Positions 1 through 64,000 of a stretch of DNA of 64,000 bases are shown here, in pieces. Position 1 is the stretch's first letter; the number at the start of each line of letters is the position of its first letter. The notes beneath the pieces are model-generated. The model was not told where the DNA came from and did no database searches. It saw nothing but the letters and a program-made list of their open reading frames with translations. The position numbers and the translations under genes were made by a program. Origin of the DNA: Thecamonas trahens ATCC 50062 (lineage: Eukaryota; Protista; Apusomonadida); the NCBI RefSeq assembly GCF_000142905.1, contig NW_013657641.1, positions 130,907 through 194,906 of the forward strand. The letters are read 5' to 3'.

Positions 1-1771
1 CTGCGTGTCATGGACTTGATGGCCTGGCGCGTCTTCTGGAACGACGTTATGATGTAGTGCGCGAGGACGCACTCGATCCTGGTCACTAGCATCGTCGCGT
101 TTCCGGCGCTGAGGGCTTTGGCCATGTCATCGTGAAGTTTCTCCACCACGAGAACGGCCCAATCGGCGTCAGAGACCTCAGCATTGAGGAACGCAGCATC
201 GGCTTCTTTTTGGCCGTCGTGCGCTTGCCATTGAGCGCGAGCATGTTGCGTCGAGCATCACAAAGCTGGATGGACGTCTGCCTCCGGCCGCACTCAAAGT
301 TGTGGAGGCTCATGATGCCGATCAAGTACGAAATGGCCGGACGCATGGCGTCGCCCACGATGCGGCTGGCAGCAACCGTGAGCATCTCCGTGACATACTT
401 TTGGTACACTTTGGGCCGCGTGAAGAACTCATTGAGCCACTTCCGCTGCTGGATCATAGCGTTGTAAGTCGCCATGTCGAGCTGGCCAAAGCCCTTATGC
501 TTCAAACCCGCCATCGTGTGATCGTACAGCACAAGTGCAGTGTTCGGCATGACCATGGCCTTGTCCGCAAGAGCCTGGCGGTACGCCACGACGTCGGCGG
601 CATAGGCCGTCGTTGTGATGGCATCGTCCGTGACCTTATCGCGGATGTGGTGGACAAACTGATCGAGCGCCTGGCGCTCGATCGCCTCACCTGGCGCGCT
701 TCCCATCGCGTCAAAGTAGTTGACAAAGACCGGCGCGCAGAACGGGTCCTTCGAGTGCGCCATGAGCATGTTCACCACTTTATCGATGCTGGCCTCGCTT
801 GCCCCGCGCTTCGAGGCGAGGATTACCACATCGACGTCCTTCACCGCGCTCGCCGCCATGTTGTCGTCGGCTGCAGTCATAAATCCGGGAATGTCGACGA
901 CGTGCACTTTGGGGCCAGTCGCCCACGGCCCAAACACAAAGATCCGCTTCTCTGCGTCTTGCCCATCGGGCGCCCCGTATTCGGCCGACCACTCAACTAG
1001 CACCTTCGGCAGCAAGTAGTACTCAGCGCGCATCACATCATGCGAATCGAGCAGCGTGTTGCCGTCCCAGCACTCGAGTCGAAAGTTGTACCCCTCGCGG
1101 TACTTGAGGACCGTGACGAGCTTGGAGACCGAAGTTGCGCCTGCGCCCGCATTTAGCGGCCACTTGCCCACTTGCCCCGTCCCAAGCTTGTACAGCTCTT
1201 CCAGAGTCTGGTCTTCGCCTTCGAGCGCGGCGATGATGTCGCTGACTTCATATTCCTCGACCTTGTACTTCTCCACCTTGGCAAGAAGTGGAAGCGGCGA
1301 CACGAGCTCGTTCACGAGGGTCGTCTTACCCAGCCCCGCCTCACCAACAACCGCGATTGTCACCGTCACCGCATCATACTTGTCAGCATTCTTGTGGTAC
1401 TCGCTCTTGAGCTTGTTAAACTTGCTGGTCTCCTTGTCGCCAAGCGGTCCTAAGGCCTCCTCCTCCTTGGCCACCAACCTGTCGCGCGCGCGAAACGCAT
1501 CTGACACCTTTGGCATCACAGACTTGTTCTTCTTCGCAGAGCTTGGCCCAGCGCCGACTGCTTCGGATCCCCACACCCGCTTCCGCCGGCACTTGCGCGC
1601 GGACCGCCGACTTTGCGACGTTGTTGCCGTCGTCGTGGTCGACCCGCGCGGTGGCTCCCAGTCGTCGTCGTTGCTCAGGCCTACCAGCATGTGTGAGTGT
1701 GAGGGTGCACGGTGGGAGGAAGGGGAAGGGGAGAGAAGGGGACAGAGAAACGCACGCATATGGGTTGGCAT
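1..1771 (-). CDS. Dynamin-like P-loop GTPase (Dynamin_N/SLIP-GC-like); runs off the left edge of the window
   Basis: G1 motif VVGEAGLGKTT, G3 motif VVDIPG and a degenerate G4 (NYFD), followed by a helical C-terminal part. Probable in-frame intron 1681-1755 (GTGCGT...ACTCAC...TAG). After a frameshift at the A-run near 207-211 the protein continues KEADAAFLNAEVSDADWAVLVVEKLHDDMAKAL... to position 1. Confidence 0.65.
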
Positions 1772-2246
1772 GCTTTCCGGACTGCAAGTCGAGTGTGCGT
1801 GGCTACGATGACCGTTGTGTTCCTTGTAGAGTCGACTGATGTTAATGCTCCAGTGGCTAAAGGGTACACAAAACGTCGCACCCGACGTTCCACTTTTTTT
1901 TCTGCGAATACGGCGCGACCAGCCTAGGCCCCCTACCTCCCCCTATCCCCCCCCCATCTACACCTGTGCATGCAGGCGCCAAGTACGTTGTGGGTCAATC
2001 CCCCCCCCCCCCCCCCCCCCCATGGACTGCTGCAACATCTTGGGCATTGGAAAAAGAAGCATGCCATCCGATTGCCCAACGATTCCGTCGGTGTCACCGA
2101 ACACGCTCACCGGTCTTCCATCGAGTCGCACTCGGCAGACGAACCGGCGTCGAGACGACGGCAGACCTGACCCCCTCCCCCCCCTTGTTCGGACAAGCTC
2201 CAACGGGCGTTGTCTGCGGAGGAGAAGGACAAAATTCGGCAACAAG

Positions 2247-5101
2247 ATGGAGGAGATGCTCAAGATGCTCCAGGCGGCGTATGGAACCAAGTTGAGAGGT
2301 GCTACGGAGAGGAAGTCGCTGCTGCGTAACGTGGCTGGAGGCGAGGTTGGCCAGGTGGTGGCCAACCGGGTGGGACTGCACGCAAGCGGCTTTTTCGGCG
2401 AACACAAGACACATCATTATCACACACTCGCGCCCGAGGCCTTGGCCCTTCTTGCGCCGGGCGAACATGTGACCTTGCTCATGTGCTGTAATTGCCACGC
2501 CTTTGCTCGCTTCCGAATCGTGCCCTCGCCCTCGCCCGATCCATGTCCGCATCCTGCACATCACTACCACTACGCCGAGATGGACGAGGTGGCAGACGGC
2601 GAGTGGTCGACGGGCGCGGTGCCCGACCTGGGTGCTGCATGCTGCGGATGTTCACGGTCTGTCGATGTGGTTGTCTCGCGCCCGGTCGTGCCGCGCGAGG
2701 TGCTCAAGGCTGTGCGGATGGAAGCGGCCGGACACAGCGAGCTGGTCGACACTGCCTACAACACACTCGGCATGTACATGTCCAAGCTTGCGTCGGGCGA
2801 CGGCAAGGGCAAGCGCATCAACTCACAAAACAAGGGCTACCTCCGCCGGCTCGGTGCTCTCCCGTCGACCAGCGACGTCCTCGCTGCCGTCGGCTTTGTC
2901 CTTGCCGCCGACGGCTTTTGGGATCCGCCAGACCCGGACGACCCAGATGTGCTCTACACGCTCACCATGGCGCGAGTGGAGATGGCGTTTGAGGCCTCGC
3001 ACACACTCTCGGTGGCCGAGATGACGGCCGGCCGGCTCGCACTTGATCCAACCGATGCCACCGGCCTCATCCGCGACGCGCTCTGTGGCGACAAGTCGCG
3101 GCTCCTGCACGCCCGCGGGAAGGAAGCCAGCTTTTTGCAGACCATGCGGCCGCTCGCGGCTTCGTTTGTTGCCATCGGGCTCGCCACATCGGCGTCCGAC
3201 GAGGCTATTGTTTGGGCGGCGCAGCTCGCCATTGACGAGGCCCGCGAGCGAACGCTCGACGTGCTGGATGCGATCAAGACGCTCCAGGCGGCACGCAACT
3301 CGCCAGCCCTCACCGACAACTATCGCCGCCTGCTGCGCGAGAACGGGAGCGCCATCCAAGAGCTGACTGGGCTGGGCGAGCTCGGACTGGAGTTCAGCGC
3401 GAGCGACGACCACGTGGTGGCCACGTACTACAGCAAGCGCGAAAAGGCACCGCACCTTGCACACCACCTCAAAAAGGCAGCTACAATGGTGGCACGCGGA
3501 CGGCCCGAGTCAGCCACGCTGAGTAACCTGGTCGAGACGCTGGATCTACCATCGCCGACGGCGCGGCGCAGCTCGCACACGGCATCGGCCGAGATGACCG
3601 AGGAGGAGCAGGTCCAAGCCGCGATTCTCGAGTCGCAGCGGGCGAGCGCCTTCCTGCGGTCGCCGGGCCCGGAACCCTCCTCGCCTCTACCGTCGCCGTC
3701 GTCGCACCTGGAGCGGGCGGCGTTTGCACTGCGGCTGGAGAGTCGCGCGGGGCTCGGCCTCCCATGTGGCTTGCTCAACATCGGGCAGACATGCTACTTT
3801 AACTCGCTCATCCAGGCCCTGTTTGCTTTTCAACCGTTCCGACTGGCCATCCTCGCTGCACCTGCGCCTGGCTGCACCCCCAGCGACGAACAGAGCGGAA
3901 GCGAGCACGTGGCGGCATTTGTGGCTGCATTACAGGAGCTGTTTGCTTACATGGCACTCGGCAAGGCCAAGACGTACAACTCATCCAAGCTCATGGCCGC
4001 GCTCCGGCACGAGTCGGGTGCGCCGGTCAGGGTCGGCCTCCAGGAGGACGTCGCCGAGTACATCAACGTATTCCTCGAGCAGGCGAAGGCCGCGTTTGCG
4101 AGTGCAGATGCCGAGGCGCCCAACCCGGTGACAGAGCTCTTCTACGGCGAGCTTGCCCAGGTACTGGCCTACTCTCAGACAGACGAGGCGGGGCCGGTCC
4201 CGCAGCCAGCCACCTCGGTGCCGTTCAACCGGCTCATCCTCGACGTTGACGCTGGATCGATGCATGCCGCGCTCGATGCGTACACGGCACCGACGCAAGT
4301 ATTTTTACCCCCCAGAACGCAGACGCGCAAGTGGCAGCAACCAAGACGACCCGGCTGGCGTCGGCGCCGCCGGCACTCATCCTTCAGGTCTCACGTGTCG
4401 TTTTCTCGCCGGCCACTCAGGCCGGGATCAAGATCGACGACCCATTCGAGTTTCCCGACAAGCTGTTCCTTGACCGGTACCTCGCGGAGAATGCAGAGAG
4501 GGTGGCTGAACTGGCCGAGCACGACGCTTTGCTTGCGGCGCGCATCGACGAGCTGGCGCACGAGCTGGTCCCTGGCACCGAGTTTGACGCACTCTCAGCG
4601 TCGATGGCGCTCCTGAAGAGCCATTCACCGCCCGGCGCGGTCGCAGCTGCCGAAACGCTCTCGCAGCTCCGCAGCAGCCTGGAGGCACGCAACAGGCTGA
4701 TCGCAGAGCAGACTGCAGCGATCAAGGCCGAGCGCGAAGCGCTGTTCTCCGAGCTCGACAAGACAGCATACGTCCTGCACGCAGTGCTTGTGCACGACGG
4801 CTACGCCTCGTCGGGTCACTACTATGCTTACGTGCGCCAAAACCCAGACGGCTCGACCTGGTTCCGACTCGACGACGCCACAGTCTCGATGACAACCGCG
4901 GCCGAGGTGTGGAAGCACGCGACTGGCGGGCACAAGCAGGCTTCTGGCTACTGCTTTATGTACGTCAAGGCCGAGGCGGCCGCAGCCGCGAGTGTAGTCT
5001 CGGATCCTGTCATGGCCGAGCTTCCCGAGCGGGCCGCCGCCGCGGCGAGGCACCGCAACACCGTCGACGCGAGCAACACGCGACTGTTCCCGCAGAGCTA
5101 A
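2247..5101 (+). CDS. Ubiquitin carboxyl-terminal hydrolase, Ubp2/USP25-28-like (PUB-like + RPT repeats + UIM + USP)
   Basis: Cys box GLLNIGQTCYFNSLIQ, QEDVAE, His box YVLHAVLVHDGYASSGHYYAYV and WFRLDD; UIM MTEEEQVQAAILES. ORFs 1839-4616 and 4331-5101 join by a frameshift at the T5/C6 run 4302-4313. The true N-terminus is uncertain (possible exon starting at 1970 with a GTACGT donor at 1983). Confidence 0.88.
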
Positions 5102-5123
5102 ACACCACCTCTGGTCCCTCTTT

Positions 5124-5867
5124 CTACAAGATGCGATGCGCGAGTGCGGCGCGGCAAAACGCGATGTCGGCTTCAAGACCCGCAGCGACATCGGCCGGGA
5201 GTTGATCGAGGTGGACAGCGAGCACATGGTCGAGCACTCTTCCCAGCCTCCGCTGAGTCCACATCAGCGTTCTCCTGGCAAAACCATCCACATCCAGCGC
5301 GGCCTCGGCCGGTACTTCCCCAACGCTGGCCTCGACCCCCACCTCTTCATCGGACGCCTCCTCGCCATTGGCGAGCACAGCGTTGACGACGGCAACATCC
5401 TTGTGCGCGAGATCGAGCACATGCGCCATAGTATCGACCGCCGCACACGGATAAGGAACAGGGTGGGCCGGACAGAGGTACGCCCTCTTCGCCCTTGCTC
5501 TGCTGTAGCCGGCAGCACCAGTTCCATCACCAGCATCATCACCAGCTTCATCACCAGCTTCATCACCACCACCACCACCATCATCATCATCAACGTTGGC
5601 GATCGCGGCGGTGGTTAGCCGCGGACACGTGTCGTGCGAGCAGAGACCATCCGAGTCAACGACGACTGCCGACACCTTTTGCGCCAACATGGCGACAAGG
5701 GCAAGTGCCAGCTGTGTCCCACCGGACACGCCATGCTCATCATGGCCGTCCTGGTCAGAGTGGTCGCCACTGACGGCGGCCTCGGCCCGGGCAATGACCG
5801 TCTGGGCATCTTCACCGGCAGACAGCCCCGCCTGTAGGACTCGGCGGGCAGTCTGTCCCACGTCACC

Positions 5868-5870
<3 letters not shown>
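5124..5870 (-). CDS. Hypothetical protein (248 aa) with an acidic low-complexity insert
   Basis: ATG directly follows a (CA)n tract; composition is protein-like and helical; the stop converges with the USP gene. No recognisable domain. Confidence 0.6.

Positions 5871-5934
<64 letters not shown>
5871..5934. repeat. (GT)32 microsatellite
   Basis: Perfect dinucleotide run abutting the ATG at 5870. Confidence 0.97.
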
Positions 5935-5936
<2 letters not shown>

Positions 5937-6107
5937 TGGGGTGGTGGTGAGTGGTGAGGGGGGAGGGGGAAGCGGGAGGACGGGTCAGGGGTCGGTTGAC
6001 AGGCGGGTCGGTGCGGCCAGCCAGGGGGGGGGGGTGACGGCAACACAAAGGAGACGGGGGGACTGGCGGATTTAAATCCACGCACAGGAGACGGCAGACA
6101 ACGCAAA

Positions 6108-9100
6108 CTAAGATTTCAAGTCCGATCCCAAGCCCGGACCCGGACCCGAGCCCGGGCCCGGACCCGAGCTCGAGTGCACACCCGAGGCCGAGCCCGGACC
6201 CGAGGCCGAGCCTGAACCCGAGCTCGAGTCCACACCCGAGCTTGTGCCCGATCCTGATCCCGAACCCGAGCCGAGGCTCGAATCCGAGGCGGCAGTCGGC
6301 GACGCTGCAGAGGCGGCTGGTAGACCCGAGGCAATGGGTCCACCCGAAGATGATGACGCGGCGGACGATCCGAAGGCGAGCGGCGAGGCGGTGCGGACAC
6401 GAGTTTGCTGCGCCTTACCGCCGCCGTCGATCTTCTTGCCCTTGCGCGGCATGGTTCGACCTCCCTTGCGCGCCAGGTTCTTGAAGGCGAGGGCGTGGAG
6501 CGAGGACTTGGGCCGCTTCTTGCGGACCGAAATCTGGCGGCGTTTCGCGCCCGGACTGGTAGCGGCGGCCATACCGATCTCGGAGCTCGCCCAGAACTCT
6601 TGGGTCGACGATTGGCGGGCAAGAAAGCCAGCCTGGTGCGTGTCGGACGAGCTGGACGAGCTTTCGGCAGCATCACCCACAGAGTCCGAGCCCGAGTTCG
6701 ACGCCGATGCGGAGATCGGGTACGATGATGACGAGCTGCTACTTGACGAGGCCTCATCGGCTGTGTCGCCGTTGGGCTCGTAGATCTGGCCCGACTCGTG
6801 CCGGTCGAGGGCGGCCAGCCGCGCCTTGACCCGTGAGCTGCGCGAGAGGAGTGAGCGGCGGAGATCCAAGGACGAGGTGGTAAGCGCAGTGTCGCCAGGA
6901 ATCTCGGCGGGGGCGCGATGGCGCGTGCGCGGCGCGCGTGACGCCCGCGACTTGAGCGGCGGCTTCTCATCGATGATGACAAGCGAGGCTGTCGACGACA
7001 TCGACGAGAGGCCAGACTCGGTACCGTTGGGCGAGTGCTCCGACGACGAGACATCCTCAGCTGCAGTCATCAAGTACGACGATGTGTAGGACGATGTCGA
7101 GCTTGACGAACTGGACGAGCTGGACGAACTGGACATGTCACGGACCGAGTCGCGCGACGGCAGCGAGGAACGGCGAAACTCGGCCGAGTTGTTCGGCCGG
7201 AGGCGAATCTGCGGCACGTTCTTCGCTCCTTGGCGCGATGAGCCGGCAATGTCCGAGCGACTCTCCGAGATCGCGGACATGCTGTCGGAGCCGGTGTCTC
7301 TCATCATGGAGCGCGTTCTGTTGAGCGAAAGCGAGACGACGGATGCCCCACGCTTACCGGAGCGGCGGGCGCGGGCAAAGCGCGTGGCAAACTGGTTGTC
7401 AGCGTTCTTGCGCGCAAGCGAGAAGACCGGCGACGTGACGACGTTTTCGGGGATCGGTGCCGGCACAATGTGGTGGACGCACGAGCTGATGCCGACGCCC
7501 GACGCCACAAATACACCATCCTTGAGCGAGACGACCCGGATCGGCGGCGGGAGCTCGATGACCTGGACAAGCGCGCCGTTGCGGGCCGACCGGACCTCGA
7601 TGAAAGTTGCGGCGATGCCGAGAACGTAGTAGTCGATAGCGGCAAATGTGTGCGGCATGCAGGTCCACGCAAAAGTGACACGCGGGAGTGCGAGCTTTCC
7701 TGTGGCCGCCACTGCAAGCGCACCGTGCATGTTCTGCATGAGCGCCAGATGCGAGCCAGGCCCATCCAGCGAGACGTCAAGTACAGCGCCAGTGGCAACA
7801 CGTGACTCACAAACCTCGAGAACAACCGAGCTCCCGGTTTCTGGATCGACTGTCACCAGCGAGTCTTCGAGAACGAGCGCAAGCTCGCCACCGATGCGGA
7901 AGTTCATCGAGACCGGCGGCGCGGCGAGCGCTACCGAGAAATGATGCGGAACCCACTCCTGGTTGCGCCAGTTGAAGAGCTTGACGGCCGACCGCAGCGC
8001 AACGGCGAGCCGGTAGCTGGACCCGACCTTGGCCACCGCAATGGCTGACGCACGCTTGGTCCCCGGAACGCCACGCATCATCCACTCGCCAATCGAGTCG
8101 AGGAAGAGGAACGAGACCTTGAGGCGCGGGTTTGAGAAGCGGAGGATACACAGCTTGATGTCGGCGATGACCACAATCTGGGCCGCCGGCTCGCTCGCAA
8201 ATTGGACCGGCGGCGCGGCCGATGCATCGGCGAGATACACCGCCTTGGCATCCGAGTACACGTACTTGACATCCCAGTGGTCCCATGCAGTCACGTGCGA
8301 GCCGATGTTCTCGATGACCGAAGCAACGTCAAAGACCGCGAGGGCGTCAAAGCTTTCAGCGAGCGGCGGGACTGCGCTGCGGCGCGGCCCGGTCTCGCTC
8401 GGCTTGTGCTCGGCCGGGATGAGCGAGGCGATGAGCGAGGCGGCGACACCGGCCGACGGGCCGGTCTCAAAGCCGGTCACCTTAGACTTGACCTTGTCGT
8501 AAATGGCGTCGAGAAGGATTTGATCGGTCCGTTTGGCCTTGAGAGCAAAGTCGGGTGCGGTGGTGAGCGCCGACGAGATGCCGTTGAGCATGTTGGTGAG
8601 GAGGGCGTGGGCAAAGGCTGGCGAGGCCGGAAACGCGTCGGTAGCGAGAAGCGGGCCGAACGAGTTCATGACGGCCTGGTGGGTAAACTGGACACGGTAG
8701 ATGCCATTGTTGGCCTCATCGGGCTGGACGACAGCGTAGACGTGAAGAAATTGGCACTTGATAGTGTCGGGTGCATACGGGGTGGTGCCGTCGACAAAGA
8801 CAATGGCGGAGATGTCGTTGCCGATGTGGCGCTTGCGCTGGACAAACTGGCCTGAATCCTCACGGTCATGCGGAAGCATGGTCGAGACGTGGAACATGAT
8901 GTCCTTGTCTTGGACGCGGGCGTAGACCGACGACGTGCCGGTCCCGCCATCAACTGTGTCGAGGCCAGCGCGGAAGCCGTCCCAGCCCGAGAGCTCGACA
9001 CGTGTTCCGAGCATGTTGAGGAACGACTCAAAGGCAAAGTCGGCCCCGTTGGGCTCATCGACGTCATTGGCAAGCATGTCGGCCTCATCAGTCTGGCCCT

Positions 9101-10241
9101 GGCGAGCGTAGACAAGGCCAATCTTGGCGTGGGTCTTAAAGTGCGAATCTTCCAGACCGACGAGGGCGGCGACCATGCCCGGGCCAACCACGCATTTGAA
9201 CTTACTGCGCTTCTTAAAGAGGCCCGACGGATCATAGGTGGCAAGCACGTAGCGTAGGTCTTTCTTGAACGTCTTGAACCCGTCGGGCGCATGGAGGACA
9301 AACGGCTGGGTCTCGGTCCGCGACCACACAATTGCGCGAATGTCGCAGTTGGCCTTGCCGCCGGCGCTAGAGCGCATGACCGAGACCACGTGGACGCCCA
9401 GCTTGGAGCCGAGATCGGCGATAAAGTTAGCGTGTGGTGCGTCGAGAAAGTACTTGCGGTACCAGCCGAGCAGGGCCTTGGGGTTCTCCTCGACCACGTT
9501 GTAAGCCGTGCACTGAAAGTCTGAGTCGGACGCCGGGGGCAGCGGCGCCTGAACACGCCAGCCCTTGGCTGGAGCAACAACGTTCGCCGGCGGAACCGGC
9601 GTCGAGGCGGTCGACAGCTTGCGCCGCGGAGTCGTGACGATTGACATGCCCTCATCGCTTGTCCGCGGCGTGTGTGGAAGGCCACGCATGGCAACCCTGA
9701 GGATGGCGATCCAGCGGGCGGCGTCGGCTTTGGTGGCGGCTGCAGCAACAATCTCAGCCTCAGACTCGACAAAGTGGGCGATGGTGCCTCCGGGAGCTTC
9801 GGACGCCTCGTCGCACTCGATGCTCGCGTTGGCGAGGGCCAAACGAAAGGCACAGTCCTTGTGTTTGGTCTTTCCACCCTGCGGCCGGCCGACGATGGCG
9901 GTCACGCTGTAGTCTGGCATGTGGACGAGTATGTCGCTGCCGATATCTGAGCTCTTTGTGGGCGCCAGCCTCAGAATGGAGCCTCTGAGAAAGGCATCAC
10001 ACTTTTTCCTGTTGGACGAGATGCGTTGGATGGGTGAGTCGAGTTTGGGTGATGATGATGGGGGTGAGTGGTGATGATAGTGGGTGGTGATGATGGTGGT
10101 GGTGGGTGGTGAGTGTGAGTGGTGATGATGGCGATTGTTGCGGTGGGCTATCCCCTCCCCCTTCTTCCCCTCTCCCCTGCTTCCTTACCATGTGGTGAAG
10201 AGGCCACTGGTCTTGACAAAGAGCGTTCCCGAGGCCTGCAT
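6108..10241 (-). CDS. PH + Rap/Ran-GAP + CNH domain protein (GARNL3-like) with a Ser/Gly-rich tail
   Basis: RapGAP motifs [24 protein letters not shown] and QRKRHIGND; CNH-like region ([13 protein letters not shown]). Exon 1 (10241-10189, [18 protein letters not shown]) splices through intron 10009-10188 to [12 protein letters not shown]..., completing a PH domain that ends in RWIAILR. Confidence 0.85.
10009..10188 (-). other. Spliceosomal intron (phase 2) in the PH-RapGAP gene
   Basis: GTAAGG donor, ACTCAC at 10034-10039, CAG acceptor; splicing restores the Trp codon and the PH-domain frame. Confidence 0.85.
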
Positions 10242-10846
10242 GCAAGGTCGGGAAATCTGGTCTGTCTCGCCTGTTCTTGTCGGCTTGTCGCGTCTCGCGT
10301 GTCGCGTGTTCCTGTTCCTGGTCCGATCTCCTGTCCTTGGTCCTGGCCCTGTTCCTGTCGCTCTATTGGTTTCCAACTAGCCGAGGAAGGGGATGTGGTT
10401 GATGGTGACGGGCTTGTCTGTGGGTGGCTTCACGACCTGCAACTCTCCCTGTCCGCTCGCCTACTTCCACAGCAATGTCCTTCCCTTGCTCACTGGCTCT
10501 CTCGCTCACTCACTCTCACTCTCACTCTCTCTCTCTCTCTCACACACTCTCTTTACAGACGGCGTGGAGTGCTTGGGCTCCAGAACCCTCAACCCGCTCG
10601 CCCAGTTGCCTGAATCGTGGTGAGCTGCGGAACAATGGCGGTGAATGACACTCTCTGCAGAACATTTTGGGGAGCGGGAGAGAGAACAAAGCCGTTTGAG
10701 TCTCCAGGAAAGCGTTTGTTTAGGGCAAAAAATAGGTGTGGTCACGGTACAAGTCGGCTTGGTGCGTGTGTGCTTCTTGAGTGTAGCCGACAGCGCCAGA
10801 GGAGCGCGTGCGTGTGCGGAGGATTCAGTTTTACGATTGGGGGCGA

Positions 10847-12117
10847 CTACGCGAGGAGAGCGAGGACGACGGCAACAACGACGGCGGCAGCGGTGGCGAC
10901 GGCCTTGGGCGCGACGGTGGCGGCAGCGGAGCGGATGATGGAGGAGACCGGGGTGCCACGAACGCCCGAGCCGACCTCGTTTTCCTTATAGCGGTCGACC
11001 GGGGTGCAGCGGCGCGGTTCAGCCGACGACTCGGAGATGGCGGCAAAGACATTGCCGGAGCTCTTGCACTCGAGCTTGTAGGCTGCAAGAGTCTGTTCGA
11101 TGTTGACGAGACCAGACTCGCCGGCGTTGTAGTAGCAGCAGTAGAGGTCGGCCATGGCCTGGGCAAAGGCGGCGGCGTTGCCGCCGGCAGCGGTGTACGC
11201 ATCCCATGGGAGGGCAAAGCCGGCGGTCGGGAACGTGGTCGACGAAGACGTGGGAATGTTCGAGCCGAGCCGCTGGGCCTTGACCAGATGGGTGTCACAC
11301 GCAATGGGCGAAAAACGCCGGGCAAAGCACTTGTTCTCCGAGCCGGCGCAGGTGCAAACGCCATTACCGCAGACGGAAGACGACGCGCAGAGCTTGTTGA
11401 CGACGTTGCGGCAGACACGGGTGGTGCCGATGGTGTCGGATCCGACGCAAACATGTCCGGTCTTGCAGTTGAGGTCGCCATCCGGGCATTCCTCGCCCTC
11501 TCCGCGCTCGAGGTAGGACTGCAGGCAGACGCTGTACACGCCGTTGCTCCCACACTTGTGCGACGAGCACTCATCGTTGCTAGTGCAATTGGCCCCACCG
11601 GCCTTGGAGAACTCGGGAATGCAGACCGAGCCTGACTTGTCACACACGCCCGACTCGCAGTCCGAGTTTGTGGTGCACGCTGCTCCGTCGGCCACCAGAG
11701 CGGCGGTGCACTCCTTGACGCCGGTCCCTGCGTTCGTGACGCAAAAGTTGGGCTCGGCACAGTCCTCGATGGCATTGCAAACAGTGCCAAGCGCAGAGCC
11801 GGCACACGTGCCGCCGACACACGAGCCCGAGCGGCACTGCAAGTCGATGACACAGGCCACACCCGGGCGGAGGTTCTTGGGCCGGCACACATTCTCCGAC
11901 GCGGTCCGGTTGACATTGTAATCACAGACGGTGTCCGAAGCCGCGCACAGCAGCCCAGGCAGTGTACGAGTGCAGCCAGTGCAACCAACACCCAGCTGGC
12001 CTCTCTCACAACGGTTGTTGATGCAGCTGCCCTCCAGACACTGCTTCAAGCACGACGAGAAGACCGACGAGCAAGCAGCACCGAGTTCTCCCGTGGACGA
12101 CACGGACTCGCACCGTC
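10847..12117 (-). CDS. Cysteine-rich surface protein with a hydrophobic C-terminus (GPI signal or TM); exon 2 only, exon 1 probably at or in the N gap
   Basis: Many regularly spaced Cys (GxxCxxxxxC repeats); C-terminus ...AAAVVVAVVLALLA. Acceptor CAG ends at 12118, with ACTCAC at 12142-12147. Paralogous to 28237-29904. Confidence 0.8.
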
Positions 12118-12244
12118 CTGTACGCCAACATGCGTGGTAACGTGAGTTAGGGGAGAGACATGGGTGGTGGTGATGGTGGTGGCTATTGGGGGGGGGGGGG
12201 GGAGGGGGGGGGGGTACGGACGTACGTAGGTTGGGTTTGGGTTT

Positions 12245-12344
12245 NNNNNNNNNNNNNNNNNNNNNNNNNNNNNNNNNNNNNNNNNNNNNNNNNNNNNNNN
12301 NNNNNNNNNNNNNNNNNNNNNNNNNNNNNNNNNNNNNNNNNNNN
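12245..12344. other. Assembly gap (100 N)
   Basis: N run next to poly-G and poly-C tracts. Confidence 1.
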
Positions 12345-12422
12345 CCCCCCCCCTCCCCCCTCCCTCCCCCCCCCACCGTCACCGTTACGGCCACGGCCAC
12401 GACCACGGCCACACGACTCGAC

Positions 12423-13718
12423 ATGGCAGACCACCTTACACTCGAGCGTATAGGGCAGGACTCTGCGGTAGAGCTGTTGTCCGAGACAGGGACGGCGTCG
12501 GGCGCGTTGGCCAGGTCCGGCTCGGGCAGGTCGGTCTCGGCGTCGTCGGCCGCGGGTGCGTTGGCCGGCGCCGGATCGACGTCGCGCGGGGACGACGGCA
12601 GCAGAAGCGGGTCGGCCGGATCGCAGGGTGGAAGCAGGTCCGAAAAGAAGCGGCACAAGCGGCGGGGAAAGGAGAAGAGCAAATACAAGCACAGAGGCAA
12701 GAGCAAGAGCAAGAGCAAGGCCAAGAGTAAGGACCGCTCGTCGAGATCATCGCGCTCGTCGCGGTCGAGGTCCAAGGCCAGGGAGAAGGAGTCAAGTGGA
12801 AGCGGGCTGACCGCAGGCAGAAAGGCCTCTTCGTCGCAGCTCGACTTTGATCTTGGCGGCGGCGGTGGGCGCGGCCAGGGGCTGTCGTCGTCGGCGGCGC
12901 GGGCTGAGCTGGACATGCTCCCGTTCACGGTGCTCCGTGAGGCAGACGTGACGGTCATCGAGGCGATTGATGCCGGCGCGTTTGGCATGGTGGCGCGCGG
13001 GATGTACGGTGGACGCGAGGTGGCGGTCAAGAGCCTGCTCAACGAGGACCCGAGCCACGCCGAGCTCGACGAGTTCTTTAACGAGGTTGCAGTGATGGCG
13101 CGGGTGTCGCACCCAAACGTGGTCGAGTTCATCGGCGCCGTGGTTGACCTTCCGGTCATGATTGTGACCGAGTTCTGTGCCGGCGGCGATCTCTCGGGTC
13201 TGCTGTTTGGCCCGGAGGCACGCGCGTTTGACGAGCTCGAGCTTGTGCGCGGCATTGCGAGCGGCATGGCTGCTCTGCATGCTGCCAAAGTGGTTCACCG
13301 CGACCTCAAGCCAAAGAACGTGCTCCTCACGGCAGACCTTGTGCCCAAGATTGCCGACTTTGGCTTTGCCAAGACGCGCGAGACCATGTCGCGGCGGGCG
13401 GAGCAGTCGATTGTGGGCTCGCCGTTCTACGTCGCACCCGAGGTGGTAGCGAGCGGGTGCTACTCGTCGCGGTGCGACGTCTTTTCTTACGCCTCGGTAG
13501 TGTGGACGGTCTACGCCAAGACCGAGCCGTTCTCCCAACATGCCTTCTCCTCCATGATGGACATGCTCACCGGAATCTGCGAGCACGGCATCCGGGCCGG
13601 CCCGATCTCGCGCGACTGGCACATCCTCATCCAGGCCGTCATCGAGCGCGGATGGAACGCCGACGCCGACGCCCGTCCTTCATTTGACGAGATCGTCCAA
13701 GTCCTGAACGCCATCTGA
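12423..13718 (+). CDS. TKL-group Ser/Thr protein kinase with a Ser/Lys/Arg-rich N-terminus
   Basis: IDAGAFGMV, VAVK, HPNVVEFIGA, HRDLKPKN, DFG, GSPFYVAPE and RPSF motifs. The start may lie further 5' (gap). Confidence 0.92.
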   Translation: MADHLTLERIGQDSAVELLSETGTASGALARSGSGRSVSASSAAGALAGAGSTSRGDDGSRSGSAGSQGGSRSEKKRHKRRGKEKSKYKHRGKSKSKSKAKSKDRSSRSSRSSRSRSKAREKESSGSGLTAGRKASSSQLDFDLGGGGGRGQGLSSSAARAELDMLPFTVLREADVTVIEAIDAGAFGMVARGMYGGREVAVKSLLNEDPSHAELDEFFNEVAVMARVSHPNVVEFIGAVVDLPVMIVTEFCAGGDLSGLLFGPEARAFDELELVRGIASGMAALHAAKVVHRDLKPKNVLLTADLVPKIADFGFAKTRETMSRRAEQSIVGSPFYVAPEVVASGCYSSRCDVFSYASVVWTVYAKTEPFSQHAFSSMMDMLTGICEHGIRAGPISRDWHILIQAVIERGWNADADARPSFDEIVQVLNAI

Positions 13719-14040
13719 CGCAACTCCCATACCACTACCACTATTCCTTCTTTGCTCTCCCCCTTCCCGACCCCCTCCCGCGGCGGTCTCCCGTCTCATG
13801 TCGCCGATCTCTCCGCTCTCGACTCGTCTCAACCATCACATGACAAGATCTTGAACCATCCCCTCCCCCCCCCCCCCTCCCCCCCCCTCCCCCTTCTCCC
13901 CTTGTCGTCGTCATGCCACACCGTGTGTTCCCCGGCTTCCACACTTTGCGCGCCTGCCAATGCCAGACCCCCCCTTCCCCCCCTCTCCTACCACTCCCTA
14001 CCACTCTTCACCACCACTTCTCCCCCCCCCCCCCCGGGCC

Positions 14041-16359
14041 ATGCAGGGGCGTATCAATCTTCAGTATGTGTCATGTGCATGTGTGGAAGTCAGCAGGAAG
14101 GGGGGAGGGGAGAAGGGGAGGAGGGGGAGGGGGTCACCTCTTGGCGCGTGACTGACAGAGCCATTGGTCTGGCATGGGCACACGGACACGGGGGGGGGGG
14201 CGCTCTGGATGCGGTTGTGACTGTGTGTGTGACTGTGTGTGTGTGTGTGACTGTAACTGTGTGTGTGTGTGTGTGTGTGTGTGACTGTGTGTGTGCGTGT
14301 GTGTGCACTGCTGTCGTCGTTGTTGTGGTGTGGCTGTCTGCCTGTCTCTCGTGGCTGTGTGTGGGCATGGTTATGACATCAACATCTGCATGTGCTGCTC
14401 GCCATGTCTCTTCGCAATCGCTATGGCCTCCTCCTCACCATCGCTGCTATCTTCCCGTGCCACACCCTCGTCTCTCCACCCTGCCAGAGATGAGGTCGAT
14501 CGCGTCCTCGGTGGTGGCCCGCTCGGCATGAATGTCGACCAGGCCAAGAGCATCTGCCTCCGAGAGGGCCTCACCGTCTCGCCCGTCCGGTCGCTGGTGT
14601 GGATGCTCGCGCTCGGCGTCCTCGACCCGGCGCAGACTGACAAGTGGCCGAACCAGGCTCGGGCCTGGCGCAAGAGCTACGCTCGCAAGAAGCGCAAGTT
14701 GCTGGTCAATCCAAACAAGGCCAAGTCCAAGACGTCCGACAACCCACTCGCCGACGACAAGGACTCGCTGTGGACCGTCTACTTTGCCAACGAAGAGCTG
14801 CGCGAGGAGATCAAGCGCGATCTGACCCGTACGTACCCAGAGATGGAGTTCTTCCACTCGGACCGCATCCAAGGCCTGCTCCTCGATGCGCTCTTTGTGT
14901 ACGCCAAGACCTACCCGGATCCGTCGTACCGCCAGGGCATGCACGAGCTCCTCGCCCCGCTTGTCTACGTCCTCGCCCACAACCGCGACCGCGACGCCGT
15001 CACCGTCCCCGACTGGCTCGACCCGATCTACGCCACCTCGGACGCCGCTCTCGAGGCCGACGCCTACCAGCTCTTCCACATCATCATGGACACTGCTCGC
15101 CCGTGGTTTGCCGTCACCAATGCCCCGCGCGGCACTATTCCGCCGCCTTCGCCCATTGTCCTCAAGTGCCAGAACCTACAGGATGGCATGCTCAAGCGCG
15201 TCGACCGCGAGCTGTACGACCACCTCGTCGACGTCGGCGTCGAGCCGCAGCTCTACGCCCTCCGCTGGGCCCGCCTTCTCCTCGGCCGCGAGTTCCACCT
15301 CGACGACCTCGTCATCGTCTGGGACGGCCTCTTTGCTCATTCGCCCGACCTTGCCCTACTCGACCACATCTGCGTCGCTATGCTCGTCTACCTCCGCGAC
15401 CAGCTCCTCGAGTCCGACTACGTCTACACCCTCCGCCGTCTCATGAAGTTCCCTCCGGTCGAAGACGTTCGCTGCTTTGTCGAGCAAGGCCTCGCTCTCG
15501 CCACCTCCAAGACCCCGCTCCGCTCGCGCTCAAAGGCCGAGATCGATGCTGCTGCTGCTGCTGCTGCCACCGCCCGTCGCGACGCAGACCGCGCCGCGGA
15601 CCCGCTCTCTGGCCGCTCCCACGCCCGCGGCGGCGCCTCCACTTTTGCCAAGTCCATCATCGCCACCGCCCACGGCGGTGCCTCGCCGGCACCTGTCATC
15701 GGCGCGTCGTCCTCGTCGCCGCGCCGCCGCCGCCGCCGCAACGGCAACTCGTCGTCCTCGCCGGCCCCAAACACCGACAACGACGCCCTGCAGCGCGTCT
15801 CGGATCACGTCTCTGACCTCCTCGCAACCAACCACCAGCTCGGCACAAAACTCACCGATCTTGTGGCCGTCCTCCAAGGCGAGGTCCACACCAAGGAGCC
15901 GCCCTCGCGCGAGACCCTCTACATGGCCATTGCAGGCCTGAAACAGATCAAGGATGTCCTTCTCGGCAACCTGCCCTATTCGCCCGACGCCCCGCTCGAC
16001 ATTGTCGTCCCGCCTGCCCGCCACGACATCAACTACACGGAGCCCGATGACGTCGACGCCGCCGACGTCGACATCGAGCCAGCCCCTTCCGAGCCCGCTC
16101 CTTCCGACCCCGCCGCTCCTTCCGAGCCCGCCGCTCCTTCCGAGCCCGCCACCTCTGAGCCCGACACCGCCCCACCGCTACCGCCGCCAGTCCTGGTCTC
16201 GCTACGCCCGCTTCCAAACCGACGTCCGACATCGACGCTGCCTCGGTACTGCAGGATCTCATCGGCGATGTCTCGTCGCCAATCGGCTCCAAGCTCTCGG
16301 TCTTTGGCGACGTCGACGACGAGTTTGGCGACCCAGACTCGCTCTTTGACAATTTGTAG
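14041..16359 (+). CDS. TBC1D5: TBC-domain RabGAP, TBC1D5-like
   Basis: RSLVWMLALGVL, DNPL..W..YF, IKRDLTRT, YRQGMHELLAP, LRWARLLLGREF and LMKFPPVED. Exon 1 MQGRINLQ; intron 14064-14487 (GTATGT...CAG). A frameshift at the C-run near 16170 leads to ...DDEFGDPDSLFDNL* with TAG at 16357-16359. Confidence 0.85.
14217..14305. repeat. Imperfect (GT)n/GTGACT microsatellite inside the TBC1D5 intron
   Basis: Seen directly in the sequence. Confidence 0.9.
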
Positions 16360-16384
16360 CTCACTGACCATCATCTGCAGCTCT

Positions 16385-18880
16385 TTACTCGTCGGCCTCG
16401 TTGTCACCGTCGCACGTCATCATCGCCGCATACGTGGCACGGAGCGCGGCGAAGGCTTCAACCCAGGCATCGCGCTCCGATTCGGATGAGCACTCGAGGT
16501 CGAGCGTGCGCGACTCGGTAACGAGCGAGAAGCACAGGTGCTCGAGCTCTTCCTTGCCGTGCTTGAGGAAGACCTTGGTGTGGAAGCCGGCGACGACGGC
16601 TTCGAGCGCAGTGACTGGAATACGATTGCGGTCGGCGTGCTTCTTGGAGCCGACCTCCTTGACCACGATCTCGCCCTCGTCGAGGTCGACCGAGACGTGC
16701 CGCTTCTGGCGGCTGTTCGTAAAGAGCTTCTTCGACATCTTGTACTTGTAGAAGACCGCCCCGGCCGCCAGCCGGTTCATCATCTGAGACAGCGAGCTCG
16801 CATCCGACTCGGACGTCGTCGGCGCAAGCCCGGCCTCTTCGGCCGCAGCCACGGTCGTGTCGCGGACGCCCGAGATCTCGCCGACCACCTCTGCAAGGCG
16901 GTTGACAAAGTCGAGGCTCACGCCCGAAGCAGCATCACGACTTGCATCCGACTCGGAGTCGCTGAGCGCACCGGCAAGCGTCTGCAGGGCATCACTGGCC
17001 CGGTCCAGGAAGGTGTGGATGTGGGCGAGCGTCCGGCCGACCGATGCGTCGATACCCGGCACCACAGGCAGCGGGAACGTCCGCTCGTTGGATGCTGCAA
17101 GCTCGCTCGAAATGGAATCGAGAAACTCGCCCATGTACGGCATCTGCTCCTCAATGAGCGAGTTCATCCGGTCCATGTAAGGCTCCTTCTTTCCAAACAT
17201 TACCATGTTGGACAAGTTCTGCAGCGTCTTGGTCACCAGCGTTTGCGCCCTCCGCTGCGACGGTGACGGGTGGTTGATCTCATCGAGGCCCATGACCGCC
17301 GGCGTGAGCATGGCTGGATTGACAAAGCGGAGGAAGAAGAACCCACCGACCGCCGTTGTCTGCACATGCTCGTCGTCGGGCCACGCGGAGCCCACCAGGG
17401 CGCGGAGTTCAGAAAAGACCCGCTTCATCGAATGCGGGATGGTGTTGCCCGAGGTGAGGAGGACGGCAATGGTCTTGGCCATCACCACATGCAGGTTCTG
17501 CCAGTGCGCCTCAAGGTCGTCGTCGGCATCGAGCCGGTTCGGGTCTACCTCTAGCGGCATGTCCGACGCGCGAAGCTCCTCGATGAGCGGCACAATGATC
17601 GTCCGCAGGTAGCTCTGTCCGGCATCCTTCATAAAGTTGCGTACCAGCTTGGTCACAATCGTGTTTGACCGGAAGAGCGTGCCCGCTGATGCCGTCGTTG
17701 CCACAGCCTCCGCCATCAGTACCTTGAGCAGCGCCACCGCGAGGTCGTGGTGCCGGTAGAAGGCATACACCTCGCGCGCAAGGAGCTCCGACTGGTTGCC
17801 CAGCGTCCGCAGCACACTCACAAACGCCCCCGGCTCCTCCACCATCAGCGCTTGCAGGCCCATGTACACGCTCGCATCCATCACATACACCTGATCGAGC
17901 TTGTAGGTCATAAACATCGAGCCGACCGCCGACGCCGAAAGGCCTTCTGAAATGAGCTCGTTCTGCGGCGATCGCGGCGCCGACGCCGACGCCGACGACG
18001 AGTTGACCCCGTCGCCGCCGCCAGCCCCGCACTCGGACGCATGACCGCCGAGGACCACCACCGAGCCGTCGGCGACATCGGCCTCGTCGGCCATGCCCGA
18101 CCCGCTCACAATCGCCGGGCGCCCATGGAGAAGCCACCACCGGATGCTGCGCTTGCCCGGGGTGAGGTCGCGGAAAAGACCTTGACCTGGCCCATAAAGT
18201 CGTCAGCAGACGCCAGGTCCCAGTCCCAGAACGAAAGCGTCAGCGACCGCGGTGAGCTCTTCTTGATCTTGAGCTCAAAGGTGGTGTTGTACACCGGGTT
18301 GAGCGTCATCTTTTGCACCTCGGACTGCTTCTTCACCTTGCCGAACACAAGCTTGACATATGGGTCCGAGAGCCCGTTGGTGTCCTGCGCTGCCAGGTCC
18401 ACCGCCCGCGCCACCGTTACCGAGATCTTACATGCCTCGGGCTCGTACAGAATGTCCAGCAGGACCTCGCCGGTGACAAGCACCCCATCCGACATGGGAT
18501 TTCGGTAGATGGGGAACCAGTCCTTGACCTCGGGACTCGCCATCATAGCCCGCTCGCTCAGCAGCAGCTCGCCAAGGTAAGTTGGCCGATGCTTGTTCGA
18601 AAACGCATCCCACACAATGATCCGAATCCGCTCAAAGTCGCCGTTGAGAGAAAACTCAAAGTCGGCGTCAAAAGCCGGTGCGCCCGGATCGGTCCGACTC
18701 TTGGCGAGTTCCGTCCGGGAAGTTTGGCCATCCCCTGTCCTCACCAACCACATTTCCACAATTGAACCATCTACACACCTTGTCTTTCTCGCAGCCCCCA
18801 CCCCCCCCCCCCCCCTTCTCCCTTTCACCTGTCATAGGACCCACAGCAGCCAGCCCGGATATCCGGCTGCCCGCGAGCAT
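16385..18880 (-). CDS. GAP1-family RasGAP (C2-C2-RasGAP-PH)
   Basis: C2 motif DLAAQDTNGLSDPYV...FWDWDLASADDFMG, arginine finger LFRSNT, FFLRFVNPA, and a PH domain (RTLDLECSSESERDAWV). A frameshift at the T4 run 18174-18177 joins the ORFs (..KVFFRDLTPGKRSIRWWLL..). The start is uncertain (18880 via a possible intron, or near 18753). Confidence 0.88.
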
Positions 18881-20217
18881 CTCGGGAGTTCGCTGCCAGT
18901 CCCGGCTCGGCTCTCGCGGGCGGTGCAGTAGACATCGAGCGCGAGGAGATCAAGTCCCAGATGCGGGCCTGCGGTCGAGGTGCCCGCCACAGCGGCGAGG
19001 GCATCCACGAGGCCGGCGGCATCATCGCCGCGACCGAGTCGGCCCAGGGCTCTCCAGAGGAGGATAGCACGCTCGCGCGGTCTCCTCACAAGTAGAGGAT
19101 TGAACCACGTTGCCTCAAACGACGCCGGCGCGGTGCGGAGGAGGGCAACCGCTGCGGCAACCGCGTCGTAACCGACCGCTGTCGGTGCCATCGTCGCCAT
19201 CGCTGCCCGCACGTATGGACCCATGTCGACCGATCCAGCGTTGCGCGAGCCCGATCGTGCGTGTTGCCGATAGTCCAGCGTGTTGCCCTCGATGCACTCG
19301 AGTGCGACATCGGCCACCTCTTGCACCGCCCACCAGTAAATCCAGTCCTCTAGTGAGGGAAGGAGCTCGTTGTAGCCGCCGGCGGCTTGCCACAGCGTGC
19401 GATGAACAAGTGCATGCGACGGGACCGAGTTGGCCGCATAGATGCCGCCCGCCGAGTACGGCTCACACCGCCAGCGATGATCGATGCCTAGCTCGTCGAC
19501 CCAGCCCGTCTCCCCCACCAGCACATGCCCACCAAGCACCACATTCGTCTGCTTCGACTCTGCTTCGCCCTCCAGCAAGCTCCCCGCCACCGCCTCCACA
19601 TACCGCCCGATGGTGCCCTCGGGCAGCATGTCGTCGCCGTCGAGGCAGAGTAGCCACTCGCCCGCGGCCAGCGCAGCACCCATGTTGCGGCCGCAGGCAG
19701 GGCTTCCGCAGGAAAGACCGCGTGGAACAACGACGACGTTGGCATAGCCTGCTGCCTTGAGCGCCTCGACGGAGCCATCCAGCTCGGCAGCCGTCCCGTC
19801 GTCCGAGCCGTCGTCGACGAAAATGACTTCGCAGCCGATGCCCGCCTGCCCGCCCGGCGCCGCGCTCGTCGCGCGCAAGCCACCGACTCTCTGGCCCACT
19901 AGTGAGGCGATCAGCTCGCTGATCTCGGTCTCACTCGCATCTGTGTTGGACGGCTGGTTGTTGTTGTGGGTGGTGATGACGATCGAGATGAGCGGTCGAC
20001 TGCCACTCGCGCCCGAGACCGAGTCCGTGGCAGCTGCAGACGCTTTAAGCGCCCGTGCTAAGTGCGCGTTGACCCTACTCACGCCGCGACTGCCGTGGAG
20101 CGAGCTGAGACCGACGCGGGCATGGGCTTCTTCTTGATCAGCCCATTTACCGGCGAGTAAGATCCAGATGACAACGCAGGCGAGCGCGGCGGCGGCAGTC
20201 CGCGGCGATGGGCTCAT
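18832..20217 (-). CDS. Glycosyltransferase family 2 (GT-A fold) with an N-terminal TM anchor
   Basis: N-terminal ALACVVIWILLA; motifs ISIVIT, VDDGSDD, GRNMG, DxD (LDGDD) and GGYNE..LEDW. Confidence 0.85.
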   Translation of the reverse strand: MSPSPRTAAAALACVVIWILLAGKWADQEEAHARVGLSSLHGSRGVSRVNAHLARALKASAAATDSVSGASGSRPLISIVITTHNNNQPSNTDASETEISELIASLVGQRVGGLRATSAAPGGQAGIGCEVIFVDDGSDDGTAAELDGSVEALKAAGYANVVVVPRGLSCGSPACGRNMGAALAAGEWLLCLDGDDMLPEGTIGRYVEAVAGSLLEGEAESKQTNVVLGGHVLVGETGWVDELGIDHRWRCEPYSAGGIYAANSVPSHALVHRTLWQAAGGYNELLPSLEDWIYWWAVQEVADVALECIEGNTLDYRQHARSGSRNAGSVDMGPYVRAAMATMAPTAVGYDAVAAAVALLRTAPASFEATWFNPLLVRRPRERAILLWRALGRLGRGDDAAGLVDALAAVAGTSTAGPHLGLDLLALDVYCTARESRAGTGSELPRCSRAAGYPGWLLWVL

Positions 20218-20254
20218 ACCAAGTCGAGTGGGTGCTCGAGACGAAAATTTACGG

Positions 20255-22822
20255 CTATCTGCGAGCAAACGAGAGCTTTGGCTTTTTGCGAAAGAGCGAC
20301 TTGACCGATGACGAGAAGCCCGACGTGGCCGAGCCTGATCCGGAGGCTGCGGCACGGGCGGCATCGGCGGCGGCGCCAGTGGCGAGGGTTTCCGAGGTGA
20401 GGACACCTGCGGCGGCAAACGTCCGCGAAATCGACTGGAGATACTGCATCTGTGCGCCGAGGCCTTCGGCGACGATCTGGGCCGGCGCGGTCAGCTCGAG
20501 GCTCTCGATATCACGTGTGCCCGAAAACGTGAGTCGGAGCATGTACCGCGAGCTGTCAGAGTTCGGCTCGCCGTGGACGCTCACCAGGTCAGCGAGACCG
20601 AGCTCAAGCACAATCTCGGGCGCGCGGAAATCGGCGTCCGAGCCGGCGTACGCCGCAAAGCCGAGGCCGGTCGGAGTGAGGAGCAAAACAGCGGTCCGCC
20701 CCGCGGCGTCGCTCAGCTCCCAGCCTTGGACGCTGCCAAGCGAGGAGCCCAGCAGCGTGCAGGCGCCGCGGATGAGGGCGAGCGAGAGCAGCGGCGGCGG
20801 GTCGCCCGGGCGGGCGGCGTTCTCGCCACCGGCGGCGGCCGACGCCGACGCCAATTCGTCGAGCGGGAGCGAGGGGTAGCCGAGCAGCATGTCAATGGCG
20901 GCCTGGCGGTACGAGTCGATGAACGCGCCCTTGTACATGCGTCCGACCGAGGTCATGCCGTCCTTGAGAAGGCCCCTGAGCGAGCGGCCCTTGGACTTGA
21001 GCATGTTGGTCTTCATGGCTCCCGTTCCGGTGTACTGCTTGGCGATGGCGTCGGCGTTTTGCGTCCATGTGTCGTAGAATTTGTCGAGGAACGAGCCCTC
21101 GACGAGCGGGATGTTTGGTGCCGATGCAGCCATCGTCTTACGCATTCCCCGCGGCGACGGCGGCAGTGGCTTGCTCGACGAGTTCCCCGGCAGCCGCGGT
21201 AGCGGCTTGGACGGCGGCGGGACCGTCGAGGCCGGGCGCGGTGGCGGCGACGGATCAGCGAAGGAGGCTCCGGCGGCTCCGGCAGTAGATCCAGAGCTGC
21301 TGCTCAACGTGCCCCACTCGATGCCAATGCGCGCAAGCTGGAGGGCGAGGACGTGCTTGGCGAGGAGCGACTGGACAACATTGGTTCTGTCGAGACAGTC
21401 CATACAGTTGACGCGAATGACTCCGGCTTGTGACGAGCAGAGTGGCAGCTGCGGATCCGGCAGCGCCCAAGTGTAGCCCATTTCGAGCAGGATGCTATCG
21501 AGCGGACCGATGACGTCCGACGGGATGGCGTCAAAGCCGCGGTCATGAAAGTCAAACCAGAGCTGTGCAGCAAGCCAGGATTCGTTGCCTGGGAGCTCAG
21601 CGAGGAGGGTCTCGAACGCGCTGCCGACACCGCCCTCATGGCCGCCCTTGTTGACAAGATTGACAGTGGCGACGCGGCCGTACTCGCGAGTGAGGTCGTC
21701 AAAGTGGTGGCGCATGGCCTCGTACGACTCGAGCAGCGTCCGGGCCAGACGGGCCTTGGGCTTGAGCGAGTCGTCGCCCGGCCCACCCTGAGTCCAGAAC
21801 AGCGGGATGGAGCCACGGAGGAGAACAAAGGAGAAGACGTGGGCCTGGTCGTCGGCGGCGGCGCCGACCCTGTTTGCCGCGTTGACGTGGACAACCTGCT
21901 CGGTCTCGACGGCGTTTGCGACATGGCCGTTGTCGTCGATGCCGCGGCGGTGGTAGCGGACGCCGGCCCGGTTTGTTGACCGCCGCGAGATGAGAGCGAG
22001 GTCGACCCACGCCGAGCCGATCTTGGTGCCAACAACAAAACCGACAAAGCCGTGGATCATGGGCACAATCCAGCGGTCGGCGCCAGCCTCACGAAACACC
22101 GCCGTCGCAGCAAAGTTCCACACCATTTCGGGATGGCACACCTTCCACGAGACCGACCGGTTGGCGCTTGCGTCGCCGGCGTGCGGCTGAAAGCCAAAGC
22201 GGACAGCGGCCTCCAACCGGAGCGAGAGGTCGTAGGTGTGCGAGTAGTACACACCGCCAGACTCGAGGACTTTCTTGACCTCGGCCTCGATGCGCGCGGC
22301 TTGCTTGGTTGAGCCCGAGAAGGCGATCTGCGGCGGACCGACCGGGAGGACGACAACCCGCTCAACAGCATACACGTGATGGGCGCCGAGCAGTGTCCCC
22401 ACATGCTTCGCCTCGGCCACCATGACCAGCAGTGTGTGGAGCGGAGTAGGCACTAGCCCTACCACCGCCAAGCACGTCATGGCCGCCACTCGATTCCCCA
22501 CCTCGGGCCGCTGTTGCAGAACCCGCACACTCCCGTCCTCCCGCGAGACATACACAGCGCAACCGGTGTCGTCATCTTGTGCAGGCCCAGTCGCGGCCGC
22601 ATCATCCCGCGCGGATCCGGTCACGGCAGTATCATGGCTGTGGTCGGCATGCCCGTCGTCAATGGTGTTGTGATGGACATGACTGCTCTGGTCGTCATCG
22701 GCTCTGCCCGGAGTAGCGGCGGCAAGCCCGGTGCTCCCATGCCGACCAGCACGCCCTCTCCGCCTCTCTACGAGTACCACCGCGTTGCTCTCCACATACA
22801 CATCAAACTTGCCAATGAGCAT
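20255..22822 (-). CDS. INPP5F: Sac-domain phosphoinositide phosphatase, SAC2/INPP5F-like
   Basis: ISRRS..RAGVRY..RGIDDNGHVANAVETEQ, RGSIPLFWTQ, CX5R motif RVNCMDCLDRTNVVQ, QYTGTGAMK and RQAAIDMLLG. An hSac2-like C-terminal region with no TM segments argues against SAC1. Confidence 0.8.
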   Translation of the reverse strand: MLIGKFDVYVESNAVVLVERRRGRAGRHGSTGLAAATPGRADDDQSSHVHHNTIDDGHADHSHDTAVTGSARDDAAATGPAQDDDTGCAVYVSREDGSVRVLQQRPEVGNRVAAMTCLAVVGLVPTPLHTLLVMVAEAKHVGTLLGAHHVYAVERVVVLPVGPPQIAFSGSTKQAARIEAEVKKVLESGGVYYSHTYDLSLRLEAAVRFGFQPHAGDASANRSVSWKVCHPEMVWNFAATAVFREAGADRWIVPMIHGFVGFVVGTKIGSAWVDLALISRRSTNRAGVRYHRRGIDDNGHVANAVETEQVVHVNAANRVGAAADDQAHVFSFVLLRGSIPLFWTQGGPGDDSLKPKARLARTLLESYEAMRHHFDDLTREYGRVATVNLVNKGGHEGGVGSAFETLLAELPGNESWLAAQLWFDFHDRGFDAIPSDVIGPLDSILLEMGYTWALPDPQLPLCSSQAGVIRVNCMDCLDRTNVVQSLLAKHVLALQLARIGIEWGTLSSSSGSTAGAAGASFADPSPPPRPASTVPPPSKPLPRLPGNSSSKPLPPSPRGMRKTMAASAPNIPLVEGSFLDKFYDTWTQNADAIAKQYTGTGAMKTNMLKSKGRSLRGLLKDGMTSVGRMYKGAFIDSYRQAAIDMLLGYPSLPLDELASASAAAGGENAARPGDPPPLLSLALIRGACTLLGSSLGSVQGWELSDAAGRTAVLLLTPTGLGFAAYAGSDADFRAPEIVLELGLADLVSVHGEPNSDSSRYMLRLTFSGTRDIESLELTAPAQIVAEGLGAQMQYLQSISRTFAAAGVLTSETLATGAAADAARAAASGSGSATSGFSSSVKSLFRKKPKLSFARR

Positions 22823-22850
22823 GCTGTGAATGGTGGCGGCGTGAGGTGGG

Positions 22851-22895
22851 GGGCGGGGCGAGGCGGGGCGAGGCGGGGCGAGGCGGGGCGAGGCA
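22851..22895. repeat. GGCGGGGCGA tandem repeat (about 4 copies) just upstream of the Sac start
   Basis: Seen directly; resembles a GC box. Confidence 0.8.
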
Positions 22896-22958
22896 GGAGG
22901 TGGACAGGCAGCTGTGGCGACGCTACGAGCGGCGGCTGGCGGCGCGGAGCAGAGGTGT

Positions 22959-25900
22959 TTAACCGCACATCGGCGAATGGCTCGGGCTCTTCTGACGCCA
23001 ACCGTCGCGGGCAGTTTTGTGCATGGTGGCGATGACTGTAGTGAGCGCTGCCTTGACGGCAGTCTCGAGCTCAGAGTCGCCGCGGATGACACTCGCCTCA
23101 ATGTGCTCGCGGGGGGCATGGGCGAGAAAGTGGGAGTAGGCCGTGGCGCGGGCCTGAAACTGGGCATGGCAGGCGGCAGTTTCGGCAGCAGCAACCTCGT
23201 CGGTGTACCAGACATCGTAGTCAAGCGCGCGATGGAGCTGATGGATGGCGGCGTCGACCACTCGCTGGGCGGCAAAGAGCGCGTCGAGCGTGGCGTCGAG
23301 CGTGCCGGGCCCAAATGTGTCGAGCGTGGTCTCGCGCTCAAAGCCGGCCAGCGCCTCAAGATGCTCAACGAGCACAAGGTACGCGTCAAAGACATCTGCG
23401 AGTGCTATGTGAGCGTCGGCAAGCGCCGAACCGGGCGTCTCCTCGTCGATCATGGCCCGAAGCAGAGCGAGGTACGCCTCGAGCGCCACGTCGACGTGGG
23501 CGTGTTGCTGTGCGAGTGCCACCTTGTTGCACAGCAGGACAAGTCGGGCCTCTGGCAAGCCATCGAGAGCAGTGTCGATGAGCTGGACCGCAAGGTCGTA
23601 GCCGGCAACGTCGCCGATCTTGGTCTCACTCGCGACCAGCACAGCACCGTACCACGCAAGCTCAGCGCGAGTCCGCGCCGAGTGAGCCTCCAGCTCACCG
23701 GCCGAGGCCTCCGGATCAAAGCAGAGTACGGTGGCACTAGATCGCCAGCACGCGAGCGCTAGCATGATCGCATCGCCGGCCTCCATCATTCGCCCGCGGA
23801 CATGCAGCGCTCGCGCCCGCAGCAAGTACAGACCTGGAGGAACACGGTCGGCGCCGAGCATGGTCTGGGCGTAGAACAAGTCGCTCTCCGACTCGGAGAA
23901 GAGGCCGAGCGCCTGGAGTACTGCCGCGCGGATGAGAAAAAGCCTCCAGCGTGGAAAGTTGTGCGGAGCGTCGCCGTCGCGGCCGTGGATCACCATGTTG
24001 ATGTGCGCCAGCTCGGCGAGATACACGGTGTGTGCCTCGGTACCCGACGGCGGCGGCGGCGCAAGAAACCGCCACTGGGTGTGGAGCGTGAGGCGGGTGC
24101 GATCAAGGTCAGCGTGGCGCGGGTTGACTTTCGCGGCACGCTCAAAGTCAGCAAAGACGACGTCGTAAAACCGCCGCCAAGTGGCGATGACAGCCTCCAG
24201 CGCCTCGACCTGGTCGGTCATCGAGAGGCTGCGGGCCGGGCCGAGGCTTGCTACTGCGGCGGATCGGTTGAGCACATCCGTGCTTGACCCCAGCCCAGCG
24301 AGCGGCAGTGCACTCGTGGCGCTGCTCTCCGGCTGGCCGCGGAGCGCAGCTGCAGCGCGCGAGGCAGTCGCCGCTGCATGGCCGAGCTGCCGGGTCTGTA
24401 GCGCCACAATGGCGCGCCCGATGAGCGCCGGCGGGTAGCGTGGGTTAATCTGAAGTGCGGCGTCGAGGGCGGTAATGGCAGCACTAGTTTCGCCCAGCAA
24501 TAGCATGCACTGCGCACGATTGGTATGGACAGCGGCGAGAAGGCCGGAGTCGCCAATGGTCTGATCTTCCACCAACGTGTCGAGGACCTCGAGTGCCGCT
24601 CCCGGTCGCGACTGTAGCAGCAGTACCAGACCGGTGTTGTACGTGGCAGTGACGGCGAGCGACGAGTCGGGATCCGTGCTCTCACGCGCAGTGACCAGCA
24701 GGTCAAGTGCTCCAGTGGTGTCACCGCGCTGGATGAGGACGAGCGCGCGGGTGTTGAGAACGTCCGGATCGAGGGGGGCATGGTGGGCGGCGGCGGCAAT
24801 ATCGTTGGCGGCGGCGTCGACGTCTCCGCGGGCCAGCCAGACAGAGGCACGGGTGGCAAGCGCGCGAGCGAGAGTAGCACGCGGCAACCCTGCGCGTGTG
24901 GTCCCATCAACGGCGACGGCGCGGTCAAGCAGGCGGTCGAGAACAGCGGTAGCGGCGTCGAGTTGGCCACGCGAAGCCAGAAGGCTACCCATGTTGGCGA
25001 GGAGCTCGCACTTGGTGTCGTCGTCAGTGATGGTAGCGTCAGCGGCGGTGTAGGCTGCAAGCGCTTCGTCGTCACGCGAGAGCTCATCGAGACAGAATGA
25101 GAGATACAGGTGGGCGTCGCCGGCTGTCGGCTCGCGCTCAACGAGGCTCTGGAGATGAGCAAGGCCAGTGGCGGTGTTGCCTCCGCGAAAGAGCGCCAAA
25201 CCGAGGAGCGCGTCTGTCGCGGTATCGCCTGGTGTCATTGCAAGCACAGCTTTGGTGGCAGCGATAGCGGGCTCAAACTCACCAAGGTTAAAGAGCATGC
25301 GAGCACGGGCGGCGTAAAGTGTGGCGCGCGGCAGGTGTGGCGCCCAGTCGGCGTCAATGATCTGGTTGACGTCAGCAAGCGCGGCGGCGTGCTGGCCGAG
25401 ATTGTCGGCTACGCAGGCACGAAGAAAGAGTGCGCCATGATCGGCGTGGTCAGGTGCTGAGATGAGCGCGCGGGTGAGGTCGCGCTGCGCGAGCCGGTAG
25501 CGGCCAGCAGCGGCATGCAGCCGGGCCCGCTGGTAGAGGGCCGCGACTTCGTCGGGTTTGCGGGCGAGAGCGGCGTCAAAGTACGACATGGCTTCATCGA
25601 TCATGCCGAGTGCAAGTGCGGTATTGCCGAGGACGACATAGACGAGCGGGAACGAGGGATTGGCGAGTGCGACGGCGGTGAGGTCCACGAGAGCGTCGCG
25701 CTCGCGGCTGGCGACGGCATACGCACGCGCTCTGGTAAACAGAGCGCGGCAACGCTCGCGATCCCCGGCCGGGGCGCCGAGCATGTCCAGAAGCTCCAGT
25801 GCGTGACTGGCATCACTTACGGCGACGTCGATGGCGTCGAGGTCGTCATCGGTTGCGACGGCGAGGTGGCATTTGGCCGAAGTGACCAGGATGGCGATGT

Positions 25901-28030
25901 GGTCGTTGACCGGTAGGTGCGGAAGATGTGCGGCGTCGATGAGGACTTTGAGGGCCTCGTCCGCGGCGTCGACCTTGATGAGGAGGGTGGCGAGGAGGAG
26001 GAGGGCCTTGGCCGTGCCCGGGAGAATCGGGCTTCCCGGGTCGCGACCGAGATGGACTTGTCGAGCCACAAGGAGATCGTTGATTGCAGCATCAATGTCT
26101 GACGCTTCGAGATAGAGACGGGCGCGGGCATGGAGAGCATGAACATGGCGCGGAGAGGCTTCGAGGGCGGCAGAAAAGTCGGCAATGGCAGCCACTCGCT
26201 TGGCAGGGCCCGATATCGAGTACAGGTGGCCGCGGAGATAGAGAGCCTCAACGTTGGCAGAGTGAGGCTCCAGGTCGATTGCGGATGTCAGGAGGGCGGC
26301 GGCCGACTCGCGCGGGGCATCGATCCGCAGCAGCAAGCGCGCCGCGTGAAGATAGCGTTCAGGGGTGGGGTGGACGTCGAGAGCACGTGCCATATCAACA
26401 AAGGCCTGACTGGCATCACCGGTGGTTTCCTCAAACCAGCAACCGCGGGCGTAGAGCGCGTCGCCAAGCGCAGCGAGAGGGACGGCAGGCAATTTGGCAG
26501 CGAGCTGAGAAATACGTGCCGACTGCGGCAGGCGCCACGATGGCTGGCGCTTGTGGAGGAGTTGGAGCGTGTGATAAGCCGAGCAGGCATCACCAGCCTG
26601 GATGGATGCAAGTACAGCAAGAAAGTCAGCGGTGGCACGTGCGTCAGACTGCTGAGACTCAGGCTGAGGCTCGGGCTGAGGCTGAGGCTCAGGCTCATGG
26701 ATGATTCCGGCTACACGAGCGAGGACCGGAAGAGCGGCGGCGACGCAGTCATCGATGAGGTGCAGTCTTGCCCAGAGGAGAAGGGCATCATGGCGCTGCG
26801 GAACGGCGCTGAGGGCGGCGGCGAGTGCGAGACGGGCGCGGGCCGATGCACCGGCAAGAACAAGGGCGGCGGCCTGGGCCACGTGCACTACGGCGCGCGT
26901 TGTGTGCACCGCCGTGTTGACCATAAGCTCGATTGTGGCAGCAGCCTTGGCGTGGTCGGCGAGGGCGGCGACTCGAGCAGGGACGAGGGCAAAGGCGGTG
27001 ACGCCCTTGCGAGTGGCAAGATGAGCCGGCCGGCCGATGGGAGGCAGCTCCGGTTGCGGTGCGTACTCATCCGGAGCCACGCCGCTCAGTGCGGCTATGG
27101 CGTCTGCGGCGAGTGCTGCGGTCGGGCGGTCGTAGCGAGCGACGGCGAGCGCGGCGTGAGCGGCCTGGAGGAGGATTGCAAGGTCGCGTGGCGGATCGTC
27201 GGATATGAGATCGTCGACGGCCGCGAGTGAGCGCGCCGCGTCGTCAACCCGGTTTGCAGCAAGGAGATGATGTACGGCGTGGAGGTTCCAGGTGAGAGCG
27301 GCGAGGGCGTGTGGGTCGGTGTGGGCGATGACGTGGTCCAGAAACGCCAGGTAGGCAACGCCAAAGGTTCGGGGCGTGCATCGACAAGCTTGGCGGCCGC
27401 TGCGACGACTGCGGGCTGGGACCACGAGTACGAGGCGGCATCAAAGGCACTCCAGTGGTGACCGGCGACGTGGCGCTCCAGGAAGTGTGGATCGGCGTGT
27501 GCCAAGAGTCGGAGCCAGGCGAGGAAGCCTGCGAGGTCGCCGGCGAGCTTGGCTGTGTTGGCCATGTAGAACAGAATCTCTGGCTGGGGGCCAAGCTCTG
27601 CGGCAAGCGCGGCATATATCCGCGGCAAACGGACGAGGGCGAGCGAGTCTGGGGCGAGGCCCGATGCGGGTGAGGCCGGAGCGAGGAGGCCAGGGCCAAC
27701 GGCGTGGGGGTCGTCTGTGAGCTCGAGGGCGGCGTCGAGGTGCGCAAGTGTGAGCGGAAGCAGGCCGTTGGCGAGCGCCACGTTTGCAGCGGCGAGGCGA
27801 AGGACGAGCGAGTGCGGGAGGGCCTTGACGAGGGCGGAGAGGTTGACTGCGGCGACAGTGAGTGAGCCCGAGCAGGCCGCGTCGGCAGCCCGGTGAAAGG
27901 CGCTACGGTGGGTCGGCGAGAGGAGCTGCAGCTCATCGTCGAGTAGGCTGCCGATGCCAAACCTGCCGAGACTACTGGAGCCGTTCAGATGTGTGAGGAG
28001 GGCATCTGACTCGGATCGGGCGAGTTGCAT
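22959..28030 (-). CDS. Long TPR-repeat protein (about 1690 aa)
   Basis: Numerous TPR units (e.g. ALYLRGHLY...AIADFSAALEASP; ALYQRARLHAAAGRYRLAQRDLTRAL). ORFs 27095-28030 and 22959-27425 join by a frameshift near 27368. Confidence 0.8.
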
Positions 28031-28236
28031 GGCGGGAGTGAGGTAGGGGAGCGGGCGGGGGGGGGGGGGTGCAACGATAACTGTGTCGAGATGAATCGTT
28101 GGCGGTGGTTGCAGCGATTACTTGGACGAGATGGATTGTTGGCGGCAACGAACGAGTGGCTACCTTCGCCGTGCCCCACGCTTCCATTCGCCAAGTTCTG
28201 GGTTCCAACCTTCAATTCGTAACACACCTCGCGACC

Positions 28237-29904
28237 ATGAACTCGGTCCGCACTCTCGTGGTGCTTGCTCTGGCCTGCCTGCTGCTGGCCAGCGTGGCAG
28301 ACGCCGTCGCTTCGGCCGGTTCGTGTTCTTCCGAACGCCGCTGCTCTGATGACTCCGACTGCGATACGAGTCGCAGTGACAGATGCTGCAACGGTACGTA
28401 GCCGTGCTTGCGGTGAGCAACGGCTGGTCGGCGTTGCGATCAGGCGGCTTGCCGCCACGAAGAACACACGCCCAGCCCTCCCCCAGGCGTACCCCCTCCC
28501 CCTCCGCGCCCGCTCCCTCCCCCTCCGCGCCCGCTCCCCCCCCTCCGTTCTTCCCGCCACCGCAGCACCTTGCGCGCCAGCTCCTGTTCTCGCTCGGTGT
28601 TCTGCGGCCTTTTTCTGATGCTTGGCAAAAGTTGCCGGCCGCGTGGGAGCGCCGTCGCAGCCGTCGCAACCTTGCCGGCTCTTTGCCATGCCGGTGCCCG
28701 CCATGGACGAGCCCACTCACAGCAGTTTCAATGCAACACGGGCGGTGATGGGACAGGCCGGTGTGTGGCGGAAGATCAGTTCGACCTCAACCTTGGCTCG
28801 CTCTGCGATGACAACGGCGATGATTGCCGCGGAAAGTGCCGGTCGTCGCTTGCGTGCAGGTCCCAGCGGTGCGAGCGGTGGCGGGGCTTGGCTGGGCCCG
28901 GGTGCATCTGCGACAATTCGTTGACCAGCGGGTGCAGCAACCCGTACACGTACTGCGACTTTATGGCAAACAGGACGGTTGTGGAGAACCGATGCGTGTG
29001 GAACAATCTCCCGCCTGGAGCACCGTGCGATACAAATGCCCAGTGCCGGGGCAACTGTGAGAACAACGTGTGCGTGACCACGTCGACGTCCGGTAGCTCG
29101 TGTGCGTCGGCCTTTGACGGTACCTGCCCCAACTCCCTCGCGTGTGTGGTGGAAGAGGCGCCACCATCAGTCGCCCGGCAGTGCCTCTCGCGGCGCCCGG
29201 TCAATGGCTACTGCCGCGACCCCAGCGACTGCATCTCGGGTGTGTGCGATACCGACTCCAACTTGTGCATTGCCGCGCTGCAGCTCGAAGGCGGCGCCAA
29301 CTGCACCGACAACTACGCGTGCAAGTCGGGGCTCTGTGCAGTGGGCACCCTCGGGTACAGGACCTGCATCGACCGGCCGTACTCGGGAGGCCAGGGCTCG
29401 CCGTGTCCGTTTGGCCACACGCAGTGCCAGATGGGCTACAAGTGCGTCGGCTCACCGACCGTTGCCCGTTGCATGAACGTCCGCGGCTTGCAGTGCGTGT
29501 CAAGCACCATTTGCGGTCCTAACGCAGAGTGCAAGTGCACCGGCGGAACCCACTACGCGTGCCAGGCAGCGGACAAGCCCTCGCTCAACTGCCTCACGGA
29601 GCGCGTTGAGTACCGCAAGTTCACTGGCTCTATCTTCGCGTCGCTCGTTCGCCCGTGGCACCTCTACCCGACCGATGTCGCCGAGGCCGCCGCCAAGCTC
29701 CTTTGCTGTGAGTACCGCCGCGGGTCGTTCAACAACAACGAGGTGAAGAACAGGTACCTCCGCGGCGACGGCCAGGTTCAGCCCGGCGCTCGCCTCAACT
29801 GCCGCGTCGACCCGCCGACGTGGGAGGAGCGCAAGACTGGCGACTACCCCGAGCGCTGCAGCCTGACCAGCGAGGTCGCGTTTGACAACATCTGGCTTTT
29901 GTGA
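28237..29904 (+). CDS. Secreted cysteine-rich protein, paralog of 10847-12117
   Basis: Signal peptide MNSVRTLVVLALACLLLASVADA. Intron 28394-28756 (GTACGT...ACTCAC...CAG, phase 1) gives ...RCCNGRCVAED. Cys spacing is collinear with the paralog. Confidence 0.85.
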
Positions 29905-29960
29905 AGCAGAGCGCCCACATAGTGATGGCATAAACAACTCGGCAGACTTTGGCACGTCCG

Positions 29961-30998
29961 CTAGCTGGCGATGACGTCGGCGCCGCCGGCGTCGTCGTTG
30001 TCGTCGAGGCGAACCGAGACCCGCTTGAGCAACTCGTACGACGAGAGGACCATGGTCATGGTGACTGACATGGCAAGGACGCGGGCGAGGACGCCACGGT
30101 AAAAGCCAGCGAGGCCTGCGTCACGGAACAGGGTGGCAGCCGTCTCGCGCATCGAGACTGTGGCTGCGTCCGAGAGCTGCATGTTGGTGCGGACAACGTC
30201 GATGGGGTTGGTCAACACGGCCGCCGAGGCGCCGGCAATGGCACCGCTGAGCGGAACAACAGCCACATCGCGCCAGTGGCGCGGCCACGGATCGCCTGGT
30301 TTGAGCGGCGGCGCGGGGTCGAGGACCGTCCGCGCGAGCGCGTACACGCTCCAGATGGCGGCCGAGGTCGGGGCGTAGGTGGCGATGGACGAGAGATAGC
30401 CGCGGTAGAGGCCGCGAAGCCCGTGATCATTCACGATAGAACGCGCGACAGCAACCGGCGAGGCAGCGCGCGACTCGTCAACCATGATCCGCTGGCTGAC
30501 AATGTCAATGGGAACAACCACGGTCTGCGAGACCAGCGATGCGGCGAGGCCCGAGATCATGAAAGAGACCGGGCGGAGAAGGCTCGGGGGAATGAACGAA
30601 GCCTCATCGTTTGCGGTGAGGACAGCTTCTCTTGTAGTCTCGAGAGTGGTGACATAGATGGGCCCAACAATCATGGAGAGCGAGTTGGTGAAGAAGCCCG
30701 AGTACAGAGCCCGGAACCCTTCCCTCCGCACAATGGTGGCAAAGGCATCGGCCGTCGACTTGTAGCTGGCACCAGCTTGCATGCGGGTCTTGACCAGTTG
30801 CGCCGGATAGACCACCAACCGGATGGTGGCAGAGCCCAGCGGCATGAGCGTGTAGAACTTGGTCAGATCGAGGTCGCGGAAGCGGAGGTTGGACATGTCC
30901 CTGCTGCCGGCCGTCGTGGTCGAGCTGGCGGCAGCCGTCGTTGTGCTGGTGCTTGCCGGTCTTGCCGACGTCGGCATGGTCATGGGCGTAGTGGCCAT
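29961..30998 (-). CDS. SLC25A44: Mitochondrial carrier, SLC25A44-like
   Basis: Three carrier repeats (YPAQLVKTRMQ, PIDIVSQRIM, NPIDVVRTNMQ); the N-terminal DLDLTKFY motif is typical of SLC25A44. Confidence 0.85.
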   Translation of the reverse strand: MATTPMTMPTSARPASTSTTTAAASSTTTAGSRDMSNLRFRDLDLTKFYTLMPLGSATIRLVVYPAQLVKTRMQAGASYKSTADAFATIVRREGFRALYSGFFTNSLSMIVGPIYVTTLETTREAVLTANDEASFIPPSLLRPVSFMISGLAASLVSQTVVVPIDIVSQRIMVDESRAASPVAVARSIVNDHGLRGLYRGYLSSIATYAPTSAAIWSVYALARTVLDPAPPLKPGDPWPRHWRDVAVVPLSGAIAGASAAVLTNPIDVVRTNMQLSDAATVSMRETAATLFRDAGLAGFYRGVLARVLAMSVTMTMVLSSYELLKRVSVRLDDNDDAGGADVIAS

Positions 30999-31475
30999 GG
31001 TGATGAGCAGATGCTCCCGTGGGGGATAGGATATGGGTGATGGAGAGGGGTGTACGTGGGGATGTTGAGGCGCGCGGGGGGGGGGTATGTCGCTGGCGTG
31101 GTGTCTGGCGTGTGGCGTGCGCGCATGTCGCGTTCAGTTACGGCAGGTGGGCGGCAGTCGACTGCAGTTCGGTGGGGGCGGGCAGCTTTGATCAGCGGCG
31201 GGCGATGAGGGACGCCCTTTTGACCTCGACATTGCTGCGGTGGTAAATAGCTCGGTCAACCATGCGCTTCTTCTACGTTCAACTTCATCATCATCGTCAC
31301 CAGCATTGTCACCAGCACCATCACTGCCACTGCAGGCTCGGGTGCAGACATGAATAGCTGCGCCCTGTGCTACCTGTCATTCGGGTAGATCTGTTTGGAC
31401 ATGGGTGTGAATATGGAACCGAGGCGCTACCTTGATGTAGAGCCCGCCGAGCTGGAGGTGCGCGTTTTGTTGGCG

Positions 31476-33008
31476 TCAGGCGATGTCGGTGGCGGTGTGG
31501 AGGAGCGCGAGCTTGATGAGGGCGTAGGCCGAGGTGGTGAGGGCGGGATCGTAGGGAGCGAGATCATTGCCGCCGTCGTAGCCAGCGGTGAATGCAGCGG
31601 CGGCAGTGTCGCGAAGAACAACGGCGAGCGGGGCAAAGGCCGAATCGACGACGGCGGAGCCAGTGACGCCGGTGGAGAGCTGCTCGTCGCCGGCAAGCGC
31701 CATGAGCATGCCATTACGCTCAAGAACCAGATACTCGGCCATGCGATCGTCCGAGTCAAAGGCGTGCGAGGCCGACGAGTACGCCATGTCAAAGTCGAGA
31801 GGGGCGAGGAAGAAGGCGCCGGGAGAGACCGCGTGCTGGGCAGGCGCAAGAAGGACCATATTGTTCGAGTGGGCGTTGCAGTGCATGCCCATGGCGTCCG
31901 GGTACGTGCCCCACGAAATGCCCGCGCGATGCAGTGCCGCCAGAAATACGCCGCACTCCCATCCAAACCGCCAATACAGGTACGGCAAGAGCGCTCCGGA
32001 TGCGACCAGCTCGGGCATGATGCGCTCAGCAAGCGCTGGATGCGGCGAGGCAGCGACAAGCGCCGCAAGATCAAGCTCGCCAAGCTCTGGTGCATCCGGC
32101 CCGACGCCCGCAACAAAGCCGGTCGCGCCCATCAGTGCCTGGATAAAGGTCGGCGTGATGTCCGTAGTGACATCGGATGCCGACTCAGCGCGGCCAGCAG
32201 CGGCGAGCGCAGCAAGCGCAGCAAGGCCAGTATCGGCAGAGAGACCGGCTCCCAGCATGCGCTCGAGGCCGACAAGGACGTGGTCAGCGAGCCGGCGGTC
32301 GCCGCGGGTGGCAAAGACCGAGCACACCTTGGCCACCAGCGGGAACGGATCGTCGGCGAGCTCGTATACATACCACCCGCGGGGCGCATTGGCCGAAAGC
32401 ATGCCAATCTCTGTAGCAACCGCTTCGATCTTGTGCGTCATCAGCATCTCCCGAATTGTGGTGTGCTCGAACGAACTCCCGCGGATGTTGACCAGGCCGC
32501 GCTCGCGGCCGTCATCGGTCTCGACTTCGCGGATGACAAAGCCCTCGTCGTTGTTCCCGCAACCCTTGAGGCGGAACCACTCGCCGGCGACCCGCACTAG
32601 CGCCGAACGAATGCCCGAGGCCACAGCCAGCGGGCCAGTACCATCGACATCTCCGTCACCAGCCACCACGATCTGCCCACCATCATCGGCTGTGATGGGG
32701 ACCTTGACCAGTGGAAGCTCCCGCAGCAGTTGCGGGAGCTCATGACATGCCGTTGGCCCTTTCTCAACATCGATATCCGGCGCAGGAATGGCGGGCACCA
32801 CCAGCGAGGCGTAGGCCGGACCAAGATGGCCCAGCGGCTCTGTTCGGGCGGCAGCAGAAGCGACAGCAGCAGGTGACGATGACTCAGACAGGGCAGATGG
32901 CTCAAAGCCGTGGACAGTGCCAGAGGTAGAGGCAAAGGCCACACGAGTCGAGCCGTAGAAAAGTGCCTCGTCGAGCGAAAGGCCTGGCGGAGGGAAGGCT
33001 ACGGACAT
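31476..33008 (-). CDS. Uncharacterised protein with atypical kinase / SelO-like motifs
   Basis: Long ORF with coding-type codon usage; motifs SGIRSA, WFRLKGCG, TIREMLMT, HCNAHSNN and PLDFD. The fold assignment is inference. Confidence 0.7.
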   Translation of the reverse strand: MSVAFPPPGLSLDEALFYGSTRVAFASTSGTVHGFEPSALSESSSPAAVASAAARTEPLGHLGPAYASLVVPAIPAPDIDVEKGPTACHELPQLLRELPLVKVPITADDGGQIVVAGDGDVDGTGPLAVASGIRSALVRVAGEWFRLKGCGNNDEGFVIREVETDDGRERGLVNIRGSSFEHTTIREMLMTHKIEAVATEIGMLSANAPRGWYVYELADDPFPLVAKVCSVFATRGDRRLADHVLVGLERMLGAGLSADTGLAALAALAAAGRAESASDVTTDITPTFIQALMGATGFVAGVGPDAPELGELDLAALVAASPHPALAERIMPELVASGALLPYLYWRFGWECGVFLAALHRAGISWGTYPDAMGMHCNAHSNNMVLLAPAQHAVSPGAFFLAPLDFDMAYSSASHAFDSDDRMAEYLVLERNGMLMALAGDEQLSTGVTGSAVVDSAFAPLAVVLRDTAAAAFTAGYDGGNDLAPYDPALTTSAYALIKLALLHTATDIA

Positions 33009-33057
33009 GGGTGCGAGCGGAGAGGAGTGGCGGGGTGGAGGGGGGGAGGGGGGGGGG

Positions 33058-33393
33058 NNNNNNNNNNNNNNNNNNNNNNNNNNNNNNNNNNNNNNNNNNN
33101 NNNNNNNNNNNNNNNNNNNNNNNNNNNNNNNNNNNNNNNNNNNNNNNNNNNNNNNNNNNNNNNNNNNNNNNNNNNNNNNNNNNNNNNNNNNNNNNNNNNN
33201 NNNNNNNNNNNNNNNNNNNNNNNNNNNNNNNNNNNNNNNNNNNNNNNNNNNNNNNNNNNNNNNNNNNNNNNNNNNNNNNNNNNNNNNNNNNNNNNNNNNN
33301 NNNNNNNNNNNNNNNNNNNNNNNNNNNNNNNNNNNNNNNNNNNNNNNNNNNNNNNNNNNNNNNNNNNNNNNNNNNNNNNNNNNNNNNNNNNNN
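33058..33393. other. Assembly gap (336 N) flanked by poly-G
   Basis: N run seen directly. Confidence 1.
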
Positions 33394-33732
33394 GGGGGGG
33401 GGGGGGGGGATAGTGGTAGTGATGGGGGGGATATGGTCGTCACGTTGTCCATGATCGGTGTCCATGTTGTCTATCATGGTGATCAGCATGATGCTGTTCT
33501 TCAAGGTGATGGCTATCATCAAGTCGATCAGCAGGGTGATGGGGATGGCAGGCATCAGAGAACCGTCATGACCAACAGTGAACAGCGATGCCAACTGATC
33601 ACTGTGCCATTGGTACTCAAGTCGTGTCAGAGCGACAGGTCCGCTCGATGCCAGGCAGAGGCAGAGGCAGAGGCAGAGACAGACACCCGACGCAGGCGAC
33701 TGACGCCCGTCGAGAGCCGGACTCTGCCCGCC

Positions 33733-34491
33733 ATGGCAAGCCCACGAATCCGAGACACAGCGGCCGTGGGCAGAACAAGAGCCAGGCCAGGGAGCGAGGA
33801 TGCGGCCGACGAGGGCTGGCTGGCGGATGCGGTGGTCGAGCTGGTGGCGGCTGCCCGGGCGCGCGATAACGATCTCGATGCGCTGCAGGCGCGGTTCGAG
33901 GCGGTGGCCGAGGCGGCGAGCGAGGCGGCGGGGCACGGACGGCTGCTGCAGCGGGCACAGGAGGAGATAGCCCGCCTGGCGCACGCGGCATGGGAGGCTG
34001 AACGCAACAGTGTCTCCACAGACGCCTACCAGCAGGCCCTCGCTCAGGCTACCGACGCCGCCGACGCCTGCGCCCGGTGGAAGGCCATGTACGAGCAAGC
34101 CGCCGCCTCCCGCGACAAGGCAGAGACCCAGGTCGAGGAGCTGCGCAACGAGGCCGCCTCTATGCGTGCTGCTCTTGCCGCTGCTTCGGAGGCGCTGCAA
34201 GAGTCGGCCGCATCCGTCGCCAAGCTCAAAGTTGGCCTCGGCCGCGCCCAAGCCGAGAATGCCGCCCTCAAGGCCGAGCTCGCCGAGGCCCACGACGTCC
34301 AGGCCACTGCACGGATCGCCGCTCGTCCTCCTCGTCCAGGGCCCCGGACTCCGCTGGAACCAGCCTCCTTGGATGGAGCCAGCGCCATCGGCAACAGCCA
34401 GCGCCAGCTCGATCTCGACTCGAGGGCCGCTAGGCTGGCGGAGGAGCAGGCCGCAAGACGAGCGCGGCTGGCGGCATCGAACCAGAGCTGA
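33733..34491 (+). CDS. Coiled-coil protein; 5' end uncertain
   Basis: Ala/Glu/Gln-rich heptads; the frame stays open back to the gap. Confidence 0.6.
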   Translation: MASPRIRDTAAVGRTRARPGSEDAADEGWLADAVVELVAAARARDNDLDALQARFEAVAEAASEAAGHGRLLQRAQEEIARLAHAAWEAERNSVSTDAYQQALAQATDAADACARWKAMYEQAAASRDKAETQVEELRNEAASMRAALAAASEALQESAASVAKLKVGLGRAQAENAALKAELAEAHDVQATARIAARPPRPGPRTPLEPASLDGASAIGNSQRQLDLDSRAARLAEEQAARRARLAASNQS

Positions 34492-34587
34492 CGGGAGACA
34501 GGCGGGAGAATAAAGGATGGGGCGGAGGCTGATACACCGGATCATTTAAGGCGGGAGGCGAGAGGCGACGGGGGTCAGCGGGGCGGG

Positions 34588-35940
34588 CTAGTGGCGGAAA
34601 CCCTTGGCACGCTTGGCCGACGGCGTATCCATGGCGCCACCGTCTGCGTCCTCGGGCGCCTTGCGCTTCTTCTTGCTCTTGGACTTCTTCTTGGACTTCT
34701 TCTTGGACTTCTTCTTGGACTTGTTCTTGGATTTGTTTTTGTTCTTCTTCTTCTTGGACTTGTTCTTGTCCTTCTTGGTCTTCTTGGTCTTGGCGTGCTT
34801 CTTGGTTGTCGACTGGGCCGCGGCCATCAGGTCGCGCTTGATATGCGCGGCCTTGGGCCCGGGCGTCTTGGCCATCGTCCGACCAACCGCCGCACCGCCC
34901 GAGCTCGAGCCCGAGCTGGAGCCGTCGTCGTCGGCAGCGGTGCCACCGCGGAAGCTGTTGGCAGTCCCGGTCTCGCTGTCGTTGTCCGATGCCGAAGCCG
35001 ACGCCGAGAGCGATGCGTGTGCGGCCGCAGCCGCAGCCGCTGCGGCCGCCCGCAGCGACGCGGCCTTGGCCTCCTCGTGGAGCGCCTCGACCTTGCGGCG
35101 CGCTTCAGCGGCGGCCTTGGACAGGTCCTCCCGGGCAGCGGCGGCCTCCTCGGCGGCGGCGGCCTCGGCCTCGGCCTTGGCCTTGGCCTTGGCCTCGGCC
35201 GCAGCCTTCTTGGCCTCGGCCTTGGCCTTCTTGGCCTCGGCCTTGGCCGCAGCCTTGGCCGCAGCCTGCGCCTTCTTGGCCGCCTTCTTCTCGGCCTGCT
35301 CAGTCAGCTTCTTCTGTCTGGCTGCCTGCGCCGCCTCGATGCCGTCAATACGAGCCAGCTCCTTCTCACGTGCGTCAATTGTGGCAAAGGCGGCGATCTT
35401 GTTGCGGACGGCGGTGAGCGAGCGGCCAGGCACGGCCTGGGCCACAAGCTCGACATCGCCTATGCCGTGCTCGTTGAGCGCGCCAATCAGCGCCCGGATC
35501 TCGTCGCGGTTGAACCGCCCACGGCGCCCGCCCGTCGACGGCGGCGCCACCGGCTTCTGCCTCTTCTGCTTGGGCGTGGCGGCCGGCGCCTCAAACGCCG
35601 AGTCCGAGCCCGAGCCCGAGCCGTCGCCAGCAGAGTCCGAGCCCGAGCCCGAGCCCGAACCCGAACCCGAGCCCGAACCCGGCTTGCTTCCCGACTTGTC
35701 TCCCGACGCCGAGGCAGAGAGCTCCATGGCGACCGGCTTCGACGCCCGGCCAGCCGACCGGCGGCGAGGCTGCGCTGCGGCGGTGGCGGCGCTTTTTTTC
35801 GACTGAGCCAGCAGGTCTGCCATGAGCTTCTGGACGGCAGAATGCATGCTATTCATGCGCTTGGAGCACTGGTGGAGCATGTCCAGAGCCTTGCGCGTCG
35901 GCTCGTCGGCTGACTTCCATTCGGACGGCTTGTGCGGCAT
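34588..35940 (-). CDS. Myb/SANT-domain protein with Ala/Lys-rich and poly-Lys regions
   Basis: GRFNRDEIRALIGALNEHGIGDVELVAQAVPGRSLTAVRN is a Myb-like repeat; the basic C-terminus is NLS/NoLS-like. Confidence 0.75.
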   Translation of the reverse strand: MPHKPSEWKSADEPTRKALDMLHQCSKRMNSMHSAVQKLMADLLAQSKKSAATAAAQPRRRSAGRASKPVAMELSASASGDKSGSKPGSGSGSGSGSGSGSDSAGDGSGSGSDSAFEAPAATPKQKRQKPVAPPSTGGRRGRFNRDEIRALIGALNEHGIGDVELVAQAVPGRSLTAVRNKIAAFATIDAREKELARIDGIEAAQAARQKKLTEQAEKKAAKKAQAAAKAAAKAEAKKAKAEAKKAAAEAKAKAKAEAEAAAAEEAAAAREDLSKAAAEARRKVEALHEEAKAASLRAAAAAAAAAAHASLSASASASDNDSETGTANSFRGGTAADDDGSSSGSSSGGAAVGRTMAKTPGPKAAHIKRDLMAAAQSTTKKHAKTKKTKKDKNKSKKKKNKNKSKNKSKKKSKKKSKKKSKSKKKRKAPEDADGGAMDTPSAKRAKGFRH

Positions 35941-36086
35941 GCTGGGCCCGACTGGCAGGAGAGTTGAGTTGCCAACTTTCTCGCCCGCCGACTCGCCCGC
36001 CGACTGGCATTGGCTCTACCGCCCGCCGCCCCGCCCATGGGCTGAAGACGGCACGGCACACAAGACACAAAGCCTGCGAGAAGATT

Positions 36087-39000
36087 TTAGTTGGAGCCAC
36101 GCGGCTCCATGGTGAGCGAGAGCTCGTAGGCGACGTTCTCCTCGGGGATCTCGGCCTGAGCGCGGGCCATGCAGCGCTCGAGGTACTCCTGGTGCGGGTG
36201 GTCGGGCTCGAGCGAGTAGCCCATCTGCTGGTAGCGCTGGATCTCCTGCAGGACGTTGGCGTAGTAGCGGCGCTTGACAAAGTTGAGCAGGCCATCGATG
36301 GTGTCCGAGTTACCGTCCTCGATAAAGGTCAGATCCGTGAGGTACATGCCGAGGTAGGGGATGCACGGCGGGTTGGCCATATGGATCGAGTTACGCATCT
36401 TCTTGTAGTTGCCCGACGACGAGAGCACGTCCTTGAGCTTCTCGTACAGCTCGATGGTCTTCGAGTCGACGCGCGCCCAAGCGTTCTTGAGGCGGTAGAC
36501 AGCGGACGACTGGAGGCCGGCGATGACCTCCATGCACCCGTTAAAGTTGTTGAGGGCGCGGAGCTCCTTGGCGAGCTTGATCATCTTCTTCATGATCTTG
36601 GCGCGCTCCGAGTGCTTGCCGGCCGGCGCACCCTGCAGGATCTCCCACTGGACCCAGTTGGAAGTCTCGTTAAAGCGGCGGACGAGCTTGAGGATGTTGG
36701 GCGAGTCGCGCTCCTTGTTCTTCTTGGACCAAGCGAGGCCAAAGCACTCGCGCGGCTCGATGTTCTTGTAGATGGCAGCCTCGATGCGGGTGATGACCCG
36801 GGCCATGGCCTTGCAGTCTGCCGACTTTGCAAAGGTCGAGAGGCGGTCCTTGGGCCGGACGGGCGGGACCGACTCGAGGTCCATGTTGATCGTCCGCTGC
36901 TCCTCGGCCTCCTGCAGCTTGCGGAGGAGAGCCTTCTTGAGCGACTTGGACGGTCGCTCCATGCCGGTCGCCGGCATGGTGTTCTCGACAAAGTCCATGA
37001 CCGTGTCGACCAGCAGCTGGTCCGACCGAAAGTCGTAAAAGTAGTCGTTGATCCACCCACGGAGAACGTTGAAGACCCGGAGGCGGATCGGGATCTGCTT
37101 CTTTGACTTGAACTCTTTGAGCTCCTCTGGCGAGAGGCCCTCGCGCGGCGTGATGCAGTAGCGCTGAATGATGAGCTCAAGAAGATCAAGCGGCGTGGTG
37201 AACGACCGGTACGTGAGCATGAACGCCTGCACGTACTCGGTGTCGGGGAACTTTTCGTACGTCAGCCGCTCGACGAGCTTCTCGATCGTCGCCGCCTTGA
37301 TCTGCGGGTAGCGCGAGGCGTTGTTCGCGTCGTCGTCGTGGACAAACTTGATGTCGCTGGTGTCGTCGCCGTCCTTGTACGTTCGCTCCGACTGTGGGAC
37401 CGTGTTCTTGGCGTCGACCTGCTTCTCGGCCTCCTCCTTGATCCGCTTCTGCAGGTCCTCGGGCGCGTGCTCGCGCTTGAGCGTATGGTACGTGTTCTTG
37501 AGCCGCTCCTTCTTAGATGAGTCCTTCTCCTTGGCCTCCGAGAGCATGGAGAGCGATGAGAGCCGCTTCTCGAGCCGGCCAAGCGTGTCCTTGCGCCGCG
37601 ACTCGCGCGCCAGGCGCTTGCGCTCCGCCGAGTCGAGCGAAGACGGGCCGGCGTCGTCAGTTGTCGACTCGCCGCCGCCGCCGGCTGTAGCCGTCCCGGC
37701 CGAGCCCGACATCGACCCGCCGTCATTGCGCATCAACTCGGCTGCAATGTTGTCCAGGTCCGACTCAACGCCGTTGTCCGACGTCTCCTCGGCCTCCAGC
37801 CGCTCCAGCCGCTCCACCAGCCGCTCGTTCTCGTCGAGCGACTCCTGCAGCGCGTACCGCAGCTCGTCGTTCTGGCGATCCCACTCCTCCACCTTTTTGA
37901 GCTCGGCGTTGAGCTCCTCCACCTGCAGAATGAGGTCTGACCGCTCCATCTGGATTTCCAGCACCTCCTTCCGCGTCTTGTCGGACTTTTTGGCCCGCTC
38001 CTCCGACCGCCGGTTGAGCTGCCGGATCTGCATCTGCAGGCCGGTGACCTCGGCAATGAGGTTCGCCTTCTCGCTCTCGTGGACAGGAACCGACTCGTCG
38101 AGCCGCGTCGTCTCGGCCTTGATGAGCTGGATGGCCTCGACGAGCTGAGCGTTGGTCTTCTGGTTCGCCGCACACTGCTTGGTGAGCTCGGTTGACTCGG
38201 ACGTCGCTGCAGCCTCGTTGCCTTCGGCCGACGCCTGCGCGTCAGACACCTTGGCCGCAAGAATCTTGTTGAGGTTCGTCAGCTTGGTGATCTTCTGCCG
38301 CAGGTGCTCGTTCTGCTTCATCCACGCCGCCGCATTGCGCTGCGACGCGCGCTCCTCGGCAAGAAACGCCTCGTACTTGGCGTGCGTCGCCTGCATCTCG
38401 TCAAGCATCGCCTTGCTCGCCCGCGACTCGGCCACCTTGGCCCCGTACTCGCCGCGCACAGCCTCGATCTTGACCAGCGTTGTGTCGTTCTCCTTCTTCA
38501 TCCGGTCCAGCTGCTGCTGGAGCTGCTTGTTTTGCGCCAGCCACATCTGCGCGTTCTGCAGCGCCGCGTTCTGCGACGCGTTCTTCTGCGAGAGGTTGAT
38601 CTTCTCGTTCATCAGCATCGCAAGCTGCTGCCGGAGCTGCTGCAGCTCGAGCGGGTTGACCTGCGACTGCTCAAGGTGCTTCAGCCGCCCAGTCAACTCG
38701 TACTTTTCCGTCACAAGCTGCTGCAGCTTGCCCTTGATCTTGGCGTGGATGAGCTTCTTCTCAGACTCGAGCTGCCCGATCCGCTGCCGCAGCTCCTCAG
38801 GCGAGCCCTGCACCATCGCCGCCCGCTGCATCACCACCGGCGGAAGCTGCTTCCGCGCACCCATTGACTTGCGCTGAATCGCCTGCATCACTTTTTCGTT
38901 CTGCTGCTGCAGCTCCTCGGCCTTCTTGAGGAACGCGTTCTTCTGCGAAATGAGCGCCGCCAACTTTTGCTGTTGCCAACCCGCCACACCGCCACCGCCA

Positions 39001-39407
39001 CGCCCACCCATACATGAGTGACACACAGAGCACACAGAAAGAGAGAGAGAGGACACATACACCCATGTACAACAACCTCCCATGTACATCCCCTCTCTCA
39101 CTCCATCTCTCCTTCACACCCTGCCTCGCCTCGCCTGTCCAAGTTGGCAGCCTCTGTTGACGGCAAGGCAGCTTTTGGTTGGAGAACGCCGCCGATCGCT
39201 AGAGCACCCATTTTCCTTGGCCCACCGCTCGGCCTCGACACACCAACCAGGGCCAGACGTGTTTGGCAGGGGGGGGGGACATGTGTCGGGTGGGTGTAAG
39301 GTCTGCTGTGGAGCACGTACCTTGAGTCCGGCTGCAAGGGTGGCCTTCTCCTGAAGGAGGCCGTGGCACGCCTGCTTCAGCTTTGCATTTTCCTCGGCCA
39401 AATTCAT
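36087..39407 (-). CDS. Coiled-coil + RasGEF_N + CDC25 RasGEF
   Basis: IKAATIEKLVERLT, FMLTYRSF, RLRVFNVLRGWI, LNNFNG and PPCIPYLGMYLTDLTFIEDGN. Exon 1 is 39407-39321; intron 38970-39320 (GTACGT...ACTCAT...CAG). Confidence 0.92.
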
Positions 39408-39687
39408 GGTCGACGACGAGCGAAGTGTGTCTAGTTGCCGGTCGCCGGTTGGTAGTGGCCGGTTGGTGGTGGCCGGTTGGTTGCGGGGGGGAGGGGGGAG
39501 GAGCAGGAGAGGGGGAGGAGCAGGAGAGGGGGAGGAGCAGGGGGATGGACAGTTCGGATAGTACAATCGTGCATACATATACATACACGCGCGGGCGTCG
39601 GCCGACATGTCCATCTGGAAACGGATGATGCAACATCGTTGTCGTCGTCATCATCATCGCATGGTGGCAATTTCGGTCGTTCCTCCG

Positions 39688-40571
39688 CTACGGTACCCGA
39701 TATATAGCGTCGATGCGCTGCTTGGCGCGCTGAAGGTCAGCGTCGTAGGTCGGGAGCGACCATGTGTCGTAGAGGGTGACCAGGTGAGCGGCAACAGTGT
39801 GGACCTCGGCCATGTCGACCATCATCGAGCCGAACCACTCGGCGACAGAGATGGAGTTGCTCGACTCGGCCCGGTTGATGGCGCCAGCCATGTAGATGGC
39901 AGCCAGGGCGATGAGGTACGGCGGAAAGTAGAGAAAGACTGCGGTGCAGTACGAGTCGTTGACAATGTACCATGCCGTCTCCAGGAGCTCGTCAGCGAGT
40001 CCTGCGTCGGCGACGTAGTCCTTGAGGGCGGTGTACGGATGAAAAACAACCAGTGAGTACTCGAGCGTGGCAAGCAGCGAGATCTCGGTCGTCGCCACGT
40101 CCTCGGCCGTGACCGTGACCCTGGGGAACGACGACTTGAGGATCTCGGTCACCTGCTTGACCAGCGACGCGAGCTTCTGCGGGCACTCGTCGACCTTGCA
40201 CGCCACAAACACCGCCGCGGCGAGCATGGTAAACGGCGAGACGGTCTCGAGCGTGTGCCGCGTGTAGAACCGCTTAAAGTACACAATGGCCGTAGCGATG
40301 ACGACCTGCGGCAGATGCAGCCGCTTGCCGAGCTCCTGGATCTCTGTCCCCTCCCTCCCTCTTTGCAGTGAGTCTGCCGCCATTGGTGAATGTGGACAGT
40401 GTGGATGGTGTGGTGGCTTTAGTACGCCATCTGCGTACTCTGCGGAAAGTAGATGCCCAGCAGGGTGGCGACGGTGGCGTCGAGCGAGTCGCCCACCCCA
40501 AGGTCAGCCTCGCTGGCCGTCTCGAGCAGCCATACGTCGCGCTGAGAGGATGCCCAGAAGTTACCCGCCAT
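39688..40571 (-). CDS. CCNC: Cyclin C
   Basis: N-terminus MAGNFWASSQ; QVVIATAIVYFKRFY, ACKVDECP, LVVFHPY and AWYIVNDSY. Intron 40344-40438 (GTACGC...ACTCAC...CAG). Confidence 0.95.
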
Positions 40572-40815
40572 GGTGGTGGGTGGGTGGGCACGTGGGTGGG
40601 GGTGGATGAAGACGAGGGGTGGAGTGAGGTGGTGGTGGTGGCTGTGGTGGCTGTGCTACTGCCGTGATCAATGGGTGACGCCCGCTATATCGACCTACAG
40701 CTACGAGGGGGGGGGGGAGGGATCCTCATCTCTCCTCTTCCTCCTCCTTCTCCACACACACTCACAAACACACTCTTTCTCTCTCTCTTCTTGCTAGGCA
40801 GCACTGAAAATGTAC

Positions 40816-43312
40816 TTACTCGGACATCGAAGCCGAGCCCGAGTCCGAGTCGGAGAGATCCGAGTCCGAGTCGGATGGGTCGGACGAGTCGGACGAGTCC
40901 GAGTCGGAGCCGAGGAGGTCGGTGTCGTCATTGCCCTCGATGTAAAGGGTGCGTGGGCGGGCACGGACCGAGGTGCGGCCGGGTGCAGCGTCGTCGGCGG
41001 AGACCTGCGAGAGGACGAGGTCAAGGCGGCCGTTAAGCTTCATCAGCTTGTCGTAGACGGCCAGGCGCTCCTCAAAGGTCTGGTAGAGCGGGGTGAGCAT
41101 GGCGGAGAGGCCGGGAACCGAGAGGAGGAAGGCAGTGTGGGTGACAAGAATGGCTCGGATCCAGGGAACGAGGCGGGTACCGCGGGCCGGGCGCGAGCGC
41201 AGCTTGTCGGTGAGAATCTTGAGGAGGGCGACAATGCGGGCAGTCGGCAACTGGCGGACGGTGGCCATGATGGTGCCATGGGTGGACATGCCGAGGCAGT
41301 ACTCAAGCAGCTGGTTGTCGCCCGAGTGCAGGGCCTGGACCAGCATGCGCTTGAGTGACTCGCCGCGCGGGACGCCGACGGTACCATCGTCCGAGGCCGG
41401 CGATGCCGAGCCATCGCCCGACGCGCGGGATCGGCGGCCGTTCTTCTGGCGCCCGCCCGACGAGCCGTTGATGGCCTTGAGCCGCTCTGCAAATGAGAGG
41501 CCGCCGAGGTTCTTGTTCTCCTCGCCGTCGTCCTCGCCGTCCGAGAGCGAGTCAAAGCCACCGGCGGCCAAGGACATGGCCATCGGCGCCTCGCCCGCCC
41601 GCGGCGCCATGGCGTCAGCAGCCGACAGCACCTTGGCATTGGTGCCCTTGGCCTTGGACGGCACGCCCACGGCGCTGGCGCCTGCCGACGTGCCCGGACC
41701 GCCGAACGGGTGCTGGCTCGCCGCCGCAGGCGCAGCAATGGTGACCGACTCGAGCACGCTGCCGTCGGTGCCCGCGGCCTTGATCGCCGTGAACGACGGG
41801 TTCTTGGTCGGCCCGTGCATGGCAAGGAAGGCGTGCGCGGTAGTGGGCCGGAGCGCGCGAATGCCGCGCCCGACAAACCCGTTGTCGTCGGTCGGCTCCT
41901 CGGCCACAAGGCAGGCCGGCGCCCGCGGCTTGATGCCGCGCGCTGCAGCCTTGCGCGACTTCTTCTTCTTGCCGCCAGCGTCGACGGTGGCCATGACGTC
42001 GCTCCAGATGGCAGCCTCGCCCGACGCGGTAAAGGCGGCAACGTGGACCGCTCCGGGCTCGGACGCCGACTTGCGGCTCTTCTTGGACGACTTACCCGAG
42101 CTCGGCGCATCGGTGGCGTAGGTGACGAGGCCGAGCGGCTGCGACTCGGTGACGAGGATGCGCGCGGCGTCCGGCGAGAACACCGTGTCGCGCGACGTCG
42201 ACGACAGGTCGTACACGTTGATGAACCGGTCATGGAGGGCGGCCGAGATAAGGATGGCGCCGTCGGCCGAAAAGGCGAGCGACGAGACGAGCGAAGCGTG
42301 GCCCGTCAGCGTGGCCACACACGTCACGTTGTCCAGATCAGACACGTCGAGGACGCAGATCGAGTTGGCAGCAACCGCAAGTCGCGAGCCGCTCTCCGAC
42401 GCCGCCAGAGCAGAGATGGTGTGGAAGGTGGCGGCCGAGAAGGCGCCGAGGATGGTGCCATCAGCCACAATAACCGGCGTCGCATCGGACGTCAGCGTCT
42501 TCCACGACCAGAACAGCACCTGCCCGTCAGATCCGGCCGAGAACAGGCCGTCCGGTCGGGCCACCAGCGCACGCAGCGCCGCAGAGTGCCCGCCACGGCT
42601 CCCAGCCCGCGAGATGATCTTCTCCGTCGCCACGTCCCACACCAGCAGCGTGCCCTTGCGCGTTCCGACCGCAAGCACCGCCCGCGTCTCCTCACCGCCC
42701 TCTCCCTCACTCTCCTTTGACTTGCTTCCTCCACGCTTCCGCTTGCTCGTCTTCTACAAGCCATGCCCATGTAACCCACCGCCGACACCGTCGCTCTCCG
42801 TGAGTCGGTGGGATGCCCCGCTGGATGGGGGGGCCTGCGGCACCGGCCCCACACCCGGCACTCGACAGGGTCCTACCGCCACACACACGAGCCCCATGCC
42901 CCCACGCGCATTCATGCATATGCCCCATAATACCCGCATGTCCTCTCTGGCTTTCCCTTTGATAGCTACCTGCACTCTGCCTATAGCCTGTGCCGCAGTC
43001 GCGGCCACAGTCACCACTGCCGTCACCGGCAGGTCATCCTCGGAGGATGGCCCGAGACCAGGGAGGGGGGGGGGGGGGGGGGAGCTAGAGGCGTACCTTG
43101 GGACCAAGGCCAAAGCTAGCCGGAACATCGAGCCAGGTCAAGCATGTGTAGTTGGTGGAAAGATGGTCTGCGTCGGTGAGAACGTGCAGCAGCTCGCCGG
43201 ACCGGGTGTCCCACACCCGGATCCGGGAGTCGGTAGAGGTGGTGGCAAACGCCGTTCCCTCCCGATTGAACGACATGATTGCAGACGAGTGTGACCCGAT
43301 TTGGCCACCCAT
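40816..43312 (-). CDS. WDR43: WDR43/Utp5, U3 snoRNP t-UTP subunit
   Basis: WD40 repeats (DSRIRVWDT, YTCLTW, LTGHASLV) plus a Utp12 domain (LVQALHSGDNQLLE...WIRAILVTH...KLNGRLDLV) and an acidic tail. Intron 42754-43096. Confidence 0.92.
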
Positions 43313-43462
43313 CGCCGCCTTTGGCACGCACCCTCACTACCCACGCACCCTCTCCCTCGGCTGTTCCTTGACCATCGGCCACGGTGTGAGACATTGGGTC
43401 TATTCAATGACGCCCATCGCCGCTTTGTCAAAAGGCACTGGCTAGTGAGATCGCGGCTGGTC

Positions 43463-45057
43463 TCACGCCAGCACTTGGGAATCATTGGGAGTAATGACGA
43501 CCGTCAGCGTGGAGCTGTCGGGAAAGGTGGAAGCAGGGACAATGTCGAGATGGTTGCGGGTCGGCGACGAGTACGAGGCGCCATCGCGCGGGATGAAAGT
43601 GACAGAGTAGCCGTGCGGGTACCACATGGCCTCGTTGAGGTAGATCGAGGTGGGAAGGCCGATGGTGTGGCCCCACGAGTCCCACACAAACTTGAAGGCC
43701 CCGGTCTCGGCATCAAACATCATGTCGCGCGGGACGCCGGCGGTGGCGTACGCGTACGTCCGCGAGAGGACCTTGATCTTGTTGGCCTGGAGCGTGCCAT
43801 TCGGGTAGTAGAACGACTCGTCGAACGGCTGCGAGGCCGTGGTGAGATCGTGATACGGTTTGTACTGCCAGTAGTTGAACGACTGTAGGTTGGCGTCGCA
43901 CAGATCAAGCAGGTGGTTGAGGGCGTCGGCAGCGGCCGGTGACTCGAGCATGGCGCCCATCTCGGTGAGGTAGCCACCGCCGCCAAGGCGGGTCACGTCG
44001 GCCATCTTGACGTTCTCAAAGTAGTCGTCGACGAGGTTGCACTCGACAACATGGGTCGGGTCGCCAGACTTGTCGGTCGGCGCGCAGTAGATGTGGTACG
44101 AGTAGACCGAGCGATTGGCGTAGGCGGCGCCACCGGGTGGCGCGTCAAAGCCGGCGTGGCCCTGGTTGGAGACCGCGTCCTCGTAGAAGACCAAATGCTC
44201 GTCGTCGACACTGCGAATGGCTGCGTTGATCTTCTCGTACATCGGCGCGAGGTTCTTGCGGCCGGCGACGCCAAACTCGAGTAGCTCGGGATCGGCGTAG
44301 ATGTCGCCGGCCCACGGCTCGTTGAGCAGCTCGTAGCCGAGCACGTAAGGGTTGTCCTTGAACTTTGTGGCGACCGCGTGCCAAAGGCCACAAACGAGTC
44401 GAGCGTCCCGTTGTGGTTGTCGTAGAGGCCCTGGTAGGCGTACGAGACGGCGTGGGTAAAGTAGTACTCGAAAAACGGGCGCGAAAGGCAGTCGTCGAGC
44501 TCGGGATAGCCTGTCGATGCGTTGCGCTTGATCGACGCGGCAATCGGCTGTGGGAAGGGCAGAAAGTCGCCGTCGGTAGCGACGGCCCAGTCGGGCGCAA
44601 ACTCGCCACAAAAGTTGCGATTGAACAAATCGGCGTGGGCGTCGAGCAAGGTGAAGATGCCATGCTTTCCGAGGCCGTTGACGATCTCCTCCAGCACATC
44701 GAGGTAGGTGGTGTTGTACACGCCACGCTCCCACTCGAGGCCCGGCCACATGGTGCCGAGCCGGACAGCGGTGAAGCCCCAGTCGGCGAGCCGGAGCCAA
44801 TCCTCCTCGGCGAGAGAGTCATCGAGGGTAAAGACCTCGACGTTGGGCACCCACGGGAAGATCTTCATCACGGCGTTGACTCCGTGGAAGATCCGTGTCC
44901 GGTTCTGCCCGTCGACCAGGGCTGCATCGGCCTGCCTGACATGCACAAAGGCCGGCGGGGCACCAGAGCCAAGGGCGAGAGTGGAAGCGGCAAGAGTGGC
45001 GAGGACGAGAACAGACAGGGCAAGGGGACAGGGGTGCGTATGCGTAGACGGAAGCAT
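43463..45057 (-). CDS. Secreted GH5 endoglycoceramidase-like glycosidase with a C-terminal beta-sandwich
   Basis: Signal peptide; FHGVNAV, RLGTMWPG, acid/base motif YELLNEP, HIYC, nucleophile motif YLTEMG and LSRTYA. Frameshift at the T-run 44383-44385 (FVAFWHAVA). Confidence 0.9.
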
Positions 45058-45398
45058 GGGTGGAGGGGGGAGAGGGGGGGGGGGTAGTGCGGTGGGTGGG
45101 CGGGGGGAAGGGGGCGGGGGTTGGACTGCGACAGCGTGCCCGTGCGTGCAGCAGCCTTGCGGGGGGGGGACGGCTCGCTCCAAGGGTCGATCGATGACAC
45201 CACGAACACACACACACACTGACAAACACACTAACACACATAGACACACACACACACACGTTGACACGTTGACGTCACTACCCTCAGGCTTGTCTTCGCT
45301 CAGACACCATCATCATGTTCTCATTTTGCTACCCGTGGAGGAGGGATCCAAGGAAATCGACCTCCGTCTCTGATCGGGGATAGGGGTGGCAGCAGCAA

Positions 45399-46913
45399 TC
45401 AGTTGGCGCCGAGGGCCGGGAAGGCCTTGTCGTCGTTGACGTTGGGGAGGCGCGAGCCGCCGCGACGGTTGTTGTTGTTGTTGCCGCCACGGCCACCGCG
45501 GCCACCGCGGCCACCGCGGCCACCGCGGCCGCCGCGGCCACCGCGGCGCTCGCCGGAGAAGGCCTTGTCGACCACGCGAACGTTGAGGAGCTCGTTGGCG
45601 TTGCCCTTGGCAGCGCGGCCACCATCGCGGGCGGAGAAGTTCTGCTGCACCTTTTTGCCCTTGGTCTTGGTGGTGAGGCGCTTGTACTGGCCCCACTCCT
45701 TCTTCTCCGAGCCCTCGTTGGCGCGGCGGGTCGGGCGCGCGGCGGCGACGCGGATCGCAGCCTGCTGGGCCTCGTACTCCTCGAGGGTCATGCCCTCCTC
45801 CTCGTCCGACTCCTCGGCAGCAGGCTCGCCGTTGTTGGCGTAGTCAGCAGCAGCCACGTCGGCGCCCTCATCGGCCACCGACGACGCGGGCTTGCCCTCA
45901 ACGTCCGGGATGTCGCCCCAGTTGTGGGCACCCGAGGTACCGCCCTTGCGCGCGCCCGAGCGCGACGACTGGTTGGCGTACGACTTGCCGGTCGCGTGGT
46001 GGTCCTTGGCGCGACCACGGCCCGACTTCTTGGCGTTGCCGCCCGACTTCTTGGCAGCTGCCACACCCCAAAACCATCCATCCTGTGAGTCTCTCCCTCC
46101 ATTGCGAGTCTTCTCTGTGCGCCTTGTGACTAGCAACTATCCTCGCCCATCGCCCTCTCCATCGCCAGCGCCTCGGCCTGCCATCGCCGACCAGGCCACC
46201 CGCAAGCCCCGCCCGCTCGACGCAGACAAAAATAATGACCGCGGCTTGGCCTGGCCCCGGCCGACGAGCACGGCCAGTGCGGACTAAAGGCAGGCAGGCC
46301 AGATTGCATCTGAAGAACGGCAGATGGGTTGATGTAGCAGATATCCAGTACTACCTGCAAGGGTGCCAGCAGTGTGGTAACCAGCTCTGCACAGCAGGCG
46401 AGCATGCGGGCCAGCAGCGACCCACCGACGGGGAGCAGCGACAGAACCAACAATCCGAAAATGTCTCACAGAGCAGAGCAGGTCGCGCCGAGGCCGAGAC
46501 ACCGGGCAAAGGAGGAGACGGGGGAAGGTAGAGTGGGGGGCAGAGGGGAAGCGAGCAGAGAGCAGGGGGGGATGACAGCACGTAGGCTCCGTGGTGGCAG
46601 CAAGAACTGGGCCAGGAGAGGCTACGCAAGCAGGGGAGAGGCAAAGGAAGCGCCCAAAAGCGGCAATGATCGGTGGCAGAGGGAAAGAGGTAGCCAGGGG
46701 GGGGGGGGGGGGGGGGGGGGGCGGGCGATTGGTGATGATGGACGTACCCTTGTTGCCAAAGTTGGGCTTCTTGAGCGGATCGGCAGCAACAACAGGCTTG
46801 GAGGCCTTCTTGTTGGCAGCCTTCGGCTTGCTCACCGGCGAAGCGGGCGAAGCGGGCGCATCGTCGTCCTCCATGTTGAGGGCGGCGAACGGGTTGTTGA
46901 TCAGCGACGACAT
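45399..46913 (-). CDS. SERBP1: SERBP1/HABP4/Stm1-family RGG RNA-binding protein
   Basis: NPFAAL N-terminus, KGGTSGAHNWG, MTLEEY, RRANEG, RGG repeats and PNVNDDKAFPALG. Intron 46058-46747. Confidence 0.92.
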
Positions 46914-47375
46914 GACGAGCGAGAGGTGCCTCGCCGTCGATTGGCTGCCGGTTGGCAGTGGGCGGACGGGTGGCCGGAGGGCGGCAGGGAAAGGGGGGGG
47001 GGGAGGGAGGGGATGGGATGGGATGATGGTGTATCGATCTGTTGAGGAAGTCGATATGTAGGGAGATGAGATAAAGTTTGACGAGGAGGGGGGAAGGGGG
47101 ATGGGGGGGGAGGGGGGAGGAGGGAGATGGGAGGGGGAGGGGGTTGGTGATGGGATGTGCGGCTGTCTGCAGTTTGGAGAGGTCGTGATCGTGATCGGTT
47201 CCAGGAATGGTGGCTGGAGAGGGGCGTGGGCAAGGCAGAGCGGCCTTAGGGGGGTGGGACAGGGACACCTCACCGAGTGGAGAGAGAGAGAGAGAGGGGG
47301 GACGGGCTTAGACGCAAGAGCGCAAAGACTAGAAGTGGCAAGCGAGAGCAGGCTTTGGACGAAGCAACAGAGAGT

Positions 47376-48815
47376 ATGTCGTCTGCGCAGGTTGCCACGG
47401 CGGTGGTCCTCGGCCTCATCGTCATCATCGGCTTTGTCATTCTCTGTCTCTGCGCCAAGCTCTGCTTCAAGGACGGCAACTATCGCAAGGGTGGCGTAGA
47501 TGTGCCCCGAAAGCCGACGCTGATTAGATATTGGAAGCACGAGCACTCGCTTCTTGGCGTGCTTTGGCAGAAGCCGCCGTATCCAACCAATCAGGTCGAG
47601 CTTGATCGCAAGCGCAAGGTCATGCTCCTCGCCCTCATGTTCTTCCTCAACTTTATGGTCATCGGCTTTATCTCGCTCTTCACGCCCTCGTTTCCGTCGT
47701 GTGCACAGGCGCGTGACGCCATGGAGAACGCGCGGCTCGACCGGGCCGGGCCCAACTACATCCCATTCCTGGTCGGCTACAACCGCGATCTGCGGTCGTA
47801 CCGTTACGACGACTCGGGCTCGGCAGCGTTCACAAAGTACAAGGCCCGGGCACAATCGGCCAACGTCGGCGTCGCCGAGGAGCGTCCGTGCTGGGAGTAT
47901 TGCCGGTCGGCCAACGCCACTGTTCCAACTCGCGACTTCATCTCACGGCTGCTCATTTTCTCGCGGACGCTGGTGGACAACCGGCTCGAGTGCGACCAGG
48001 TGCTCAACGACGCGCTCCGCTCGTCGCTCGTCTGCTACGACTACCGGTGGAAGGGTGATGACACCTGCGATTCGTCAATTCTTGTCTCGCTTTCGTCGAC
48101 CGAGTTCATTCTCCGCGGCATCCTTGTTGTCTTTGTCGTCCTCCCCATCGTTGTGGTCTACAAGCGGCTACTGCGATGCACAGAATCGGATCACACGCCT
48201 TGCATCGGGCAGTTCTTTGCCTACCCGTTCATCATCATCATTTTCGTCATTTCGTTCATCCTCGCCTGGGTCCTTGCCGTCTCGCTGCAAGGCGAGGTCG
48301 TGGGCGACTTTACCATCTCATTCCTCTTCTCGTTCCTTCTCTCACTCTTGTTCGAGTTCCCGAAACTTGGCTTCTTCTACATCATGTACAAGGGCAAGCG
48401 CCTCGAAAGGGTGTACCTCGAGGCTACTGGGCGGCACATGGAGAACGGCGTGCTGGTGGTCGACTCACTGACGTCGTCGTCGTCGGCGCAGTCGGTGTTT
48501 GATCTCGAGGCGTTTGAGGCCGACCACGGGAAGGTCAATGACAACGGCTCGGCCACCGTCGTCCTGCGCCAGGCTCCGGGCTTCCAATCGCCGTATGCAA
48601 ACAACCAGCAGCAGAGCCAGTACCGCCCGCCTCCGGGGCAGCCTTATGGGGCTCCCCCGGTCATGTCTCCCTATCCTGGCGCCGATCCCGGTTACGGCGC
48701 TGCGCCGCCTGGGGCTCCATACGGCGCCCCGCACCCGTATGCCGCCACAAGCGGCGCTTACGGCGCCCCGGTACCAGGCGCCCCGTACGGCGCCCCGATG
48801 TATGGCCGCCGCTGA
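47376..48815 (+). CDS. Multi-pass membrane protein with a Cys-containing luminal loop and a Pro/Gly/Tyr-rich tail
   Basis: About 5 hydrophobic segments; the HSLLGVL..PPYP....LDRKRK motif before TM2; PYGAP repeats at the C-terminus. Confidence 0.8.
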   Translation: MSSAQVATAVVLGLIVIIGFVILCLCAKLCFKDGNYRKGGVDVPRKPTLIRYWKHEHSLLGVLWQKPPYPTNQVELDRKRKVMLLALMFFLNFMVIGFISLFTPSFPSCAQARDAMENARLDRAGPNYIPFLVGYNRDLRSYRYDDSGSAAFTKYKARAQSANVGVAEERPCWEYCRSANATVPTRDFISRLLIFSRTLVDNRLECDQVLNDALRSSLVCYDYRWKGDDTCDSSILVSLSSTEFILRGILVVFVVLPIVVVYKRLLRCTESDHTPCIGQFFAYPFIIIIFVISFILAWVLAVSLQGEVVGDFTISFLFSFLLSLLFEFPKLGFFYIMYKGKRLERVYLEATGRHMENGVLVVDSLTSSSSAQSVFDLEAFEADHGKVNDNGSATVVLRQAPGFQSPYANNQQQSQYRPPPGQPYGAPPVMSPYPGADPGYGAAPPGAPYGAPHPYAATSGAYGAPVPGAPYGAPMYGRR

Positions 48816-48862
48816 CAGGCCACCCGCCACCTCTGCACATTGAACCCTGGCTAGTTTACGGA

Positions 48863-51800
48863 CTAGAACCGCTCGTCGTCGTCGACGTCTTCCTCATCGT
48901 AGTCATTGTCAGCAGCAGCAGGCGAAGGCTCTGCAAACGCAGACTCGAACGCAGGGAACGCTGCAAATGCGTCGTCGGTCGGGGGAAAGGCGGCGAACGT
49001 GTTGTCGGTTGGAGGGAAGGCCGAGAACGCGGCGGTCGCCGGGTTGTCTGAGACCGAAGCGTCGTCGGCTGGGGGGAAGGCCGAGAACGCGGCGGTCGCC
49101 GGGTTGTCTGAGACCGAAGCGTCGTCGGCTGGGGGGAAGGCCGAGAACGCGGCGGTCGCCGGGTTGTCTGAGACCGAAGCGTCGTCGGCTGGGGGGAAGG
49201 CCGAGAACGTGGCGGTCGCCGGGTTGTCTGAGACCGAAGCGTCGTCGAAGGCCGAGAACGCGGCGGTCGCCGGGTTGTCTGAGACCGAAGCGTCGTCGGC
49301 TGGGGGGAAGGCCGAGAACGCGGCGGTCGCCGGGTTGTCTGAGACCGAAGCGTCGTCGGCTGGGGGGAAGGCCGAGAACGCGGCGGTCGCCGGGTTGTCT
49401 GAGACCGAAGCGTCGTCGGCTGGGGGGAAGGCCGAGAACGCGGCGGTCGCCGGGTTGTCTGAGACCGAAGCGTCGTCGGCTGAAGGGAAGGCCGAGAACG
49501 CGGCGGTGGCCGGATCGGCCAAAGGAAAGGTGGAGGTGGTGGCAGTTGTGGCATCATCCTGATCCGTCGCAAGAGCATCACCGTCGACCTCAGCGTGACC
49601 GCCCAACAGACCGTCTTCTTTCAGGTGCAAAGCGAGATCAGAGGGGGCAGAGACGTCGGACAAGGGCGTGACCGCAGTGGCGGCATCTACAGTCGTCGAG
49701 GTGTCAAACATCGCCAGCGGCAAGGAGAGGAACTGCGACGACATGAAAGACAAATCTGGAATGGCTTCCAGAAGTGCCTCGGCTTCGCTGGATAGCTTCT
49801 TGCCTGTCATTCCAAGCAGCCAGTCCGGGAGCGCAGAAGAGGAAGCGGGGCCTGTCGCCGCCGGCTGCGCCACAGGTGCGCTCAAGCTGTCGGTGGTGTC
49901 GCCGCCTGGAGCTGGAAGACCAAACGATGCAAGGGTGTCGGTGAGCCATGAGCTTCCGCCAGTCGAACCGCTGGCTGCGGCGCTTTCAAGACTTGACACC
50001 TTGCTAGCAGAGACAGACTCAAAGATGGAGACATCAAACTCGATGCCGGCCGATCCAACACCGCCTGTCGGTGTAGAGACTCCAGACGAGAGGCCCGAAT
50101 CGAAAGATCCAGGCTTGGCAGCCATCGGCGAGCTACGCCCCGAGCTCCCGGACGTGCCAGCCGACTCGGCAACCGGCGACGCCGGCGGCGACACCGAAAA
50201 GTCCGACGAGGCACGGGTCGGTTTGAGCGGCGTCAGGTGGTGCATCGGCGCCTTGGCCTGCATGGCAATTTTGTCCAGTGATGGAAGGTGATACGACGCC
50301 AGCATGGTCTGGTAGCAGAACGAGACTTCAAACATGCGCTTGCCGGTCGGCCGAACGCGCGCCTCGCCCGACAGCTTAGCCAGCAGCTCTGCGGCCTCGC
50401 TTCCATCTGTGAGCTCCTCCTTGTACGTATCCGTAGCCGCGACAGCATCGCCCGCTGCCATGTCCGGGAACATGCCTTCAACAAGACGCTCCACTGCGTT
50501 CAGCCGATCCTCGCCGGTGCTCGCGGCTGGCGGCTGGGCTTGTGGCGCTGTGTCAAACGCAGGAAACGTCACAGCCGGCAAGTCGGCGTCAGCCGCAAAA
50601 TCGCCAAACCCGGTGTCCGCAGCAGCACTCGGCTCGCCAAACGCCTCAAACGAGCCGAAGCCGTCAGCATCGGAAGCTGGATTCTCAAATGTCGTTGGGA
50701 ACGTGCCAAAGTCGGCCGACTCTCCCGTCGGCCCAAAGTTGGCCTCGAACCCGCCAAAGCCATCGTCCGCGGGATTGGCCGGGTCCGCAGCATCGGTGGG
50801 GTCGGTAGAGGAAAAGTTGGCCTCGAACCCGCCAAAGCCGTCGTCCGCGGGCTCGTCAAAGTTGGCCTCGAAACCGACCAAAGCAGGCTCCGCCGAGGTC
50901 GGCTCCGCGGGATCGGCCGGATCCGCAGCATCGGTGGGGTCGGCAGAGGAAAAGTTGGCCTCGAACCCGCCAAAGCCGTCGTCCGCGGGCTCGTCAAAGT
51001 TGGCCTCGAAACCGACCAAAGCAGGCTCCGCCGAGGTCGGCTCCGCGGGATCGGCCGGATCCGCAGCATCGGTGGGGTCGGCAGAGGAAAAGTTGGCCTC
51101 GAACCCGCCAAAGCCGTCGTCCGCGGGCTCGTCAAAGTTGGCCTCGAAACCGACCAAAGCAGGCTCCGCCGAGGTCGGCTCCGCGGGATCGGCCGGATCC
51201 GCAGCATCGGTGGGGTCGGCAGAGGAAAAGTTGGCCTCGAACCCGCCAAAGCCGTCGTCCGCGGGCTCGTCAAAGTTGGCCTCGAAACCGACCAAAGCAG
51301 GCTCCGCCGAGGTCGGCTCCGCGGGATCGGCCGGATCCGCAGCATCGGTGGGGTCGGCAGAGGAAAAGTTGGCCTCGAACCCGCCAAAGCCGTCGTCCGC
51401 GGGCTCGTCAAAGTTGGCCTCGAAACCGCCCAAAGCAGGCTCCGCCGAGGTCGGCTCCGCGGGATCGGCCGGATCCGCAGCATCGGTGGAGTCGGCAGAG
51501 GAAAAGTTGGCCTCGAACCCGCCAAAGCCGTTGTCAATAGGCTCGGCAAAATCGGACACACAACCACTCGAAGTAATCGCCTCGGAATCGGCAGCAGTAC
51601 TGGCCTGGTTGGCCGACACTCCCTCGGCGTCAGTCACAGATGTCTCGCCAGCCATTCGTAATAACTCGCTTCCCTTAGGCAAGTCCGAATCCGCAGCAAC
51701 AACCGGAGCAGACGGATGAGCAAAAGCATGGCAAGACGAGTCTACCGTCAGAGGCGAGGCCTGGCTGGGAATGCTGTCGAGAGACGCAACAGATGCTCCA

Positions 51801-53017
51801 TCATCGACAGGGGGTTGGTCGAGCTCGGCAGCTGATTCGCTGCCAAAGACAGAGCTGGAGGTGGCCACAGCGGGCGTGACCGGAGCCGACGGGTGTAGGA
51901 ACGCGTGAAAGGCAGGGTCAAGTGCCTCAGCAGGAGCAAACACAGCCTCTTCTTCGCAAGAAATGGGAGAGCGCGCGACAGCTCCAACCGGAGTGGTGGC
52001 CGACAGAGGAGCGTCAAAGGCAGCAAACGACGGTGAGACGGACGCACTGGTGGGCTCTGCTCGGGCAAGAGAGAGTGCGGGGAGCTTATCTAGCCCTCTG
52101 CGCCTTGGCTCTGTCTCTCCATCGGACTCGACTGCGAGAGCAGCGTCAGAGGCTGGCGCAGCATCAAACGCCGCAAACGCAGGCGACTCGGGCCCTGTCT
52201 CGCCCTCGCCAACTGGCGCAGCATCAAACGCCGCAAACGCAGGCGACTCGGCCCCAGTCTCGCCCTCGCCACCCGGTGCAACTTCAAACGCCGCAAACGC
52301 AGGCGACTCGGCCCCAGTCTCGCCTTCACCACCCGGCGAAACATCAAACGCCGCAAACGCAGGCGACTCGGGCCCAGTCTCGCCCTCGCCACCCGGTGCA
52401 ACTTCAAACGCCGCAAACGCAGGCGACTCGGGCCCAGTCTCGCCCTCGCCACCCGGTGCAACTTCAAACGCCGCAAACGCAGGCGACTCGGCCCCAGTCT
52501 CGCCCTCGCCACCCGGCGCAGCATCAAACGCTCCAAAGCCAGGCGACTCGGCCCCAGTCTCGCCCTCGCCACCCGGCGAAACATCAAACGCCGCAAACGC
52601 AGACGCCTCGGGCCCAGTCTCGCCTTCACCACCCGGCGCAGCTTCAAACGCTCCAAAGCCAGACGATCCGGTCCCCGACACTGCCGACGCCGACGCATGA
52701 CGAGCAGGCGCAGGTGGCACACCCGAGGCAGTCGACACAGGCACCGCCGCGTCGTCCCCCCGAGCGTCCCCACCAGCTTCAGCCTGGTACTCCCCAAAGG
52801 GAGCAAAGTCAGCAAAAGCATGTCCATTCCCCTGGCCATCGGCCGAGCTATGCCCCGACTGTGCAGGAGGAGAGGCAGCCCACGCACCATCTTGGTCGCC
52901 AGCACCACTGCCACCACCGCCTGCGCCTGCCGCTGCCCACGCCCAACCCTCTCCAGACCCAGCATCCGTAGTGGACTCCTGAAAGACCCCAAAGTCAGCA
53001 AACCCGTCCTCCGCCAT
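48863..53017 (-). CDS. AFTPH: Aftiphilin-like AP-1 accessory protein with expanded FxxF repeats
   Basis: Many gamma-ear-type motifs (DGFADFGVF, DDGFGGF, FAAF). LSSEAEALLEAIPDLSFMSSQFLSLP matches the aftiphilin C-terminal LPDL(S/T)FM signature as I recall it. Confidence 0.7.
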   Translation of the reverse strand: MAEDGFADFGVFQESTTDAGSGEGWAWAAAGAGGGGSGAGDQDGAWAASPPAQSGHSSADGQGNGHAFADFAPFGEYQAEAGGDARGDDAAVPVSTASGVPPAPARHASASAVSGTGSSGFGAFEAAPGGEGETGPEASAFAAFDVSPGGEGETGAESPGFGAFDAAPGGEGETGAESPAFAAFEVAPGGEGETGPESPAFAAFEVAPGGEGETGPESPAFAAFDVSPGGEGETGAESPAFAAFEVAPGGEGETGAESPAFAAFDAAPVGEGETGPESPAFAAFDAAPASDAALAVESDGETEPRRRGLDKLPALSLARAEPTSASVSPSFAAFDAPLSATTPVGAVARSPISCEEEAVFAPAEALDPAFHAFLHPSAPVTPAVATSSSVFGSESAAELDQPPVDDGASVASLDSIPSQASPLTVDSSCHAFAHPSAPVVAADSDLPKGSELLRMAGETSVTDAEGVSANQASTAADSEAITSSGCVSDFAEPIDNGFGGFEANFSSADSTDAADPADPAEPTSAEPALGGFEANFDEPADDGFGGFEANFSSADPTDAADPADPAEPTSAEPALVGFEANFDEPADDGFGGFEANFSSADPTDAADPADPAEPTSAEPALVGFEANFDEPADDGFGGFEANFSSADPTDAADPADPAEPTSAEPALVGFEANFDEPADDGFGGFEANFSSADPTDAADPADPAEPTSAEPALVGFEANFDEPADDGFGGFEANFSSTDPTDAADPANPADDGFGGFEANFGPTGESADFGTFPTTFENPASDADGFGSFEAFGEPSAAADTGFGDFAADADLPAVTFPAFDTAPQAQPPAASTGEDRLNAVERLVEGMFPDMAAGDAVAATDTYKEELTDGSEAAELLAKLSGEARVRPTGKRMFEVSFCYQTMLASYHLPSLDKIAMQAKAPMHHLTPLKPTRASSDFSVSPPASPVAESAGTSGSSGRSSPMAAKPGSFDSGLSSGVSTPTGGVGSAGIEFDVSIFESVSASKVSSLESAAASGSTGGSSWLTDTLASFGLPAPGGDTTDSLSAPVAQPAATGPASSSALPDWLLGMTGKKLSSEAEALLEAIPDLSFMSSQFLSLPLAMFDTSTTVDAATAVTPLSDVSAPSDLALHLKEDGLLGGHAEVDGDALATDQDDATTATTSTFPLADPATAAFSAFPSADDASVSDNPATAAFSAFPPADDASVSDNPATAAFSAFPPADDASVSDNPATAAFSAFPPADDASVSDNPATAAFSAFDDASVSDNPATATFSAFPPADDASVSDNPATAAFSAFPPADDASVSDNPATAAFSAFPPADDASVSDNPATAAFSAFPPTDNTFAAFPPTDDAFAAFPAFESAFAEPSPAAADNDYDEEDVDDDERF
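49015..49510. repeat. 60-bp coding tandem repeat (about 8 copies; PADDASVSDNPATAAFSAFP)
   Basis: Near-identical units at a 60-bp period; one copy is 9 bp shorter. Confidence 0.95.
50740..51530. repeat. 138-bp coding tandem repeat (about 5.5 copies; 46 aa DDGFGGFEANF...)
   Basis: GAAAAGTTGG recurs at 50811, 50949, 51087, 51225, 51363 and 51501. Confidence 0.95.
52155..52660. repeat. 60-bp coding tandem repeat (about 8 copies; PGGEGETGAESPAFAAFEVA)
   Basis: Seen directly at a 60-bp period. Confidence 0.95.
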
Positions 53018-53149
53018 CTCTCCTCGCCACCCTACTAGGCTGCAGTCAAGTGTGCGGGTGCGAAGCCCCCCCCCTTCCCCTCGCCCTTCCCTCCCCCCCT
53101 CCCCGTGCGACCTGATCACCGCCTCCCCTCCCTCCACCTGACGCACACC

Positions 53150-54076
53150 ATGCTGGCCTCCGCCCTGGCAGCCAGCCTAGTAGCAGTCTTTGTTGCCGTG
53201 GTGGTGGGCACAGGAGCCCGCTACGAGTACGGCCTCAAGCCTGGGCGGCCGCATGTCTTTGCCCTCTACTCGCCGCTGAGACTGGCTCTGGGCTTGGTGG
53301 CCACTGGTGTGGCGGCCATGGCCATGACGGCCGCTACGGCAGCGGCGGCCATGGCCACCACACAGTATCCGCTCGCCTTTCCCTCCATCCTCTACTCGGC
53401 TACACCCTTCTCCTTCTGTGGGCCCCGCGGATGGCTCTCTGTCCTCTCCCTGGCTCTCGGCGCATCGTCTGCTGCTCTCGTCGCATCCGCCTTTGCTCCT
53501 CGCCCCCTCCTGGTCCCAGATCTGCTGGCCACGGCCCTGCTCCTGCACGCTCTGCTCGTCACGGCTGCCGATCGCGCCTTTCCGGCCAACATCGCATACT
53601 GGGTGGCGCTTTGCGGTGGCCTCGCCGTTGGTGCCATCCTCGGTACCATTGTCAACTACCGCATCGGCGCTATGGAGTACCGCTCCGACGTCCGTGTTCC
53701 GCCGCCACGCCCGCAGCTTGCTCTCTCGCTCGAGCTTCCGTCGCCAACGCCATCGGCGTCGCCCGTCACTGCCAACGACGGCGATTCGTCCGCCTCAGAC
53801 CACTCCGGCCTCGCTCATTCGCGCGACTCTTCGCTCAGCCTCAACGCCATCGAGCTGGATCTCCTCTCGCCGCTCCCTCCCTCGCCACCGCCACCACCAC
53901 CGCCACCGCCCCTCACCTCGCCCTCACCCTCCCGCCGCGCGTCGACTCTCTCAAACCTCTCGGTCACCTCGGCCCACTCGGCCCACTCGGCCCAATCCGC
54001 TCGCTCCACCTCGGAAGACTCGTCGTCGTCGTGGTTTGCCGCCTCCCCATCGCCGTCCCCCCGTCCATCATCATGA
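53150..54076 (+). CDS. SYS1-like Golgi integral membrane protein with a Ser/Pro-rich tail
   Basis: TM pattern plus D..AT..LLH, FP.N..YW and LG motifs resembling SYS1; divergent. Confidence 0.55.
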   Translation: MLASALAASLVAVFVAVVVGTGARYEYGLKPGRPHVFALYSPLRLALGLVATGVAAMAMTAATAAAAMATTQYPLAFPSILYSATPFSFCGPRGWLSVLSLALGASSAALVASAFAPRPLLVPDLLATALLLHALLVTAADRAFPANIAYWVALCGGLAVGAILGTIVNYRIGAMEYRSDVRVPPPRPQLALSLELPSPTPSASPVTANDGDSSASDHSGLAHSRDSSLSLNAIELDLLSPLPPSPPPPPPPPPLTSPSPSRRASTLSNLSVTSAHSAHSAQSARSTSEDSSSSWFAASPSPSPRPSS

Positions 54077-54187
54077 CACACCCTTCGCCATCCACCTCCC
54101 CCTCCCCCTCCCCCCCTCCCCAATCCCAGACCACCCATCACACCAGCCCTGCCTTTATCCGCGTTCGGCCTAACACTACTCGCCACA

Positions 54188-56068
54188 ATGGACGATCTTA
54201 AACGCCGCCGGCGCGAGTCGTCGCTGGATCCCACCACCGCCAGCAAGCGCAGCCGCGGGCTGGACGTTAGTAGCACAGCTGCAGCTGCTTCACACGCCAT
54301 CAACCAGGATGAGACGACAGCAGGAGGTCCTCCGCCGCCAGTGGCTGGCTCTGCCGCACCTCCTCCCGCCGAGGCTGCAGCCGTGCCGGGTAGCCCGCCC
54401 CTCGCCCCGGCTGGCTACCACCCGGCCCCATCCACCCGCGACGGGCCGGTCGAGTACCTCGCCACCTATGCCCTGGGCCCCCGGACCGCCATTACCCTTG
54501 CCGCCCTCCACCCTGCCAACCCGGACATGCCGCCCACTCCATTTGCCGTCTGCCGTCATATTGTTGCTGTCGCTGTTCTCCGTGGCGCCGTCGACGTCCT
54601 CGGTGCTACCCTCACCTCTGCCTCTGGCTGGCGTGTCGTCTGGTCGCAAACCTGCCACGGCACGGCCCCGCTGCAGCCGACGGCTGTGCCCGATCCGGCC
54701 CTCATCTCACCGTTGCCGCCCGATCCATGGCTTGACGCCTTCCCCATCAACCTGCCTGACCCGGACTCGGTCGCCGGCTCGATTGTGTCGGACGCCCCCA
54801 CCGTCATCGCCTTTGTACCCGTCCCGCACGAGATGCTTCCGCCGTACATGATGACCCTCATGCGTGCCGATGTGACGGACATGGATGCGTCGGCAGGAGT
54901 GAGCGCCGCCGTCATGGGCGCCGATCCCCATGGCCCGCCCATCGCCTGCCTACCCGGCTGGCGCGAGGCCATGGACGGCGTCATTGCCGACGCCTCGCCG
55001 CCACGGGTCTTGGTCATGGGCAGCCAAGGGGCCGGCAAGTCGACATTTGTCAGCCTCATGACCAACAGGCTCTTGGCCCACCATCCTGCTGTTGCTATTG
55101 TCGACTACGACGTCGGCCAGCCGCTGCTCAATGTTCCCGGCACAGTGTCAGTCACCCTGGTGGGACGCCCGCTGCTGGGCCCCGCCGGTATCGAGATGCA
55201 TGCTCAGCTGGCGTCGCGAGCCTTCTTTGCAGGCTTTGTCTCGGCGTCCAAGAGCCCGACCCACCTCGTGCGCTGCATCGAGTGGGCGATCCGCGCTCTG
55301 CCCACTCTCCTCGACGACGCCGGCCTTTCCGCCGCGGACGTGCCGGTCGTCACCAACTCGTTCGGCTGGGCAACTTCGCTCGGCCTCCAGATCTCATCGG
55401 TTGCCCTTGGCCTCCTGCACCCCTCCGCCGTTGTGTATCTCACCGCCAATCCCTGTGAGGTCTCGTTTCCCGACCACGGCCCGCCGGTGGTCCGCGTGCC
55501 GTCGCGGCCTGTCCGCATGGTCACCCCGCCGGCGCCCCTCCTGGACGCGATTGGTATCGACGACTTGACCATGCCCGACGTGCCAACCTGGTGGATCCCT
55601 CCAGCCCGCAGCGTTGTCAAGCGCAACGCCCGCGCCCGCCGCGACGAGCGCTGGATTGGATACTTTGGCTCAGCCGGCGCCGAGCTCGCCGAGGCTGTCC
55701 CGTACCGCGTCCCTCTCAGCGCCCTCCACATTGTCTCAACTCTGCACTATATTCCGCCAGAGCATGTCGGCAAAGTCCTCCTCAACTCGCTCGTCGGTCT
55801 CGCCACCTCGCCGTCTGCCGCCGACCATCTCGGCTTTGGCATTGTTCGTGGCATCTCAGACGACGGTCTCGATCTGTTTATCATCACCCCGGTTGAGCCG
55901 CGACTTCTCAACGACGTCAACACTCTGCTCTTTGCCACCAGCACGCTCCCAGCCGACTTTATCCGCGCCTCGACGGCACTCGGGCGGATGCCGTTCAGCC
56001 TCGCCGACAACGTGGCCAAGACCAAGACTGGTGGCGCTGCCATGCACTCGGCTTTCCGCCGCCGGTAA
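54188..56068 (+). CDS. NOL9: Polynucleotide 5'-kinase NOL9/Grc3
   Basis: VLVMGSQGAGKSTF, DYDVGQP...PGTVS, VVTNSFGW and GFGIVRGI...LFIITPV. Confidence 0.9.
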   Translation: MDDLKRRRRESSLDPTTASKRSRGLDVSSTAAAASHAINQDETTAGGPPPPVAGSAAPPPAEAAAVPGSPPLAPAGYHPAPSTRDGPVEYLATYALGPRTAITLAALHPANPDMPPTPFAVCRHIVAVAVLRGAVDVLGATLTSASGWRVVWSQTCHGTAPLQPTAVPDPALISPLPPDPWLDAFPINLPDPDSVAGSIVSDAPTVIAFVPVPHEMLPPYMMTLMRADVTDMDASAGVSAAVMGADPHGPPIACLPGWREAMDGVIADASPPRVLVMGSQGAGKSTFVSLMTNRLLAHHPAVAIVDYDVGQPLLNVPGTVSVTLVGRPLLGPAGIEMHAQLASRAFFAGFVSASKSPTHLVRCIEWAIRALPTLLDDAGLSAADVPVVTNSFGWATSLGLQISSVALGLLHPSAVVYLTANPCEVSFPDHGPPVVRVPSRPVRMVTPPAPLLDAIGIDDLTMPDVPTWWIPPARSVVKRNARARRDERWIGYFGSAGAELAEAVPYRVPLSALHIVSTLHYIPPEHVGKVLLNSLVGLATSPSAADHLGFGIVRGISDDGLDLFIITPVEPRLLNDVNTLLFATSTLPADFIRASTALGRMPFSLADNVAKTKTGGAAMHSAFRRR

Positions 56069-56101
56069 AAAACTGCTTCACATGCCGCGCCGCTGCTTCC
56101 C

Positions 56102-58217
56102 TCATGCCAGCGGCTTGACTCGCTTGGCTAGCGGCTCGGTAGAGGCGAGGCCGTCGGTCCGCTTTCGCTTCTTCTTGGCACCGCTGCTCGTCATTGGAAT
56201 GCTTGCGCGCTTGGCGACGTCGGCCTCGAATCGTGCCTTGGCCTTTGTCAGCTTAGCGAGCAAGTGATCGACAGCCGAAATTGCCGGCTTGGACACGGCG
56301 TAGCCTGTGCGCAGGGCAGCGAGGCGGTCCTCGAGCCCACCCATGGCCTGCATGATGCGGTCAAGCTTGGGCCACGCCTTGGGCTGCAGCGAGTTAGCCG
56401 ACGCGTTCCAAAAGTGCCGCAGCAGCTCGGTGACTGCGGCATCGAGCGGAACAATGCGGTCGACAAAGCCGGTTGGCATTTGCTGCATCCGAAGGTGGGA
56501 GTCGGCCTCGGACGACTGGCGGACACGCGAGGCGGCCATGACTCCGTCGAGCACGGCGTCGGCGTCAGGCACGGTCCGGACACCGGCTGGGGCTGCCGCC
56601 ACCTGCTTGCTGAACAGCGAGCCGCGAATGTATGCCCCCGCGGTGCAGGAGCATCTCCCGGTCCAGCGCCTGCTGACTGGCCAGTCGCAGCAGACGCGCC
56701 GGTGCTAAAGTAAGCCGAGGTGTCGATGATCTCCAGTGGAATGGTCTCCGGCTCGGGCTCGGCCTCGAGCTCACGGATGCGGGCGGCCTCGGCCATGAGC
56801 GACTTGGAGACTGTGAGCGGGACCACATCCGAGTCCTCGAGCACAATCATCGAGTGGCGGTTGACGCGGCGGACAAGAGACTTGGACTCACGGACCTTGC
56901 GTGGCTTGGTCGACTTTGTGCGGCCGACGACAGCTGCGCGGGCCGGCGCCGACGACCGCGCCTGCGAGGCGGTGTGTGGGTCGAGGCTGCCCGCCACGGT
57001 TCCGTAGCCGTATAACTCCGAGACGGCCGAGTCGTCGCGCAGGGCATTGAGCTGCAGCGAGCGCTTTTGGAGCTCGGGCTGGGTTCGAGCCAGGACGGCA
57101 GCAGAGGCCGACGCAGTCTCGACCGACGGATCGGTCAGCCGGCGGAAGCGGACGTTGTGAGTGTCGATCTTGTCGATGATACCGGCCCGGTTGGCGTTGT
57201 TCTGGTGGAGGTAGTAGTGGTTAAAGTACTTTGTCCAGAACGCGACCTTGTCCATCTTGGCCGGGACCAGTTCCTTGTAGGCTAGGTGGACGTGCGGGTT
57301 CTCGAGGAAAATGTGATGGATGACCTCGGGTGTGATCGAGAACTGGATGTGAGTCGAGTTCTGGGCCTTGGGCCGGACGTCGGCGAGGAGCTCCGTCGAC
57401 ATGCCGACGTGCTGGCGTTCGGGCGCGAGCCGCTCACGAGCCACAAGCTCTTTGCGCGACTCCCAGAACTCGTCGTCGGTAATGGCGTCCGTGCCCACGA
57501 GCTGGGCGTGGAGCTCGGCGAGGCCCTTGTCCTTGGCGAGGAGGGCGAGCCGGTACTCGGTGTCGCGCGACGAAGCGGCCATGACCTTGTCGACTGCGCC
57601 CTTGTTGGCTGCATTTTCGCTCCCGCTCGCCGACGCGCCAATAGCCTCGGCTCGCGCTAGCCGCTCCTGCAGCGCGCTGCGCATGTTGGCCAGCTCGAGC
57701 TTGATCCTGTCGCGCTCGGCCTCACGCGCGTCCGACACAAACTCAAAGGTGTACGCTTTGCCTGAAGCGACCTCAATCTTGAGCAAGATAGCTGGCGTCG
57801 ACGGCGTCGAGACAAAGTGTTTGACAATGGTGGGGACCTCGATCTGGATCGGCCTGCTCCGCCGCTGGCCAAAGAAGAGTACCCGCTGCGAGGAGAGGAC
57901 GAGCTCGCCGAGTTCCTTGCCCATGCGCACGGTACTGGTGATAGCAAAGGACGAACAGTAACAGAGGGGGGGCGGGGGGTGAGTACTGGTCGAGGCCATG
58001 CCATGGTTGGCTCATCGAGGCAGAGTGCCTTGCATGGTGGTCTTGACTGGCACGGCTATCCGAGTGGCCGTGAGGGGCTGAGTCGCCTTTGAGCGCGGCA
58101 TGCAGGCAAGGGAGGACGAGGAGGGGGAGGGGAGAAAGGAGAGAGGGGGAGGGGAGGGGAGGGGGGGGCTTACCTGCGGAGGATAACCTCTTCATCCTTC
58201 CGACGCCAGTCTGACAT
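56102..58217 (-). CDS. GTF2H1: TFIIH p62 subunit (Tfb1): PH + BSD domains
   Basis: BSD motifs (LHAQLV...ITDDEFWESR; IFLENPHV...LVP...FWTKYF), NRHSMIVL and ELLRHFW. Intron 57935-58173 (GTAAGC...ACTCAC...CAG); frameshift near 56637. Confidence 0.9.
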
Positions 58218-58383
58218 GACCCGTGTGTGTCCGAGGGGGGAGGAGACGAGTGCGGTCGCTTCCGCGGCCGGGCGCACTGCGTCGCTCTCACTCTCCCTCT
58301 CGCCTCTCGCCATCATTCGCTCGCGCGCCCGCTACAGCTTCAGGGCTGGCACGCCCAATCATGTTAAATCATTTAGATGAAAG

Positions 58384-60360
58384 TCATGAGACTGTTGATG
58401 GTGTTGGCGTCGACGATGAGTAGCCGGTGCTGGAGGAGGTGCTGGCTGAGGAGCCCGAGCCAGTAGCTGACATCGACGGGTTGTTGCCAGACGCCTTGTT
58501 GCTGCCGGTCGCGTTATCGTTGCTCGACGACTTGTCGTTAGTCGACGAGTTGGCGCTAGGAACAGCAGACGATTCCGAGGTCGAATGGGCGTCGTCAGCG
58601 GCGGACGACTTCGGGCGCTTGGAGTAGCCGTTCCCAGAGGCGATGGGCGTGGTACGGTCGTCGTCGCGCTTGCGCTTGCGCACAAACTCCGAGTAGTTGG
58701 GCTGAGAGTACTGGTTCGGCTGCTTTGAGAAGGTAGTCGGGATGGGAACGGTCTGCTGTTGACGCAGCATCCGCTTGTACTTGGCGCGGCGATTTTGGAA
58801 CCAGATGGTGACCGAGTGGTGCGGCAGATCGAGAGTGCCAGCGGTGGCCTTGCACACCTTCTGCGAAGGGTACTGGTTTTCTGCAAACATGGCTTCGAGA
58901 TGCTGCAGCTGGGCCTCAGAGAGGCGGACGCGTGCGCGGCGGCCCTTCTTGGGCTTGGATGCGCCCAATGAACTGCCCCTGCCGTCGTCGCCAGTCGACG
59001 CGTGCGATGGGGTGGCCATGTGCCTGGGTGAGTGAGTGGGAGCGGTTTGGAGCATCATCGGTCCGCGGCCCGAGGTCGAGGCCAGGACGGCGTTTGAGTC
59101 TGGGACGGTGATAAACACGTTGTTCGACGGCCATGAACCCATGTGCATGCTCGACGGGTAGGACATGCCGTTAGAGCCCGGCGCCCATCCGGGCATGGCG
59201 ACCGAGGCGCGCAGCATATCCGAGTAGACCTGCGGCGAGACCGGCATACCGTTGACACTACCCGAGGGCGGCAAGAGCGACGATGACTGCACATTGACCG
59301 CCGTCTCAGGGTAGAACGGGAGCTGGTTGGCCGGAGGCAGGAGCGTGCCCTGTTGTGATGTGCCATGAGGCGGGCCCTGGCCGGGCACCTGCTGCTGCAT
59401 CATTTGCATGGCATGACCCGAGGAAGGCTTGGCGTTGGGCGCGCCACTTCCATTGGCGACGCCCGGCGACGCGGCGTGGGCCTGGGCGAGCTCTTGCGGA
59501 CCAGCGAGCGGGCCAGGTTGGCTTGAGGAATGTGCGGCGGTGGCCTGCGCCGCCTGCGCTGCTTGCGCCGCCTGCGCTGCCTGCGCTGCCTGTGCCGCCT
59601 GCGCTGCCTGCGCTGCCTGCGCTGCCTGCGCCGCCTGCGCCGCCTGCGCTGCCTGCGCTGCCTGCGCCGACTGCGCCGCCTGCGTCTGGAGCGCCGCCTG
59701 CTGCGACGCCATCGCCTGCAATTGATACTGGCGATGCAGCTGTTGTTGCTGCTGCTGATGCATCTGCAGCTGGTACTGCTGCTGATGCTGGGCTTGGAGC
59801 TGCTGCCGGAGCTGCTGCTGCAGCTGCTGCTGCACGAGCTGCTGCTTTTGCATGGCCTGCAGCTGCTGCGAGACGAGGGCGTGCTGATTGGTCATCATGC
59901 CGCCGCTGTTCGGATGCATGCCGTGCCCAATCGAGCCCGTGTCGGTGAGGCATGACTCGGCGCCCGACTGCGCGCCGGCCCAAGCACTGGGCGACGGTCC
60001 CACAAATTGGCCCGACGCCGACCCGGCCAAGCCAGCATACTGCTGCTGCAGGTCCACTCCCGGCAGGCTTCCCTGCGGCATACCCTGCGTATGGTGCATG
60101 CCAACGGGCACAGAGGCCGCAAGCATGGAGCCGTCTAGGTTGTACGGGGCGGCGGTCACCCTGCCAGCGCCGTTCATGTTGCTGCCCGGGAGACCAGGAA
60201 AAACCTTCGGGGGCTCTGCCCCCCCAGGCATGGCCACGCTGCCCTGTGTAGAAGCGGACGCCTCAAGGCCAGTATGGCTCGAGGGGGACATGCCCTGCCC
60301 CGCCTCTACCGCCATGGTTGGGCCGGTAGGCCGTCCCTCGGCCTTCGACATGTTGGACAT
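58384..60360 (-). CDS. Non-TALE homeodomain transcription factor with polyQ and (AAQ)n regions
   Basis: RRARVRLSEAQLQHLEAMFAENQYPS...VTIWFQNRRAKYKR (Q50). Confidence 0.92.
   Translation of the reverse strand: MSNMSKAEGRPTGPTMAVEAGQGMSPSSHTGLEASASTQGSVAMPGGAEPPKVFPGLPGSNMNGAGRVTAAPYNLDGSMLAASVPVGMHHTQGMPQGSLPGVDLQQQYAGLAGSASGQFVGPSPSAWAGAQSGAESCLTDTGSIGHGMHPNSGGMMTNQHALVSQQLQAMQKQQLVQQQLQQQLRQQLQAQHQQQYQLQMHQQQQQQLHRQYQLQAMASQQAALQTQAAQSAQAAQAAQAAQAAQAAQAAQAAQAAQAAQAAQAAQAAQAAQATAAHSSSQPGPLAGPQELAQAHAASPGVANGSGAPNAKPSSGHAMQMMQQQVPGQGPPHGTSQQGTLLPPANQLPFYPETAVNVQSSSLLPPSGSVNGMPVSPQVYSDMLRASVAMPGWAPGSNGMSYPSSMHMGSWPSNNVFITVPDSNAVLASTSGRGPMMLQTAPTHSPRHMATPSHASTGDDGRGSSLGASKPKKGRRARVRLSEAQLQHLEAMFAENQYPSQKVCKATAGTLDLPHHSVTIWFQNRRAKYKRMLRQQQTVPIPTTFSKQPNQYSQPNYSEFVRKRKRDDDRTTPIASGNGYSKRPKSSAADDAHSTSESSAVPSANSSTNDKSSSNDNATGSNKASGNNPSMSATGSGSSASTSSSTGYSSSTPTPSTVS
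59543..59685. repeat. 9-bp coding repeat, (Ala-Ala-Gln) about 15 times
   Basis: GCCTGCGCY units. Confidence 0.9.
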
Positions 60361-61497
60361 GGTGGGTGCGGGCCTCGGTCGTCGGCCGTCAATCCTACCC
60401 GCCTTGGCAGAAAAGATGCGCCGCGTGCGTTGACGGGACCGTAATCAAGTTGCTATTGCACACCCAGACAGAGAGAGCCGTGCTAAGCCCCTGGTTTGTG
60501 CTTTGTGTGCCTGTTCTCTCGTCGAACTTGCAGGAGAACCCGTGTGCTGCGAGAGAGATGCTTACCCGTCCCTCTCGCCTGACCAGTCCAAACGTTTTGC
60601 GCGTACGGTGGCGCCTACGGAACGGCCTTCCGAAAATTTTCGACCAGATGGGATTCTATGTCACGGCAAGATATCCTGGCCATCTGCTTCTTGTCCGTAC
60701 CTATATAGCTTCCACTTTGATATGGGCGACTTCTCTCTGCCTGTTGTATCTTGCCATGTGGTGCGATGGGTACTCTTTGCTCTCTTTCGTGCGATCGCGT
60801 CCAAGAGCGATGTTGCGTGGCAGCCAAGGCAATTTAGCCTTGCCAGTGAGGCAACCTACGCGAAGGCTACGTCCACATGTGCGCAGTAAACATCTGCAGT
60901 CAAGGAAAGATAGCACAAGCACAAAACGCCCCCCATCCCGCCCATGCTAACCCAGGTTGCCCTTCTTTGGCCAATCGATCACGACACGGGCAATAGAACG
61001 ATGTTTGTCCGAAAGTCGCCGCACCAGTGGTGGTGGCATGTTGGTGCGTTTGCTGGTCATGCCCACACCCTGCTCACCCTCCGCATATTCTGGTCATGAT
61101 ATACCCCGCACTTGCCAATTTCAAAGTCAAAAGGCCAATTTACACCAACACGCGAATTGGCGAGCCCACTTTGACCCATCGCAGCCACTTTGACCATCGC
61201 TCCTTTGCTGGTCCAATCCACGACGGCCTTCAGCTTCGCGGCCGCATCGCCAACCGCAGAACCAGACAGGGGCTTCCGTGCGAGCAGCCGGTGCATCCCT
61301 GCAGCCACCGCACCAGCCGTGCTTGGGATTCGAAAAGCGTTACAAGTACGGCATTGATTGCCAATTGCCGAGCCTCAATGGTCGAGCCCTACCATTCGCT
61401 TTTGTCCCTTTTCCGCATTCTCCGCGGCCCAACGGCAACGGCCAGCAGCCCAGCACTGGTCGGCCAGCTAACGGCCAGCCACCCGTCGGACCTCGCC

Positions 61498-62142
61498 ATG
61501 GAGCTCGCCTTCAATCCTCCGCAGTCGCCCCAGGCCCGTGCCCCGGCTCGCCACAGCTACAACTCGTTGGTTGCGGCACAAAACCGGGCGGTCGCCATCG
61601 GGCTCGCCACACCCACCCGCGCCGTCGACGTGTCATTCCCCTCGGCCCGCCCGAGTCCGGTCTCGCCGGCCTTTGCCTACCTTCGCCGCCGTGACGCACT
61701 CGCCTCCATCGCCGCCGACAAGCGCGCCACCGACATGCCAGTGCTGCGGCGGGCTTCGAGCCCTGCCTCTGGCTCTCGTGCCCGCGCTGCATCGGCCTCA
61801 CCGCGGCTGCGGTTCGGCTCGGCCGCCCACCTCGAGTACATCCGCAAGCTCGAGGCCCGCGTCGACGATGCCGACGATCGCGCCGTCCGCGCCCACCTCG
61901 CCCACATCGCTGCAGCACCGGCAACTCGCGGTGAGCCTGGCGCAGCGGCTAGGCTTGCCGAAGCCTCGTCATCGCACCTCTACTCGCGCGGCATCGCCGC
62001 CCACTTTGAGGCCTCACGCGCCGCGCTTCTCGGCGCTGGCACATCGATGGCCGGCGTCCTCCGCGACCTCGATCGTGAGCGTGAGCAGGCTGCCCGCGGG
62101 GAGAAGCTCGCCCGGTTTAAGTTGCGCAAGTGGGGAGAGTGA
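61498..62142 (+). CDS. Hypothetical protein (about 214 aa)
   Basis: ATG in a GCCATGG context, a shift to coding-type GC content and a helical C-terminus; the stop converges with WDR74. Confidence 0.55.
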   Translation: MELAFNPPQSPQARAPARHSYNSLVAAQNRAVAIGLATPTRAVDVSFPSARPSPVSPAFAYLRRRDALASIAADKRATDMPVLRRASSPASGSRARAASASPRLRFGSAAHLEYIRKLEARVDDADDRAVRAHLAHIAAAPATRGEPGAAARLAEASSSHLYSRGIAAHFEASRAALLGAGTSMAGVLRDLDREREQAARGEKLARFKLRKWGE

Positions 62143-62172
62143 GCACGCGCTGAGCTCTGCGTTGGCCAGAAG

Positions 62173-62255
62173 CTACGAGTGCTTGGCGCGTTTGCTGGCC
62201 GGTGCCTCCGAGCCGTCGGCTCCGCGCTTGCGGGTCGTGGCCTCGCTGTTGTCAC

Positions 62256-62291
<36 letters not shown>

Positions 62292-63692
62292 ACTCGTACT
62301 CGTACTCGTCGTTGCTCGCCGATGAGAGCTCCTCCCACAGTGCATTGTCGGTGATCCGGTTCCCGTGCTCGTCGCGCAGCGTGCTGTCGATGGCCTCGAC
62401 GGTCTTGGCGGCGTCGTTCTCGTCGTCGTCGTAGTAGTACTCGTACTCGTCATCGCTGCCGGCAGCGCCTTCGGCCGCACCCGCCCGCGACGGCTTGCTT
62501 CCGTCGTCGGCGTCGGTTTCGTTGGGCGCACAATGCCCTCGGGCGAGAAGAGGATGGCCGCAATCTTGGACTTGTGGTAAATCTTGAGGATGGTCTTCCG
62601 TGAGCGGAGGTCGTGAACGTGCAGATGACGGTCGAGGCCGCCCGAGGCGACTAGCGGCAGGCCGCCCTTGTGGCTGTCAATGCTCCGCACCGACGCCGAC
62701 AGCCCGCGAAGCTTGCCGTACATCCGCCGCGCCGACGCCTCGGTGTCGAGCTTGAACAGGTTGCCGGTCTTGTCGCCGACAAGCACAATCCACGACGCGC
62801 CACCGACGGCAGTACACGTGCTGAGCGACTCGGGGAAGGTCTCAGTCCACACCGGACGCCGATCCTCGGCTGCCAGATCGTACACCCGCGTCCAGCCGTA
62901 CGACGACGACGCCACGAGCATCGTCGGGTCGCGCGGGAGCCAAGCAATGCCGGTCACCCACACTCCGGGCTTGATCCGCGTCCGCGGGTCCTTGGGCATG
63001 TTCTGTGCAATCCACACCGTCTCGCCCGTCGCAAGATCCGTCACCCGCACGTCGTTCTTCTGCCCGCCGGTCGCGATCCGCATCACGCCCTCCTCTGGCG
63101 ACATCACCGCCGCGCCCACAGGCCCGCGCACCTTGGCCACGGACGCAAACCGAGTCGTCGGGTCCGGCCGGCCCAGCACCCGCACGCCTGCCAACATAAC
63201 ATACTCATCGGCGTCGTCATCGGCGTCGTTGGAGGTCTTGCCTTTGCCCTTGCCCTTGCCCTTGCCCTTGCCCTTGCCCTTGCCGCTGCCCTTGCCGCTG
63301 CCCTTGCCTGCATCCGCCTCTGCGCAGTGCAGCCCGTCCGGCGACAGATCCATGACCCCGATGCGGCCCTCGGTGGAAACGACCAGAACCAGGCCGTCCT
63401 CGGACAGCTTTGAGCAGAAGATGGGCTTCTCGGTCGGAGTGGTGGCCTGCCACTGGCGCTGGACCAAGACGGCAGGCTTCTCGCCCGAGACCGCCACCAC
63501 CGAAATCGTCCCGTCTGCCGTGCCCGCCACCACAGAGTCCGGCACCGTGCTGTCGTTAGAGAGCTGCGGACCCCATCCGAGACAGACCACCGGCGACCGC
63601 GAGCCGGTCACCGCCACATACCCGAGCGCCTTCTTGCTCTCCAGCTGGAGGACCTTGACCACCCCCGTAGTTGATCCTGTCACAACACGCAT
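62173..63692 (-). CDS. WDR74: WDR74/Nsa1 ribosome biogenesis WD40 protein
   Basis: IATGGQKND, WIAQNMPKD....PGVWVTGI, RVYD....RRPV, VGDKTGNL and SGGLDRHL. A frameshift at the C-run near 62525 leads to an acidic tail ending ...ASKRAKHS* (TAG at 62173-62175). Confidence 0.88.
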
Positions 63693-64000
63693 GCTCTTGG
63701 CTACCTTGTTCTGTCCACGTGCAAGTCACAAACTCCTCGGCCCCAAGACGTGTGCTGGCTCCCCTCTCCGCCGACCCCCTTGCCGCCCGTCGCCCCGTCG
63801 TGCCTTGCCAGGATGGGGAGGAGGATGGATGGCAGACTCGGTCGAACCAACCCTCGACTCGACTTGCCGCACGAGCCGACCTGACCTGGCCAGCTCCAAC
63901 TCTCGATGACCAAAACATCCGCGTCATCACACACAACACGCTCTCGTCCTCCCGCTCTTGATTTTGTATGCACAGCATCGGTATATGTTCATATCCCAAA

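Follow-up and report, generated by a model that had tools for sequence, protein, structure and literature searches.

The branch site of Thecamonas trahens gives a clean natural test case for whether the spliceosome co-evolves with the signals that it reads. The question was raised by a 64,000-nt stretch of contig NW_013657641.1 (hereafter the window), in which a preliminary description had recognized ten introns, eight with the hexamer ACTCAC and two with variants of it, and had proposed a near-invariant, non-canonical branch point matched by a change in U2 or in SF1. The T. trahens genome is intron-poor, as found here and reported previously together with a preference for C at donor position +4 and a single U1 candidate whose pairing is standard (bioRxiv 10.1101/2022.06.08.495308). 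The Thecamonas passage of that preprint deals with the donor and U1, and such a U1 was recovered here too; our literature search found no published description of the T. trahens branch motif.

All eight ACTCAC sites are present, seven on the minus strand (1693, 10034, 12142, 40368, 42800, 46085, 57979) and one on the plus strand (28715), as are the two variants, ACTCAT at 39014 (minus) and CCTCAC at 14433 (plus). At each of the ten sites, an AG opening a long coding frame (218–1299 codons) lies downstream, with 13–50 nt between the putative branch A and the G of the AG. Support independent of the motif was found for only two of the ten introns (42800 and 46085). The ten models are as follows, with distances counted from the putative branch A to the G of the acceptor:

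42754..43096, minus strand: intron of 343 nt, donor aag/GTACGC, ACTCAC at 42800–42805 (branch A 42801), 47 nt, TAG
46058..46747, minus strand: intron of 690 nt, donor agg/GTACGT, ACTCAC at 46085–46090, 28 nt, CAG
57935..58173, minus strand: candidate intron of 239 nt, donor cag/GTAAGC, ACTCAC at 57979–57984, 45 nt, CAG
28394..28756, plus strand: candidate intron of 363 nt, donor acg/GTACGT, ACTCAC at 28715–28720, 37 nt, CAG
10009..10188, minus strand: candidate intron of 180 nt, donor atg/GTAAGG, ACTCAC at 10034–10039, 26 nt, CAG
12118..12225, minus strand: 3' part of a candidate intron, 108 nt, donor tac/GTACGT, ACTCAC at 12142–12147, 25 nt, CAG
1681..1755, minus strand: candidate in-frame intron of 75 nt, donor tgc/GTGCGT, ACTCAC at 1693–1698, 13 nt, TAG
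40359..40438, minus strand: ambiguous intron, ACTCAC at 40368–40373, donor GTACGC at 40438 or GTAAGT at 40819
38970..39320, minus strand: candidate intron, donor aag/GTACGT at 39320 (351 nt) or ggt/GTATGT at 39060 (91 nt), ACTCAT at 39014–39019, 45 nt before CAG
14064..14487, plus strand: candidate intron of 424 nt, donor tca/GTATGT, variant CCTCAC at 14433–14438, 50 nt before CAG

The best-supported intron of the window is 42754..43096: each flanking exon, searched alone, matches WD40/beta-propeller families, and the downstream frame runs for 253 codons ahead of its first ATG (coding score 104). At 46058..46747 the corresponding stretch is 115 codons (coding score 61.6), the first exon (46749–46913, minus strand, 55 codons) scores 43.8, and the second gives a weak HABP4/PAI-RBP1 match. 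The candidate intron at 57935..58173 is probably located in a 5' UTR: an ATG lies 4 codons past the acceptor and the downstream piece carries a TFIIH p62 PH domain (profile positions 4–87) from residue 6; an in-frame ATG at 57999 would permit an intronless model of the locus. Intron 28394..28756, whose model skips AGs at +3 and +6, is plausible only: its frame agrees with that of a first exon of 52 codons that begins with an ATG, but this exon is without coding support (coding score 0.8), and no Pfam domain continues from it.

Candidate intron 10009..10188, upstream of a Rap-GAP/CNH gene, contains a CA-rich repeat with three more copies of ACTCAC (10064, 10109 and 10115), and its first exon would comprise 1 or 17 codons, so that it is not provable from the frames. 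The putative donor at 12225 is 20 nt (an AAACCC-like repeat) from an assembly gap (12245–12344), and the first exon is therefore absent from the assembled sequence, in or beyond the gap; long frames listed across this gap merely read N as X, and no frame can be carried across. A second gap (33058–33393) touches none of the ten sites. Since the length of 1681..1755 is a multiple of three and the frame is open from an ATG at 1771, the frames neither require nor exclude splicing there. Downstream of the motif at 40368, the candidate acceptors are AAG or GAG at +8, +10 and +14 and CAG at +25 and +33, and the single good coding frame is lost whenever a strong donor is paired with a YAG acceptor. 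Finally, 38970..39320 sits upstream of a RasGEF gene, and 14064..14487 contains a (GT)n microsatellite.

Across the whole window ACTCAC is not enriched (30 matches, 30.9 expected). Its enrichment depends on position and strand, as seen from counts of matches in the interval [−100,+200] about the 5' boundaries of 100 coding frames, taken from the window and from 200 kb of contig C1 (264 kb together). On the sense strand, ACTCAC was found 24 times (6.9 expected, 3 antisense) and ACTCAT 15 times (3.2 expected, none antisense), giving 39 sense matches to ACTCAY for 10.1 expected and 3 antisense (Poisson P ~4e-12). The window contributed 10 sense matches and 1 antisense, and C1, which the preliminary description did not cover, 29 and 2. 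The ACTCAY signal is thus real and strand-specific, which confirms the observation of the preliminary description, and it is replicated outside the window. "Near-invariant", by contrast, was too strong a term, as CCTCAY, ACTTAC and possibly GCTGAC occur as well. Of 20 frames for which an upstream exon is required, chosen without regard to the motif, 8 had ACTCAY nearby; others showed CCTCAY, ACTTAC or GCTGAC, or were not resolvable. CCTCAC itself showed about twofold enrichment close to the frame starts (26 matches for 13.2 expected and 7 antisense), and one GCTGAC-type intron probably exists. Roughly 60–80% of resolvable introns use ACTCAY. ACTCAC and ACTCAT mark the 3' part of most introns, where they replace the usual CT(A/G)AC branch site.

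The C before the putative branch A is specific and is not explained by GC bias, since neither ACTAAC (1 found, 0.8 expected) nor ACTGAC (2 found, 3.0 expected) was enriched near the 100 frame starts and the excess is almost all C: sorted by the base before the branch A, the sense-strand excess amounted to 51.8 for C, 3.6 for A, 7.6 for G and 7.6 for T. With the shorter words, CTAAC was found 7 times (3.6 expected) and CTGAC 25 times (22.3 expected, 22 antisense). The enriched word is thus not the ACUAAC of yeast-type branch sites, nor does it have the purine before the branch A that characterizes the fungal and plant CTRAY. Both ACUCAC and ACUCAU contain CUCAY and so conform to yUnAy, with an A that could act as the nucleophile. 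Opposite a standard U2 (GUAGUA), ACUCAC would form three base pairs, a C·U mismatch, the bulged A and one further base pair. The premise that this places a C opposite U34/ψ34, adjoining the bulged A, is sound.

We modelled 16 introns, searching the flanking exons one by one and taking a Pfam domain that runs across the junction as confirmation. Four introns were confirmed in this way: Biotin_carb_N is split between profile positions 2–23 in one exon and 24–110 in the next (locus L003); for Peptidase_C12 (L009), exon 1 ends WKAVESNPEVFTN and exon 2 begins at profile position 15; a BRCT domain is split into halves (L006); and WD40 matches occur on both sides of 42754–43096, the sole Pfam-confirmed intron within the window. 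All four share a layout in which GTAYGY is followed by ACTCAC and, 21–47 nt further on, by the first CAG or TAG. In the 16 models, ACTCAY lies inside GT–AG introns with 13–63 nt from the putative branch A to the AG, the acceptors are CAG (12) or TAG (4), and the donors have A at +3 (15/16), C at +4 (9/16), G at +5 (16/16) and Y at +6 (15/16). Donors are thus GTAYGY or GTAAG, and a polypyrimidine tract is usually missing. AGs are skipped in L003 and L017 (GAG at +11, AAG at +10), L003 being the Pfam-confirmed junction of the two. YAG was preferred over RAG (22:9 versus 67:67, P 0.045, weakly significant); co-occurrence with a donor was not significant (59% versus 45%, P 0.15).

Several procedures were discarded on the way. 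GC3 alone did not separate the sense frame from its shadow frames, and a codon log-odds model served as the coding filter in its place. Hexamer enrichment 3' of all GTACG sites or 5' of all ACTCAY sites was diluted by non-intronic copies and uninformative. Pairing adjacent coding frames to locate internal introns returned mostly neighbouring genes, because introns are mostly 5'-proximal, and choosing the first exon by maximal coding score picked the upstream gene.

The arrangement recalls Saccharomyces and other intron-poor lineages with a UACUAAC box: few introns, a strongly constrained hexamer near the 3' splice site, a constrained donor and a weak polypyrimidine tract. Unlike the UACUAAC box, the T. 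trahens motif has C instead of A before the branch A and lacks the preferred U ahead of the hexamer, and ACTAAC itself is at background. ACUCAC also fits the human yUnAy, and human standard U2 tolerates a C opposite ψ34; there, however, n is free (PMC2367711), whereas in T. trahens it is an almost fixed C and the AC 5' of CU is fixed too. The branch site would thus have shifted at the single position that pairs with the base beside the bulged adenosine, and to the one base that neither pairs nor wobbles with standard U2. Either U2 has changed, which would be unprecedented, or recognition by the SF1 protein sets the consensus.

Both possibilities suppose that ACTCAY is the branch site. It might instead be a real intronic 3' element of another kind, for instance a sequence bound by some other factor, while the branch itself forms at a degenerate site close by. 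The motif–acceptor distance does vary widely (13–63 nt), and the branch A was placed by analogy with ACUAAC alone. We nevertheless regard this as unlikely: the motif fits yUnAy and is one position off ACUAAC, its distances to the acceptor resemble branch-site distances elsewhere, and the 16 introns have no other shared motif between ACTCAY and the acceptor.

Taking ACTCAY as the branch site, we compared the KH-QUA2 region of SF1, for which an altered specificity had also been proposed. One SF1 orthologue was found (L047:1174-2478:+; PF16275, 98.8 bits; human SF1, 7VPX, E 1.4e-41). Its KH-QUA2 is intact: GPRG, the KR..QL motif of QUA2 and the Ile-Arg pair reading the branch A together with the C after it are all conserved. 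At the position of Msl5 Val165, which sandwiches the base before the branch A (PMC4338336), and of GLD-1 Val222, it has a Leu, which is found in none of 146 homologues (99 Ile, 24 Val, 15 Phe, 7 Met, 1 Thr). A His occupies the Leu167 position (Leu in 127/146, His in 1/146). The comparison is suggestive as regards altered specificity, with this Leu at the stacking residue and other rare changes, and this single unusual pocket residue bears on whether SF1 sets the consensus.

GLD-1 offers a parallel within the same STAR (KH-QUA2) fold, as its element UACUCA is nearly the same RNA word, ACUCA(U) (PMC2905418, PMC4081071, PMC4338336). Members of this family differ at the very position shifted in T. 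trahens, GLD-1 binding UACUCA and Quaking and SF1 ACUAAY; GLD-1 and Quaking differ at exactly the RNA position before the branch A (PMC2905418). In the complex of GLD-1 with UACUCAU, it is on Val222 that the C rests, and the purine preference was ascribed to contact area; GLD-1 still prefers A there despite binding UACUCA (PMC4081071). Unlike T. trahens SF1, GLD-1 regulates translation rather than splicing, and has Val, not Leu, at this site. Note that the SF1 argument consists of one conservative substitution and a few rare neighbours, and that GLD-1 binds UACUCA despite its Val.

The other possibility is a compensatory U2, in which U34 would be replaced by G (GGAGUA), which would give ACUCAC perfect pairing on both sides of the bulged A; the conservation of the C would then reflect RNA–RNA pairing. 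All six motif positions are conserved, the C is the exact partner of a G34, and there is no enrichment of ACTGAY, which could form a wobble pair with the U34 of a standard U2. Moreover, the Rfam RF00004 model (E<=0.001 and E<=10) detected no U2 gene in the assembly, and neither this model nor the three patterns described below revealed a standard U2 5' region. Nor does the assembly contain the standard U6 37-mer, even when 3 mismatches are allowed; its only U6 candidate is divergent, with CGC at the expected AGC triad. A GGAGUA U2 might then belong to a wider divergent U2/U6 core, an idea we hold to be as doubtful as the GGAGUA change itself.

Three patterns tolerating the GGAGUA change, which would have caught such a variant, gave only chance-level matches in non-U2 contexts. 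The U1 candidate has a standard 5' end, although the donors show an unusual C at +4. Lineages with altered donors mostly keep a standard U1, Entamoeba being a reported exception. GUAGUA is conserved even in the face of degenerate branch sites, which we count against a compensatory U2. U1 being uncompensated for +4 C donors (bioRxiv 10.1101/2022.06.08.495308), the probable GCTGAC-type intron and a possible guide RNA point the same way. A search for box C followed by CACTTGA gave 11 matches, of which one, G000:C44:27568-27591, is promising: next to box C it carries a 12-bp complement to nt 27–38 of standard U2, with an A opposite U34, and is possibly a snoRNA guide for the standard U2 branch-binding region (the chance probability of one such extension among 11 matches is about 0.1). 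A search for CACTTGA followed by CTGA gave 15 places, none snoRNA-like. On balance a GGAGUA U2 appears quite improbable; if true, it would provide the first natural case in which U2 co-evolved with the consensus of its branch site.

Since U1 is standard, the possible guide fits standard U2 and SF1 has a rare Leu, adaptation at the protein level is favoured over a U2 change. The reading we prefer, with somewhat better than even confidence, is that ACTCAY is a branch consensus read first by an SF1 with a Leu pocket, U2 probably being standard. ACTCAY (ACUCAC more commonly than ACUCAU) would be the branch-site consensus of major-type introns, with the A at position 5 as the nucleophile by analogy with ACUAAC. 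SF1 would read it first, through its KH domain, where the pocket receiving the base that precedes the branch A has a Leu; bulkier than the usual Val or Ile, this residue would favour the smaller pyrimidine. U2 (GUAGUA) would tolerate the C·ψ mismatch by the bulged A, as with human introns with CUCAC. The acceptor would be whichever CAG or TAG comes first at a distance of at least some 10 nt downstream, with AAG, GAG and AGs that are too close being skipped. The "rewired splicing code" of the preliminary description is, in this light, a hypothesis drawn from sequence. Note that the standard U2 is put forward on priors, the U1 analogy and one possible snoRNA guide.

Two further explanations concern the origin of the motif. 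It could have been inherited rather than selected, the introns deriving from a spreading introner-like element carrying ACTCAC, in keeping with an intron-poor genome and a uniform signal; this is very unlikely, as the flanks of the hexamer show no base preference at any position in the 16 modelled introns, and intron lengths (75–860 nt) and compositions are unrelated. Chance or a CA-rich background, suggested by the window-wide count at expectation and by copies within CA-rich repeats (10064–10120), is hardly credible and was rejected in view of the positional enrichment, its replication outside the window and the four Pfam-continuous junctions.

Attention has been drawn to the many "non-canonical" introns in the annotation of apusomonads (PMC11347168), and a model made of GTAYGY, ACTCAY and the first YAG would improve gene prediction in this group.

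All ten of the sites named in the preliminary description as branch points of candidate introns (ACTCAC at 1693, 10034, 12142, 28715, 40368, 42800, 46085 and 57979, ACTCAT at 39014 and CCTCAC at 14433) were found at those positions and on the strands given, and each lies shortly 5' of an AG at which a long coding frame with a good score begins. Long eukaryotic genes (UCH, Rap-GAP/CNH, SacI, TPR, RasGEF, CLP1/NOL9, homeobox) are tightly packed in the window (G000:C39:130907-194906), which gives no tRNA or Rfam matches; the assembly as a whole comprises 28.7 Mb in 131 contigs, with a GC content of about 63%. Over the whole window ACTCAC occurs 30 times versus 30.9 expected, and the claim must therefore rest on position. 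A second sample, independent of the choices made in the preliminary description, was taken from another contig (C1:100001-300000, 200 kb). In this sample and the window together, a codon log-odds model yielded 100 coding frames with a minimum length of 100 codons, and words were counted in the interval reaching from 100 nt before to 200 nt after the 5' boundary of each.

In these intervals, ACTCAC and ACTCAT are the highest-ranking words once low-complexity ones are set aside: ACTCAC occurs 24 times in sense (6.9 expected; 3 in antisense) and ACTCAT 15 times (3.2 expected; none in antisense). Taken together as ACTCAY, they give 39 sense occurrences versus 10.1 expected (Poisson, ~4e-12) and are present in 33 of the 100 regions in sense versus 3 in antisense. 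The enrichment was replicated on the second contig alone, i.e. on DNA that had played no part in the preliminary description (29 sense versus 2 antisense). Around the same frame starts, ACTAAC (1 versus 0.8 expected), ACTGAC (2 versus 3.0), AATCAC, AGTCAC, ACTCAA and ACTCAG stay at background level, CCTCAC and TCTCAC are enriched about twofold and ACTTAC slightly. At the base preceding the presumed branch A (position 5 of the hexamer), the sense-strand excess over NCTNAY is 51.8 for C, 3.6 for A, 7.6 for G and 7.6 for T; the excess being mostly C, this base is selected and is no by-product of GC richness.

The ACTCAY motif is thus real, strand-specific and linked to intron 3' ends, and it is very probably the branch-site consensus of this lineage, differing by one base (A to C) from the ACUAAC box found in other eukaryotes with few introns. 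We found no published description of it in the literature. The term "near-invariant", by which ACTCAC had been introduced, is however too strong. We used a motif-blind criterion for a missing upstream exon, namely a good coding score 5' of the first ATG of the frame: 8 of the 20 frames that need such an exon have ACTCAY close by, the remainder showing CCTCAY/TCTCAY runs, ACTTAC, GCTGAC 24 nt before CAG, or no clear assignment.

Exons were searched separately, and a junction was counted as confirmed when a Pfam domain continues across the exon boundary. Four junctions, three of them in genome pieces designated L003, L009 and L006, were confirmed in this way (a slash marks the exon-intron boundary; the length after ACTCAC is the distance to the acceptor):

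L003, 2821-2933 (C1:120001-130000), minus strand: intron of 113 nt, aag/GTATGC, ACTCAC, 28 nt, TAG; the 24-residue exon 1 matches Biotin_carb_N profile positions 2-23 and exon 2 begins at position 24
L009: intron of 86 nt, GTACGC, ACTCAC, 21 nt, CAG; exon 1 ends WKAVESNPEVFTN and exon 2 begins at Peptidase_C12 profile position 15
L006: intron of 136 nt, GTACGC, ACTCAC, 23 nt, CAG; a BRCT domain is split, with one half on either side
Window 42754-43096, minus strand: intron of 343 nt, aag/GTACGC, ACTCAC, 47 nt, TAG; WD40 repeats on both sides

Across 16 modelled introns, the donor has A at +3 in 15, C (9), A (4) or T (3) at +4, G at +5 in all 16 and a pyrimidine at +6 in 15, and the acceptor is CAG in 12 and TAG in 4. 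No base preference was seen in these introns outside the hexamer, including for a U before it, and the stretch from motif to acceptor is often G-rich, not pyrimidine-rich. The acceptor rule is "first YAG" rather than "first AG": in the L003 intron, whose junction is Pfam-confirmed, a GAG at +11 is skipped and the next YAG (TAG) is used; likewise, an AAG at +10 is skipped in favor of the next TAG/CAG in a modelled intron of L017 (3133-3228, minus strand), a junction without Pfam confirmation. Note that a probable intron of about 125 nt elsewhere in L017 (~6330-6460; C1 166330-166460, plus strand), running from aag/GTATGC to CAG, is devoid of ACTCAY, the sole branch-like word at the right distance being GCTGAC, 24 nt before the CAG.

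As for the ten introns proposed in the window, those at 42800 and 46085 are independently supported, the exons downstream of both being marked as internal by the motif-blind criterion, while the other eight are plausible. The 1693 site belongs to an in-frame candidate intron of 75 nt, the 39014 site has two possible donors, and at 40368 no pairing of donor and acceptor keeps the frame while obeying the YAG rule. The 57979 candidate is probably located in a 5' UTR. An ATG four codons 3' of its acceptor marks the start of the TFIIH p62 PH domain; a model without an intron, using the ATG at 57999, is also possible. The putative donor of the 12142 candidate lies 20 nt from an assembly gap (12245-12344), its first exon is outside the assembled sequence, and the frames listed across the gap only read N as X. 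A second gap (33058-33393) overlaps none of the ten sites. An AAACCC-like short repeat (12226-12244, minus strand) makes up the bases between the 12142 donor and the first gap, which it directly adjoins; it is flanked by a gene on the minus strand (its exon running from 12117 downward) and a frame on the plus strand (12174-13715). In the Rap-GAP/CNH gene, the candidate intron (10040-10180, minus strand) is a CA-rich CACCAC/ATCATC repeat with four ACTCAC copies (10034, 10064, 10109, 10115), of which only the copy nearest to the CAG sits at branch distance, and a (GT)n microsatellite (14223-14301, plus strand) lies within candidate intron 14064-14487.

How is ACTCAY read? The genome has a single SF1 orthologue (L047:1174-2478, plus strand; PF16275, 98.8 bits; E 1.4e-41 versus human SF1, 7VPX), in which the residues central to RNA recognition are conserved: the GPRG motif, an Ile that contacts the branch A through its backbone, an Arg recognizing the C after it, and KR..QL of QUA2. 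In the 1.8 Å structure of Msl5, Val165 and Lys196 sandwich the base preceding the branch A, a base with only water-mediated, purine-type contacts (PMC4338336). In the solution structure of GLD-1 with CUACUCAUAU, the C rests on Val222, the equivalent of Msl5 Val165, and the usual preference for A is put down to a larger purine contact area with Val222 and Leu226 (PMC4081071). UACUCA is optimal for GLD-1 binding whereas Quaking favors UACUAA 5- to 41-fold (PMC2905418), so that variation of this fold at this very base has a precedent.

We aligned the SF1 of the organism with 146 diverse homologues. The Val165-equivalent position is Leu, found in none of the homologues (I 99, V 24, F 15, M 7, T 1), and two residues on it has His, found in 1 of the 146 (Leu in 127). 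Rare residues also occur in QUA2 (QLMLLA for QLRELA, GTLT for GTLR). It is reasonable to suppose that a bulkier pocket floor here would favor a pyrimidine. A protein-level adaptation in SF1, combined with a standard U2 able to tolerate the mismatch, could account for the reading of ACTCAY, a proposal to which we give slightly less than an even chance. DNA with ~99% identity to the SF1 locus, but arranged in another order, is present in the ENA assembly ERZ505273 on a contig of 4055 nt with 3.6x coverage. The product called from this contig (260 residues) leaves the genome's frame within QUA2, ending QQLMLLSSNMCG where the genome continues QQLMLLAQLNGTL, likely through an indel or because this low-coverage contig is chimeric. 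A further unusual residue in the branch-site machinery is reported in a published survey: T. trahens SF3B1 would have Asp at the pre-mRNA-contacting position Asn626 of the human protein (PMC8785561).

U2 itself was found in the assembly neither with the Rfam model, even at E<=10 (46 of 82 first-look candidates scored), nor with a 29-mer (two key bases free, 3 mismatches allowed), GATCAAGT-N6-TCTGTTCT (2 mismatches) or the 17-mer GTGTAGTATCTGTTCTT (2 mismatches). U2 may be divergent downstream of GUAGUA, or its gene may be missing from the assembly. The compensatory U2 (GGAGUA) initially proposed as one possible reader, a variant that the three patterns would also have matched, is unlikely. A pattern search of the genome returned a box-C-like TGATGA followed by 8 nt (GCCTCCTG) and CTACACTTGA (G000:C44:27568-27591, plus strand), possibly a box C/D RNA. 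Read as a guide, CTACACTTGA is a 12-bp complement of standard U2 nt 27-38 with one G.U pair and an A opposite U34, and U2 A30 falls where the box D' rule predicts. The probability of one such extension by chance among 11 matches is ~0.1, and the candidate guide would weakly favor a standard U2.

A U1 candidate (G000:C10:232060-232228, plus strand; L029:1501-1669) scores 52 bits, below the Rfam cut-off of 69.5, and has a standard 5' end (ACUUACCU), an AUUGCAC loop and an Sm-like AAUUUGU. Its 5' end being standard, the unusual +4 C donor is uncompensated, as reported in a preprint that describes T. trahens as intron-poor, with C preferred at intron +4 and only one U1 candidate, which pairs in the standard way (bioRxiv 10.1101/2022.06.08.495308), an account that the genome analyzed here does fit. 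The transformed donor and standard U1 are already published. What the present analysis adds is the controlled replication outside the window, the proof of junctions by domain continuity, the rule that the first YAG is used, the finding that C is specifically selected, the comparison of SF1 pocket residues and a possible read-out of U2 through a snoRNA.

Finally, the standard U6 37-mer is absent from the assembly with up to 3 mismatches allowed. The only U6-like sequence in the assembly (G000:C7:485429-485533, plus strand; L028:1501-1605; 26 bits, E 0.0026) may represent a divergent U6, a pseudogene or merely a match by chance: it keeps the 5' hairpin, ACAGAGA and the terminal U run, and reads GAUUCGC (CGC) in place of the invariant GAUUAGC (AGC triad).
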